Translations under genes and position numbers: made by a program
Notes under the pieces: generated by a model
Told to the model about the DNA's origin: nothing
Seen by the model: the letters and a program-made list of their open reading frames with translations, nothing else
Databases searched by the model: none
Origin: Stegostoma tigrinum
Lineage: Eukaryota
Assembly (NCBI RefSeq): GCF_030684315.1
Contig: NC_081373.1
Location: 42,577,173-42,641,172 of the forward strand
Direction: 5' to 3'
DNA length: 64,000 bases
Shown: one piece after another, positions 1 to 64,000 of the stretch
How the letters are laid out: each line of letters opens with the position of its first letter
Numbering within the stretch: the stretch's first letter is position 1

Positions 1-762
1 GTAACACTCATGGTAAGTTACTGCAGCTTTTTTCAAATTACAACAAGATGTTGAGAGAAAACCTATGTGATAAATACTACTCTTGAAAAGTATTTTAATT
101 ATTTTAAAACAAATTATTTAAATATTTTACCTTTTGGATTTTAAGGTGTTCATTTGTTTTTGTTTAAGATGTAAGAATACAACCTTTTGGAAGAAAAAAG
201 CTCATTGACCAATACTTGAAAGGGAATGATGCAAGCTCCTCTTTTCATATTCATTCTTCACCTGACTATCTTTTAAGTCAGTGACACTCCAATTGTTCTA
301 CTGAATGCACACTCTTGAATCTGTCCTTTGTTTGCACTGTATATTAAGCCAAAAATTGGCAATATGTACACTGATTTAAAATTGTATTTAATACTGCGTG
401 TTGCAGGGCCAGAGCAGCAATTGCAATAGATTCCTTCAATCCTATGGAATGTTTATAACCTTTTGAAAGGTTCATACCTTTAAAGATAGTTTTCATTGCC
501 ACCCAAAGTAGCTCAGAGGATCTGATGCTAATCAGTTTCTAACCTTGAAGATTTCTTGAGCTGGCTTGAGTGCCCAAAAACTATTTCCAATTTCTTCCTT
601 GCACTGTATTGTAGGGAAACCCCAGATCACTGCAATTTCAAAGGAGAGACAGCTAAGCCAAGCAGCTATGTTTGGTAATATGAGGAGGCATTGCATGTGT
701 GAATTGTGATTTCTATTGCATTATGCCTTCTCACTTTATTTCTTTTAAAATCAAGTTTTCAG

Positions 763-848
763 ATACCTCTCGCAACTGCAACCTGCTCTTGAGCAGCCAT
801 GTATTTTTGAACACTGAAGTTTGCGCCCACAAATCAGTAACATATTAA
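763..848 (+). other. Possible terminal exon of an unidentified upstream gene
   Basis: Donor-like G|GTAAGT at 12/13. Pyrimidine-rich acceptor ttttcAG ends at 762. Phase-1 join reads DTSRNCNLLLSSHVFLNTEVCAHKSVTY*. AT-rich UTR-like tract follows with AATAAA at 1016 and 1042. Peptide not recognised. Confidence 0.2.
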
Positions 849-1450
849 TAACACAATATGTTTACAACATTTAAATTATTTTAGATGAAGTCAGAACAAC
901 TTTATATAAATGTTTGGTTCCCGCTTTTTAACCACGTCTATTTTTTTATTAACGTGTGCTTTGAAAATTCCAGACAAATGGTCTACTTTGCTTATGGGAA
1001 TCCCTTTATTTGTAAAATAAAAGATTTTATATGTAACTTTTAATAAATATCAGGTAATTCAATAAGCATTTGTGTCATCTTTTAAATTCTCATGTCAACA
1101 TATTGTAAATTTTGATAAGGTCATGTTCATTTCCAAACATTCTTTAAAAAAAACAGTCTATGAATCTGCTGTTTCTGGATAATCATTCAAAATTTATCCA
1201 GAAATAACTAACAGTTAAAGAAATCCAATTTTACTATTTGTGGTCAGGCCTTTTAGCAACATTACTAGCAAAACATGTGATGACTGCAAGTTGCTCATTT
1301 TGCTACTCTGAAATATACATCAAAGATAGTGGAGAAATCAATAACTTTCAGTTGAGCAGGCAAAATGTTTTAATATGACAGTTCTGTACATTACCCAAAT
1401 GAATTTGTTACATTGCAACCAACAATACATTTGGCAAGGCACCTCACTAC

Positions 1451-1452
<2 letters not shown>

Positions 1453-1487
<35 letters not shown>
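1453..1487. repeat. (TG)n microsatellite
   Basis: About 17 perfect TG units, seen directly. Confidence 0.97.
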
Positions 1488-1489
<2 letters not shown>

Positions 1490-1984
1490 AGCGCATTTCC
1501 TTCAGTGTAACTCAGCTAAGTTTTATTTTTCTCATTTTTCAGAGCATGAAGACATTTCTTAAACAATCACTATTATATAATGCTTTGAGCTCAAAAGAAG
1601 CTGGTAAAAAATGATTTTGTAGATTGATCCCTAAGCAACTAACGAGACTGATGTTGATCAACACAAGTGATATTTTACCTCCGAGGTGGTAAGAATAACG
1701 GGGAACATGATGACTCAGGCAAATGTCCAAAATTCAGATTCACAAATATTGATCATAACATTAACTTAAAGCTCCCCTTCCTGAAGTGGCCTGATTTTTG
1801 ATCCAGATTTTGCCATCAGGAGGTAAGAAGGTGATATAAATCTATTTAAGACACCAGCTAGCCCATTAACTTTCCCTTCTCTGTTCTTGCCAATTGAGTT
1901 ACTTGATGCTTCACCACTTGATGTCAGAAATTAAGTGGTTGCCTGTTAGGTTTATTCAGGATCAAATACTGGATGGTCTGAGTA

Positions 1985-2125
1985 AAAACCAAACAGACTG
2001 TGGATGATGTAAATCAGAAACAAAAGCAAGTTGCAGAACTGCTAAGTTTTTCCAGCAGTATCTGAAGAGAAATCAGAGTTAATGTTTTGGATCTGATGAC
2101 CCTTCCTCAGGGTTCTGATTTATTT
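1985..2125. mobile_element. Decayed Penelope-like terminal fragment
   Basis: Resembles the pLTR fragments at 29470 and 31611 (aatcagagttaatgttt...gacccttcctcag). Confidence 0.5.
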
Positions 2126-2714
2126 TCATTGGTTAGTCTGAAACTGTGCTGGCCATTTTTCCTTTATGTTGACCCACTTGAACTGCAGCAAGTGCCTCCA
2201 GGCTCAATGATGATAGTCACTCGACTCCGTCAACAAAACTGGCCACAGCAATGCATTAGCTGCAGGACGTTACATCATCTGTCATCAGGAAGACTCGGGC
2301 ATCACCCTTTTTGGCATTAATGGACATGAACAGTCTGGCATTCCCTAACATCTGGCCATTGCTTTAGCACATACAAGAGGTATTTAAATAGAGCTGGTAC
2401 ACTATTACAGGAGGAGGAGAAGGCAGGAAGCTTGTTGCTTTAGGAAACACTGTCAAAGATGTGTAAAAGTTCTAAATTTGGAAGATTTGCTGTGCAGTTT
2501 GCCCTACATCAATACCAGAGATGCTGACCAGTAATTTATCTCAATTAAGTTTTAATTGAAGAAATGTTTTAAAAATCAGGTAACTTCATTAAAGCTGGTT
2601 TATATTTAACAAGTCTGTAGTTTAAAAATGCGAGTGAAATTCTACGTTTTGGATAATATCAAGTCACATAAAAGGTGCATAGCTGGTCTTTAGCCTTCTC
2701 AGATGAGGCGTACA

Positions 2715-3067
2715 GGATAATGAGAGGCATGGATGGAGTTGATAGCCAGAGACTTTTCCCCAGGGCAGGATGAACTGCCACAAGGGGTCAGAGTTTTAAG
2801 GTGTTAGGAGGAAGGTATAGAGGAGACGTCAGAGGGAGGTTCTTCACCCAGAGAGTTGCGAGCGCATGGAATAGTTTGCCAGTGGTAGTTGTGGAAGCAG
2901 AGCCATTAGTGACATTTAAGCTACTGCTGAACATGCACATGGACAGCAGTGAGTTGAGAGGAATGTAGGTTAGGTTATTTTATTTTTGGTTCACGATTAT
3001 TCCACGGCACAACATCGTGGGCCGAAGGGCCTGTACTGTGCTGTACTTTTCTATGTTCTATGTTCTA
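2715..3067 (+). mobile_element. CR1 (HER1-like) LINE 3' end, young subfamily
   Basis: End of ORF2 (RGDVRGRFFTQRV-like), 3'UTR with gggccgaagggcctgt, and (ctatgtt)n tail. Closely similar to 8835-9368 in opposite orientation. Confidence 0.9.
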
Positions 3068-3729
3068 AAGATGAAACCAAGCATTGATATGAATTATGTT
3101 ACACAGAAAGCAATTAACAACAAAATGACTTTCAGTGGACATTACATGTAGTCAAAGTCCACTGAAAGCAAAAATAAATTGGCCAATTCTGAAATTGCTC
3201 AAGTGGGGTCTGCGATGAAGTATTGATTTTTTAAATCATGTTATGCAAGTAATGACTTTAAGTGACATATTTTCTAGCTACTTCCAAAGCCAGAATCTGA
3301 AACATTTGATGTCAACGAAGCAACTTGAGAAACCTATAGTATTATATCAGACTGATACCTGATTGAAGCTGTAAAAGACATTTGTATGTTTAGATTTCAC
3401 ACAATGCCAATATTTACTTGATTTTATTGGGTTAATTAGTTAGTTAATTGTCTAATCAAGAACTAAACCAAAATATTCTACACAAAAGAAAGCTATATAT
3501 GCCATTATGTCACACTATGCCAGCTGCTGGACAAAAATTTGTGCCAACGAAGTTTGGGTGTCAATTCAGGTGCCCTCAAGGTTACAGTTGTCTTTAATTA
3601 TTTACCACCTGCTCATTTAGTGGAGCAACTGGAGACTTTGGACGCATCTCCTAATTGTCAGTAAGTGTATTCAGATTAACTGATCAAAGTCCACTTACTC
3701 ATTTCTTTTTCTCCTTGATGCCACCATAC

Positions 3730-4770
3730 AGTCATAGAGTTGTACAGTACAGAAAGAGACCCTTTGGTCCACCTTGTCCATGCTGACCAGACATGGCAAA
3801 TTAATTTAGTCCCATTTGTGAGCATGTGGCCCATATCCCTCTAAACCTTTCCTATTCATGTACCCATCCAGATACCTTTTAACTGTTGCAATGGTACGGC
3901 CATTGCCACTTCCTCTGGCAGTTCACTCCATACATATAACGCTATCTGCTTGAAAAAGGTGCCCCCTAGATCCCTTTTATATCTTTTCCTTTCACCTTGT
4001 ATGTATGCACTCTAGTTTTAGACTTCCCTAACTTGGGAAAAAGTCTTTGATTATTCACCTTATCCATGCCCCTCATGATTTTATAAACTTGTATGATATC
4101 ATCCCTCAGCCTCTGATGTTCCAGGGGAAAATAGCCCCAGTGTATACAGCCTCTCCCTGTAGCTCAAACCCTCCAACACTGCAAAGCCTTGCAAATCTTT
4201 TCTGTGCCCTTTGAGGTTTTCCTACATCTTTCCTACAGAAGGGAGACCAGAATTCAATGCAGAATTCCAAAAATGGCCGAACCAATATCCTGTAGCAGCA
4301 ACATGATCTCCCAACTCCTACACTCAATACACCGACCAATAAAGGCCAGTAGACCAAATACCTTGTTCACTGCCCTATCTACCTGTGACTCCACCTTCAC
4401 GGAACTATGAACCTGCACCCTAGTTATTTTTGTTTAGTAACACTCCCCAGAGCCCTACCATTAAGTGTATAAATCTTACCCTGATTTGCATTACCAAAAT
4501 ACGACACCTCACATTCATCTTGATTAAACTCCATCTGCCTCTCCTCAGCCCATCTGCCCATCTGATCAAGGTCCCATTGTACCCTGAGGTAACCTTCACT
4601 GACGACTACACCATCAATTTTGGTGACATCTGCAAACTTACTCACCATTCCTCTTACATTTACATTCAAATCATTCATATAAATGACAAAAAGCTGTGCA
4701 ACATGCTATTGGTCACAGGCCTTCAGTCTGAAAAATAACCCTCCACCACCACCCTCTGTCTCCTACCCAG
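3730..4770 (-). mobile_element. CR1 LINE, 3' part of ORF2 (RT)
   Basis: ORFs 4424-4678 (NDLNVNVRGMVSKFADVTKI, degenerate FADDTK motif) and 4106-4357 (VRPFLEFCIEFWSP). Confidence 0.92.
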
Positions 4771-5564
4771 TTAAACAGCTAAGGCATGAGGATTCTCAGA
4801 CATCACTACCTACCAACAGATGCAACGTGCTTTGCCAATGCCACATAGCTCTAAGAATACCCCATCACAAACCAAAAGTGTCCATGAACTGAGAAGGATT
4901 CCAATCCCTTCATGTTAAACTGATTATAAAACCATAATTTTTGGTCTGTATTGGGATATCCAGGTAGCTGCCATGAATTGTACATTGTTGGAGCATTCAC
5001 AAATACCACCCTTTTTTCAAGAGGATACAGGATGGTTGCACGGGACAAGACTATCTTCTCCAAAACTGGTTAATGTCCCCTCTCATAAACCCTCAGACTT
5101 TTGCAAAGCGAAGTTATAACACTGCCTACACTTTGACCAGGGCCATTGTAAAACACCATAGAACTCCTGAAGATCCAGCCATGCGTTTCATCATTCTTGT
5201 ATGCTTTGCTAACCAGATTTGATTCACCAAAGGGCTAATATGTATATGAGGAGGATGTACAGAAGAGGCAGCATAAAAATGTGGGTGAGGATCCTGATCT
5301 GACCCATGTGGAGTATTGAAGAGAGGAAGACAGGTAATGGTCAGCACAGGCTGAGAGGCCAGAAGCAACACAATAGCCAGCCATTTCCAGCTTTACTGAC
5401 CTGTTGGAGACTTTCCATTTCCATAGTAAATCAAAGAATAGAGTCAAGGCAATTGAGTAATGTTTTGATATTGGAAATGATAAATAGTCCAAGACAGGGA
5501 GGAATTGAAAGTATCAATCCTAGAGCAAATAACAGATGGAGCTAGAGTCAAAGTAACAAAAGCA

Positions 5565-6590
5565 CAGACTAAAGGTTTTGTAACTGAATGCCTGCAGCAT
5601 TCAAATCAAAACAAATGAACTAATAGTACAAAGCAAAATATGTATGATTTGATATCTGTTACATGACTGCAGATAACATGGATCGAGACTAGAATATTGA
5701 AGGTACATCAGATATAGAAAAGACGAGGAAGCTGGAAAAAGGTGGAGGAAAGGTTTTCTTAATTAATGGTAAAGTATAATAAAAAGGCTTGACCTAAATT
5801 CAAAAAATCAGAATGTGAGGTGGAGTGAGTAAAGATGAGAAATGATAAAGGCACAAAATCATTTGCGGAAGGCGCATACAGGTTTTCTGACGGTAACCGA
5901 ATGTAGGTTGGAGAATAAAATAAGAGATAAGTGTCAGAAAGTTACAGCAATAATGATGGGGATTTTAGTCCAAATAAGACTGGAAAAGACAACTTAGATA
6001 GAGAGTTCATTGAATATTTTTGAGGAAGTTTCTTTGAACAGCATGTTTTGGATCCAAGTAGAGGGTAGCTAATGCCAGATCTGGTTTTGTGTGATGGGAA
6101 TAGGACTAATTAATGATCTCACAATGAAAGTGCCCTAGTTGGTAGTGATCATAATTTGATTGATTTTTGCATTCAGTTGGAAAGAAGTGTAGGTCCAAGA
6201 CTTCTCTCCTTTAAACTTAAATGAGAGCAATCATGAGGGCATTGAAACAGAGCTAGTTAAACTGAATCGACAAATTCAGATAAAGGATGGGTCAACAGTG
6301 GTGAAGTGGCAGTGGGAATATTTCGATAGAGGCAGAATAGATTCATTCCAACAAAAAAGAAAATTTCCAAGGGGTGAACCCATTATCCATAGTTAACTGA
6401 GAACTTATGTAATGACTAAACATTTGAGAGAGAAGTGAAAAGAGTATGAGAGAAAGCTAGCAAGTAGTATAAAAAGAAACATAAGAGTTTCTATAAGTAT
6501 TTTTAAATATGGTACCCCTGAGGTGTTGGTCCTATATGGAATGAACTTTGCGAATTAACATAGGTAATAAATGAGATGGCAGAGCACGAC
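5565..6590 (+). mobile_element. Old CR1 LINE fragment (APE endonuclease region)
   Basis: Degenerate LNARSI / MGDF / DLVL / SDHN motifs, broken by stops and frameshifts. Confidence 0.7.
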
Positions 6591-6959
6591 ACAATATGTA
6601 GAAGTAAACATGTGAATTGTCTTTTGTCAATTGGCCATTTTACTGACTAAAATGTTACAATGTTTCTTTGAAAAGGGAAGAAATAGGACAAACCTTACTT
6701 GTGTTCAATGTATGGAAGCATCACACATACCACCATCTCTCACATATTGTGAATTTGAGACATTAACTAAATAGACATCCCAGGCCTTGACTCTTGTCCT
6801 GTAGTCTACCTTTAGCCTCAGTGTTCTCTAGGTAGATCAGCAGCGACTTGGCTCTGCATCCCAGATTATAGGTGCATGTTCTCATGATAGTTTAGGCGTT
6901 TACATGATAGAGACATCACAAAAGTGAGTACATGATGGACTCCTCCATTTTTCATTTCA

Positions 6960-7195
6960 ACCAGTAAAAGGGTATTGGTTAGGTTTTCTTGTTGGAGATG
7001 GTCAATGCCTGGCACTTACATGGCATGAATGTTATTTGCCACTTGTCAGATCAATAGTGTCCAGATCTTGCTGCTTCTGGACTGCTTCAGTGTCTGAGGA
7101 GTTGCAAATTGTGCTGAACACCATGCAGTCATCGGTCAACATTGCCACATCTGACCTTAAGATGTAGGGAAGATCGTTGATGAAGCACCTGAAGA
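6960..7195 (-). mobile_element. CR1-like LINE RT fragment
   Basis: Reverse complement resembles the RT region at 60880-61130. Confidence 0.65.
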
Positions 7196-8275
7196 CTTTT
7201 TATTGCAAAGGTATATTTTAATCATAAAAAACCTTTATGTCCATACACAGGTACTAAAGCAGTTTTGTATACTCTTTGCAAGAAAAGCAAACAATGAGAC
7301 TTGGCATTCCCTGCAGTTGCAAAACCAAAGTGTTTCTTACTTGGGCAGGACATTATTTACATAGATTGAGGCAATGAGAAGGTTTGATAACTGGATGGAT
7401 CCCCTTGTACTTCAGCAGAAAGACTTTTAATGGTGATCCTTTCCCATTGTCTATGGGCAGCAGTTGCCCCAAACCTTAGTCCATCCCTCACCATATTGTC
7501 TTGTATATTGGAATGTGCCAGCCTGCAACACTCCGTCTGACATGATCAACTTTTTTTACTGAAAGACCAACAAGATTCAGTCAGAGCAAAGAGTAACTTT
7601 TTTTGAATTGATGGTCCTCCAGGTGCAGTTAGTATTTGTCTCAGTATGCATCCCAGGGAACATCCTTTACAGCACAGAATCCTACAGTGTGGAAGCAAAC
7701 CATTTGGCCCATCAAATCCACACCAGCCCTCAAAGAGCATCACACCCAGAACCAATCCCTACCTTATCCCTGTATTTCCCATGGCCAATGCACCTAACCA
7801 GTACATGTTTGGATGTTGGATGTAACCAGAGTGCCTGGAAGAAACCCAAGCAGACACATTGAAAATGTGCAAACTGCAAAATGGCAGTCACCTGAGGTTG
7901 GAATCAATCCTGGACCCCTGGTGCTGTGAGGCAGCAGTTCTAGCCTCTGAGCCACCGCACTGTGCTATAGTCCTGCATCATTAAGCTGCTTGGGAAGAAC
8001 CTCAACAAAAGCCATCACATCTCTCTCCAGACCATCTTTGAAAAAGTACATTCCAGAAGGAGATGTGCAACAGTCTCTTCCCCTCTGCAGCCACTTCAAA
8101 GGCAGTGTGTGGTGGTGGAGAGAGTCTGGGTGTACATGAGGGATCTCAGGTGGGGACCTTCTCACCACCAGCCAAATGATGTCTTGGTGTTTATTGGAAA
8201 GTTTTTGATGAAGCAGCTGCAGAAACGTCCTGGAGCTGAGATGACTGACCTCCAACAACCACCTTCCTAATCATG
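7196..8275 (-). mobile_element. L1/Tx1-like LINE 3' fragment interrupted by a SINE
   Basis: Minus strand encodes degenerate EETVAHLLLECTFSKMVWRE (zf-RVT-like) and ECCRLAHS...GLRFGATAA (Tx1 ORF2 C-terminus-like), followed by a 3'UTR. Confidence 0.65.
7674..7962 (-). mobile_element. tRNA-derived SINE (HE1/V-SINE-like)
   Basis: Minus strand has box A/B-like head (gtggctcagaggctag...ggattgattcc), V-domain-like core and CR1-type tail. Confidence 0.85.
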
Positions 8276-8834
8276 AGTACGAATGCAGTGTAAAAATAGC
8301 AGAGCCAGAAAAAAAGTAAAGAAGCAAAGAAACTGCTGTATTTATCTCTGGTGGGAGGAAAACAGCATGAAACTTTATTTGTCCCCATCTTTATTTAGTT
8401 TTGTACTAATTACATTTCCATGCAGTGGCAACATCTGTCGTATATATACCAACGTGTATCAGCTCTCTATTACAAATAATGAATCATATTTTTATGGACA
8501 TATTTAGAATTTAATAAACTGTTGTTGGGATACACTTTGCCAACTATTTTTACAATGTTTAATGAAGCCTCTGTATTGGGTTAGCAAAGAAAGTGTGAAT
8601 GTTTACAATGCAGTTGAGCATGAGAAATGATGGTGTAATTCCAGTGCAGGATCAGATAATATAGCCCACCAAGTCCAAACAGACTTTCTTTGAGGTATTC
8701 CAGTTAGTCCCATTGCCTCATATTGCTGCAAGTTTACTTCCCTCAAGCATCTACCATAGGCTCCCTCGCACTCTGACAATGCACTGCAACAATTATCTTC
8801 TCCTCCCCACACGAGGCACAGCCCTAGGTTTTAT

Positions 8835-9368
8835 AGAACATAGAACATAGAAAAGTACAGCACAGTACAGTCCCTTCGGTCCACGATGTTGTGCCGTGGA
8901 ATAATCCTAATCCAAAAATGAAATAACCTAACCTACATTCCCCTCAATTCACTGCTGTCCATGTGCATGCCCAGCAGTCGCTTAAATGTCACTAATGACT
9001 CCGCTTCCATGACTACCACTGGCAAACTATTCCATGCGCTCACAACTCTCTGGGTGAAGAACCTCCCTCTGACGTCTCCTCTATACCTTCCTCCCAACAC
9101 CTTAAAACTATGACCCCTCCTGGCAGTCAATCCTGCCCTGGGGAAAAGTCTCTGGCTATCGACTCTATCCATGCCTCTCATTACCCTGTACACCTTGACC
9201 AGGTCACCTCTCTTCCTCCTTCTCTCCAGAGAGAAAAGTCTGAGCTCAGTCAACCTCTTCTCGTAAGACAAGCCCTCCAGTTCAGGCAGCATCCTGGTAA
9301 ACCTCCTTTGCACCCTCTCCAAAGTCTCCACATCTTTCCTATAATAGGGTGACCAGAACTGGACACAA
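8835..9368 (-). mobile_element. CR1 LINE 3' end, young subfamily
   Basis: ORF 8933-9469 contains CVQFWSPYYRKDVETLERVQRRFTRMLP...RGDL, uninterrupted; (ctatgtt)n tail. Confidence 0.95.
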
Positions 9369-11434
9369 TGGATAAAGTTTCTAAAGGAATTAATGTTCCT
9401 GTTACATTGGGCTCTACCCATTCTGTCAATGTCGCACACTGTCTGAGGTGGAGACAGAGAGTCGTACACCAGGCTTCACAGTGAGCAGAGTAATTGACCG
9501 AGCTCCTCAATGTCCTAGTAATTATGCCTGACTGATAATATAGTTGTACTTAATGCTATTGACTAAAAACTGTGCCTCTTCTGTAAAGACTATAAGGAGT
9601 ATGTCTATACAACAGATGGTTAGACATATCCTAGACAAAGTGCAGACAAAGGAGGATTAGTGTCAGCAAACTGCCTCAAACTACTTACATTTGCTCTGAT
9701 CAAATTCCAGGCACAGTTCCAATTCGTTACGATTCCAGATGGGATACCCTGAACTGTTCAGCTCCCAGCTGAAGGGGAATTAGCTAATTCTCAATTTGAC
9801 CAGGTTTTCTTAAATTTATAAATTGTGAATTCATAAATCACCAAATGTGAGTAGAAATACTAATATAACATGTGCACACACATTAGAAATTAAAGATGAA
9901 TCTAAAAAGATTAAAGCTAAAAATATTATAAGATTATTGCATGAACTGTTCATGAAGAGCAGAGAGGTTACCATTACAATAGTTGCAGTAGAAGTTATGG
10001 TAACATTGATATTACTAACTGAAATATCAATTTTTGAGGATCTCGCTTTTGTAGGCTGTTGGAACTTCCTTTGTCTTTTTTAACTGGTTTGTGGTACTCA
10101 GATTGATAGGCAGTCTTTACCTGCAGCACGGGAATAACTAGGAGAGAGATATTTGACTGTGACTGTTGGAGAATGGTTGAACCTAGGATGTTGAACATGA
10201 GAATGTCCAGTCACACTGCAACACTCCAGTAGAAATGTAACTGCTATTTTTTAAACTTCTTGCCCTGTGTATTCTTCCAGGGGAAAAACACAAAATGCGT
10301 CTACATTTTGTAACATAAATCACATTGTCTAAATTTCTCTTTGCCTCTGTAGGTATTAAGCTCTGTGGATCTCTCTCCCTAGACAGCCATTCAATTTACA
10401 ACTGCAGCAATTCTCGCCTGCATCAGCTACCTTTTAGAAGATGCATCTTGCAATTACAAATTAAAACTATCCACAGTAATTTTGGGGTTCTAACTTGTTG
10501 CCATGGCACTCTGAACCACATATCACATGGCAGATACCACAGGGGATAGTAGTGGCAATCATGGTAATACTGCACTCTGTAGCATACAAAATGGGCTGAC
10601 CCCATCCATCTCCCCTCAAACAAACCCTATTTAAGTGCTTCTGACCCTGTGAAATGAATTAGGTTAAGGGATAACTAAAGGATGGCTGGAAGTACAATCC
10701 TGCAGAAGACAGGGATCTGTGGGACCTTGGAAATGTATCAGCTTCGTAAAGTTCTGTGTAAAAATAGAGCAGGCAAAAACATGGCAAATACTTATGGAAA
10801 AATTCTAAACCCCTGCAAAATTTGGGTCAGAGCCCCTCAAGGTTCTGTCTGTCTGGTTATTTCTGGGACATAGGTGTGTTTCTCCACCCTCTCCCATTCC
10901 GACTATAATGTTGATATTGACATTATGATATCCATAAACATTTATCTATAAACTTGCAGGCAGATTAGCCTGGGCACCATCATCTGCAGTCTGCACTTGT
11001 GATATTTATCCTGCTGGCATGTAATAAAAAAGTGTGGCAATGTTTTCTGTGAGCTGGGCTGCCCTGTTAATTTTTTATTCAACACATATGGGAAGTGACA
11101 AGAAGATGCCGTTGCTCGGTTAGACTATACATTGCAGGCAAGAACTGATCAAATTCACACGCAAGGGAGAAACACCTTTTGGAGGATGGCAGATCACTGT
11201 CCTGGTTATCCATTAGCCACACAATGTCAACAGGTTTAAACTATCTTTACACAACTGTCTGCTCCCATTATAGAAATTCATCAAATGCTGAGCAGCTTTT
11301 GACAAACCTGAGAGAAAAAATAGGAGGGGAGTAATGGTGCCAGGCTGACTCTAAATATGCCTGGCAGTAAGAGTTAATTTCACAGGACAGGTTATTAATG
11401 TGACACCCAGGCTAGGGACTAGCTGACAGCGATA

Positions 11435-11506
11435 CATCAACATGTCAAGTTAACCAGAGGTACCTGAATATAGACAGGTACCTCTGGTTAACTTGACATG
11501 TTGATG
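11435..11506. repeat. Perfect 32-bp inverted repeat with 8-nt loop
   Basis: CATCAACATGTCAAGTTAACCAGAGGTACCTG (11435-11466), loop AATATAGA, exact reverse complement at 11475-11506. Confidence 0.97.
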
Positions 11507-14094
11507 CATCATTGTGCCTGATCAGCCCTAGGTGACCTTGAAAGAAACAAAGACTTAGGCAGTACTGGCTTGAGAAGCTGTAGAAAGCTTATTAACGATC
11601 TGTCATGCTAAATGTCAAAATTGTACCTGGATAAACTGCAAGCGTGACCTTCTCTATATTTGGCACCACAATGCTAAGGTTCTTCCATCTATTGGCTTGA
11701 TCTTGGGTAAGTAGAACGTGTTAAGGAGGACACATTGCACATTTAGAATTTGAAACTCTAGGTGGGTCATGCTTTGGTGTTTTCCTAAATATATTCATTT
11801 TTTTGTCTCCTGATAGTCTGATATTCAGTTGATGAAAAATTAATTTATATTTGCCTGGACTGCATAGATTACATGAATCTAGACAGACGAAGAAGATTAT
11901 GCACTTGTGGTGTGGTGCTTTCAGGAATTCTAGACCTTTCCATCTATCATTAGGGAGATGGCTGCCTGATAGATTAACATTTGAACAGCATCAAAGACCT
12001 TGACAGAATGAGCAAAACCCCAGAGAAACTTGGATACATGTTTGGCATGTTATCTGCCCTGACCAGTGAGTAGTAACATCAGTTATAAATGATGTGATAG
12101 CAAGAAAGTTCACAACTTGCTGGAATTCCCACAGTGACTGATATCTGCTGCCAGTGAATAAGTAAAACAAAATCAGAGCCCACTCTGGTAGAAAGCTGGA
12201 ACAGTAAATTAAAGCTGCACTGATGTTGACCTAAACAACATTTTTTTTAGTTTTTCTTGTGTTAATCTAATTTGCTCTTTTTGTATGCATCATGGTTGAC
12301 GCGATTATGGTAGCAACTGTTTGAATGAATTCTATATTCTTGTAACTGATTTGCAGGAACAAGTGTTTTATAAACTTATTTTCCTAGTATGTTACCAATC
12401 TGAGTATATGCCTCATTCTTACCGAGATATTAAAGAGTGAAAGTGATCAATTATTGAGCCAAAAAACTTTCAAAACCAAAAAACAAAAATTTAAGTTAGA
12501 TCTCTAACCATCGCTGCACAAAACACACAGTTCTAGCTATTAGAAACACACTATAAAATGAACACATAATAAACATTACCTGGTAACTATTTCTGATCAA
12601 TTGTGTTTTATTGTGATGAGAATAAACATATGAAATCTGATCAAAATCCACTAAAACTACAGCCCCAGTAATGGGCTACTTATAGTTGCTATGCTTTTAA
12701 AATGAATAATACTCCTGGCTTGTTGGTTATGGTTTACTGTTTACTTCTCCTGTGTTTAGTAACATTTTTCACAACTTAATGGATGCATCTAAAATCGGAC
12801 AGAACATCCTCTGTCAGCTCATATATCAAAACAAATCCATCCTGGAAGCCCTCTAGTGGTCAAACTAGTAACCCTAACTCATCCTAAATTACCAAATAAC
12901 CTTTCAAGAAACCTTCCCCGGACATTGTAACAGAGATAATGAGAAGGTCCAGGAGGTTCTAAGCTGTTTCCCCAACAAGTTTCCATGACACCATCATAGA
13001 AAATGGTGCTTAAGGCCATCCTCATAATCTTCATCCATCCACCAGCTGGGTCAGAATTAATGGGCCTCGGCATTGTTCCTCATCTGGGACTCCACCCCAC
13101 CCAAACACAAGCACAGGAGGTACCTTGGAGCCCTGTGCCCTGGTTAATGTGCCCTCTGTCCTGTGTCCCACTTAAAACACTTCAATATTAACTCTTTCAG
13201 TCTCTTATTTAACATGCACAGTGTTTTATTTAAAAAGATCGTCAAATATATTCAGACCAGTCAAGGTTCCTACTGGCTGCAGCTGTGAGGTATTTGGTGG
13301 ATTTTAAACTACTGTAACAAAATCAGAGGTGTTAGATCTCATATTTTCAATCAGAGTGCGAGTCATGGGTTGGATACAGGTGACCTTTATTGCAACTTAC
13401 ACTCCAGTTGCAGCACAAAAAAAAGGCAATAAGGTACGCACAAAGCTTCCGAATGTCTTAACTTACACAGTTTAAACTTAGAGTGGATGTGCCTCACTTT
13501 TGATTATTATGGCTCAGTGGAGCTCAGTTATCCCTTCGTAATTCACTCTCTGATGCAGCATGTTATACAATTCAAGCTTCCCTCCGCAAAATGGCAAAGA
13601 GATGGACAGGCTCGTGGTCCACCCCCAGTCCTTCATGATGTTTTCCAGACTGATATCTCTCTTGTTAATGCTTTTCACAATGGGTACTGTATTCAAGTAA
13701 AATTTGCCAGTTGTACCGTGTTAACTGCCAATTAATTAGCTACTTGCTTTTGACTTCAGGAACTTTTAAATTCCTCATTACAGGGAATACAAAAGAACAT
13801 TGAATTTTTGATCAGTTTCAACAAAGTTATGTGGTTACACTTAATGTTAGAATTCCTTAGCCAACAAGTTGTGTCTTAATGAGTTTATCCAATCCACATT
13901 CCAATGTCTGCTAACTGTTTTCATTCCCCCCGTAATGATCTCGGGGTGGGGGGATGCTTTTACTGTCTGAAACTGGTTTGAATCTTTTCTTTTAATGCTT
14001 TTAGTGATTTTTTGTTTATATGTGGATGTATAACTAATTCAAGTCTATAAGTATTGATTAAACAACTAATTAGTGTGAGATGTTCTTTCAAAGT

Positions 14095-14322
14095 CAAATG
14101 TCAAATGTTATTATCTATGTCTTACAAAGCTGCTTTGCTGAAACAACACTATTCAAATGTTAAATGTTATTATCCATGGCTTAAGCATCAACAGTTACAG
14201 AGCTGCTACTGTTTGAAAAATGCATTAATCAAATGTTAAATGTTATTATCTTTGTCTTGCAGACCTGCTATTGTTGATACTACATGATTCAAATATTAAA
14301 TGTCATTATCCATGGCTTATGC
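14095..14322. repeat. Degenerate tandem duplication (~135-bp period)
   Basis: aaatgttattatc...ttcaaatgttaaatgttattatccatggctta recurs near 14100 and 14237. Confidence 0.7.
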
Positions 14323-14329
14323 ACATTCT

Positions 14330-15255
14330 CAGAAGTCACACAACACCAGGTTATAAACCAACAGCTTCATTTGAAATTGGAGGATGCTTACTTGAATACT
14401 ACCGTCACATGTGGGAACACCACCAACCAAGTACACATATGTGACTTGGCCAATGTTGTCTACCTCATATGCTGCAGTCAAGAATGCCCAATGGATGGTA
14501 TATTGGTGAGATGCAGGCACAATCACCAGGCAGGAATGTTCCCTCCCAGTTGGGGAATGCTTCAGTGATCAAGGACATTCAGCTGCCGATCTTTGGGTAA
14601 TCATTCTTCAAGGAGGCCTTTAAGATACACACCAGCGCAGAGTCGCTGAGCACAGGCTGATAGCAAAGTTCCGCACCCAAAAGGACGGCCTCAACTGTGA
14701 TCTTGGGTTCAAGTCGTGCTACATGTGAACCCACCACACTGTTCAGTATCTGTAAAATCTTCCTTATTGTCCTGTTTTGACACCATCACCTTGATAAGTT
14801 GTTATGACCTCTCTACTTTAATTAGTTTATACAGCTTTGGATTAGTTGTACTTTGGTTAGACCCTTGGCCTGCGATTCTTATATCTATCATTTACTCCAG
14901 CCATTTGGTTGTCTCCTTATTTCTATTTCTTTTTGCAAATATCTCTCTGCCTCAATTAATTGATTATAAGTCATATTCTTCACTTGTTATTCAGCTGTTG
15001 ACATTTTACTCACATCATCTGACACTTTTGATCACCTGCAGAGACTTATTATTCAACTTGTTGACACTCCACTCACACAATTCATATAATCTTTTGATTT
15101 CTCTGCTATAAATACTGTGCTTGTCTACCTCTCTGCCTGATGAAGGGGCAGCGCTTTGAAAGCTTGTGATTTCAGATAAAACTGTTGTACTATAACCTGC
15201 TGTCATGTGACTTCTGACCCTTTCCACCCCAGTCCAACATCGGCATGTCCACATT
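14330..15255 (+). mobile_element. Penelope-like element 3' part (GIY-YIG remnant plus pLTR with hammerhead-like core)
   Basis: ICDLANVVYLICCSQEC resembles the start of the PLE GIY-YIG domain. CTGATGA at 15137 is followed by GAAAGCTT at 15158 and a pLTR-type end. Confidence 0.8.
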
Positions 15256-16479
15256 AGGCAAACTCATCAACGTTTAATGAGTTACTATCAACCCCGTTCT
15301 GCTGCATTTGCCATCGGATATTTTGTGTTGCTCACTTATGGGTATCCCTAACAAGAAGGCAGTGAGAACCTGCTGAAGGGCATTGTCCTGACTTCATAGA
15401 TTCTGTACAAACCCACTTCCTCACAAACAGAGTACAGCAGTATGTATCTCCCTTGAATTATTATAGGATTGGGAGAGAAAATAAAGGCGAGCTACTTGAA
15501 GAGGGAGGTGAAAAACAGAATGGACGGCTTTCAGAAGGAGTCTATATCTGACCAGGATGTTTAGGGATTATTCTCCCATTGGAACTTTAGCAAGGAACAG
15601 TATGTCGGATATTAATGCTTCAGCAGGGAGCTCCTCAACGAAATCTGCTACCTGCTGCAAGGAGCAACTCCAAGTTCAGAGCAGGGTATGGACAGCATTT
15701 TAGTGGCTGTAGAGGAAATCATGTTGAAGGGCTCCATCTAGAGTCAACAACATTTGCAGCATCTCTCAGTTTACAGCCTGTTGCAAAGGAGGGTCACTGA
15801 GGGTCTATATAGTGAGAAAGTTGAATACTTTACATTTTCCTGTTGGCAGATGGAAAGAGGGAATTTGGAGATTGGCAACATTTTGGAATATTGCTCATGG
15901 TTCTATCTAATATGATGAAGACAAAGCACTGACCTTCATTTCACTGAGAGCTATTTGTTTGTTTAGCCTTCTGAAATCCACTAGTTAGATGAAAAATAAA
16001 GCAATTGTTTTCTTGGATTATATCACTGTAGATCATACAGCCCAATGTAAGATTTTGGAATAATTTCATAGAATGTTTGGAGATAGGAAATGATATTAAA
16101 ATGAAAACTGAATAGCCACCAAGGATCTATAAAAGCAACAAATCAATGTGAAGAGTGTGCAATATCTGGCAATAAAGTAGAAATGGAGTGAATCAAATCA
16201 CTCCTATGGCTGGTTAAGAAAAATTCTATCATTGACATGCTGGATTTTGCATCATAACAAGGAGGTTAGTTGAAATAGTGCAACAGGACAATGATGAGAA
16301 AAGTACAATATTTATAAACCCAACTTACTAACAGCATTTTATGGTTTGAAATAATTTAAGCACTATCTTCTCTGTAAACATGTACATGAGCCATGATTTT
16401 ATGCGGGGGTCCATAAATGATCACAATTAACAGAAGGACATAAATCTTGAGGCAGCAGCCCAGATCCTATTTGGTCCTA

Positions 16480-17500
16480 GCAAGTCTGTGGGAAGAAAGA
16501 AAACTTAAGGTTTTGAGTATGGTGACTTTTCATTCGAACTGATAGCTGTGAGGAAAAGTGGTGTTTATGTTAAAGAAGAAGTTGAGACAGAAGGGGAGAA
16601 GAAGTAGAGTGGATAAATGGAGATATAGCCCAGAGGGAGAGAGCGATATTGAAAGCTAGGCAAACAAGGGGGTTTTTGATAGTGGATCAGGACAAAGCAG
16701 AAGCTGAAAAAATGATAGAGAGCTAGGATTAGGAGAGAATCAGCAATCTGTCCTGAAAGCAGACCATGCAATGCGATAATAGGCCAGAAAGTGGGTGAGG
16801 ATTGGTAACTGTGCTCAAAGAACCCATGTTATAACAGGTGTGAAGTGGGTACAAAAGATAGAAGGATGGAATCAGGCGCTAAATTTATTGAACTCAATAT
16901 TGAGTCCTTCAAGTTGCAGGGTCACCAGTGGAAAATGAGATGTTGATCTTTGGCTGAAAACAAAACATGCCGGAGATCACATCAGATCAGGAAGCAGCCA
17001 TGGAGAGAAAGCAAGCTAATGTTTTGAGTCTAGATAACTCTTCATCAACTTGCACTGAAGCTCACTGGAACACTGCATCAGGCCTGCGACTGAAATGTTG
17101 CCATGGGAATACAGTGGTGTGTTGGAGTGACAGACAACTGGACACTCAGGGTTATTTTTACAGACAGAGCGTAGGTGTTCTGCAAAGCGGTCACCTAATT
17201 GGTGTTTGATCTGCCCAGTGTAGAGGAGGCCATGTAGTGAGCAGCGAAACAGTACACTTCGTTGAGTGAAGTGCAGGTAAATTGTTGCTTCACTGTGACA
17301 GTGAGTCTGGGTCTTGGATAGCGAGGAGTGAGGAGGTAAACAGGCAGCTGTAACACCTTCTGCGATTGCATGGAAAGGTTCTGTAGGGCTGTGGGGAGGG
17401 GTGGATTGAAGGAGGAGTGAACCAGGGTGTCCTGGAGGGAACGTCACTGGGGAATGCTGACAAAGGAGGGGAGGGGAATCTGTATCTGGAGTTGTGGCAC
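16480..17500 (-). mobile_element. Penelope-like element fragment (GIY-YIG endonuclease)
   Basis: ORFs 17290-17634 (TFPCNRRRCYSC) and 17016-17447 (CSLHGLLYTGQIKHQLGDRFAEHLRSVC...PVVCH) match PLE linker and GIY-YIG motifs. Confidence 0.85.
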
Positions 17501-18274
17501 CCCACTAGAGGTGATGGATGCTTACACCTGCTAAAGATTTTTATGACTTTATACCATTCATACAACAGCCCAAGAGTAACTATTACCTCCTTGAATCCCC
17601 CTACATAGGAACAATAGCAAGAGCAAAAGGACAAGTCTAGGTCTTCTATCGATTGACTAAATTTCTGTACATGAAGCTAGAAAATGTAGTATGAAAAATG
17701 CTGGAAACTGTTGGCCATGTCATTGTATCACATAATGTATTTGAAATAGTAAAGTGATGACATTTTATTTGTGATTTTATTAACTTTGAAAGAAGTTTTA
17801 CCTATAAATAGAGAGAAGTTCAGTAGGGGTCATATAATTACCTATGTTTTACTGGGAATCGCTAAGTAAATGTGAAAGAGTATGAAAAAGACTTTTCATT
17901 AGTCAGAGATAATAATCTCTAATCAATATGATCAGTAGGTTACTCCCTAGTTGTTGATGTAATTTATGATTATTTCAGGCTTTACTTCCTCATTGGACAT
18001 TAATACTAAAGTAATATCCTAACAGCTGACACATTAAATGTTATCCAATAAAAAACACATTGAGGAGGAGCTGATAACATTTTATGAGTCCCTGTAGGGA
18101 TGGCCTTTGATAAATATTCTGTGTCGGTAGCTATCAGTTGAAAATATTTAGAGTCCAATGAAGGATATGTTGAACGAGCAGCACTTCTGAATTTAACTCA
18201 AGCCCAACCTGAGGAACTTTGACAGTTTTATTTCAGACATAACCCTGTGCACTGTACTGGTGAGCAGGCCAAAG

Positions 18275-18814
18275 ATGGAACCCAATTTCTATACTGCACT
18301 CCAAGGCTATGAGACAAACAGAACCTTTTTCACCTATTTTTCTGAATTCAGGTCCTCCGAGCAAATTCTTATAGTTACCATTGAGACAATTGTGCTGGTG
18401 TTGGTTTTTCTGATCTCCTTGCTGACCAATGTCTGCATGATGGCACTTATCATAAAGGGCAAGAAACTCATCAATTTCCAGTGTCTGGTGCTGAATCTCT
18501 TTCTGGCTGACATTGTGTTTGTGGCTGTTATCCCAATCATCATTGTCGTTCGCTGGACTGAATCATGGACACTTGGAGCTTACACATGTCGCACCCTTTT
18601 GTATGTCATGGCCACAAGTGGTGAGGTGACCATCATCACTGTAGCTGCCATTAGCATCGAGCGATCCACCTCCATCCTCAACCTACGCTTGAAAGCTCCC
18701 CTGCATTGTAAATTGGTGACAGCAGTTGTGCTGCTAGTCTGGCTGTTTTCTGCCATCACATCTCTACCTCTCTGTATATATTTTCAAGTGAAGACCATCC
18801 AGGTTAAAAACCAG
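18275..18814 (+). CDS. FFAR4: Free fatty acid receptor 4 (GPR120), coding exon 1
   Basis: ATG at 18275. NRTFFTYFSE N-terminal motif, TM2 LNLFLAD, VRWTESW with the conserved Arg, TM3 SIER. 540 nt, phase-0 donor CAG|GTAAGA. Confidence 0.95.
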
Positions 18815-19519
18815 GTAAGACCAATCTAATGGATCTCACCATCATAAAGCAGAATTTAACAGTGGGTTTATGTTGTATTGAGTTCCGTTTAGTTTTCAGT
18901 ACATTTTTGTCTCAACAGTGCAACATACCGGGGTAGCAAATGGATTAACCTTTAATCTGACAGGCCACTTTGAAAGCTTTTATTTCCTAAAGCAAAAACC
19001 TAATGTTGATGCAGCCTCTGTGCAATGATTAGGGTTGATTTTCTACATTAAATGATCCTAATGTATAAATGGTTTAACTCCCAAATCTAAACAGTTGAAA
19101 GAATTAATTTTGCCATTTTTTGCTCACTGTTATCAGTACCTGTTAACAATTGGAGCAGAAATGCTTGACTAACTTTGTACAAAACTGTGTCAGTAGCACT
19201 GATCTAACCTGTGACTGTTACCTGGATGACTGTAATTTAAACAAATTCACATTTTTGTTGCATTTGATCAATGGGCATGACTAAGGTATTTTGCATGCTT
19301 GTAGTCCCCATTTACCAGGCAGTTATTTCTATAGTGTGGGTGTGCATTGGGATTCTGACATAACCATCTCTGAGGGAACTGATCTGGAAATTGAAGATTG
19401 CGATAGGCACTTCTCCACCAAAAGTATCCATTTAAATTGAAGAATTTGGGCGGTCCTGCTGCAGTTAGGTAAATAGTAATTCAAGATAAGTTAGACAATT
19501 GAAAATTTAATCTAACTCC

Positions 19520-20040
19520 TTGATAACTGTTCAACTGATGACAACTTACCCCACACACCCTCAACTATACTTCTCCCAGACCTTTTACATCCCAGGCCAA
19601 CATCCAAACACCTTGCATCTAGCCCCAACAACCCCCTCTCCCCAGGGACCTGACAATCCCCCCTTTCCACCCAAGGCACAAAACCCTTACTGGGACACAA
19701 AACAGCCCGAACCCCAAGAATCTAACCCACCCTATCTGGTTGAGACTTGAAGCCTCCCATCACCTTGCCCCAGGACCTCACAACCCCTTTGCCGGGGATC
19801 CAGCTTTCACACCCCACCCCTTACACCAGAACTCACACCCTCAGTCCCGCTCCTCCAGAACTTGTCCTCGCTCCCCATGCCCCAGAACTCACGTGTTCAC
19901 TCTCCCCGTGCCAGAACTCACACCCTCAACTTCCTGCCCCAGAAACTCACACCCTCACCACATTCCCTCTGCCAGAACCAACAACCCCCTTGCCACCAAT
20001 TCCGACACCACCCCTGTGCCCCCAGGACTCGACAGCAACA
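19520..20040. repeat. C-rich low-complexity tract with degenerate ~28-bp repeat (cagaactcacaccctc)
   Basis: About six cagaac-started units between 19827 and 19990; strong C skew. Confidence 0.75.
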
Positions 20041-20247
20041 CATCTGCTTTGTAATGAGACAGTAATACAACAATGAGCAATCATGTCGACCCCTTCATCA
20101 CATCAGAATGGTAATAGGCCATTCAGCCCCTCCAGCCTGTTCCAGCATTTAATGAGATCATGGCTGATCAATGGCCTAATTCCACGTACCTGCCTTTGGC
20201 CCATATCCTTGACTACATTTGCTGAACAGAACATGCTGCACAGAATA

Positions 20248-20441
20248 ACAAAGTGTGGAGCTAGATGAACACAGCAGGCCAAGCAACATCTTAGGAGCAC
20301 AAAAGCTGACGTTTCGGGTCTAGCCCCTTCATCAGAAAACAGTTTTTGTGCTTCTAAGATGCTGCTTGGACTGCTGTGTTCATCTAGCTCCACACTTTGT
20401 TATCTTGGATTCGCCAGCATCTACAGTTCTCATTATCTCTG
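20248..20441 (-). mobile_element. Fold-back Penelope-derived insert with hammerhead core
   Basis: Inverted arms. Minus strand CTGATGAAGGGGCTAGACCCGAAACGTC at 20335-20308. Flanking repeat ATGCT(G/T)CACAGAATA at 20233-20247 and 20442-20456. Confidence 0.85.
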
Positions 20442-20585
20442 ATGCTTCACAGAATAGTAAGAGTTGAGCACTGGTTTGATGCTTAAAAATTGCATTGCTT
20501 CAGACCCTCCAACATAACTTCGTTCACAAGTCATTGAAAAGCGGTGGAACTTGGAGTGGCAACACAGGGAGTTATTCACTGCTGC

Positions 20586-20587
<2 letters not shown>

Positions 20588-20630
<43 letters not shown>
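20588..20630. repeat. (GATT)n microsatellite, probably the tail of the adjacent LINE
   Basis: Ten GATT units directly abutting the element at 20631. Confidence 0.95.
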
Positions 20631-21025
20631 TTATTGTCACGTGTAGTGAAAAGCTTTGTTTATGAGCGGTACAGGTAGATCACAGCAAACAAAGGATGTG
20701 CAGATCAAAAAGACTTAGGGGCATACAGGCTACATTACAAGTTACATTATTTGAGGCTACAGTCCATTCAACAGTCTAATAACAACCAGAAAGAAGCTGT
20801 TCCTGAACCTGCTCTTGCGTGTGTTCGGGCTTCTGTATCTTCTGCCTGAAGGAAGAGGTTGTAGGGGGTTTAATGGGTCTCTCATGATATTGGCCACCTT
20901 TCTGTGGCAGCGAGCCATGTAAATACTATCTATGGATCAAAGGTTGGCTTCCGTGATGGTTGAGCTGTGCATGCCACCTTCTGTAGTTTCTTACAGTCCT
21001 GGGCAGAACAGTTGCTATACCGTAT
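20631..21025 (-). mobile_element. Rex1/Babar-like LINE 3' fragment
   Basis: aagaagctgttcctgaacctg...ctgtatcttctgcctga is the reverse complement of a typical Rex1-type ORF end (PSGRRYRS...RFRNSFF); microsatellite tail. Confidence 0.65.
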
Positions 21026-21436
21026 TGTTGAGTTGATAGTGTTTTCAATCTTGGCAGGAGAATTGCAGCGAACGTAAAGCTTTGTTTTCAAACTTTAAAA
21101 TAGAGTATAGCAAGATGCCAGGTGGCTGGCTTGACTGTAATCATATGTTAAATGTTAAAACTTTGACAGGACTGTTAGCCCTCCAGGAATGTTAAAAAAA
21201 GTCACAGGCATTTGGAGGTTGATGGGTTGAGCTTTAAGCCTGTGTTTAAAAACACACTGACCTCTACTCTGCCAAAATACAGATAGTCGTTTAGCTTGAC
21301 TGTATATAACTTATTGCTAGCACTGCTATTACCGAGTTACAAAACAGTACACACAACCCAAAAGGGGTTATTGATAATGGGGGTCTGATACACATCAGCC
21401 TATCTCAATAACTATCAAGTAATTGTTCTGTATTTA

Positions 21437-22395
21437 TAGAGCCATAGAGTCATACAGCACAGAAACAGACCCTTTGGTCCAACTTGTCCATGTCGAACAA
21501 GTTTCCCAAAGCAAACTAGTCCCACGTGTTTGGCCCATATCCCTCTAAACCATTCCTATTCATATACCTATCCAAATATCTTTTAAATGTTGTAATTGTA
21601 CCTACATCTACCACTTCCTCTCGCAACTCATACTATATACACACCACTCTCAGCGTGAAAAAGTCACCCCTCAGGTCCCTGTCTCCTCTCACCTTAAAAA
21701 TACGTCCCCTAGTTTTAAAATTCTCAACCCTAGGGAAAAGACTTTTGCTATTTGCTTTACCTATGCCCTTCATGATTTAATAAACCTCGATAAGGTCACC
21801 CCTCCAATGTTCTACACTCCAGCGACCAAAATCCCAGCCTGTCTAGCGTCTCCTTATAACTCAAACCCTCCAGAACTGGCAACATTCTTGTAAATCTTTT
21901 CTGAACCCTCCCCAATTTAATAACATTCTTTTTAGAGTAGGGTGACCAGAACTGTATAATACTCCAAAAGTGGCCTCACCAACGTTCCATACATTCGCAA
22001 CATGACACCCCAACTCCTATATTCAATGGCCTGAGCACTGAATTCAAGTATGCTAAATGCTTTCTTAACCACTCTGTCTACCTATCCCAAACTGCAACGA
22101 GCTATGTATCCAAACTCCTGGGTCTCTACATTTGACAACACTGCCCAGGGCCCTACATTAACTGCATAAGTTCTGCCCTTGTTCACTTTATCAAAATGCA
22201 ATACCACACATTTATCCAAAATAAATTCCATCTGCCACTCCTCAGCGCATTGATCCAACTGATCAAAATCCCTTTGTAAGATAACCTTCTTCAATGTCGA
22301 CTATACCTCCAATTTTTGTGTCATCTGCAATTTACTAACCATGCCTCCTAAGTTCTTATGCAAATCATTATATAAATGGCAAACTACAGTGGGCC
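21437..22395 (-). mobile_element. CR1 LINE 3' part
   Basis: ORF 22082-22294 (EEWQMEFILDKCVVLHF); (ctctatg) tail at the low end. Confidence 0.9.
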
Positions 22396-23271
22396 CTTTA
22401 ACACAAAAGAATTCTTGAATTTCTGTTTCATTGCGCTTTAAGCAGAATAGCTAAGCAATTGAAAATTTTGCATCTAATGTTTTCATATCGCACATTTGCT
22501 TAAAGTTTTACACTTAAAAGTCTTAACTTCCAAAATGTTTGAAGAATAAAAATTGGCCAAATAATCAGTAGCTATGTTTACCACCACAAATCTTTTATCG
22601 GTTGAGTGCGAAGGGATGAAAAGATCAGTTCCATTTATTGGATAAATAAGAAAAACCAACAGCCAGCAATACAAAACAAAGCAAAACATTGTTTCATTTT
22701 CAAATGTTACAAGTGTTAAGTATCATAAGAGCAAGTGATTAGATTGCTCAAACACTTTTCTTGGCAATCCTGAAATGGCTGTGTTGTGTCCCATTGTTTG
22801 AGGTTTCTCATTTTGTTGATAAGGGCTGAAACTTTGTGGTGGTGACACAGGGAGTTACTCATTGCAGCTTGCTAATAAATTCACTCTGTACTCAGTTAGT
22901 AAATCTAATTAAGATACTGGTTATTGAAAAAATCTTTCATTGCTCGAGTTTCAGACAAGAACTGCAAATCCAAGCAAAAAGGAGGAAAAATAGTCATGCA
23001 AATAATTGAGAAAAAAGTTTATGTTGAGTGAGGAGGAATTAATAAGGAATTGAAAAAGGTATTCATTTTTAAGCAATTTTTTACAATATAATTTGTGAAG
23101 GAAGACCAAAACGTGGTTTACTTTTAAGTATATTTTATGAAATATTAGGTAAATAGTACTTCAGGTAATCAGTATCCCCACTTCTGAACTGGAAATTGTA
23201 AGTTGAAATCCCATTTGATGGTCAGCAATTATGCATTAATAAGGCACCAAAAGGGTTGAGCATTTAAAAGG

Positions 23272-23543
23272 ATGGCATAATGTCTTGGTGGTTAGCACTG
23301 TTGTCTCACAGCACCAGGGACCAGGGTTTGATTCTGGCCTTGGTCAACTGTCTGTGTGGAGTTTGCATATTCTCCCTGTGTCTGCGTGGGGTTTTCTCCC
23401 ACAGTCCAAAAAATGTGCAGGTTAGGTGGATTGGCTATGCTAAATTGGCCATAGTGTCTAGGGTGGGAAATGCAGAGATAGAGAAGGGGGTCAGTGTGGA
23501 CTTGATGAGCTGAATGGCCTGCTTCCACACTGTAGGGATTCTC
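23272..23543 (+). mobile_element. tRNA-derived SINE (HE1/V-SINE-like)
   Basis: gtggttagcactg...gggtttgattc head, gtgtggagtttgcatattctcc core, ttccacactgtagggattct tail. Confidence 0.85.
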
Positions 23544-24019
23544 TGGGCAGCTGCTAAATCCTTCCAATATATATCAATGACAGTTGGTAAGAGCAGGAGG
23601 GTTTCCTGGTTAACAATGTGATGGAAAGGATTTTAGAGACTCAACCATTGGCTATAACATGTGTGCACAAGTGTATGTTGCCACAATGTTTTAAGTTGCT
23701 TGAGTGGTTCATTAGGCTGGACATCTAGTGGGGATAAAATTGGTGCCAACATCACAGGGACCAAGCCCTATTCTTTTGGGACTTGGCTTACCAATGTTGG
23801 GTCAGACTTGCCTTCAAGTGGAGATCCAAAGATGGAATGTTACATATAATACTCTTATATTGGTCACATTTTATATTTTATAAGTTGCATAATGCCTCAT
23901 TAGATTGACTTCGTTAGAGCAAGAGTTTGTTTTGAATCATTCTCCAGTTTAAGGTTCATCATTCCATTAGTGAAATCAACCCAAGTTTCAAGTAGTGTAT
24001 TGTTTTTGGTGTTAAACAG

Positions 24020-24148
24020 GATTATCAGATTTGCACCCTGGTGTGGCCCAATACAGTGCACGAGATCAGCTGGGATGTGACATATGGCCTGTTGATCTTC
24101 ATCATTCCAGGTTTAATCATTGTCATCAGCTACACAAAGATATTAAAG
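24020..24148 (+). CDS. FFAR4: FFAR4 coding exon 2
   Basis: aaacAG|GAT acceptor. DYQICTLVWPNTVHEISWDVTYGLLIFIIPGLIIVISYTKILK (ECL2 Cys plus TM5). 129 nt, phase 0, donor AAG|GTAACT. Confidence 0.95.
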
Positions 24149-24589
24149 GTAACTGCTATTCACTTAACTGACCTAATTTTATCTTTTCATGTGTTTAGAT
24201 ATCTAAGATTTCTGTCAAAACACTGGTTTGTTTTAATGACTGTCAGTTCTAGCGCGTTTTCATGAGCACAGAAGAAATATAATGACACCACTTCTTAGAA
24301 TTCAGTGGTGCACCAGGAAAGTTATATGAGGTTATAAAGTCGCTGCAGCCCCTCCACACTGTCCCTGCAGTAATTGCCAACAGACCCAAGAAATTGCTGA
24401 GCTTTCTGCACACCCACCTTCCGCACATTCCCCAACCCCCAACCCCCACAATGATGTGTTTGTATTTACATTGCAAATGCAACAAATCAGTCAAAGAAGA
24501 AAAATGATGGAGTGTCAAAGTTAATGGCCTATTCACTTTAAATCAGAATTATTCAGAACAAATGAATGAATGAATTAATTAATGACACA

Positions 24590-26650
24590 AATACATCTTA
24601 ATAGGTATGATCTGACTGATATTACAGAAAAATTGGTCATAAAGAAATCCAATACAGCAACTAAATATTCCAGGGTATGTGGCTTTTTGAAAGGGCAGGT
24701 AGGAAGGAAGTGGTGGTGGAGTAGCTTTGATTGTACAAAATGGAATAAGTATCAATATCAAGGAATGACCTAGGATTGATGATGGAGAATCAATATGGGT
24801 GGAGGAAAGAAATAACAAGGGCAAGAAGTTGCTGGTGGGAAGAGTATTTAGGCCCTCTAACTGGAGCTGTTCTGCAGGACAGATATTAAATCAAGTGATA
24901 AGAGAGCACGGGAAAAGAGAAAAGCATTAAACATTTGTGACTTTAAGCTTCATATAGATTGGGAAATTCAAATTAGCAAAGATAGCCAATGAAGAAGAAT
25001 TTGTTGAGTATGTTTAAGACAAGTTTCCTGGAACAATGTGCTGTAAATCCGACCAGGAAACAGACTACTTTGCATCTAGCAATGTGTAACAAGGCTGGAT
25101 TAATAAATGATCTTAGGATAAATATCCCCTGGGGAATAACAACCGTAGTGATTCAGAATTCAGCATTCCGAAGGTATTTATAAAAGAACAGGGCAGAGTT
25201 GGGTGGAGTGGAAAGGGAAAGAGGTTTTGCAGAAAAGACAGGTGTGGAACAATGGCAGACATTTAAGAAAATTGTTCATGAGTCACAACGAAAACATATT
25301 CCAGTGAGGAAGAAGGAAGGGCATAAATCAACCACGTTTAACCAAGGAAGTTAAGGATAACATGAAACTGAAAGAAAACATACAATGTTGTTGATAAAAC
25401 AGAGGACTGGGCATGTTTTAAAATTCAATAAAAGGTAATCAAAAAATTATCAAAGAAGGAGAAAATAGAACAGCAAACTAGCAATTAATATAAAATTGGA
25501 CACAGTGATTTTTTTTTCATACGAAAAGGGAGGGGCTGAAGGGGACATAGTGCCCTGTGATAATTAAACTGGGGAAAGAATAATAGGAAGCCAGGAACTG
25601 ACAAAGGCATTTAAAAAATACTTTGCATTGATCTTCATGGTAGTGGATAAACAGCATATCAAAAATACTTAACAGTAAGGGGCAAAGGGCTTGACAAATT
25701 TATTACAGTTCTTTGAGGACATACTAAGCAGGACAGATCAAGTGGAACCGGTAAATGTAATACATTTGAATTTTCGAGTACCAAAAAGAAGGCTACTTAA
25801 TAATAGCCTATGGTGTTGTGGATAGTACATTTGCATTAGCATGGATAGAGGATGAGCTAACTGATAGAAGGCTTAAAGTCACATGACACCAGGTTATAGT
25901 CCAACAGGTTTATTTGAAATCACAAACTTTTGAAGTGACTTCACCTGATAGAAGAGCAGGGGTTTGAAAGCTTGTGATTTCAAATAAGTCTGTTGGACTA
26001 TAACCTGGTGTTATGTGTTTTCTGACCTTGTCCAACCCAGTCCAATACTGGCACCTCCACAATTAATAGAAAACAGAAATTTGGGATAAAGGGAGCATTT
26101 TCAGGATGACAACCTGTCAGGTAAACAAGGATCAGTGCTGGGGTCATAATTTACAAAATACATGCATGACTTGGATGAGGAAAATGAATGTACTATTGCT
26201 AAGCTTATGGATGACACAAAAATAAATGGGAAGAAATTACTATGGATGATACCAATAGCCTACAGAGGGATCTCGGCAGGTTAAGTGAGAGAATAAGAGC
26301 TTGGTGCTTGAGATATAACATGAGAGAAGGTGAGGTTATGCAATTTGGTAGGAAGAATAGAACTGTTGAATTGTATTTCAATGGAGAAACTGCAGACAAT
26401 GTCAGCTCAAACTGATTTGGGGTGCCCCCATGCATTAATAGCAAAAAGCTAACTTCTAAGTTTGGGGTTCAGTAGGGGAAACAAACAGACTGTTGGCCTT
26501 TATTTCAATAGAAATGGAGTACAAAAATGGGGTGTTCTAAAACAACACAAGTTTTTAGTCAGACTACAGCTGGAATACTGTAAAGAGCTTTGGTTCTGCT
26601 AGGAAAGGAAAGAAATACTGGCATTGGTGGCAGTAGAGAAGGTTCACAAC
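24590..26650 (+). mobile_element. Old, internally deleted CR1 LINE with a nested Penelope insert
   Basis: Degenerate endonuclease (YDL..ITE, ESIWVE) and RT (DDTKI) motifs. Confidence 0.8.
25875..26061. mobile_element. Fold-back Penelope-derived insert (second family)
   Basis: Arms cacatgacaccaggttatagtccaacaggtttatttgaaatcacaa and ttgtgatttcaaataagtctgttggactataacctggtgttatgtg. Same family as 15137-15255 and 53193-53290. Confidence 0.8.
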
Positions 26651-26961
26651 CATACCTACTTGAGTAAAATTTGATCTCAGTTAAAGTCACTTACCCAATT
26701 TATGGCCAGAAGACCTGGAATTTTACAGACATCTCATGTAAAAGTTGACACGAGTTCTTCAAAAATAACAGACCTACATTTGTGAATCAAGGTATTGTCC
26801 TGCACATAAATGTTACGAGGAGGAAATGATGTTTTTACATGCTATTATGAGTTTTGATGTACAATTCACATTAACATTAGGCTATGAATTTCTTAAGTTC
26901 AGTATTGAATGAGCTCTATAATTACTAGTAGTATAAATAGTATTCACTTTTTGTATGGCCA

Positions 26962-27620
26962 TCCCACTCCACTCCGGGTCTCCATCCTGCTGACCGTCTT
27001 ACTCCGAGTCGCCATCCTGCTGGCTGTCCCACTCCAGGACTCCATCCTGCTGACCATCCCACACTGGGTCTCCATCCTGCTGGCCATCTCAGTCTGGGTC
27101 TCCATCCTGCTGACCATCCCACTACAGGTCTCCATCCTCTGTCCATTCCACTCCAGGTCTCCAACCTGCTGTCCACCCCACTCCGGGTCTCCATCCTGCT
27201 GGCCGTCCCATTCCTGGTCTCCATCCTGCTGACCATCCCACACTGGGTCTCCATCCTGCTGGCCATCTCAGTCTGGGTCTCCATCCTGCTGACCATCCCA
27301 CTACGGGACTCCATCCTGCTGACCATCCCACTACAGGTCTCCATCCTCTGTCCATTCCACTCCAGGTCTCCAACCTGCTGTCCACCCCACTCCGGGTCTC
27401 CATCCTGCTGGCCGTCCCATTCCTGGTCTCCATCCTGCTGACTGTCCCACTCCGGTTCTCCATCCTGCTGACTGTCTCACTCAGGGTCTCCATCCTGCTG
27501 GCCATCCTACTCCGGGTCTCCATCCTGCTGGCCGTCCCACTCCGGGGCTCCATCCTGCTGGCTGACCCACTCCGGGTCTCCATCCTGCTGGCTGTCCCAC
27601 TCCGGGTCTCCAACCTGCTC
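26962..27620. repeat. 30-bp minisatellite (ccactccgggtctccatcctgctggccgtc), about 22 units
   Basis: Seen directly. Explains the SRMETRSGTA-type repetitive ORFs. Lies in FFAR4 intron 2. Confidence 0.97.
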
Positions 27621-27944
27621 CATTCTGGCCCTCTGCTGCACCGATGATGTAATTGCTGCTCCAAGATAAGTTTTTTTTACAAAAGGAGAGAATAACGAGA
27701 AGAAAAAAGAACAAGCAGACGGAATAATTACTAATTCATTTTTGCTTGTATTGTCTTTATCCAGTAATTACCGTAATTTGTTGCGTTTTTATCTTTATTC
27801 ATTTAGAGATCAATTGGGCTTCTGCTAATGAAACAGTATGAATTTTGATGGGCATGAGTTTCAGCCCCTCAAAAGTAGTATCCATGTAATAGTCAACCCC
27901 TAAACTTAACCTTAAAAACACTGTTAAATATTTGACTTTTACAC

Positions 27945-28375
27945 GGATATGGAGGGATTTTCAAATGAAGAGGGGTTGCATATTCTGGGTTTGTATTCAC
28001 TGGGGCCTACGAGAATGGGAGACAATCTTATTGAATCATGTATGGTTCGTAGAGAGATAGATGTGGAGAAGTTGTTTCCCTTGTGAGAATTGAGGACTAG
28101 AAGGCATAGCCTTGGAGTAAGGTGTTATCTATGGATTGCCCAGAGATAAGGAGGCTTTTTTTTATCTCAGAGGCCAGTCAATCTGTGTAAATCTTTACCA
28201 CAGGGGCCTGTACAGGCTTGGTTGTTCAGCAGACTAAAGGCTGAATTTGACAGATTTTTCATCAAGAAGGGAATCAAGTGTTATTGGGATAAAGCAGGAA
28301 AGTGAAATTGAGGATTATCTCATCAGTCATGATCTCATTGAATGGTCGAGCAGGCTTGATGGACCGAATGGACTA
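27945..28375 (+). mobile_element. CR1 LINE 3' fragment
   Basis: Degenerate ORF2 end and 3'UTR (catgatctcattgaatgg...ggaccgaatgg). Confidence 0.75.
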
Positions 28376-28880
28376 CAACGCAGAGAGGCATGGCACCTTT
28401 GATGCTCTTCAATCGAGTGAGGAGAGGTAAATGAGGAGGAAATTGCTAGATGTTACACTACTTGAAGGCTTGATCGTGACCATCTCAGGTACCAGATCCT
28501 TTAGAACAATTTAAATCAGCCCAAGCAAAATGAATTTGTCAGCTTGCTCCACGCTCGTAAATTGTAATTGGAATATAAATATGTCTTGTGAAAGTGGAGA
28601 CATTGCATTCTAGAGTGTGGTTTTCTCTGATACTAAGAGCACTCACTGTGCTTCAGAGGAAACTGGATGTAATTTGCATAATGAAAATGAGGTGGAACTG
28701 TTCGATATTATCTCATTTGCAAGACCTTGCACTGTGATCTTAGTGTAACTGTAATAATAGTAGAAGTGACACTAACACCATATGAATGAGAAGACACAGA
28801 TGGTGTTTGTAACTACCCGTTGGGTGTAAGATTTTATATTAAACCTGTGACTGTAATTATATGATCTCTTCTACACTCAG

Positions 28881-29294
28881 ATTACCAAAGCCACCAGGGA
28901 AAGATTGCAAGCCAGCAGGCTGTGCTCAGCTCACCAACAACAAATCCGAGTTTCCAGACAGGATTACTGGCTCTTCCGGACACTCCTGCTCCTCATGATT
29001 TCCTTCTTTATCATGTGGACACCTATTTCTCTTAGCATCTTCTTGATTCTAGCACACAACTGTGGAAAAGACTTGTTCCTAACCTCCACCTTGTTTTTCT
29101 GGATCTGTACATTTACACTCACTAACTCAGCTGTGAATCCTATTTTATACGGTGCCACTCAGTTCAAGGGCGAATGGCGACAAATGCTCTGTTTCTACCA
29201 TATGAAAAGCAGTGGCACAACAGCACAAGAACATTCACTTCCAAAAGTCAGAACTCAAGTGTCACAGACAGCACCTTCTGTTATTTGCAACTAA
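28881..29294 (+). CDS. FFAR4: FFAR4 coding exon 3 (TM6, TM7, C-tail, stop)
   Basis: ctcAG|ATT acceptor. ITKATRERL...QIRVSRQDYWLFRTLLLLMISFFIMWTP...LFFW...NSAVNPILY; TAA at 29292-29294. The three exons give 360 aa. Confidence 0.95.
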   Translation: MTKATRERLQASRLCSAHQQQIRVSRQDYWLFRTLLLLMISFFIMWTPISLSIFLILAHNCGKDLFLTSTLFFWICTFTLTNSAVNPILYGATQFKGEWRQMLCFYHMKSSGTTAQEHSLPKVRTQVSQTAPSVICN

Positions 29295-29329
29295 ATGACC
29301 AAAGAAAATATATAAAATGAACTTTATGG

Positions 29330-29335
29330 AATAAA
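29330..29335 (+). terminator. Candidate FFAR4 polyadenylation signal
   Basis: AATAAA about 35 nt after the stop. Alternatives: ATTAAA at 29451 and 29463, AATAAA at 29550. Confidence 0.35.
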
Positions 29336-29469
29336 TTACATGAATGGATCAAGGAGACTCTAATGGGTACTCAGGTGGGAGAGCTGGTATTATGAAAGTC
29401 CAATGACACAAATCTTTATGATTTGCTGTCTTACATTTCCCTTTACTCTTATTAAATCTGACATTAAAG

Positions 29470-29665
29470 AAAGAAGCAGAAAATGTTGGGGAAACTCATC
29501 TGTGGAAAGAGAAACAAAGTTAATGCTTCAAGTCTAAAGACTTCTTTAGAATAAAGTATTTCAAGTCTTGAAATGTTAGCTCTGTTCCTCGCTCCACAAA
29601 TGCTGCCAGACCTGCTGAGTTTCTCTAGCATTTAGCTTTTATGTTGGATCTCTAGCATCAGCAGT
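29470..29665. mobile_element. Decayed fold-back Penelope insert
   Basis: Imperfect inverted arms; atgctgccagacctgctgagtttctctagcatt pLTR motif. Confidence 0.65.
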
Positions 29666-29946
29666 ATTGTGCTATCGCCGTACCTTGTAACACCTTTGCT
29701 GCACAATGAATACAAATTAATTAATGGTGGAGCCGACAATTTCCTGCACATATGGAAGCACTGAATGATATGATGACAGAAGATTACGTGATTTGTTCTC
29801 TCCCAGTGCAGCACATTATACAACCACAAAAAAAAATCCAGCTCTTTACTCACATTTGCTTCTCTTGTACAGTTGGCCTGATGCACAAAATTGACTCATA
29901 ACAATGAAAACTGTTGGAACATTTATACACAAATGTTTGTCATAAC

Positions 29947-29952
29947 TTTATT
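29947..29952 (-). terminator. RBP4 polyadenylation signal
   Basis: TTTATT on + (AATAAA on -), about 155 nt after the proposed RBP4 stop. Confidence 0.65.
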
Positions 29953-30107
29953 GGAAGAGCAATACATGACTGGGAATCCATTTGTACTTAAAATGAGAGT
30001 TTTGGAAAAATATATTCACAAGGCAATGGAAGCTGGTCCTCGTAGGGTACTGCAGACAGATGTTTACATCCACAACCTTTGGCCAAAGTGGCAATAATCC
30101 AGTGATT

Positions 30108-30121
30108 CTAAGGACATTGCC
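30108..30121 (-). CDS. RBP4: RBP4 last coding exon, (G)QCP*
   Basis: Minus strand ctgac...gcattttgcttcttgtgcAG|GG CAA TGT CCT TAG: branch point, polypyrimidine tract, correct phase 1. Supplies the sixth conserved Cys and is followed by AATAAA. Confidence 0.78.
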
Positions 30122-31128
30122 CTGCACAAGAAGCAAAATGCACAGTCAGAACTATAACCATGTAGACAGTAATAATGATCATGGACTTCAATGGATTCTT
30201 CTAGCTAAGAGCAAATATCCTTTTCAATTAAAGATGCAATAATTGATAGTAAAGAAAATGCAAAGAACAAAAAACGGTAAATCAAGGTACGTTTCACAGT
30301 GCAACTTGCGAACATTCCCATTTCATGGTGGCAGATGTGAAATCAATATAACAGTTGCACCAGAGAGGTTTCTGTACAACACAAACAATATCAGGAAATG
30401 ATGGAAAAACACAACAGGTTTGTTGGAAATGAAAATAATGTTAAGGCTTCACGTCAATTCATCAATCTGAAATGTTCAATGTTTTTCTCTATATAGATGC
30501 TTTACTTCCAGCATTCGCTGGTTTTATTTCCAATTTCCACCATCTGGAGTGTTTTGCTTTTGTCTGCAACACAGGCAGATTCACAACATCAATGGGTGTA
30601 ATATTACAGCTTTACAATTTCTGCATGAATTTCCACTACAAATGTGTCATGGGAATTTAGAATAGAAGAAACTGACAAGATATAGACATTTATAGATGCA
30701 TTCATTTATTCCTACATTTCTTCAATTAAATCACAAGCTTTCTTAAGAAAAGAGCGACTCTAAGGGAAACAATGTTGTTAATCAGTTTTTCCCATTGAAT
30801 AAGCATATAAACTGGTGTTTGGGTCTATTGGGCTTTCTCCTTACGGAAGTGAGCATTCTAAGTTGATATATTGAACATGTGCAGTACGTTCCTAAATGAA
30901 AAGTCTAAATACAGAAGACAAACATTTAAACTACTGGCAGAGGTTACCATGAAACAAACTGACAGTGAGATTGGAATCACTAAATACTGGGCCAATGAGC
31001 AGAATACAGGCACATGATTTAGGATAAAATCAGATGGGAAACAGGTCAAAGATAAAGAGATTGCACAGCACGAGAATTCTAAACAGAGAGAGAACACTGA
31101 GACAAAGACGAAAGGACCAGGGAGGGTG

Positions 31129-31132
<4 letters not shown>

Positions 31133-31163
<31 letters not shown>
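31133..31163. repeat. (AG)n microsatellite
   Basis: Seen directly. Confidence 0.95.
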
Positions 31164-31169
<6 letters not shown>

Positions 31170-31610
31170 AAGACTGGCCTGAATACTTTACAGTAATAAA
31201 CTCCTGAGGTGTCCAGAAGAATGAGTGAGAGAAATGGCTTGAATCGAAGCTGTTATTAGGTTGCTGGCATGATTTTAATTTGGGTGAATTTTGTTTTTGT
31301 ACTTGCTGCTTGTGTGTTAATCCCTGTCGGGTTTTCAGTGCGTTTTTGAGAAAGTTCTTTCTCCTTACTTACAGACAGAATAAAAAGACATAATGGAATC
31401 AGTTAATTACTGATGGTAATTCATTACTTAATGACTGTGATTGCTAAATTTCAGCAAGTGCTTGACTGACACAATCAATACATTGTGGCCCAGTGGTGAG
31501 CAATATACTAGTGAATGTTGCAACTTTGCACAGTTGGATAATCTGTACTGTATTAGTGATGTCATAACAAAACACTGACTGAATCAAAGTCAGGAATCCT
31601 TTTATCAATA

Positions 31611-31823
31611 AAAACCAAATGATGCTGTAAATCAGGAACAAAAGCAAAAGTTACTGGAAAAGTCCAGTGGGTTTGGCAGCATTTGTGAAGAATCAGTCAG
31701 AGTTAATGTTTCAGGTGCAGTTCTGAGGAAGAGTCACCGGACATGAAATGTTAACTCTGGTTTTTTCTCCACAAATGCTGCCAGACCTGTTGAGCTTTTT
31801 CAGCAACTTCTGTTTTTGATTTT
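31611..31823. mobile_element. Older fold-back Penelope insert
   Basis: Imperfect inverted arms; degenerate CTGAGGA...GAAATGTT core; direct repeat TTTTATCAATA at 31600-31610 and 31824-31834. Confidence 0.75.
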
Positions 31824-32989
31824 TTTTATCAATAGCCATTCTATTTGAAAATGGTACATCAGTATCCAGACGCTACATGTCAGATAGGACAATTTATAAT
31901 GCTTAGTGCAAAATAGTCAAAAATAAAGAGAAGGAATAACTTGGAATCTGAAATTTACAAATTATGACAACTGTACTCTGAATGACCTAAAATTTTCAAA
32001 TTATCACAAGTTGCTACATTTGCCAATGTAGGCCTTTTTGACAGAGGGAATGGTTAAAACAAACTCTTAAAGGCACAAACAAGATTAGCAGCTAAACCTC
32101 ACTAGACTAGCCATTAAGGATGTCACAGAAATATACATGTTTAGCTTTCACGTGTCAGATTTGATGTACGTCATGCCATAATTCAAAGTCTTCTATATAA
32201 AAGTGTGTGCCATATTTGTAATTGCTTGATTTAAGTACGGCTTTCATCAATTATCAAAAAAAAAATCACATTTACAAAGGATCAAATCAGAAATCCACTA
32301 ATTCTTTGAAGTGCAAACCAACATTTTAAAATTAGTACTTAGGGAATAGTTTTTGATAAGTGATAGAAGTAATTAGGTTAATCTTAAGCATTTTTTGAAA
32401 AGTTTTGGTTACCACTTTGTTTACTGACTGCTATCTGTAATACAACGAATGCATAAAAATATATAATTCAGAAGAAAACCACTAAACACGCTGATGTATC
32501 TTTCATGCCATACAATTACATAGACTTTGCCTCCTTCTCCTTCCCTTGCCAGGTCTATCTTCTTTCTGATATTGAAATGGAATTTATCCACAGATCAGCC
32601 ATGATCTTATTGAATGGCAACATGTGAACAACATGTGAACAGCAACAAATTCTGATCCAAACGCACTGACAGACTAACAGTGATGCATGCTGAAAAATAT
32701 ATCACACAGCATTACATGTGAACTGTGGGTATCCTGGGCATTGCTGGCTTATGGACAGTTCGTAACTCTTAGCTACAGATGAGTGAAAAATATCAACGCA
32801 AATGTAGGACTTTGAGGGGGATTCAGGCTCCTGAGTAAATACACTAATAAAAACATAGACAAACACAAAATCAACTTGGTGGATAAGTTTAATTGCATCC
32901 TTCTATTTTTAGTCCTTACCCTATTGCTTTGGGCTCTGGATATTTGAGGTAGTGAAATACAGCAAATGGAAGGTATTTTTTTGAAAAGT

Positions 32990-33780
32990 TATTGAATTGT
33001 CTGATTCATTCAGCTTTGAATTCCTTCAGTAGATTACCTTCCAGATTGGCTACACCAATAGACGTAGTGTCTGAAGTATATGATGAGATCTTACAGCAGG
33101 GGAAGGAGAGAAGGGATGAGTTGGAAGAGGTTTTTTGTCTGGAAAAAGTAGGAGGGAGATTTCCTGAATCTAGAAGGGTTGTGGGGAGGATCAAGTAGAC
33201 TGGAAATAGTAATGAAGAAACCCAGCACTCAAATTCCTAGAAGCAGGCAGCAATCAAAGAGTCATGGGTCTGGAAGGGCCTGGTGGAGAGAATTCCAGGC
33301 CCTGGATGTGCAGGGGAGGGAGAGGTTCCAACAATTATGTTCTAGCAAAAAGAAGGCCCAGGGTTTGAGTGAACTGGAGTATAGACCATGGTTACGGATT
33401 GGCAGGTTATGGGTTGCAAGGAAGTGAAACACAGTTCTCGACTGGAGGACAGGGGGTACAGGAGATCAATGTTGCATTGAACAGGGGAGGCTTTACAGAA
33501 GAAGAGTACTGATGGATGTTAAGGTGAGTAGAGGGGATGCTTAGGGGTTTCGAGAGGAGAAGGATGAATGGTAGAGTGAGAAAAAAAGGAGCAGTTGATC
33601 CAGAGGAAGCGGGTCAGGGGTTACTTCAGGAGTCATTAGAATTAGCTGAGGTGGGGGTGGGGACGGCTAATGGGAATGTAGTAGGAGGAAAGTATTGATG
33701 ACGGGTGGTATTTGTGAGCTTGTGGGCAATTGGTGGCAGCTTCTCTCAGGTACCGGGGTTGGCTCTCTCTCTCAGAAGTG
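32990..33780 (-). mobile_element. Probable old L2-like LINE fragment
   Basis: Purine-rich on +; minus strand has degenerate PWSIL and LQDLII segments resembling L2 ORF2. Confidence 0.35.
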
Positions 33781-34599
33781 CCTAAAGAATATTGAATAAA
33801 TGCAATTTTAGAAGTCTAATTGCCTCTGTACAAGGAGTGGATAAGTGGAGCTCAATAGAATCCAATGGGTGGTGACTGGACAGAAGCTGTGCAGTAAGAT
33901 CAAAGGTGTATGCTAAGCTGAAAACTGGAATGATCGCGTTTAAGTGTGGTGTTTGTGGAAGCCATTGCAGCTCAGTGACCAGTTTAACATTTGTAATCCT
34001 ATTGTAGTGCCTGCTTGCAGTCGAAGGAAATATCACAACTGTGGCGACATTTTACTGCAGAATCCCCAGAGGAATATTCAAACATTTCACAATGGAATAT
34101 GATTCACATCAAGATTTGTCATTGAAGTCAGAGAAATTGAAAGGCCAATGGGCAGACTTTGCAGGATGAGTAGCTTAGAGCCAGCGAGAGTAGGAACAGT
34201 CAGTGAGAGTGGCGAAAGAGACAGTGAGGATGAAGAGAGTTAGGTGGACTCTGAAACAGCAAGAGCAGAGAGGGTCAACGAGACACAGAGACTGTCTGTG
34301 AAAGAGGAAAGGGAGTGCGGAGGAAGTGTCAGTGTGAGTGGAGAGAGTCAGCGAGAGCAGAGTGCAAGTCAATAAATGTGGAGAAAGAGTCTGTGAGAGT
34401 ACAGTCAGAACCAGAAAGGAGGAGAGGACGGAGAGTTGGGTGGTGCACCTCTCTGGGACTCGAGAGTAACAGCAGGCAGAGGGCAGAGATCCCAGAAGCA
34501 GACAGACCAGCAGTGGAACTGCTTCAGCCAAAGCCGAGTGAACCATTGCTGGAGAACAGATAGGATACGGTGAGTATTTCCCTCATCATTTATGACTAG

Positions 34600-37050
34600 A
34601 CTTTGATTTTAGTTTGTAAGAACAGCTAAAAGACATTTTAGCTTGATAAACATGATTAACATTTCCCAATTTATACTTTGTTAGAAGTTAGGATAAAATA
34701 AAAGAAAGGATCTGTCTTCTACTTGGTTAAGGCATCTCAGGGAGTTCTGTAATTTGCAAATCCTGCTATATGTGGGAAATCTCAGGCTCTCTTCACAGTT
34801 TGGATGACCCTGTGAGGAGGAAGTGCCTCCAGATGGAATAACTCCAGCTCCCGGTTTCTGAGTTTCAGTGCCAGCTAGGGACAGCAGAGGAAACATAGGC
34901 TAGATAAAAAAGAATTGAATAGCAGAAAGATAACTGGAATATGTTTAGGTGCAAGAAGGGTAAGAATGAGACAGACAAGCTGAGGGCACAGAATGAAATA
35001 TGATAGCATTGCTATGATCGAAACTCAGCCTAAAGAGGAGTGTAATTAACAGCTCAACATTCCTGGTTTTAGAATATTCCGATGAGGTCGAGAAGGAGAA
35101 AAATGAGGAGGGGGAGTAATCAATTTGGTAAGGTTTTGATAAGATCCCACATGACTGACTGATTGTAAATGATAGGAGCCCATGGGATCCAAGGAAATTT
35201 GGCAGATTGAATCCACAACTGACTGAGTGTTGGAAGGAGAAGGTGACAGTTGGGAGGTGTTTTTCCAACTGGAAGTCTGTGTCCAGTGGGGTCGCATAGA
35301 GGTCAATGCTGGAGCCCTTGCTGTTTGTGGTTTATATAAACAATTTAGACTTGAATGTAGGAGAATTGAACGGTAAGTTGGCATACAATACAAAAAATTG
35401 TGGGGTGGTAAATAGTGAGGATGATAGCCATGGACTAGAAGAGGATACAGATGGCTGGTCAGATAAGCTGATCGTGTGGCAAATGGAATTCCATCTGGAC
35501 AATGTCAGGCAATGTACTTGGGCAAGATGAAGTAAGGGAACACATGATGAACAGCAGGGCCCTGGGAAGCACCAAGCTTCAGAAGGACCTTGGGGTGCAT
35601 GTCCATTCCATCAGTCCATTAAAAGATATCAGGGCAGGTGGATAAAGTGGTTAAGGAGGCATACAATGTACCTGCCTTTATCAATCGAGGCATAGTGTGA
35701 GAATAGGGAGGATATGCTGGCCCTGTATAAAATACTGGTTCAGCCACAGCAAGAGTATTGTGTACAGTTCTGGAATGCACATTGTGGGAGGAATGTGATT
35801 ACACTAGAGAGGGTGCAGAGGATATTTACCAGGATGTTGCCTGGGCTGAACAGTTTCAGTTATAAGGGAGATTGGATAGAGCTGTTACCTTAGGAAAAAC
35901 GAAATTGACAAGGGACATGATTTATGTCAAAGGACATGAAGGGTATGATTGAGGAAAGAGCTTACAGCAGTTAGCGAGGGATTAATATGGTGAGTCCTGA
36001 GACAAGTATAAAAAGTGGGGAGGAGATATTTAAAAGGAAATCAAGAAAGTAAAGAGAGTTATGAGAAAGCATTGGCAAGGATGATAAAGAAAAGCTTGAA
36101 AGTTTCTTTTTCAAGATAAAGCACAAGAGAATAACGAGGAAAAGATTAAGGCCTATTGGAGACGTCTATTGGAGACCATAGATGTCATCTGTGTGTGGAA
36201 CTGAAAAACTGGGCACAGTCCTCAATGAATACTTTGTGTTCGTATTCACAATGTAAAATGACGACACAGGTATAAACTTCAGGTGGAGGACTGTGAAATA
36301 TTAGAAAAAATTAACAAAGAGAGAAAGGGCTTAGCAACTTTAAAAGTCGGTAAAGCTATAGATCTAGACAGGATTATAAGCCAGGAAATTATAAACCAGT
36401 CAGTTTAGCCTCATTGGTGGAAAAGTTATTAGAAAGAATTCTGAGGGACAGCATATATAGAATATAGAACAGTACAGCACTGTACAGGCCCTTCAGCCCA
36501 CGATGTTGAGCCGATCTATTATCCTACTCTAAGATCAAACTACGCTGCATACCCTACATTTTACTATCATCCATGTGCCTATCCAAGAGTCGCTTAAATG
36601 TTCCTAATGTATCTGACTCCACTACCACTGCCGGCAGCGCATTCCATGCATCCACTACTCTCTGTGTGAAGAATCTGTGGGTATCTGCACTTGAAGAACC
36701 ACAGATTAATCAGGGATAGCCAGCAAGAATTTGTGAAGGGAAAGTCATGTTTGACAAATTTGATCAAATTTTTCTGAGGAAGAATGACAGTAATGCACTT
36801 AATCCAATCTACATGGGCTTCAGCAAGGCTTTTGACAAAGGCCCTCATGGAAGACCGGTTAAACAAGTAAGGATTCAATGGGATCCCAAGCAAAATGGCA
36901 CTTTGGATCCAAATTATCTGAGAGACAGGAAGCAGAGCGTGACAGTAGAAGATTGTTACTATGATTCAATGTCTATTTGTAATGGGGCTCCACAGGGCTG
37001 TGTACTGGGGCCCTCGCTGTTTGTTGTGTGCATTAAATACCCACCGTGTG
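34600..37050 (+). mobile_element. Cluster of nested CR1 LINE fragments
   Basis: RT motifs in ORFs 35306-35530 (LEPLLFVVYINNLD) and 36747-37139 (YMGFSKAFDKGPH...PQGCVLGPSLF). A short minus-strand CR1 3' end is nested at about 36455-36675. Confidence 0.85.
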
Positions 37051-37094
37051 TGCTGCAAACATCCGAGCTGAAGTCTCACTCAGTGTGGAGAGAG

Positions 37095-38475
37095 CCAGCA
37101 GGCCCAGACAGGGAACAATGGGTCCAGACAGGGAGATAGTGAGCCCAGAAAGGGGAACAGCAGGCCCAGACAGGGGTCAATAGGTCCAGACAGAGAGATA
37201 GCGGGTTCAGAAAGGGGGACAGCAGGCCCAGATAGGGGGACCGTGAGTCCAGACAGGGAGATAGTGGGCCCAGACAGGGGAACGGTGGGTCCAGACAGGG
37301 GGCTGGCGCATTCAGACAGGGGGTTGGTGGGCCCAGACAGAGGGATGGCACGTCCAGACAGGGGTATGGTGGGCCCAGACGGGGACAGTGTGTTCAGACA
37401 GGGGTACAGTGCGTCCAGACGGGGGAACAGCATGTCCAGTCAGGGGGGCATTGGGCCCAGACAGGAGTCAGCACATCCAGACAGGGGGACAGCATTCAGA
37501 CAGGGTGATGGTGGGCCCAGACAGGGATACAGTGTGTCCAGACAGGGGGATGGTGGGCACAGATAGGGGGACAACCCATCCAGGCAGGGGGATAGTGGGC
37601 CCAGACAGGGGTCAGCACGTCCAGACAGAGGGACAGCGTGTCCAGACAGAGGGATAGTGGGCCTAGACAGGGGGACAGTGCATCCAGACAGGATGATGGT
37701 GGGCCCAGACAGGGAGACAGTGTGTCCAGACAGGGGGATGGTGGGCACAGATAGGGGGACAACCCATCCAGGCAGGGGGATGGTGGGCCCAGACAGGGGT
37801 CAGCACGTCCAGACAGAGGGACAGCGTGTCCAGACAGAGGGATAGTGGGCCTAGACAGGGGGACAGTGCATCCAGACAGGCGGATGGTGGGCCCCGACAG
37901 GGGACAGTGCTTCCAGATAGGGTGACAGCGGCCCAGAAAGGGGGACAGCAGGCCCAGACAGGGGGATGGTGAGCCCAGACAGGGGAATGGCACGTCCAGA
38001 CAGGGGGATGGTAGGCCCAGACAGGGGGGCAGCACGTCCAGAGAGGGAGACAGCATGTCCAGACAGGGGGATGGTGGGCCCTGATGGGGGACAGCAGGTC
38101 CAGACAGGGGGACAGTGGGCCCAGACAGAGGGACGGCGCATCCAGACAGGGAGATGGTGGGCCCCAACAGGGGGACAGTGTGTTCAGGCAGAGGGATAGC
38201 AGGCCCAGACAGGGGTCAGCACATCCAGACAGCAGGGATAGCGCACCTAGTCAGGAGGACAGCAGGCCCAGACAGGGGGGCAGCCGGTTCAGACAGGGAG
38301 ACAGTGCGTCCGGACAGGGGACAGAACGTCCACACAGGGGGACAGCATGTCCAGACAGGGGGAAGGTGCATTCAGAAACGGTGACAGTGGGCCTGTGCAG
38401 GGGAATGGTGCGTCCAGACACGGGAACAGCAGGCCTGGACAGGCGCCAGTGGGTCTAGACAGGGGGACGGGCGAC
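37095..38475. repeat. ~21-bp GC-rich minisatellite (gtgggcccagacagggggat)
   Basis: Dozens of ccagacagg-cored units; includes a 188-bp higher-order duplication. Confidence 0.95.
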
Positions 38476-39050
38476 CAGGGTTCTGAACTGTGAAGACAGC
38501 AGGCCTGAACTGGGGGGACGGTGGGCCTGAACTGGGGAGCAGGGGGAATGGGGTTCCAGATTGGGGGCCTGAACTCAGGTACAGGGGACTGGGGTTCCGG
38601 ACTGGGGGGACGGTGGGCCCAAACGGGGAAACAGGGGGAATGGGGTTCCAGACTGGGGATCCAAACTGGGGTACAGGGGACTGGGGTTCTGGATTGGGGG
38701 TCCAAACTGGGGGGACAGGGGGACTGGGGTTCTGGACAGCAGGCCTGGATTGGGGCGACGGGGAATCTGAAGTTCTGGACTGGGGGCCCAAACTGGGGTA
38801 CAGGGGAATTGGGTTCTAGACTAGAGGGACAGCAGGCCTAAATTGGGGGACAGGGGACTGGGGCTCCAAAATGGGGTACAGGGGAATTGGGGTTCCAGAG
38901 TGTGGTGATAGTGGGCCTGAGCTGAGGTACAGAGGGACTGGGGTTCCAGACTGGGGGTCAGTGGGCCCGAACTGGTGGGACAGGGGGGCTGGGGCTCCCA
39001 AGTGAGGGGACAGCGGGCCTGAACTGGGGGCCCGGGCAGGGGGGCAGTGT
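38476..39050. repeat. G-rich minisatellite (ggggactggggttccagactggggg-type)
   Basis: Dense G4-G6 runs with short spacers. Confidence 0.9.
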
Positions 39051-39744
39051 GTGAGCGCTGAAACTGGAAATTTGTTTAAGAAATTCAAACTGATGTGAGG
39101 ATCAGCAGAGGGAATACAGGGAGGGATGGTCGTAAGGAAGCCCTGCCCCATGTCTCTGAAGGGTGATTGTGTGGGGAGGATAGGGAGGGAGTAGAATGGA
39201 AATGCAATATTATGTGAGCACTCTTTAATTCAGGGCTAAACAGCATCCTCTGCAGCCAGGAATGAGAATTCCAAAAGATGTTCTGCCATCACAGTGCCAG
39301 GGGGGTTTGCAGCTAGGGGAGGAGCCTGGACAGGGAAGGGTTATGTTGAGTTGTCACAGTTCATGGTTGAAAAGGCGACATAGGGAGGATGTTCTGCTGA
39401 GGAATTAAACCTTCAAATAAAAAGCAGGATGTTTGACCATAATAACCATTGGATTATTGCATGCAATAATGATGTGCAAATTGCCATAGGGCTGACAGAT
39501 CAGGCAACAACAAGAAAGGTTGGTGTATGGATAGAGGGATTCATTTTCATGGAACAGTGACAGCAGTTCAGGGACAGGAAGCTGCTGTATCAATGAAATG
39601 GGCTTTACTTGAATTTTAGCTGAAAGACAGAGTATATTACGAGGTGGAAGGGAGAGAAAACTGACATATTGCAGGCAAAGTTGCTGGTAATAGAAAGACA
39701 GATAGGAAAGGAAGTTGTAAGCAAGATATAAAGAGCCTGCAAAG

Positions 39745-40990
39745 AGATCCAGATAACTGTGTCTCACTAACTTGAGTTAGCTTTTTGAAGAAGTAATGAA
39801 GTAGATTGATGAGGGCAGAGCATTGGACATGGTCTATGGACTTCAGTAAGGTGTTCGACAAGGTTCCTCACAGTAGACTGGTTAGCAAGGTTAGATCACA
39901 CAGAATACAGGGAGAACCAGCTATTTGCATACAGAACTGGCTCAAAGATCGAAGACAGAGCATGGTGGCGGAGGGTTGCTTTTTAGACTGGAGGCCTGTG
40001 ACCAGCGGTGACCCAAAGGATTGGTGCTTTTTGTCATTTATATAAATGACGTGGATGTGAACATAGAAGGTACGGTTAGCAAGTTTGCAGATAGCACCAA
40101 AATTGGAGGTGTAGTGGACAGCGAAGAAGGTTACCTCACAGTACAATGGGATCTTGATCAGATGAGCCAATGGGCTGAGAAGTGCCAGATGGAGGTTAAT
40201 TTAGGTAAATGTGAGGTGCTGCATTTTGGAAAGGCAAACCAGGGCAAAACATATACAGTTAATGATAAGGGCCTGGGGAGTGTTGCTGAACAAAGAGACT
40301 TTGGAGTGCAGGTTCATAGTTCCTTGAAAGTGATGTTGCACATAGATAGGATGGTGGAAAAGGTGTTTGGTATGCTTGCCTTTATTGGTCAGTACATTGA
40401 GTATAGGAGTTGGGAGGTCATGTTGCGGCTGTACAGGATATTGGTTTTGCCACCTTTTGGAGTATTGTGTGCAATTATGGTCTCCCTGTTATAGGAAGAA
40501 TGTAGTGAAACTAGAAAGGGTTCAGAAAAGATTGATGAGGACATTACCAGATTTGGAGGGTTTGAGTTATAGGAAGAGGCTGAATAGGCTGGGGCAATTT
40601 TCTCCAGATTGTCAGAGGCTGATGGGTGACCTTGTAGAGGTTTATAAAATCATGAGGTGCATGGATAGGGTAAATAGACAAGGTCTTTTCCCCAGGGTAG
40701 GGGAGTCTAAAGCTAGAGGGCATAGGTTTAAGGTGAGAGGGGTAAGATATAAAAGGGACCTAAGGGGCAACTTCTTCACATAGAGAGTGGTGTGTGTATC
40801 GAAAGAGCTACCAGAGGAAGTGGCGGAGGCTGGTACAATTACAACATTTAAAAGGCATCTAGATGGGTACATGAATAGGTGGGCTTTAGAGGGATATGGG
40901 CTTAATGCTGGCAAATGGGACTAGATTTACGTAGCATAAATGAATTGGATTGAAGGGTCTGTTCCTGCCTTGTACACCTCTATGACTCTA
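39745..40990 (+). mobile_element. CR1 LINE 3' 1.25 kb (RT to tail)
   Basis: ORFs 39806, 40021 and 40367: MDFSKVFDKVPH, YINDVD...SKFADSTKIGG, LEYCVQLWSP; tail tctatgactcta. Confidence 0.95.
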
Positions 40991-40999
40991 AGTGAAATG

Positions 41000-43960
41000 A
41001 ATGGGTAAAAATCTAGCAGACTGGGTTTAATTGAGAAAATACAAGGCAATCCATTTTGGGAGGAAGAATAGAAAGTCAGAATATTATTTAAGTGGAGACA
41101 GATGACAAAATGGTGGGTTCTTACATACTCCAGGTGTGAGTGTTAGCAGGAGCACAAAATCGTCATCACTAAAATTGTGACACAAGTTATGAACGGCACA
41201 TAAAGAGCAAACCAAATACTAGACAGTTACGCTAAAGCTGTATCAAACCTCAGTTAGAATACACTTAGACTACTGTGTGACATTTTATGTAAAGGATATT
41301 GAGGCACTAGCATTTGTGCAGTGATTTTGTACAGGGATGATACAAAATATGCGCAGGTATGTAAGTCAGGAAGGAATGAACTAGCTTTGTCTTTCTTCCC
41401 TTGAAATACGAAAGCAATGCACTGATCTCATGGTAACTCTAAATGTATTACAGGACTAGGAAACAGAAGAAACTTTTAAGATGTGCACAAGAGAATCTTC
41501 TTAATTAATACATCTCCAGCCAACAGGTAGTGAAAGTGGATCTTGAATCTGCTCCTGGGAAAGTAGAGTGTGTTAGGAGGAGATCATGCAGCACATTGTG
41601 ACAACTGCATAGTTTGGTTTAGAGTAATTACAGAAAATAGCCAAAGTAATATTGCTCAATTGGGAAGAGTTCATTTCAGTTATTTAAAGAATGGACTGGA
41701 GAAAAGATGGTTCCAGAGTAAAGGAGCAATTGAAAAATGGAGAGTAGTCAGCGAAGTGATAATGAAGGTACAAGATAGGAATAATATTTTAAAGATAAAA
41801 GTTGGACCACTCAAATACATTCAGCCCTGGATGACAAAGAATATAAAAGTTAAACTAAAACAGAAAAAAAGGAGATTTATAACAAATGTTAGGAGTGAGA
41901 CGCTGCTAATAATCAAGAAGATAGAAAGCACAGGAGTGAATTTAAAAAGCTAATGCAGGAGGCAAACAGACTACAGGTAAATGATTCAGAGATAATGGGA
42001 ACTGCAGATGCTGGAGAATCCGAGATAACAAAGTGTGAAGCTGGATGAACACAGCAGGCCAAGCAGCATCTCAGGAGCACAAAAGGCCTAGACCCTTCAT
42101 CAGAAAAACAGAAATACAGGTAAATGATTCGTAGGTAATATTAAATTGAACTCTGAAACTTTTCACAAGCACATGAAGTGTAAGCAGTTTGCTAAGGATA
42201 AAACTGGACCTATTAAGGACCCAAAGGAAAATGTTCATATGGAGACAGAGGAAATGGATGGTGTCAAATGAGTTAAAAGAAAAATGGATGATGTGAAAGT
42301 TACACTGAAAGAGAAAAGGAAAGTTATGGACTGGGGAATAATACTTAGAGAAAATATGCTAAAAGGATTAACAATATTATAAGTTGTGATGTAGCCATTT
42401 GGCTTGGGTGGGATTCATGCTTACTTGCTTCAAGAAATAGCAGAAGCCAATCCTGCAATCTTAACTGGAAGTTGCTAATGTTACACCACTATGAAAAAAA
42501 GTGAGGGATAAGCCAGGAATTTACAGGGTAGTCAAACAGCTATAGTTCTACTCACCATCCTGACTTGGAACTATATCACTGTTCTCTCCCTGTTACTGGG
42601 TCTACATCCTGCAACTCAACTTCTCACCAAGGGCACTGTGGGTGCTCCTACACCACAGAGATTGCAGTCGTTCAAGAAAATAGCCCACCAGCAACTTCTC
42701 AAGGGCAACTAGGGGTGGGCAATAAATGTTAACCTATCCAGTGTCATTCACATCCCATGAATGAATAAAAAAGAGTCAGCTCAATGTCAGTGGTGTGCAA
42801 TTGCTGGAAAGTATATCAAGATCTTTACAAAATTACATTTGGAAATGAATGTGTTAATCAAAGAGCGACAACATGGATTTGATAGAACTAAACAGTGTCA
42901 GACTCCATTGGTTGAATTCTTTCATGAGATACAAAGAGTGGTCAAGGTGTTGTAGGGATATTGTATTTGGACATTCAAAAGGTGTTCAAAATAGGTGCTA
43001 CTCATAAGCCTTACTGAGAAGGTGGAAGTTCACGGAATTAGGGGGAAACGACATCATGGATACAAAATTGGCTTACTGAAAGGATGCAGAGAGAGGTGGC
43101 GGATTGATACTTTATAGACTAGCGGGTGGTTTGTAATGTTCCCCAAGGTTTATTTTGGGTCCATTGTATTTAACTTTAAATAAACAACCTTGGCTCGGGT
43201 GTTGGGAGCAGCTTTATAAAGTTAACAGCTGGTATGAAATATTTCAAAGTGGTAGTTAATGATGAGGAAGTGCTGCATTCTACAGGATGATAGTCAGCCT
43301 GGTGAAGTAGGTAGATACATAGCTGATGACAATCACCGTGGAGATGTGTGAAGTGATGCACATTAGAAGAATTAACCTGGAAAGACACTGTAATACAGCA
43401 GAACTATTTGGGATATGTAGATGAGCAGAGAAACCTCATGTCCATATATACAAATCCTTAAAAATGGCAGGGCAAGCTGATAATGTGGTTAAGTAGCAAG
43501 TGAGTTGCTCAGGTTTATAAATGGAAGAAGTAAATATAAAGACAAGGTGATAACACTAGAACCTTACAAATGGTAGGTTAGACCTCAGATGGAGAATTGT
43601 GGATAATTCTGGTCACCATACTTCAAGAAAGATGTAAAATGTAATAGAATAGATATAGGGAGTTTTACCACAACATAACAAGGAATAACGAACTTAGCTA
43701 TGAGGAGAGGTTGGAAAAGTTAGAATTATTCCCCTTAATTTAGATGAGGTGTCCAATTGAAGTTTTCAAGATGATCATAAGAGTCATTGAGTTTTTAAGT
43801 ATGGCATGCAAAGAAACCCTTCGGCCCACTGTGTAATCAAACATACTGCAATCAAACATCCATCAATTTTAATCAGAGGTTTTGGTACAGTAAATGAAGA
43901 GAAACAAAACTAATCACTCTGGAGAGTGGATGAATAACTAGGAACTATTGATTCAAAATC
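41000..43960 (+). mobile_element. Old CR1 LINE fragments with nested inserts
   Basis: Degenerate motifs (PWMTKNIK, RQHGF) with many stops. Nested SINE/LINE tail near 42540-42770. Confidence 0.7.
41988..42114 (-). mobile_element. Single-arm Penelope-derived insert with deleted hammerhead core
   Basis: Same sequence family as 44756-44970 but lacks gctgacgtttcg. Direct repeat TACAGGTAAATGATTC at 41972-41987 and 42115-42130. Confidence 0.85.
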
Positions 43961-43997
43961 ACCGATGAAGATGATTCTAGAAATCCATTATATTTAC

Positions 43998-44210
43998 CTG
44001 TTTGAGCAACTCGCTTGTATGTGTATGCCAGGCAGAGATGATCCTGCCACTTTCGGACGATTCGCTGTGATTCAGCGGTTAGTCCTTTAGGATCCCGTGA
44101 GAAAACAAATGAGTAACTGTCTGCGCAAGTTCCATTATCATTCAGTTTTCGACATGTATATGTGATGGCATAGTTATCGTAATCCGTGTCAATAATCCAG
44201 TGATCATCAT
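43998..44210 (-). CDS. RBP4: RBP4 coding exon 4
   Basis: ctttcAG|AT acceptor. (N)DDHWIIDTDYDNYAITYTCRKLNDNGTCADSYSFVFSRDPKGLTAESQRIVRKWQDHLCLAYTYKRVAQT. 213 nt, donor G|GTAAAT. Contains the lipocalin TDY motif. Confidence 0.96.
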
Positions 44211-44755
44211 CTGAAAGAATAAAACATGTCGCAAGGTATTTTTTACCTGAATGGTGAACAACGTAACAAGGCTATTATACTTAAAACACAGGCTCGTTAT
44301 TTCAGCACTTTTACCATTAAGACCCATTCATCCCACACTTCTGTGCCCACTAACCAAAACTCTTAATTACTTTTTCAGTGCACAGACCTTTGAGGTCCAT
44401 GTGTGGCATTAACTTCCTTTAAAATCTGTTTCACTAAACTTTTGGCCTTCTTACTAATACTTCCTGATGTGTTTCAAATTTAAATTTTCACAAAGCACCA
44501 CAGGGCATTTTAACATGTTTAAAAAAAAGTGTCATACAAATGCTGCTAGTTTCACACTGCTTGTCCAATTCTGTTACATAAATGTTGAGCTGTAAATCAG
44601 ACCAGTGCCGCTAGTGGTAGAAAAGCAGGATTTTCAAAAGTCCACTGATGTGTGCTTGTTCCTGTGACACATTTACTAAGACCCACTTGCGACAGAGGAG
44701 AACCTGGACACTTTACTTTGTCAACAAAACAAAAACCAACATTATTGAGCATCTG

Positions 44756-44970
44756 AGATAATGGGAACTGCAGATGCTGGAGAATTCCAAGATAATAAAA
44801 TGTGAGGCTGGATGAACACAGCAGGCCAAGCAGCATCTCAGGAGCACAAAAGCTGACGTTTCGGGCCTAGACCCTTCATCTGATGAAGGGTCTAGGCCCG
44901 AAACGTCAGCTTTTGTGCTCCTGAGATGCTGCTTGGCCTGCTGTGTTCATCCAGCCTCACATTTTATTAT
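44756..44970 (+). mobile_element. Perfect fold-back Penelope-derived insert with hammerhead core
   Basis: 89-bp perfect arms (44792-44880 and 44882-44970). CTGATGAAGGGTCTAGGCCCGAAACGTC at 44880-44907. Flanking repeat ATTATTGAGCATCTG at 44741-44755 and 44969-44983. Confidence 0.9.
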
Positions 44971-45747
44971 TATTGAGCATCTGTCTGTTAATCCCTGCTG
45001 CATCATTACTCTACCCAAGTTTCTTTTGATAGCAAGATCAGAAGGAAGAACCAAAATGATAATCGAACCATGAATGTGAAACAAGGAAATTGTACATAAT
45101 TTTAGTTAACTCTGTGACAGCTAAATAACTAACTGGATATAGGAAGTTGTCTTACTGAACATATAAATTACCATTCTGCATTCTAAATGAATCTGACCGT
45201 CAAAATTATTCAGCGTGGTTTAAGGGGTTTACCTTGGCATTAGTGAAGATAATATACCAGGAGTACAGTAGATCTTGTTATGAAGGGAAGCTTACAGCTT
45301 GGGCATTGTGTCCTTGGTCACTGCAATCAATGTAGACTTATAACTAGAATTGGTAAAGGAGAAGTGTGGTGCTGTCCCTAAAAACACCAAATAATAGGTG
45401 CAAGGAAGATTGTTCATTTATAAACATAAGCCAACCAGAGTGGTTTATACACTCAGACAAATAAACTGCAAGACAATAAGAATAAATGGAAAGCAATCAC
45501 TCGAAGAAAAGAATTCTCTGTTCTACATGAGTATCATTTGTCAATTCATTCCCTTACTTTTAAGTTCAATGCTTGTTAAGTATGAAGGTGGTGTGTGGTC
45601 TCTTTAATAACATGCATTCTTTATGCAACATTTAGAAGGGATTGTATAAAAGTGACCAAGTTTGGTGGAATTCAAGCATCGTAACCTGATGACTACTCAA
45701 GTCATTACCTTACTCAGGGGTAACACAGAGAAAAAACACTTAATTAT

Positions 45748-46053
45748 AGAATCCCTACAGTGTGGAAACAGGCCCTTCAGCCCAACAAGTCCACAATGAT
45801 GCTTGGAGTATCCCACCCAGACCCACACCCCTATAACCCACACACCCCAGAACACTACAGGCAATTTAGCATGGCCGATCCACCTAGCCTCTCCATCTTT
45901 GGACTGTGGCAGGAAACTGGAGCACTCAGAGAAAACTCACACAGACACAGGAAGAACATGCAAATTCCACACAGACAGTTGCCCGAGGCTGGGAACAAAC
46001 CTGGGTCCCTGGCGCTGTAAGGCTGCAGGGCCAGCCACTGAGCCACCGTGCTG
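45748..46053 (-). mobile_element. tRNA-derived SINE (HE1/V-SINE-like)
   Basis: Minus-strand head cacggtggctcagtgg...; same family as 7674 and 23272. Confidence 0.88.
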
Positions 46054-46161
46054 CTTCACACAGACAATGAATCGTCGGAGAATAGAATCATAGAATGAAT
46101 AAAGCCATTTGGCCCATTGCATCTGTGCTGGCAAGACAGGTTGAGAGTGTACATACCTTTG

Positions 46162-46277
46162 TGCTACAGGCATACTAGTCAAAACTGCCTAATCTTACCC
46201 GATCTCATAAGTTAAGCAGACTCAGGCCTCATTTGTACTTGGAGTGGAGATGGCCTGGGAATACCAGCTGCAGTAGC
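46162..46277 (+). pseudogene. Degenerate full-length 5S rRNA-derived sequence (probable SINE head)
   Basis: gctacaggcatact...cgatctcataagttaagcag...gtacttggagtggagatggcctgggaatacc...gtagc is colinear with vertebrate 5S rRNA including box A/IE/C regions. Many substitutions and no T-run terminator. Confidence 0.8.
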
Positions 46278-46896
46278 AAAGCAAAGGCAGGGAGGTCTTG
46301 TGTGGCATTGATAAGGTCCCTACGTCCAGACTGGAAGGTCTGGGTTCAAGTCCCAATTGCCCCACAGGTGTTTCATAACATGTCCAACAGGCTGATTAGA
46401 AAGTATCTTAGCACTCTTTGTTTAACAATACAGAAAAACAAGGAGGTTATGCAAAACCTGTATAACAACTGGAGTATTCAATCAACTTCTGGGTACCATA
46501 CATGAGGCACACGTGAGTGTGGAAAATACAAAATCTTGAGGATCGTCCCACGGATGAGGAATTTCCGTATGTGGAAAGACTGGAGAAGTTGGTAAGAGAG
46601 GAGATTGATAGAGATATTCAAAACTATGAAGGATCTGGACAGCGTCAGTACTGTGTGGAGCTGGAGGAACAGGTTAGGCAGCATCGGAGGAGTAGGAAAG
46701 TTGACATTTACACCCGTCATCTGTCCTGTTCCTACCAGTAGAAGGTTTGAGACCTGTTGCACATGTTAACTAGCCAAGGAAAAGCAAAGGAAGATAAACC
46801 TTCTCACACAGTGAGGGGTTAGACTGAATGCACAGTCTGACTGCTTGGCAGCAGCAGGGTGAATTCAGGCTTTCAAACAGAATTGAATTGCTACAA

Positions 46897-48147
46897 GACA
46901 GCAGTATGGTATCTCGGTGTCTAGCACTGCAGCCTCACTGCACCAGGGACCTGGGTTCGATTCCACCCTTGGGTGTCTGTCTTTGTGGAGCTTGCATATT
47001 CTCCGCATGCCTCTGTGGGTTTCTCTGGATGTTCTAGTTTCCTCTCACAGTCCAGTGATGTGCAGCTTAGGGTGGATTGGCCATGCTAAGTTGTCCTGGA
47101 CTGTACACGCTACGGTGGATTGGCCATGCTAAGAGGGAGTAAGAACTGCCAATGCTGGAGTCTGAGATAACACATTGTGGAGCTGGAGGAACACAGCAGG
47201 CCGGGCAGCATCAGAGGAGCAGGAACACTGATGTTTCGGGTCGGGACCCTTCTTCAGAAATGGGGGAAGGGAAAGGGGAGGGCAAGGGGGCTCTGAAATA
47301 AATAGAAAGAGGGGAGCGGTGACAGCAGATGGGAGAGAAGATGGACAGGTCAAGGAGGCAGGGATGAAGCTAGTAAAGGGGAGTGTAGCTAGGTGGTGGT
47401 GGTCTACTGTATCCACTGTTCTCAATGTGGCCTCCTCTACATCGTTGAGACCAAACGGAGGCTCGGAGACCGCTTTGTAGAGCACTGGCGCTTGGTTCGT
47501 GACAAACAACACCTCCCAGTTGCAAACCACTTCAACTCCACCTTCCACTCCCTGGACAACATGTCCATCCTTGGCCTCCTTCAGTGTCACAACGATGCCA
47601 CCCGGAAACTGGAGGAGCAGCATTGCATATTCTACCTTGGAAGCCTACAAACTAATGTTCTCAATGTGGACTTTACTAGCTTAAAAATCTCCCCACCGAC
47701 ACACCCCCACCTCATCCCAAGACCAATCCCCCCACTCTCAACCCCACTTCATGTCTATCTTCCCTTCCACCTATCTGCTCCTCCCACCTCACTGGCCAAT
47801 CCCCATCACCACCTACTTACACTCATTTTTACTAGCTTCATCCCCGCCTCCTTGACCTGTCCATCTTCCCTCCCATCTATACGCTCCATCTATACATTTC
47901 TGAAGAAGGATCTTGACCTGAAACATCAGCTTTCCTGTTCCTCTGATGCTGCCTGACCTGATGTGTTCCTCCAGCTCCACACTGTGTTATCTTGGTCATT
48001 CTAAGTTGTCCTGGGGTGTGCAGGGTGGGGTGGATTAGCCATGACAAATGCAGAGTAATAGGCTGGTCTGGGTGGGATGCTCTCTGGAGGGTTGGTTGGG
48101 ACCCAATAGGCTGAATGACCTGCTCCCACACTATTGGGGTTCTATGA
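46897..48147 (+). mobile_element. tRNA-derived SINE split by a Penelope insertion
   Basis: Head with B box gggttcgattcc near 46953-46964. Body resumes at about 47992 with duplicated ttgg(c/t)cat(g/t)ctaag. Confidence 0.8.
47134..47991 (+). mobile_element. Penelope-like element: inverted pLTR, GIY-YIG fragment, pLTR
   Basis: ORF 47393-47956: VVYCIHCSQCGLLYIVETKRRLGDRFVEH...PVANHFN...RKLEEQHCIFYLGSLQ...LN. Inverted terminal copies carry CTGAAGA...GAAACATC. Confidence 0.92.
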
Positions 48148-48405
48148 TTAAGAGAATTATATAAAGTGAAAAGGCACTGGGTGACTTGCTGTTTCAGAGG
48201 GCCAACAGCGGCAGGATGGGCCGAATGCACACCGAGATCCTTTAAAATGAACGACTAGAAATGTATTTACAAAATACTGAGAGCATGGATTGCCAAGTCG
48301 CCGGTTGGTGAGGTCAGGTCAGGGATTCCGAGTGGGTTGCTGGAAGGCAGGTTGGCTTTTACACTGTACCAGAGCATGGCCCTCCTGTACTGACTGGGTA
48401 CTCAC

Positions 48406-48512
48406 TGCCTTTCTGCAGATGCTCGGCTGCCCCCCAGTATTTCAGCTTGAACTTGGCGGGGTTCTCGGTATTGTTGAAAGTTCCCATCATTTCAGCGCAC
48501 ACGATCCATTCC
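48406..48512 (-). CDS. RBP4: RBP4 coding exon 3
   Basis: ctgcAG|G acceptor. [35 protein letters not shown]. 107 nt, donor A|GTGAGT. Confidence 0.96.
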
Positions 48513-48605
48513 CTGCAGCAATACAAAACAGACAACAGTTAGAGTCGGGAGAGGGCGTCTGGGGCAATGCTGCAGACGGGCGCTGCTGGCTGCTGCTGTG
48601 CTTAC

Positions 48606-48739
48606 GGTAGTAAAGTGACCAGGCCAGTCGCTTTGGCTGTCATCGTATCGTTTTCAATCTTGAACTCAGCATGAATGTTACTCTCTAGGAAAATGCCCAC
48701 GGGGTCCTTCTTTGCGAAAGCGTGCCATTTGCCCACATA
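48606..48739 (-). CDS. RBP4: RBP4 coding exon 2
   Basis: ttccAG|TAT acceptor. YVGKWHAFAKKDPVGIFLESNIHAEFKIENDTMTAKATGLVTLL(P), with lipocalin GxW and RBP AKKDP motifs. 134 nt, donor CC|GTAAG. Confidence 0.96.
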
Positions 48740-48828
48740 CTGGAAGAGAGAACGGCGGACAGTCAGGGGAGGTAAACATCTCCTTCTCCTACCCCCTGCA
48801 CCCCAAGACACCAGAGGCATCAGCTTAC

Positions 48829-48948
48829 CCGCGTCTTGTTGAAGTCTTCTTTCACATGGAAGTTGCTCACCACGCAGTCGGACTTTGCAAAGCAGCTGGA
48901 GATGGAAACCAGGAGCGGCAACAGCGCCAAGACCCTGCAGTGTCCCAT
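48829..48948 (-). CDS. RBP4: Retinol-binding protein 4, coding exon 1 (signal peptide)
   Basis: MGHCRVLALLPLLVSISSCFA-KSDCVVSNFHVKEDFNKTR. 120 nt, donor CGG|GTAAG. Acceptor about 15 nt upstream of the ATG. Confidence 0.95.
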
Positions 48949-49074
48949 CGTCCTTCAGATTCTCTACCACAAAGCAGACACAGATTGACCTGCTAAAGGG
49001 AAGCCCTCCTGGACACTGAATGCAACTGGGTTCAACTGTGGACACTGACAGCCCTAAACAACAAATGTGCTTAC

Positions 49075-49170
49075 CTTTCACAGCGTGTGGTACAGACCTC
49101 AAATCGCTCGCATTCAAAATAGGAATTTACTTTCAATACAATTACTAAAAATCTTTAGGCAACTCCTCTG
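49075..49170 (-). other. RBP4: RBP4 non-coding first exon (5' end approximate)
   Basis: Strong donor AAG|GTAAGC at 49075/49074. TATA-like box about 25 nt upstream of the inferred start. Confidence 0.6.
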
Positions 49171-49193
49171 AGCAGTTAGTTCGCTCAACACAC

Positions 49194-49330
49194 CTATATA
49201 TGTACCACCACTCCCCCAGCCACCGATCTGTCTTTCGTAATCTACCACCCACTTCCCCCTCCCCCACCGAGAAAAGCTTTGGAATGTAAATCATTGACAG
49301 AGACCCTCGTCTCATGTAGTTACATAAACT
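49194..49330 (-). promoter_or_regulatory. RBP4 proximal promoter (TATA, HNF1-like site, D-box)
   Basis: TATATAG at 49200-49194. GTAAATCATTGAC at 49286-49298 (HNF1 consensus GTTAATNATTAAC, 2 mismatches). TTATGTAAC at 49327-49319. Confidence 0.65.
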
Positions 49331-49879
49331 GCATGATGGATAGCCTGTCCAGAACCAGCTCATCCACCACAGACAACATTCTGCTGATTTTGTGTTTTGC
49401 ATTCGTTTAATTCCATGAGCAGCAGTGATGCTGAGCTAAGTCCTGTTGCCCAGACAGTGCTGAAACAGCCATCAACAGGAAGAATGGCGACGTGCCTGTT
49501 TCTGCACAGAACACAGATCCTGCCCAAATGTTTGGATGGTTCTGATAATTGCTTGCATTACATTTTTTCCTTGTGTCGTCTCTGTTCCTGTGCCCCACTC
49601 GCTATCCCACAAATAACTGGCTCCAATGTTGACAGTTTTTGGCTGTGCAGGAATCACAGATGTTTGTGAGACTAGTTGGAAACAGGGTCAGTGCCATATA
49701 CTGCGATGTTTATTGCACTTTGTACCAGTGGAATATATTTGTTAAAGCGATGTTATCTGCACTCTGATTTCAGTTTGTGCAAGTAAACGTACTCTGGAAC
49801 AAAAGGTTTATCAAGTTCAATGTGTCTCTGAATTTGTTTCTAAATCTTCTTTAGTTGATTTATTAAATAAGGGGAAACA

Positions 49880-50215
49880 TTGGAGTAGTGGCAATATCAC
49901 TAGACCAGCTGCCCAGACAATGTTCCAAATACGAGGGTTCAAATCCCACGGTAGCAAACTGGAGAAATTTAAGGTTCCTTTAAACAAATGTTGTAATAAC
50001 CATGAAACAACTGTAAACATTCACTAAGTTTGCAGACACATTTCAGGGAAGGAAATCTGCCATCCTTATTTCATCTGGTTTAGATTTGATTCCAGACCCA
50101 CAGCAGCGTGGTTTACTCTGAAACAGCCAAGGAAACTTTGCAGTTGAAAAGAAAATTTATGATGGACAACAAATGCCTGACTTACCAGTGTTGCCCACAT
50201 CTCATGAAAGAATAA
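49880..50215 (+). mobile_element. tRNA-derived SINE (DeuSINE/SacSINE-like)
   Basis: B box gggttcaaatccc; core agggaaggaaatctgccatcctt; LINE-derived tail. Confidence 0.7.
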
Positions 50216-50789
50216 ATTAAATGGAATACCCATCATAAAATTATATAACTCCAGATTTCAAAGATGTACAACATTTCGCTTTTATATAACTGAACTTTGT
50301 TTGTTATTTTTCCTAGGCCAGAAGTCACTTTTATGTAATAGGAAAGTGATTTTTTTTACCATTGCTGGCGTAGAAATCCACAACAAACAAGGGCAGCTTG
50401 AAGAAATAATTTTGCTTCATGTCTTAGCAGTATCACAAGTCCCTGGGTAAATTGTGGTTATATTTGTTTGTATCTTCTCCCTCTGTCCATTCAGCCAAAT
50501 GGGTGGAGCTTGTCTTGAACTGCAGCACCCAGCAGTCTTTGAGAACTTTGGCTGATAACTGCTCATCAGATCCAAGTGAAGCATTGACTTCTCTCAGCAG
50601 GTATATCACATCATGTGACATTGTCTAATGCTATCAGATGCCACGAAAAGGGGAGCTATATTAGGACTGGGTGTAGGACTGGCTTACAAATCGCTCAAAA
50701 TTATGCGAGTTAATATTATGCTGCCACTAAACAACACTACCCTCGCATGGGTCTGATTGATCCTAACTTTGGCATATCCATCAGTGCGC

Positions 50790-51060
50790 AAATTTGAGAA
50801 GCTCGGACTGATTAGGGATAGTCAACATGGCTTTGTACATGGGAAATGGTATCACATTAACTTCATTCAGTTCTTTTTTGAAGTGGTGACAAAGAAGATT
50901 GATGAAAGCAGAGTGATAGATGTTTTCGAAGTGTTCGACAAGGTTCCATGTGGTAGACTGGCTAATGAGGTTAGATCACATAGGATCAAGGGGAGGTGGC
51001 CATTTGGATGAAAAATTGGCTTGAAAGTAGGAGACAGAGGGCGTGGTGGAGAGTTGTTTT
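50790..51060 (+). mobile_element. CR1 LINE RT, 5' piece (continues at 56455)
   Basis: GLIRDSQHGFVHGK...FDKVP. Confidence 0.88.
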
Positions 51061-52889
51061 CCCCTTAGAAGGCAGTGTATTGGGTGTCTGCACTCTGCTG
51101 CTGCTGTAAGTGGGATTTGGAGGGTGAATTGCCACCACCTATTGCAACTGAGAGTAGCTGGAGCTGTTTGAGGCCTAGAGCTGGGGCCTCAGTGCTGCAG
51201 CCTGCCTGCCTGGAGGCACTTGTACCTGGGATTCTTTGTTTCTGCTGCTGCCTTTGGGAGCGCGGTGGCCTGCATTCCCTCTCAGCGTGTTGAAGACTGC
51301 TACGCTGGGAGAAGCTACTGCAGCTTGGGCCCTTGGGCCTTGGGTCTTGGGTAGTGCAGCCTGACTGCCTGCTGCTCCTCTGGGCAGTCTGGTGGCCTGT
51401 ATTTCTACCTAGCCAGTGGTTTGAAGTGTTAATTCCTAAAACCTGGGCTTTTCTATTGTTGTCTACTGCTGGGGAGGCATGTTCTTGGAGCCTGCACTTG
51501 TTTTCTTTACTTACGGGGACTTGGGCCTGAACATTAACAGTTTGGGGCCTGAACAGTTACTTGTAAGTGACCTAATTCTGGAGATTGGGGCCTGGGACTG
51601 TGAGGGGCCTGGGCCCTCTTCCCAATTACTACTTCTGGACTGTGGCCTATACCATCTGCCAGTGACTTGGGTTTGGGGAAGCGTTGTTTGGGATGTGTGG
51701 GTTGGGACATGGCAGCCTAAGGGATTGTGCTGGCTGGTGGGGGTGAACGAGACTTTGTCAGGTTCTCTTTCGGTGATTTGTGTGAGGGGAGGTGATGGTC
51801 CTAGTTTGTGTTTGAGGGGGGAGGGGCAGCAGTGACCATGGGGTGCTCTAAAATAACAGTCAGGGTGGGGTCCTGTTGTTCCTACGCAGGAGTGGTTGCA
51901 TCCTCTGTGTCTCTCACCACCCTGGGGGCCTAGTTGCTCTTCACTTATTTAGCAAAACAGCTCGGTCTGAAATGTTACAATCGCCCTGATATGACCATTG
52001 AGCGGTAGTCGGTGCCCCACTAATGTCGCTGTGAAGGTATAAGGACAGGCAGTCGTATTCCTGAAGACTGAGCAAGTGGTGCGCCCCACCCTGGAGAAGG
52101 AGCCGACTGTCGGTGAGGAGGTTTATTTTGCCTGCCGACCCTCTGGAAGTAGTTTGTCAGAAAGTCATTTTATCAAACTTCCTGCCCGTTTCTCCATCTC
52201 AGCTCCTTCTTCCCAACCTCTGCCAGCTCGGGGAGGTGTGGTTGGGTGTGGTGCCGCTACTGTTGGGTCTGAAGGAGGTCCATGTGAGACGCGTCTACAA
52301 CTCCTGGCAATGGGAGGTTTTTGCCTGCCTGGCCCTGGAAGGTGGTCACGGAGGGCACCTTCACAGTTGCACACGGAAAGTGCTGCCTACTGGGTGGGTG
52401 CCGTGGTCGGCGGAGGCTGTGCGGTGTCATACCCGCAAGGAGGTGGGGCACTTCCGAAGGAACTGCCCTGCATCGAAGGCCACTGCCAACATCTGAGCGG
52501 CTACAGCTGGCATTGTCACCCTGCCCCCTCGCAACGTCCTCCAGCAAACCTCGGTCCCTGCAGGAGGGAGCTACTTTGCTTACAGATACCAGTGGCGGGG
52601 GGGCGGGGGGGAGGTGGGGGGGAAGAGAAGGGTGGACAGCGCCTGCAGGGGAGGAAAGCCCAGAGGAAGACTAAGCATTTGTGGGTGGCCTCCCAAGAGG
52701 ATTCCCTGGGTGACCCTGACGCCATCAGCGCCCAGCCCATGGAGGGCTCCCTCAGAAAGGATAGCAGTCCCAGGCCCATCAGGAAACTGCGGGTTTTGGA
52801 GCCCAGCCTGTCGATGATTAAATTGTGCATGAGCAGGTGGTACCACAAAGTTTCCCCTGGCCCTCTGCGTGCCCCGAAACCTGTGAGAG

Positions 52890-53040
52890 ACAAGGAAAAA
52901 GGGAAGACATTTGATGGTGGGGAGATGGAGATAACACAGCAGGCTAGGCAGCAACAGAGGAACAGGAAAGTAGACGTTATGGGTCAGGACACTGTGTTAT
53001 CTCTGACTCCAGCATCGGCAGTTCTTACTATCTCTGAGTG
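52890..53040. mobile_element. Short Penelope-derived insert within Tx1
   Basis: Same family as the ends of 47134-47991 (ctccagcatcggcagttcttact). Confidence 0.7.
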
Positions 53041-53192
53041 GAGAGATGGAGGTGTCTCTTGCTCCCCCATCCTCCCCAAAAAAGGAGCCATTCCTCAGGG
53101 TCGGAGGGATGGGGGAAGTCTGGTACTAACAACACATTCCCCCGGGATGACAAAGTATTGTCCCCTGGAAACCCCTCTCCTTCCTCACTAGG

Positions 53193-53639
53193 TCAGAAAT
53201 CACATGACACCAGGTTATGGTCCAACAGGTTTATTTGAAAACACAAACTTTTAGAGCCTTACTCTTTCTTCAGGTGTTAGCGAGAGAGGAAGTATCAGAT
53301 ACAGAATTTATAAGTAAAAGATCAAATGGTCACACCACTGAAGAGGATGTATTAAACAAACCTAAGATGCTGCTAAACCTTCATTCAGTTAGAAGGATGT
53401 AATTGATTAATATGTATATATAAATGCCTGAATTCCTTTCAAGTCACAGTCCTGAGAGAACTAAAAGGTTTTATCAGTGTAAAGAAGAGGTGACATTTTA
53501 GGTCAGACAATGCATGTTGGATGTGAGGCCTTGTTTAGAATCCGTTTGTGTTTTGGTTTTGAGTCAGACTGGTTTTATTTCGAAAGTAGGACTTTATAAG
53601 ATGCTGCATTTTTTGAACAAAATAGATTGTATTTGCAAA
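53193..53639 (-). mobile_element. Penelope pLTR insert within Tx1
   Basis: Same family as 14760-15255 in reverse. Direct repeat TCCTCACTAGG at 53182-53192 and 53640-53650. Confidence 0.82.
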
Positions 53640-55265
53640 TCCTCACTAGGGGAGGGTCATGAACCTGCCCCTGCAGTCCACCGCAACGGGACCAGGCACC
53701 TCAAGGGGGCGTAACTGCTGAGGTCTTGCCCATGGCACAGGAACTGGAGGGCCTCGAGATGCTGCCTGTGCTGACTGGGGACTGTGGTGGGAATAAGGCA
53801 CCCTGGATGGAGGAGTAGGCCTTCTTGCTGCCTCCAAGCCTTTATGTCGGACACCTCCACCGTTACTCGGGATCTTATCCCAGGCATTTTAGTCAATGTT
53901 TTAGGAGACTCTGGCATAACCTGAGGCTTGGAGTTATCTGTAAAGGATCCTCCTGCTGGGGGTAGGATTGAGGCAGGGGTGTGCCCAATCAGTGACCCGG
54001 ACTACACCCTGCAATCGATGCGGGGGAAGGGCCATGGTCGGGGTCAGGGGTGACTAGGCTTCAGTCGCGAGCAGTGCTGAGTTAGACAAGGCAGAAGGCA
54101 ATTTGGTTCTTGCGGACAAAGTCCTTCTCATTCCTATTGGACAACTCCAGGACTTCTGCCAAGTGGTGCTTGGTCACAGAGACAGAGTCTGGTTGGCTAC
54201 AGGCTGATGGAATTCTCTACTGCTTCTGGTCAAGTCTGCCCAGTGGCTATTGGTGCCCCTGGGAACGGACAAGAACAGGAAGCAGGGGTACCATGGATTC
54301 CTTTTTCAGCGTCCTCTGTGAGTGGAAGGGAAAAAGAGACCCCCACTTGCTCAGTGAGTTGGGTGTGAATGCCTTAGCTGGTGATGGTTGCACATATTGC
54401 TGCCATGAAGACATCCATAGCTAACCTCAATGTCAACGCCAATGGCAGTGGGAAGGCCCAAGCACAGATTTTGTATCCCTTCGCTCCTGAAGGAAGAAAA
54501 ATACACAGTGAGCCTCCTGCAAGGAACCCATAGCGTTTCAGGGGACGATGTGGCTCCTGGAGTGGTGGTAGGGGTCTTCATGAGTTACCTCACCCCCAGC
54601 TCAGGCAGAGCGGCTATCCTGTTGGCCCCTTTTATTCAGCCGGAGGCCTTGAGGGTCAAGGAGCATGTGCCAGGCTGTCTGCTCCTGCTCATGGTTTGTT
54701 TCAGAGGCATGGCATTTCACTTTGTGAACATATTTGTGCCTTGGATGGGGACCTGCGCAGATATGCTTCTTCTGGGAAGTGTCTACTCTACTCAGTGATG
54801 AGGACAACCTTGTCCTTCTTTGGGGGAGATTTCATGGGACCATGGCATTACCCAGAAGAACTCAGCATTGGTGGGGATCTTGACAGACTTGGTTAAGACT
54901 TTTGACTTGGTAGATATCCTGCAAAATCTGTAGCTCGATTCTGCTTCCGTTGCCTTTGTGAAGCCTGGGGTTGGAGCTTCCAGAATTGACTGCTTCTACG
55001 TTTCCAGGGTACGGGCCACTTGTGTTCTGAAGGCCTCCGCGTGGCAGGTGCCATTCTCCGGTGTGGGTGAAGCTCGTTCTGTTCAGCGCCGGGGCAGGGC
55101 AGCGTACTGGCACTGTAATAACCCACTACTGGAGGACAAGCGGTGCGGGGACTCATGACGTCTCAACTGGCTGGAGAAGCAAGCCGGAGGATGGAGGGTG
55201 TTGAGGGGGGTGCAGTGTGTGCTACCCCTCCTTGAGGCTAAGGTGGGATGAGGGCACAATGCACG

Positions 55266-55574
55266 TCTGCCTCTATCCTTGTTTCAAACCTGACACCTCT
55301 CACTTTATCCACTTCTGACCGAAAGTCAGTCAACTAAAATAGTGATGTGCTCTCTCCACTGATGCTGTCTGACTTGCTGATTATTTGCAACATTTTTACT
55401 CTTTTGCAATTACTCGGGCTGACCCCAATGAATTCAAATTGCAAAATGATTTTCTTTCTGACGGAGCAGAAATCACCCGCAGCCTTTCTAGTGGGCACGT
55501 GTCTGTTGGATTAAATACAAGGAAATGTGTGTCCAGCCAATAACATGTGTTGTGTTTCTGAATAAAAACCACAC
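55266..55574 (+). repeat. 309-bp direct duplicate of 59029-59337
   Basis: Colinear and equal in length, with only scattered substitutions from tctgcctctatcc to aataaaaaccacac. Confidence 0.95.
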
Positions 55575-56454
55575 CAGGGGCGGACAAAACTGCAAACCTT
55601 CGCGTGGCTTTGCTCCTGGATCTAGCCAAGGTGGCCACCAACAGGTCCAGGCAACAGGCAGAATAGAGGCTTGTTGGTTCTTACTGATTGCCCCCCCTTT
55701 CACAGTTATGTCCACCTTCAGGTATCCCTGGAGAGGGAGCACATGGTGCTCACTTGCGTAGTTGAGGCCTTTTGAGACTGCTGGGTGCCATGGGGCTGGA
55801 GTGCATTATCAACCCGGATAATGATATTCTCACTTAGTTCATTGTTTGTGTAGAATAAGTTTCCATTTTGCCTTTTAAGTTTGTGTTTGTTTTCGGTTTG
55901 GTGTCCCGCAAAGAATGCTGTTTTATTTTCCCTTTGTTCTGATGTTGGGCCCCTTGTGAGAGCCAAAACCAGAATGTCTCTAATGCACTTGATGAGGATT
56001 GGCATGAGGGGCATTTTTATCTGTAGTTGAAATGTGCTGCGGAACTTCCACTGGATTTTGAACCATTGGTTGCCCTTGTCCTCAGAGAGTTCAATGAGGA
56101 CAGAGCAGAGCGATTTATTTAATTGTTGTTTATTTGTTTGTTTATTTATTTGATTTCTCTTGAATTTGCTTGAGGTTATTTTTGTTCTGGCCACTTGTGA
56201 TCGCTGCCCATAAGGGTTTGGTAGGGACAGTGTTGAGGGAGAGCCATTTTTTAATTTGTTTTTGTTTCTCCCCAGAGTAATAGGGCTTTTATTTTTGTTC
56301 GACAAAGTCGAGGCAGCTTTATTTTCTGTTTTGAAAGAACAGAAAGTGGCTTTGCTCTGTGTTTCTCCCAGTGCTGTCTCTGTCCTGGGAGGGTCTAATG
56401 GGGGCTGGCCAAGGGCTCCTGGTTTTTGCTGTTTACACCTTTTCATTTACAAGA

Positions 56455-57428
56455 GTGGAGGGTTGTTTTTCGGATCCTTGGCCTGTGCCACAAGGTTCGG
56501 TGCTGGGTCCACTGCATTTTGTCATTTATATAAATGATTTGGATGTAAATGCAGAAGGCGTGGTTAGTAAATTTGCAAAAGGTAACTAAAATAGGTGATG
56601 TCATGGGCAGTGAAGATGAGTATCGCGGAGTACAACAGGACCTTGATTAGATGGGTCAATGGGTGGCAAATGGAGTTGAATTTTGATAAATATGAGGTGT
56701 TACATTTTGGTAAGACAAACCAGGGCAGGACTTATACAGCAGGAGGTCGGGCCCTGGGGAGTTTTACTGAGCAAAGAGACCTTGAGGTACAGGTGCATAG
56801 TTCCTTGAGAGTCTAGTCACAGATAGATAGGGTGGTGAAGAAGCTATTTGACACACTTGCTTTCATTGGTCAGTGCATTGAGTAAAGGAGTTGGGATGTT
56901 ATGTTGTGGATGTACAGGACATTGGTTAGAATATTCTGTATAATTCTGGTTGCCCTTCTACAGGAAGGATGTTGTTAAATTTGAGAGGGCGCAGAAACGA
57001 TTTACAAGGATGCTGCTGGAACTGGAGGGTTTGAGTTATAGGAAGAGGTTGGATAGGCGGGGGCTTTTTACCCTGGAGTGTGGGAGGCCGAGGGGTGACC
57101 TTAGAGAGGTTTTGTCCAGGGTGGGGGAGTCCAATACTACAGGGCACAGGTTCAAAGTGAGAGGGGCAAGATTTAAAAAGGACCTGGGGCTAATTTTTTC
57201 ACACAGAGGGTAGTATGTGTTTGGAGCAAGCTGCCTGAGGAAGTGATGGAGGTGGGTACAATTTCAACACTTAAAAAGCATCTGGATCGGTACATGAATC
57301 AGCACGGTTTAGAGGGATATGGGCCAAATGCTGACAAATGGGACTAGGTCAGTTTGGGATGACTGGCCAGCGTGGACAGGTTGGACTAAAGTGTATGTTT
57401 CCATTTGCTATAACTCTACAACTCTATA
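56455..57428 (+). mobile_element. CR1 LINE, 3' piece
   Basis: VPQGSVLGPLHFVIYINDLD; RKDVVKFERAQKRFTRML; CR1 3'UTR and tail. Confidence 0.92.
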
Positions 57429-57809
57429 GTGCTCCAGGCACTTTGGATTAAGCAGATCTGGTTACTTGTCTATCTCCCACCGCCCCAGTCCTCATGCCCT
57501 CTCCCCATCTTGGTGGCTGCATCCATAATTCTCTTGCTCAATAGTTCCATCTCTCCAATACTCTCACCTCCCTTAAAACACCACTCTGAAAACTGCTTAG
57601 TCATCTTTTTAGGCACCTTAATATTTCCTTCCTCATTCAGAGTCAATGTTTGGCTCATTTTGCTTGTGACATCATTATTTTAAAAGTGCACTGTAATCAT
57701 AGTTTGTTTTTGTTTACTGGAGATCGTGACAACTGAAAAGACTAACAAAGTATAGGAACTAGCCTTCCAGGCCCAGATGCCAGTTTAAAAAAAAACTTAA
57801 AATAAAGGA

Positions 57810-58280
57810 ATCAAAGTTGCTCACACTACTACAGATGTGGTCTCACCAGCACCTAGTACAGATGCAGTAAGGCTTCCCTGCTCTTATTAGAAGGGCGTTG
57901 GAGCATAAGGGTCAACATTCCATTAGCCCTCCGCATTACCTGCTGTACCTGCGCTAACTTCCTATGCTAGCTGCGCAAGTACCACCACTTTGTGCTGCAG
58001 CTTTCTTTTTCCATTTAAATAGTACTGTTGCTTTGTTCTCTCCTCCAAAATGAACATTGTATTTTCCCACATTAAACTCCATTTTCCAACTTTTTGCCCA
58101 CTTACCTAACCTATCAACTATTGTTACCCCTCTCGCAACCTGTCTTTACTTCTGTGTCTTCGGCAAATTTGACTGTGATACATTCACTTCCTTCCTCCAA
58201 GTCATTGATCACATAATGTAAACTGTTGCAGTTCCAGCACTGATCCCTGTGGAACATCATTGGTTACAGGTTGTCAACAG
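57810..58280 (-). mobile_element. Old CR1 RT fragment
   Basis: Reverse strand encodes VPQGSVLELQ and KFAEDT-like motifs. Confidence 0.7.
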
Positions 58281-58394
58281 CAACACTGCTAATCGTATTA
58301 TGGGGAATTACAGGAAGCAAGAGCTTTGCTCTGTTTTATAGTGTGGCTTCTCTACTGTCCCAATTGTACAACATTGAACAATTTTTATTCTCAG

Positions 58395-59165
58395 AGCAAA
58401 AGCAAAAATCTGCAGATAACTGAAATCAAAAACAGAAACAGTCAGCTGGTCAAGCAACCTCTTCAGAGAGAAAAAACAAAGTTCACATTTTAGGTTGCTG
58501 GCCTTGCATCAGAACTGAAGAAACATGAACGGATGTAATAAGTTTTCAGTAAGCACAAAGGTAGATAAGGCAGTAAGATCAAAGGCAACGTCTTTAATAA
58601 AATGGAAGGCGCCCAGTAGTGGAGACTAAACCCAGATTAAGTGCTTCGAGGAATATCTGCATTCAGACTGCCATTGTGACCCTGAATTTCTGGTCGCCTG
58701 TCTTTCTAATTCTCTGCCCCACTCCTACTCTGACTTTGACTTCTACACTGTTCCAATGAAGCCGAACATAAACTCAAGTAACAGCGTTGTCACCATTTCA
58801 TTCGGCATTTTACAGGCTCTTGGAATCAAAACCGAATTTAACAATTTCAGATTTTAACAATTACTCCCATACATTTGGGGTAGCTGGTGGTGATGTTTCT
58901 GCTGTTGCTATTTGTACCTCCTCTCAAGTTTTGTTTGTTTCTTTACCAGCCTTTTTGGCATCTCTGTTTGCCATGCACCATCATCCTTTCTTTTTTCATT
59001 TAATCTTACATCCCAGATACTGTCCCCATCTGCCTCTATCCTTGTTTCAAACCTGATACCTCTCACTTTTTCCACTTCCGACCGAAAGTCAGTCAACTAA
59101 AATAGTGATGTGCTCTCTCCACTGATGCTGTCTGACTTGCTAATTATTCGCAATATTTTTACTCC
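58395..59165 (+). mobile_element. Decayed Penelope element (inverted pLTR, GIY-YIG remnant, pLTR)
   Basis: ggagactaaacccagattaag...gaatatctgcattcag resembles GETKRRL..F.EHL.S; pLTR motif gatgctgtctgacttgct. Confidence 0.65.
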
Positions 59166-59694
59166 TTTGCAATTACACGGGCTGACCCCAATGAATTCAA
59201 ATTGCAAAATGATTTTTTTTCTGACGGAGCAGAAATCACCCGCAGCCTTTCTAGTGGGCACGTGTCTGTTGGATTAAATACAAGGAAATGTGTGTCCAGC
59301 CAATAACACGTGTTGTGTATCTGAATAAAAACCACACTTTGAAAATTCGGCTAGCAGACTTGGCAAGGATAAAGCAAAATACTTACTGATATTAAGGCTG
59401 TATGGATTGTGGAGTGAAATTAAATCTAAACACTGCTGCGTTGCTTGCAGAGAGTATCCACACATCTTCTGGACTACAGAGGCAAAGGGATTCCTCACAG
59501 AAAGTAGCCATTTGACCTTACATTATTGTATTTGAAATGAGCACATCTTAAAGAGGAACACTGCAGGCATTTGCAGCACAATGGGCTTCCCAGACCCCCA
59601 GACCCAACACACATTAAAGACCACTTCATTGTGCATAAAGCTGCCTACGAATCTATTGAGGGTGTCTCACGTGGAACTTTTGATCCTTGGAGAC

Positions 59695-59980
59695 ATTAAT
59701 TAACCGGTCATTCTTGAACGAAGATGGGGATTCACCAGTCTAATGCATTCGTCAGGATTTAAAGTGCTGACGTCAGGGATGGGACCTGGCTGGAAATTTT
59801 CACAGTCCATTAAACCCATTGCCTGCTGTCAACCTTGGAGCATCGCAAGCTGCAGAATTACCGAGTCAAATGGGATGCCTTGTGCCTGGATCTGACTTGA
59901 CAAAAGGAGCCCTGCCAATTTCACCCCTTCTCTCCCAACCAACAGTGATGCAAATCTAAAACAGAAGCCAAACGGCCAAC
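59695..59980 (+). promoter_or_regulatory. PDE6C proximal promoter/5'UTR region
   Basis: Repeat-free DNA upstream of the ATG. TAATTA homeodomain palindrome near 59697, CRX-like GGATTT at 59755, TGCTGACGTCAG (CRE/C-MARE-like) at 59765-59776. Confidence 0.5.
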
Positions 59981-60457
59981 ATGGGGAGTGTTAACAAGGA
60001 AACAGTTGAACAATACTTGGAGAACAACCCACAATTTGCCAAGGAATACTTTGACAGGAAGCTCAGGCCAGAAACGATTGGCGCAATCTTCAATGGGACA
60101 AAGGTGGGATTGGAGGGTGGGGCTTCCTTCAAAGACCTGTGCAAGTTGGAAGAGTCTGACATTGTTTTTGAGCTGGTCAAGGAGCTACAGGATGACTCCA
60201 ATGTCGAGAAGCAGATGCACAAGGTACTGCAAAGGATTGTCACTCTGGTCAGTGCAGACAGAGGCAGCTTGTTCATATTCAGATCAAGGAATGGTATTGC
60301 AGAACTGGCCACAAGACTCTTTAATGTGACCAGAGACTCCAGTTTTGAGAATAATCTTGTGCCTCCCCAAGGCGAGATTGTTTTCCCTTTGGATATCGGG
60401 GTAGTGGGATGGACAGCAAAAACCAAGAAGATTCAGAATGTTCCTGACGTTACAAAG
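59981..60457 (+). CDS. PDE6C: Cone cGMP phosphodiesterase 6C alpha' subunit, coding exon 1 (gene continues beyond the window)
   Basis: MGSVNKETVEQYLENNPQFAKEYFDRKLR...ADRGS...SRNG...FPLDIGVVGW...NVPDVTK (GAF-A start). 477 nt, phase-0 donor AAG|GTCTGT. Synteny with RBP4 and FFAR4 favours PDE6C over PDE6A/B. Confidence 0.93.
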
Positions 60458-60724
60458 GTCTGTTGCTGTCAAACGTTTGACATGCATTCTATAATTGGTA
60501 GTAGCTATGCTTAATTCAAACCAGTAATTTGTACCAGAAACTTCCTTGAAAGAGTTAACTAACTCTCATTGTTTACAATATGTGAATGTTACGAGAAATG
60601 TAATGGTGTAGATTGCAAGATATAAAAGCAAAATACTAATTAATCTCCTGCTTTACTCCTCCATCTGTGTCATCTTTGCAGTGGGAGTTGTGTGGCTCCC
60701 AGTCTCTTTTTTGTAATTAGCATA

Positions 60725-62040
60725 ACAGGAATCGATGGGTATTGGGGGCAAACTCTCCACTGCTTGGAGTCATACCTGGCTCATAGAAAGATGGTCGTGG
60801 TTGTTGCAGGTCAGTCATCTCAGCTCCAACACATTTCTGCAAGAGGTCTTCAGGGTATTGTCCTAGGTCCAGCCATCTTCAGCTGCTTCATTCATGATCT
60901 TCCCTCCATCATAAGGTCAGAGATGTTCATCGATGATTGCACAATGTTTAGCACCATTTGTGACTCCTCAGATACTGAAACAGCCCGTGTTCAAATGCAA
61001 CAAGATCTAGACGATATCCAGGCTTGGTCTGCCAAGTGACAAGTAATATTCACGCCTCACAAATGCCAGGCTATGACTATCACCAATAAAAGACAATCTA
61101 ACCCTCGCCCCTTGACATTCAATGGTGTTACTGTCATTAAATACCCCACCACCAACATCCTCGGGGTTATCATTGACCAGAAACTCAACTGGACCCACCA
61201 TATAAACACAGTAGCTACACGAGCAGGTCAGAAGCTAGGAATACTGTAGCAAGTAACTCATCCCCTGACTCCTCAAAGCTTGTCCACCATCGAGAAGGCA
61301 CAAGTCAGGAATATAAGATAACAAAGTGTGGAGCTGGATGAACACAGCAGGGCAAGCAACATCTCAGGAGCACAAAAGCTGACGTTTCGGGCCTAGACCC
61401 TTCATCAGGTCTAGGCCCGAAACGTCAGCTTTTGTGCTCCTGAGATGCTGCTTGGCCTGCTGTGTTCATCCAGCTCCATACTTTGTTATCTTGGATTCTA
61501 CAGCATCTGCAGTTCCCATTATCACAAGTCAGGAATGTGATGGAATATTCCCCACTTGCCTGGATGAGTGCAGCCTAAACAACAATCAAGAAGCTTGATA
61601 CCATCCAGGACAAAGCAGCCCGCTTGATCGGCACTTCATCCACAAGCATCCACTCCTTCCACTTCAGTCCTCAGTAGCAATGATATGTACTATCTACAAG
61701 ATGCACTGCACAAATTCACCAAAGATCCTCAGATAGCACCTGTCATGCCCACAACCACTTCCATCTAGGAGGACGAGGGCAGCAGATACATGGAAACACT
61801 GTCACCTTCAAGTTCCCCTTCAAGCCATTCACCACCCTGACTTGAAAATATATCGCCGTTCCTTCACTGTCGTTAGGTCAAAATCCTGGGCTTACCTCCC
61901 TAATAGCACTGTGGGCCAACCCACAGCATGTGGACCGCAGCGGTTCAAGAAAGAAGCTCACCACCACCTTCTCAAGAACAACTAGGGATAGGCAAGAAAT
62001 GCTGGCCAGCCAGCGACTCCCACATCCCAGAAATAAAGGA
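60725..62040 (+). mobile_element. CR1-like LINE 3' part in PDE6C intron 1
   Basis: ORF 60692-61039: LESYLAHRKMVVVV...QGIVLGPAIFSCFIHDLP...MFIDDCT. Confidence 0.9.
61313..61522 (-). mobile_element. Fold-back Penelope-derived insert with hammerhead core
   Basis: 85-bp arms (61315-61399 and 61408-61492, 3 mismatches). Minus strand CTGATGAAGGGTCTAGGCCCGAAACGTC at 61408-61381. Exact repeat CACAAGTCAGGAAT at 61299-61312 and 61523-61536. Confidence 0.9.
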
Positions 62041-62369
62041 ATAGAAGAAAAGCCAGCCATGCTAACCACGCAATACCACGTTGCCCTTGATTCTGTCAAT
62101 AAATGAATTATGACTTGGCTGCAATGAATGTTGCATATGCGGAAGGTTGCTTTAATTGTTAAATTGTTAATTGCTAGCTGGAACTTTTAAAGTTGTGACA
62201 GTAAAAGTTGGATAGGTCTGTTTTTCTGATGTCATTAAACAGTTAGAAGTTTGAAAAGTGTAGGAGCTCCAAAAACTCTAAAACCAGTTTGACACTCCAC
62301 TGGAGCTATAAAATGTTGAAAATGTTTAGAATTGGTATGAATGTTGTTATAGGAATGCATCTGATTTTT

Positions 62370-62755
62370 TTTTTCTTCATTTGTTGAGTGATTGTGGGCA
62401 GCGCTGGCTAAACCAGCATTTATGGCCCTTACCTAAAGTCAGAGAGCAGTTAAGAGTTAACACATTGTTCTGCTCTGGGCCTGGAGTCACCTGTAGGCCA
62501 GCCCAGGTAAGGATGGCAGTTTCCTTTTCTAAAGGACATTAGTGAACCAGATGGGTTTTTATACCCATCTGTTCGTCGATGTTCGTACAAAAATGGCCTT
62601 GTGGTGGCAATTAAGCTAGTTTTCTTCTTGTCCCAGATTTTTATTGAATTGAAAATTCATCACAGGTCACAGTGGAAAGTCAGATCCATGTCCCTAGAAC
62701 ATTAGCCTGGGGCTCTCGGTTACTAGTGCAGACAATTACCACAATGCTACCACGT
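62370..62755 (-). mobile_element. tRNA-derived SINE (same family as 49880-50215)
   Basis: ggtaaggatggcagtttcctt is the reverse complement of the core of the 49880 element. Confidence 0.7.
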
Positions 62756-64000
62756 AGCTGAAAGATAATATTATATGTTAGAAGTGAGAGGTTTTCTCAC
62801 AATACAAGAGGCTCTGTTTGTTGTGCTTTGTCTGGAGAAAAGCAAGAGCTCTAATTTGACTCAAATAATCTTCAAGCCGCTTGAAGTCTGCCATTGATAC
62901 ATAAAGTTTTAGAATAGGTCACATATATGGGTTCTGCCTGTGCAAACTGCCTTCAGGCACTAAAGCTCATAGCATATTGGAAGATTTTGTAAAGTGACAT
63001 GTCTGGTGTCTATTTTCTTTGGTTTCCTCTGTAGCTGGAAATACAACAACATCTTGCATTGATATAGAACTGTTCACGTATTAAAGTGACAAGTCACTTC
63101 ACAGGAGCATTATCAAACACAATTTGACACTGAGCCTTATTAGGAGATAATGGGTCAGATAAGCAAAAGCTTGATCAAAGGTTTAAAGGAGGATGGACAG
63201 TTCAAAAGGTTTAGGAATAGAATTCCAAAGCTTGCTGCCATGATAACTGAGGGCGTGGGTGTCAAAGTTCTCTGAAAATTGGCAACGGGAGGCTAGAAGT
63301 CAATCAACACAGAGATCTTGTGGGTTTTAGAAGTGAGGGGGATAACAGACATCAGGAGGCTACTGAGGGAATTCAACACAACAATGAGAATTTCAAATTT
63401 GAAGCACTGTGGGATTAGAAGCCAAAGTACGGTTGATGGGTAGGTAGGACCTGGTCAGCCGAAATTTAAAAAGGATGAAAGATGGGATGCCATTCATAGA
63501 AACGGTATTCATTAATTCTCGATACTTACAGTTGCACTTTATGTGGTTGTAATAAGTAGCAGTGTAAAGTTTTACTGCTGTTTTTAACCCTAAACCCTAA
63601 TACTTTCTTCTGAGAGTTAGCAAGAACTGCAGATGTTGGAGTCACAGGGAACACAGTATGGGGTTGGAAGAACACAGCATGCTTCAGCTGATATTTTGCT
63701 CATGTTAAAACCAAAATATCATGAAAAATCCTTTTCAGTTCTATACTGCAATTATATCATGTTTGATTATTTATCTGGACACGTATTTCACATTGAAAAT
63801 GAACCTATAGTAAACATACATATACAATGATACACAAATTTATGTACACCCTGAATATATGCTATTCGTACACATATGCAATACTTGCAGTTACGCAGCC
63901 TAGTTACACACTTGCTATGTCTGCAAATATGAATGCACACATGCTACCCATATAAATATAACACCCGTATTCAGAGCTACCCATGTATATTTCCCTACAA

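Follow-up and report, generated by a model that had tools for sequence, protein, structure and literature searches.

What are the short, hammerhead-bearing inserts in this 64-kb window (the whole stretch of zebra shark DNA analysed), and how did most of them come to be palindromic? The first-pass annotation had described four of them as a family of fold-back mini-elements, with ends set by a ribozyme or by self-priming. Our analysis showed that they match the last 100–130 bases of a shark Penelope-like element (PLE). We consider it likely that they are dead-on-arrival, extremely 5'-truncated insertions, in which two cDNAs from both nicked target strands were joined head to head. Truncated, inverted PLE ends are an ordinary class and expected debris in shark genomes; the position of their ends is what could matter.

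Anatomy of the four inserts

All four inserts (family A, e1–e4) were confirmed, three as fold-backs (e1, e3 and e4) and one as a single arm (e2). Positions within arms, including their 5' ends, are given on a scale in which the C of the CUGAUGA box is 0. The following features, including the target-site duplications (TSDs), were observed directly.

20233–20247: e1 left TSD copy, 15 bp, one mismatch to 20442–20456
20248–20339, minus strand: e1 tail-less arm, full minimal hammerhead core, 5' end −4
20335 (C of CUGAUGA), minus strand: e1 hammerhead, predicted cut between 20308 and 20307
20340–20441, plus strand: e1 tail-bearing arm, start +27, ~35-nt tail at its end
20442–20456: e1 right TSD copy
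41972–41987: e2 left TSD copy, 16 bp
41988–42114, minus strand: e2 single tail-bearing arm, 5' end about −5 (−11 unless its final bases count as a degenerate extension of the target duplication)
42115–42130: e2 right TSD copy, 16 bp
44741–44755: e3 left TSD copy, 15 bp
44756–44880, minus strand: e3 tail-bearing arm, 5' end +2, core broken
44879–44970, plus strand: e3 arm without tail, 5' end −1, core complete from 44880, last two bases overlapping the right TSD
44969–44983: e3 right TSD copy, 15 bp
61299–61312: e4 left TSD copy, 14 bp, within a LINE fragment
61313–61408, minus strand: e4 tail-less arm, full core, 5' end 0
61409–61522, plus strand: e4 tail-bearing arm, start +9/+10, in stem II
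61523–61536: e4 right TSD copy, 14 bp

The inserts are 127–215 bp long and contain no ORF. Direct repeats of 14–16 bp bound all four, as had been noted; exact matches of at least 14 occurred in 21 of 2000 random zone pairs. The e4 duplication was checked independently, as the LINE reading frame ends in ...QVRN on the left of the insert and resumes with QVRNVMEY... on the right. The description of three inverted dimers, each with a full core on one arm only and a ~35-nt extension on one arm only, held for all three fold-backs, and e2 carries the tail as well. Arm-to-arm identity is 57/61 in e1, 89/89 (complementary) in e3 and 79/82 in e4, and e3 folds as one long hairpin (−194.5 kcal/mol). Variants private to one insert are shared by both of its arms at two sites in e1 and four sites in e3. 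The junctions of the three fold-backs are all different, with microhomology of only 0–2 nt.

A MITE, that is, a DNA-transposon derivative, is defined by matching terminal inverted repeats, a fixed short TSD and a uniform structure. The inserts are likewise short, non-coding, palindromic and of high copy number, and one could suppose that a MITE happened to contain PLE sequence. However, their ends are unequal owing to the one-sided tail, their TSDs vary between 14 and 16 bp, the three centres differ and one member is a single arm. We give a MITE origin next to no credence.

A pattern scan recognised the minimal hammerhead as intact in three of the four inserts; in e2 a 12-nt deletion removes the GAAA and leaves no intact hammerhead. 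Thus, the label of a hammerhead-bearing family stands for the pattern in three copies but not for e2, and Rfam returned no hammerhead among eight matches at E ≤ 1. Its miRNA matches, with scores below gathering, were rejected as generic hairpin matches. The motif resembles the minimal hammerheads of metazoan PLEs (PMC4209133) in lacking helix III, in the extra base between positions 9 and 10.1, in the G10.1–C11.1 pair and palindromic 15.2–16.2, and in occurring both solo and as opposite-strand pairs, which that study considered "probably related to truncated PLEs". In contrast to those hammerheads, helix I has only 2 bp and helix II about 4 bp in families A and B. A transcript through a fold-back is predicted to form a duplex of ~89 bp that would bury the core, and we therefore predict that fold-back copies are inactive as ribozymes.

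Relationship to Penelope-like elements

The family-A arm corresponds to the 3' end of a PLE and comprises the end of the pLTR, the minimal hammerhead and the tail. A zebra-shark protein, P0005, combines an RT-like region with a GIY-YIG domain and ends in a 14-residue read-through, 13 residues of which are identical to the family-A arm translation. Pfam identified GIY-YIG on P0005 (E 0.0019) and both GIY-YIG and RVT_1 on P0003 (E about 9e-5); it matched nothing on the window endonuclease fragment alone. This link, observed directly, and a sister copy with an attached endonuclease in the window bear out the suggested Penelope derivation. Further PLE inserts in the window belong to subfamilies B and C and to family D.

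47138–47402, minus strand: subfamily B, tail-bearing inverted arm belonging to a longer PLE insertion, 5' end about −145
47384–47995, plus strand: subfamily B, partner arm with pyrimidine-rich pLTR and hammerhead at 47900, no tail, 5' end −516
47393–47692, plus strand: subfamily B, 3' part of the GIY-YIG endonuclease
52917–53036: subfamily B fold-back, junction +11/+79, away from the box
29463–29675: subfamily C fold-back; the arm without tail runs to −9..0, the tailed one from about +11..+23
31611–31822: subfamily C fold-back; the arm without tail runs from −5..0, the tailed one to about +17..+23; TSD 11 bp
1985–2110, minus strand: subfamily C, one tail arm only, with its end at about 0
16945–17048, minus strand: subfamily C, one arm only, from 0/+1, lying inside the endonuclease of an older PLE (about 16400–17500)
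25876–26062: family D fold-back, tail arm from −9..−1, tail-less arm to +17
14329–15255: family D inverted insertion, short tail-less arm (+32) and a long arm made up of an endonuclease remnant, pLTR, hammerhead (15137) and tail

The subfamily B copy at 47143–47995 has the same inverted-plus-tail layout as family A with the endonuclease attached. This endonuclease is 73–75% identical to whale- and zebra-shark proteins, and the subfamily B arm is 77–81% identical to family A. The 64-kb window holds no long family-A copy, and the arm patterns matched no locus in the viral, metagenome and prokaryote genome collections.

The inserts share the hallmarks of EN+ PLEs: they are the 3' terminus of an element encoding RT with GIY-YIG at the C terminus, with a 30–40 bp tail and a minimal pLTR hammerhead, and three of the four include an adjacent inverted, 5'-truncated copy with joined 5' ends. 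A CX2-5CxxC zinc-finger linker between RT and EN, given as a mark of Neptune/Nematis in PMC8557442, appears to be present: CX4CxxC can be recognised in 10 of the 22 window-endonuclease homologs, the remainder being short or spliced gene models or having an altered linker (P0005). A higher motif count, 17 of 22, lumps cysteines of the linker with those of the endonuclease. The parent of family A is likely to be of Neptune/Nematis type.

An adjacent inverted, 5'-truncated copy with a 30–40 bp tail at one end (PMC8557442), together with TSDs (8–10 bp) and palindromic junctions as in rotifers (PMC3846280), is a published PLE signature, and its layout of inverted copy, one-sided tail and TSD is the one seen here. 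As in EN+ PLE complex insertions (PMC8557442, PMC3846280, PMC2377424), the arms are head to head, the 30–40 bp tail is on one arm, a TSD is present, the minimal hammerhead lies in the pLTR and the link is to RT plus GIY-YIG. The shark inserts differ in their extreme truncation (no ORF, 127–215 bp), in TSDs of 14–16 bp rather than the 8–10 bp of rotifer PLEs, and in arm ends that pile up at the 5' edge of the hammerhead. PAc, a Poseidon element of Anolis carolinensis (PMC11167929), is alike in having the hammerhead core about 110–150 nt upstream of two tail-delimiting RT start sites, in extension of both target strands and in AT-rich targets. In contrast, the ORF of PAc begins at stem II, whereas in family A the frame that opens in CUGAUGA reaches a stop after 13 codons, and Poseidon is without the CX2-5CxxC linker seen in these shark homologs. 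Our search of published papers for a shark family of such structure turned up nothing beyond a reference to Penelope in the genome of the whale shark.

Formation of the fold-backs

The tail lies on the 5'-shorter arm in seven of seven fold-backs of subfamilies A–C, including all three of family A, and a tail arm of this kind therefore cannot be a copy of the tail-less arm. This polarity counts against simple self-priming on sense-strand cDNA, in which a single strand would fold at the self-complementarity of the hammerhead and copy itself into a second arm. Self-priming has been proposed for rotifer PLEs, on an antisense template, and junction palindromes were so interpreted (PMC3846280). The variants shared by both arms would suit it, as they would the double-primed insertion described below, and gene conversion within the hairpin could be another source of them. 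The family-A core region also folds as a hairpin at 0..+29, but this hairpin does not exceed shuffled sequences in stability (z −0.7 to −1.0), the junction microhomology is minimal, and only e1 lies near the 0/+29 register. Family D has the opposite polarity, with the tail on the 5'-longer arm in both of its fold-backs, which fits self-priming and counts against the double-primed insertion that we favour. We regard self-priming as improbable for these inserts.

That hammerhead self-cleavage sets the template ends, as also proposed in the first-pass annotation, is very improbable. In its favour, +27, where the tail-bearing arm of e1 begins, is a single base away from the predicted cut, the deletion in e2 finishes near +30, and two of the 12 rows listed in the between-letters table from the genome-wide contigs, of a kind not given, start at +27/+28. 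However, cleavage after +27 would leave ends at +28 and not at the box, which an RNA cleaved in this way could not template, and just one of six family-A fold-back arms starts next to the cut. The recurrent end at −9..+1 lies upstream of the cut, hence on uncleaved templates. In addition, minimal hammerhead monomers showed no cleavage in vitro (PMC4209133), and hammerhead mutants of the anole PLE left insertion unchanged and no RNA reads ended at the cut (PMC11167929).

Double-primed insertion would account for the anatomy by steps modelled on the anole PLE, for which cleavage and extension of both strands, two RT start sites delimiting the tail, and uncleaved RNA as the main substrate were described in vitro (PMC11167929). 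The element protein would nick both target strands 14–16 nt apart. Of two internal start sites separated by ~35 nt, each 3'-OH would use one for priming, so that one arm would gain the tail and the other would not; this two-start-site mechanism was shown for a Poseidon-clade protein rather than for the shark family-A protein. Joining over 0–2 nt of microhomology and fill-in would then yield a palindrome between TSDs. With less support, the cDNAs may stop at the hammerhead where the template 5' end lies just upstream of CUGAUGA, possibly by run-off from the first pLTR/ORF junction of the transcript; alternatively, the hairpin at 0..+29 may stall RT. Of the two primers, the leading one would extend to this edge, and the tail primer, which trails, would fall short of it. 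PMC8557442 and PMC11167929 state that the origin of PLE inverted repeats and tails and the role of the hammerhead are open.

Arm ends at the hammerhead and genomic setting

The longest arm ends at −9..+1 of the box in 9 of the 16 well-aligned PLE inserts of the window (p 5e-5 to 1e-3). Without the four family-A copies the count is 5/12 (p 0.006, 0.11 and 0.11 under three nulls), where clustering is not robust. Adding three weak matches by model position, placements that are unreliable, gave 9/19 (p 1.5e-4 to 8e-3), or 5/15 without family A (p 0.03 to 0.31). By eye, one of these (30371–30551) is a decayed fold-back reaching about 0, and the other two run upstream of the box. All four family-A copies stop at −5..0, which plain random truncation does not predict, and these stops, with no long family-A copy in the window, count against our preferred reading. 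The claim that the fold-back junction falls at the CUGAUGA box thus survives in that one arm tends to stop there, but not for the junctions themselves, which differ among the three family-A fold-backs. In the largely open-access literature searched, we found no description of such clustering.

These stops could also reflect a distinct non-autonomous short RNA (SINE- or retrozyme-like, single-arm, starting just upstream of CUGAUGA) that is mobilised in trans by the PLE protein and folds back at insertion. Non-autonomous PLE derivatives (PMC8557442) and pLTR-derived retrozymes (bioRxiv 10.64898/2026.07.22.740005) exist; the latter are likewise non-coding with a type I hammerhead. We nevertheless think this unlikely. 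Subfamily C and family D, both of which have long copies in the window, show this boundary too, and in the anole PLE the template requires ORF sequence extending past the region of mapped starts to +172 (PMC11167929), a stretch that would be missing from the inserts. Retrozymes are head-to-tail with at least two same-strand hammerheads, whereas the shark inserts consist of inverted arms or of one arm, and no more than one core is intact in each; tandem same-strand units are absent from all four, and by that definition they are not non-LTR retrozymes. None of the records carrying the arm is listed as RNA, which has no bearing on expression, and contigs do not reveal RNA ends.

Genome-wide, 51,746 contigs of run X1 lie on the 104-nt arm. 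Contig depth is not copy number and the reference homology itself ends at −4, so that no share of box-ending copies is derivable; the depth asymmetry of run X1 was reversed in run X14 and was left out of account. In all four runs contigs continue upstream of the box into pLTR-like sequence, which indicates many longer copies and argues against the short RNA. The loose ends beyond −1..−4 show, over only about 30 nt, a purine-rich consensus like the upstream pLTR in each run (agreement 0.34–0.96). Among the joints listed (≥7), two are strand switches, +50/−4 and +39/+7; one has an end at −4, seen in two runs, as the short RNA would predict. A separate fold-back family mobilised as a unit also conflicts with these contigs and with the shared architecture of the endonuclease-bearing copy, and the three different junctions, directly observed, mean that the hairpins were not copied as units.

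Within double-primed insertion, we tentatively entertain the possibility that shark PLE stubs are run-off cDNAs which, in several families, map one fixed template 5' end to the leading edge of the hammerhead, and that on a single RNA the primer for the tail lags behind the one for the tail-less arm. If so, the genome would preserve, in tens of thousands of copies, a natural archive of insertions primed from both strands, the hammerhead would mark a transcript start or RT stop and not a cut, and a discrete short RNA could possibly seed retrozyme-like derivatives. In a family of very high copy number with clean TSDs, junction counts can test double against self-priming and cleavage against run-off.

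The inserts had been placed in introns of three genes, which synteny and the look of the sequence suggest to be FFAR4, RBP4 and PDE6C. This placement holds for e1, between two 7tm_1 exons, and e3, between lipocalin exons. It is unconfirmed for e2, which lies 3' of the last lipocalin exon found (a terminal one was not located in the window), and e4 only follows a putative PDE6-like first exon, recognised by translation and lacking a Pfam match, with no second exon seen in the window. The ~90-bp hairpins in or near host introns would be expected sources of dsRNA.

Structure of the four inserts

The analysis confirmed what the first-pass annotation had observed, and its interpretation was partly supported. 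Four short inserts (family A) are each bounded by a target-site duplication (TSD) and consist of one or two arms, with an extension of about 35 nt, the tail, on one arm. Three of them are inverted dimers, as noted. Positions within arms are counted from the C of the CUGAUGA box (0).

20248–20441, e1: inverted dimer; TSD 15 bp with one mismatch; arm-to-arm identity 57/61; 5' ends −4 (tail-less arm) and +27 (tailed arm)
41988–42114, e2: one tailed arm only, reaching about −5, with GAAA missing from its core; TSD 16 bp
44756–44970, e3: inverted dimer; TSD 15 bp; arm-to-arm identity 89/89; 5' ends −1 (tail-less) and +2 (tailed)
61313–61522, e4: inverted dimer; TSD 14 bp; arm-to-arm identity 79/82; 5' ends 0 (tail-less) and +9 or +10 (tailed)
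60644–62100: LINE fragment (RVT_1 match) hosting e4; its reading frame picks up again across the TSD

An exact match of at least 14 nt arose by chance in 21 of 2000 random zone pairs, and the e4 TSD is independently confirmed because it repeats QVRN of the host LINE frame. The insert core carries the minimal-hammerhead features listed by Cervera and De la Pena (PMC4209133), with a helix I of 2 bp; an Rfam search did not detect this core. A transcript through e3 is computed to fold as a single long hairpin (−194.5 kcal/mol), which would bury its hammerhead core.

Parent element and relation to known systems

The proposed Penelope origin was borne out: each arm corresponds to the 3' terminus of a Penelope-like element (PLE). 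The Stegostoma protein P0005, which combines an RT-like region with GIY-YIG, reads through the pLTR, and its last 14 residues match the arm translation at 13/14. The sister subfamily B at 47143–47995 has an arm 77–81% identical to that of family A and the same layout. PLE ends in the window were collected with BLAST, a scan for the motif and a profile search, and included the following.

47138–47995: subfamily B insertion between two lipocalin exons; inverted tailed arm, then open GIY-YIG endonuclease fragment, pLTR and tail-less hammerhead
16400–17500, minus strand: old PLE with linker, endonuclease and pLTR; a second PLE stub (16945–17048) is nested in its endonuclease
14329–15255, 25876–26062, 53188–53330: family D PLE, with a hammerhead unlike the others
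30371–30551, 55290–55402, 58442–58520, 59060–59170: decayed hammerhead-like PLE ends

The segments 55266–55565 and 59029–59328 are the two copies of a 300-bp duplication (96% identity). A CX4CxxC linker was found in 10/22 homologs of the window endonuclease; with the zinc-finger linker taken as a clade criterion, as in PMC8557442, this points to a Neptune/Nematis rather than a Penelope/Poseidon parent. Alignment to one arm recovered 51,746, 6,700, 688 and 2,093 contigs in four runs; the loose ends past −1 to −4 gave a purine-rich consensus resembling the upstream pLTR in all four (agreement 0.34 to 0.96), and therefore longer copies exist, mixed with other continuations.

The inserts, proposed to be retrozyme-like, do not fit the definition of non-LTR retrozymes in bioRxiv 10.64898/2026.07.22.740005, which asks for two or more hammerheads in tandem on the same strand. 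Nor did they show the features of MITEs, which they had been suggested to mimic. They work instead like truncated EN+ PLE insertions and share the tested features of these. Their architecture is one already described for PLEs. PMC8557442 reports an adjoining inverted copy, truncated at its 5' end, and a tail of 30–40 bp on one side; PMC3846280 reports TSDs as well as palindromes at the junctions. In D. virilis, PMC2377424 reports repeats of 34–37 bp together with inverted termini, and PMC4209133 attributes minimal hammerhead pairs on opposite strands to truncated PLEs. Penelope is also listed in a whale-shark annotation (PMC8455134). Passages of PMC6155905 and PMC12910113 held nothing specific to these inserts.

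Arm ends at the hammerhead and a proposed route of formation

The clustering of arm ends and the polarity of the tail are the testable points that give the finding its interest. The longest arm ends at −9 to +1 in 9 of 16 well-aligned PLE inserts from four subfamilies in the window; three others end downstream (+11, +21, +53) and four upstream (−44 or beyond, −516, −777, about −950). For single arms, this boundary may in part mark where recognisable similarity runs out; among fold-backs, where the junction is directly visible, 6/9 fall in the same interval. Under three smooth-truncation nulls, a 14-nt scan statistic gave p values of 5e-5 to 1.1e-3 for all 16 inserts and 1.5e-4 to 4.1e-3 for fold-backs, and only 0.006 to 0.11 once the four family-A copies were removed. 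Adding three weak, unreliably placed matches gave 9/19 (p 1.5e-4 to 8e-3). The recurrence of ends at the box is thus probably real in the window. The ribozyme-defined ends that had been proposed did not hold up: cleaved RNA, with the cut predicted after +27, could not template the box, and ends at its edge are therefore no mark of cleavage. Two strand-switch joints were among those listed from contigs (+50/−4 and +39/+7). We found no account of PLE ends clustering at the hammerhead in the literature searched, which misses most subscription papers.

According to PMC11167929, the anole PLE protein cleaves and extends both strands, uses mainly uncleaved RNA and has two internal start sites that delimit the tail. 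By analogy, a staggered double nick at the target would yield two primers, one starting at the tail-less site and the other about 35 nt to its 3' side; the resulting cDNAs would be joined end to end, and fill-in would give TSD, inverted arm, direct arm and TSD. This scheme predicts the observed orientation, with 3' ends outward. Private variants are common to both arms at two sites in e1 and four in e3, and the arms of each therefore likely derive from one common template or became alike through later homogenisation. The tailed arm is 5'-shorter in 7/7 fold-backs of subfamilies A–C (C being a further subfamily), as expected of a trailing primer; family D fold-backs reverse this polarity, with the tail on the 5'-longer arm (2/2). 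Copying of the fold-back as a unit was not borne out, since the junction differs in each family-A fold-back, and the hairpin is therefore remade at each insertion. As for the recurrent end, we favour either cDNA run-off at a template 5' end near −5, with priming at the transcript's first pLTR/ORF junction, or stalling of RT at the 0 to +29 hairpin, whose stability was no greater than that of shuffles.

In family A, TTATCT occurs at both boundaries of the tail, and a subfamily B tail (52990–53036) is flanked by a short direct repeat (TATCTCTGA); these repeats suggest that the two RT start sites have a motif in common. The target strand predicted to prime at the tail-less end finishes in AAT (or AATA) in 3/3 family-A fold-backs (20245–20247, 61310–61312, 44969–44973), reminiscent of the preference for cleavage at ATT that has been reported for the anole PLE.

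Genomic surroundings

The DNA is shark-like: among named proteins, the closest homologs of the PLE endonuclease it carries are from whale shark (75% identity) and zebra shark (73%). It contains two exons of 7tm_1 type, lipocalin exons and a first exon resembling PDE6, which by synteny would belong to FFAR4, RBP4 and PDE6C. A 5S rRNA-like sequence at 46162–46279 (42.2 bits, over the Rfam gathering score) is possibly a pseudogene or a 5S-derived SINE. A near-perfect 80-nt palindrome at 11431–11510 is unrelated to the PLE arms, and minisatellite arrays occupy 26934–27680 and 37090–39040, with periods of 30 nt and 21 nt.

What the first reader, a model, noticed from the sequence alone, without database searches (positions are those of the whole stretch)
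44741..44983. Perfect 89-bp-arm palindrome built around a hammerhead ribozyme core in an RBP4 intron
Seen: 44792-44880 and 44882-44970 are exact reverse complements around a single T, flanked by a 15-bp direct repeat (ATTATTGAGCATCTG). Across the centre the + strand reads CUGAUGA-A-GGG(UCUAGG)CCC-GAAAC-GUC. This is the hammerhead core with a 3-bp helix II, an extra A after A9, and a loopless palindromic helix III (ACGU). The - strand has CAGAUGA, a broken core. Established: Penelope-like elements carry such minimal hammerheads, proposed to cleave as dimers. Inference: a very recent insertion that would form 89 bp of perfect dsRNA in RBP4 pre-mRNA (ADAR/Dicer substrate) and a cruciform-prone DNA site. 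Helix I is poorly formed here, so cleavage by this copy is uncertain.
Basis: partly seen in the sequence, partly recalled or inferred. Interest (0 to 1): 0.72.

Follow-up and report, generated by a model that had tools for sequence, protein, structure and literature searches.

The report
Young fold-back Penelope stump in RBP4
This palindrome is a 213-base stump of a very common Penelope-like jumping gene that sits in an RBP4 intron and is missing in a related species; it was likely built by copying the element's end twice in opposite directions, and its ribozyme motif faces away from the gene and is predicted to be locked inside the hairpin, so it is an ordinary insertion.

Summary
The palindrome is real. 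It is a young, 5'-truncated insertion of an endonuclease-type Penelope-like element (PLE) in the published 'inverted copy plus one tail' layout. The 15-bp repeat is a true target-site duplication: contigs of a related species from two studies show the empty site, exactly 228 bp shorter. It is not unique: 5 of 9 family loci in this window are inverted, one with a GIY-YIG remnant. RBP4 runs on the minus strand, so its pre-mRNA carries the broken CAGAUGA core. On both strands the core is predicted to be buried, 43 kcal/mol from open. Cleavage is unlikely; an intronic hairpin is predicted but untested. The likely origin is two cDNAs primed from the two strands of a staggered cut at the element's two start sites and joined at a 2-nt overlap. 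The scan has already reported such hammerhead-centred PLE palindromes in other genomes (e1-7858806, e1-7789271, e1-9807999). Interest is low.

The parts
44741..44755 (+). Left copy of the 15-bp target-site duplication
   Evidence: present once in the related species' empty site (records 24 and 9)
44756..44791 (-). 36-nt PLE 'tail', present only on the left arm; its outer end is the family's outer 3' end (about +127 from hammerhead C3)
   Evidence: tail concept PMC8557442, PMC3846280, PMC11167929
44792..44880 (-). Left arm: 5'-truncated copy of the PLE end, sense on the minus strand, starting at hammerhead G5
44879..44883 (.). Head-to-head junction: 2-nt overlap (TC, 44879-44880) between the arms; the centre T44881 is U4 of the right arm's core
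   Evidence: sequence; family sense match begins at 44879 in contigs (table 7)
44880..44907 (+). Minimal type-I hammerhead motif (core, extra A, 3-4 bp helix II, loopless ACGU helix III, cut position 44907); antisense to RBP4; predicted buried in the hairpin
   Evidence: descriptor features PMC4209133
44879..44970 (+). Right arm: tail-less copy of the PLE end, sense on the plus strand, ending at the family's inner 3' end (about +91)
44969..44983 (+). Right copy of the 15-bp target-site duplication (first 2 nt shared with the arm)
44211..48405 (-). Host intron (4195 nt) between the third and fourth coding exons of RBP4; the insertion lies 530 nt from the acceptor
47135..47995 (+). Older sister insertion in the same intron: inverted tail arm, then GIY-YIG-type ORF remnant (47396-47698), 3' region, decayed hammerhead and tail-less end; links the family to an RT + GIY-YIG PLE

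Best explanation
It is a young, 5'-truncated, non-coding insertion of the hammerhead-bearing end of an endonuclease-type Penelope-like retroelement, likely made when the element's protein nicked the two target strands 15 nt apart and primed one cDNA from each nick, with the hammerhead predicted to be inactive here. Shown: two head-to-head copies, one with a 36-nt tail, a 15-bp duplication, an empty site in a relative, and the same layout in sister copies. Inferred: one nick was extended from the inner start site and the other from the outer (tail) start site. Both cDNAs stopped at the 5' edge of the hammerhead and annealed through a 2-nt overlap, and fill-in gave the perfect palindrome. In RBP4 pre-mRNA it would be a passive intronic hairpin. 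Odds: identity as an ordinary inverted PLE insertion about 0.95; the two-primer route about 0.6.
For: Empty site: X8 record 24 runs 44200-44740 (record 566-1106) straight into 44969-45600 (1107-1758), and X12 record 9 does the same; that is 2 of 2 runs of the relative, from two studies. Family: 9 loci hit in the window, 5 inverted. All 5 have one tail-bearing and one tail-less end, and best-match duplications of 14-15 bp (0-2 mismatches); the solo copy has 16 bp. Two other hammerhead-type families show one inverted, one-tailed copy each. Protein link: the 47396-47698 peptide is 75% identical to P0003, which has RVT_1 (22.7 bits, under the cut-off) followed by GIY-YIG (23.2 bits, over the 22.6 cut-off). 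The C-terminus of P0004 matches the translated hammerhead stretch at 13 of 14 residues. Neither arm contains the other: the tail is only on one arm, and the tail-less arm reaches further 5' in 5 of 5 family copies (here by 3 nt) and in 6 of 7 inverted copies overall. The two arms share variants that set them 3-9 of 60-61 positions apart from the five other young-subfamily arms, with 0 between themselves, which fits one source. In vitro, a lizard PLE protein cuts and extends both strands from two start sites that bound the tail, and hammerhead cleavage is dispensable (PMC11167929). Burial of the core: 43.3 kcal/mol to open it on either strand, against 9.9 for an isolated sister arm.
Against: [quoted passage not shown] The inverted copy at 25876-26061 (another family, decayed) has its tail arm reaching about 8 nt further 5', against my ordering rule. 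The sample is 5-7 insertions in one window, and the short-range inverted-repeat search favours short arms. Tail-to-tail joins in 55 and 53 contigs of the host species are not explained by the model. No contig spans the centre. PMC3846280 explains head-to-head palindromes by self-priming instead.
Confidence: 0.75

Rival explanations
1. Same element, but the mirror arm arises by self-priming or fold-back of a single cDNA or antisense template, as proposed for head-to-head PLE palindromes.
For: PMC3846280 Discussion. It explains perfect arm identity and shared variants with one template.
Against: Each arm holds bases the other lacks (tail on one, the 5'-most bases on the other) in 6 of 7 inverted copies. 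Both outer ends fall on the family's two fixed 3' positions rather than at random. The centre base here matches the tail-less arm, which could not template the tail.
Confidence: 0.15
2. The palindrome is itself a non-autonomous unit (MITE-like, or a palindromic master RNA) that is copied whole.
For: Some centre joints recur in many contigs (44785 to 44879 in 20 and 25 contigs; 44837 to 44879 in 19 and 13), and tail-to-tail joins occur in 55 and 53 contigs of the host species.
Against: All 5 inverted family copies in the window have different centres and arm lengths. The ends are asymmetric and the duplications are 14-16 bp. Recurrent joints may be truncation hot spots or alignment effects, since the arms fit two places.
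Confidence: 0.06
3. A working intronic hammerhead or dedicated regulatory hairpin of RBP4.
For: The + strand core matches the minimal-hammerhead features, and an 88-bp stem is predicted in the pre-mRNA.
Against: RBP4 is on the minus strand, where U4 is A. Helix I is 1 bp, the core is 43 kcal/mol from open, and it is paired as it emerges. The insertion is absent from the relative. Minimal PLE hammerheads do not cut as monomers (PMC4209133), or need protein (PMC11167929).
Confidence: 0.03
4. Assembly fold-back artefact.
Against: The flanks are unique and collinear with the relative. Both junctions, in opposite element orientation, occur in unique-anchored contigs of two samples with 0-1 mismatches. 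A 15-bp duplication bounds the insertion, and older diverged copies share the layout.
Confidence: 0.01

Closest known systems
Complex insertions of canonical EN+ Penelope-like elements: inverted 5'-truncated pLTR plus tail (PMC3846280; PMC8557442)
   Same: Head-to-head inverted copy, 30-40 bp tail at one end only (36 nt here), short target-site duplication, RT followed by GIY-YIG in the parent element.
   Different: Reduced to two pLTR stumps with no ORF. The duplication is 14-16 bp against 8-10 bp in the rotifer examples. The junction sits on the hammerhead core. The parent's linker has a C-x4-C-x2-C motif, which points to Neptune/Nematis rather than Poseidon; no tree was built.
Minimal type-I hammerheads of metazoan PLEs (PMC4209133)
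   Same: Core boxes, extra base between positions 9 and 10.1, G10.1-C11.1 pair, palindromic 15.2-16.2; that paper also notes pairs of motifs close together on opposite strands.
   Different: Helix II is 3-4 bp and helix I 1 bp here (about 2 bp in sister copies with native upstream sequence). The motif is buried in an 88-bp stem, and the mirror copy has U4A.
PAc, the lizard Poseidon element studied in vitro (PMC11167929)
   Same: Two 3' ends separated by a tail. The outer end here lies 119 nt from the start of stem II, against a main start site 111-118 nt into an ORF that begins at stem II. A/T-rich target.
   Different: That paper does not discuss inverted insertions or duplications. The stretch after the hammerhead AUG is closed by a stop after 13 codons in this copy.
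Non-LTR retrozymes (bioRxiv 10.64898/2026.07.22.740005)
   Same: Non-coding, PLE-related, type-I hammerhead-bearing.
   Different: Retrozymes are head-to-tail tandems with an intact hammerhead in each unit. This is a head-to-head pair with one intact core.
L1 twin priming (recalled, not from a call)
   Same: Two primers from one staggered cut give an inversion joined by microhomology.
   Different: In L1 the two pieces cover different parts of the RNA; here they overlap almost fully and give a palindrome.

Membership tests
EN+ Penelope-like element insertion | Parent encodes RT followed by a C-terminal GIY-YIG endonuclease | tested here: met
   Met through the sister copy at 47135-47995 and its homologue P0003 (RVT_1 under cut-off, GIY-YIG over cut-off), and through the P0004 C-terminus running into the hammerhead stretch. 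This insertion itself has no ORF.
EN+ Penelope-like element insertion | Hammerhead motif in the pLTR | tested here: met
EN+ Penelope-like element insertion | Inverted 5'-truncated copy adjoining the 5' end | tested here: met
EN+ Penelope-like element insertion | 30-40 bp tail at one end only | tested here: met
   36 nt, 44756-44791; 5 of 5 inverted family copies have one tail
EN+ Penelope-like element insertion | Short target-site duplication with a matching empty site | tested here: met
   15 bp; empty site in 2 of 2 runs of the relative
EN+ Penelope-like element insertion | Clade placement (Poseidon vs Neptune/Nematis) by RT tree | not tested
   Only a Cys-rich linker motif was seen, read against a passage of PMC8557442
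Minimal PLE hammerhead (motif) | Core boxes, extra base after 9, G10.1-C11.1, palindromic 15.2-16.2 on the + strand | tested here: met
   against PMC4209133
Minimal PLE hammerhead (motif) | Intact core on the RBP4-transcribed strand | tested here: not met
   U4 is A on the minus strand; RBP4 strand
Minimal PLE hammerhead (working ribozyme) | Helix I of 2-5 bp and an accessible core | tested here: not met
   1 bp; predicted 43.3 kcal/mol to open. Prediction only.
Minimal PLE hammerhead (working ribozyme) | Self-cleavage after C17 as a dimer or with protein | not testable with these tools
   needs a bench assay
Non-LTR retrozyme | Two or more consecutive head-to-tail units, each with a hammerhead | tested here: not met
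   No tandem array at this locus; the arrangement is head-to-head
MITE / fold-back DNA transposon | Symmetric fixed termini and a shared internal structure among copies | tested here: not met
   Asymmetric ends and five different centres in 5 copies; defining features recalled
Rfam hammerhead or microRNA families | Score at or above the gathering threshold | tested here: not met
   No hit at the locus at gathering; 11 sub-threshold hits, none a hammerhead

The most novel reading that the evidence does not exclude
These shark-type stumps are footprints of an undescribed 'downstream twin priming' step. A PLE dimer nicks 14-16 nt apart and the first cDNA starts at the inner of two copies of the same hexamer (UUAUCU, 36 nt apart). 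The second primer then uses the still-free tail and displaces the first cDNA, and the folded, perhaps dimerised, hammerhead acts as the stop-and-join point for both rather than as a cutter. This would explain together the tail, the inversion, the one-tail rule and the junctions clustered at the ribozyme, and it can be tested by cataloguing these very abundant insertions.
Probability: 0.35. Interest if true: 0.55.

Novelty: new member of a known kind. Interest (0 to 1): 0.22.

Why it matters
The locus itself matters little: it is one of very many such insertions, and a host function is unlikely. It is a clean, datable presence/absence marker between two related species. As a class, such young copies record both cDNA starts, the cut stagger and the central join. 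PMC8557442 names the origin of PLE tandem/inverted structures as still undefined, so a genome-wide catalogue could decide between two-primer and self-priming models and show whether the hammerhead acts as a reverse-transcription stop.

Tried and rejected
No whole genome is held for this window, so family statistics come from the 64-kb window and from contigs laid on 44200-45600. Rfam: no hammerhead family hit; the microRNA-like hits are sub-threshold hairpin matches. An exact 33-nt family pattern gave 0 hits in metagenome and prokaryote genome collections. Pfam did not recognise the window's own endonuclease remnant or the RBP4-exon ORF; they were identified through homologues and solved structures. 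Sequencing runs: no RNA holder listed, which is no evidence either way. I laid 4 of 23 listed runs and left out the three bisulfite runs. No empty allele appears among the listed rows for the host species, but tables 5 and 8 are cut (1075 joints and 196,786 pieces not shown), so polymorphism is undecided. Loose-end counts at 44786 and 44790 partly reflect alignment breaks at this copy's variants, so I do not use them as proof of two ends. Summed depth was not used as copy number. Three fragmentary loci (29591, 46654, 63624) and the 11426 hairpin gave no convincing duplication. Supplement 2 of PMC11167929 held only figure labels, so the position of the second lizard start site is unseen. Searches for prior statements of the two-primer idea or of these shark elements listed 1, 3, 0 and 4 papers. 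Of these I read PMC6155905 (passages) and PMC11167929, and neither states it; the rest I saw as listings only. The library lacks most subscription journals.

Full report
OBSERVATION. The arms 44792-44880 and 44882-44970 are exact reverse complements around T44881, and a 15-bp direct repeat lies at 44741-44755 and 44969-44983. It is the only perfect pair among the 14 inverted pairs listed for the window. As RNA the minus strand folds at -194.5 kcal/mol, z = -27. The + strand carries a minimal hammerhead pattern from 44880, with the cut position at 44907. A scan for this pattern gives 4 hits in the window against a mean of 0.17 in 30 resampled sequences.

HOST CONTEXT. The exon at 44210-43998 matches RBP4 in solved structures (E about 1e-29). 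Four coding exons on the minus strand (48948-48829, 48739-48606, 48512-48406, 44210-43998) read without a stop for 191 codons. The neighbours are a 7-transmembrane receptor on + (the FFAR4 name is recalled from synteny) and cone PDE6 on +. The insertion therefore lies in a 4195-nt intron, 530 nt from the acceptor, and the pre-mRNA is the strand with CAGAUGA. The named protein relatives are sharks (73-75% identity) and rays (54-62%), so the host is likely a shark.

IT IS AN INSERTION, AND YOUNG. I laid 4 of 23 listed runs. In both runs of a related organism, from two studies, one contig runs from 44740 directly into 44969. The 228 bp missing are the 213-bp element plus one copy of the repeat, so the repeat is a target-site duplication. 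In both runs of the host species (two samples of one study; one may be the assembled sample) unique contigs cover 44200-44777 and 44948-45600 with 0-1 mismatches. These confirm both junctions and their opposite orientation. No listed contig spans the centre. The flanks differ between the species at 63 of 1173 positions. An insertion as old as the split would show about 5.6 differences in the 104 paired positions; none is seen (P = 0.004), which puts it within roughly the later half of that interval if no conversion acted. Polymorphism within the species is undecided because the tables are cut.

IT BELONGS TO A PLE FAMILY THAT INVERTS ROUTINELY. The left arm hits 9 loci in the window. Five are inverted pairs (44756, 61315, 20245, 52930, 47143), one is a solo tailed copy (41990) and three are fragments. 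Best-match duplications are 15, 14, 15, 14, 14 and 16 bp with 0-2 mismatches; these were chosen by a search near the ends. About 118,000 contigs of a host run lie on the stretch, and depth piles up on the element, so the family is very abundant; I give no copy number. The copy at 47135-47995, in the same intron, holds a reading-frame remnant 75% identical to a whale-shark protein with an RT match (under cut-off) followed by GIY-YIG (over cut-off). A zebra-shark homologue ends in 14 residues, 13 of which equal the translation of the hammerhead stretch here. The element is thus the 3' end of an RT + GIY-YIG Penelope-like element. A Cys-rich linker suggests the Neptune/Nematis side; no tree was made.

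COMPARISON WITH PRINT. PMC8557442 (passages) describes 5' truncation, an adjoining inverted 5'-truncated copy and a 30-40 bp tail at one end as typical of PLEs, and calls the origin of these structures undefined. PMC3846280 (passages and the Discussion) shows the same with 8-10 bp duplications and palindromic head-to-head junctions, and proposes self-priming. PMC4209133 (parts 1-2 of 4) defines the minimal hammerhead, reports no monomer cleavage and low dimer cleavage, and mentions close pairs on opposite strands. PMC11167929 (parts 1-2 of 4 and passages; the one supplement opened held no text) shows that a lizard PLE protein cuts and extends both strands from two start sites bounding the tail, that its hammerhead cuts only with protein, and that cleavage is not needed for insertion. 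The retrozyme preprint (part 1 of 5) defines retrozymes as tandems, which this is not. PMC6155905 was seen as passages. The locus meets every PLE-insertion feature that I could test.

HOW IT WAS LIKELY MADE. Shown: all 5 inverted family copies have one tail-bearing end (about +126 to +131 from C3; the older 47143 copy about +123) and one tail-less end (about +91 to +96). Both ends fall at the end of the same hexamer, 36 nt apart. The tail-less arm reaches further 5' in 5 of 5, here by 3 nt. Two other hammerhead-type families add one inverted, one-tailed copy each; 31612 follows this order and 25876 does not, so the count is 6 of 7. By my reading the centres overlap by 2 nt here and by 1, 3 and 2 nt at 61408, 20340 and 52989; the fifth is unresolved. 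In 6 of the 7 at least one arm stops within or at the edge of the roughly 30-nt hammerhead. The arms here are identical but differ from the five other young-subfamily arms at 3-9 of 60-61 positions. Inferred: nicks 15 nt apart gave two primers, each was extended from one start site on RNA from one source, both stopped at the core's 5' edge, and they annealed through TC/GA and were filled in. This also accounts for the centre T, which is U4 of the tail-less arm. A plain fold-back cannot give arms that each hold bases absent from the other. Against the model: the lizard protein showed no strand preference for start site, one copy breaks the order, the sample is small, and tail-to-tail joins in 55 and 53 host contigs remain unexplained.

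WHAT IT DOES NOW. On either strand the antisense arm is made first, so the core is predicted to pair as it emerges. Opening it costs 43.3 kcal/mol, against 9.9 for an isolated sister arm (4-bp and 3-bp helix II forced, respectively). Helix I is 1 bp because the native upstream bases were replaced by the mirror arm, and the RBP4 strand has U4A. Cleavage is therefore unlikely. An 88-bp intronic stem is predicted and could be edited by ADAR (general knowledge), but this was not tested, and the other inverted copies in this intron and the neighbouring genes would form similar, less perfect stems.

VERDICT. Observation confirmed, interpretation partly supported. It is a new member of a known kind. 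Earlier notes of this scan report the same kind in other genomes; they are unchecked leads, and my reading was recorded before I saw them. Interest 0.22. The value that remains is in the class: these copies make the open question of how PLE inversions form testable by counting.

Noticed in passing
window:44755/44791 (table 5): A tail-bearing end joined directly, tail to tail, to a tail-less end in 55 and 53 contigs of the host species; none listed in the relative, where alignments break earlier. It could be nested insertion at the element's own end or concatemers of the inverted unit.
   Followed up: no
window:47135-47995: Older inverted PLE insertion with a GIY-YIG remnant and a 14-bp duplication, in the same RBP4 intron.
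   Followed up: yes
window:20245-20438, 52930-53033, 61315-61523, 41990-42114: Further family copies: three inverted with one tail each, one solo with a 16-bp duplication and a 12-nt deletion in the hammerhead. The 61315 copy sits inside a LINE-type remnant next to the PDE6 exon.
   Followed up: yes
window:15137-15255, 25876-26061, 53191-53274, 14329-14377: A second hammerhead-bearing PLE-type family (5-bp helix II, palindromic AGCU helix III); 25876-26061 is inverted with one tail.
   Followed up: partly
window:31600-31834: A third family: inverted pair with one tail and an exact 11-bp duplication; related fragment at 29591-29665.
   Followed up: partly
window:11426-11515: 41-nt inverted arms (93%) with an 8-nt spacer, with no convincing duplication found; origin unknown.
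   Followed up: partly
window:46162-46279: Decayed 5S rRNA-like sequence (42 bits, Rfam cut-off 38) in the same RBP4 intron; likely a pseudogene or SINE head.
   Followed up: no
window:17016-17504 (-): Another reading-frame remnant that looks like a PLE endonuclease by eye; no Pfam hit.
   Followed up: partly
window:26964-27619 and 37104-39027: Minisatellite arrays with 30-nt and 21-nt units; the second is strongly purine-skewed.
   Followed up: no
window:45255: Run X4 differs from the window at this flank position at full depth while carrying both insertion junctions, so the insertion is on at least two haplotypes.
   Followed up: partly
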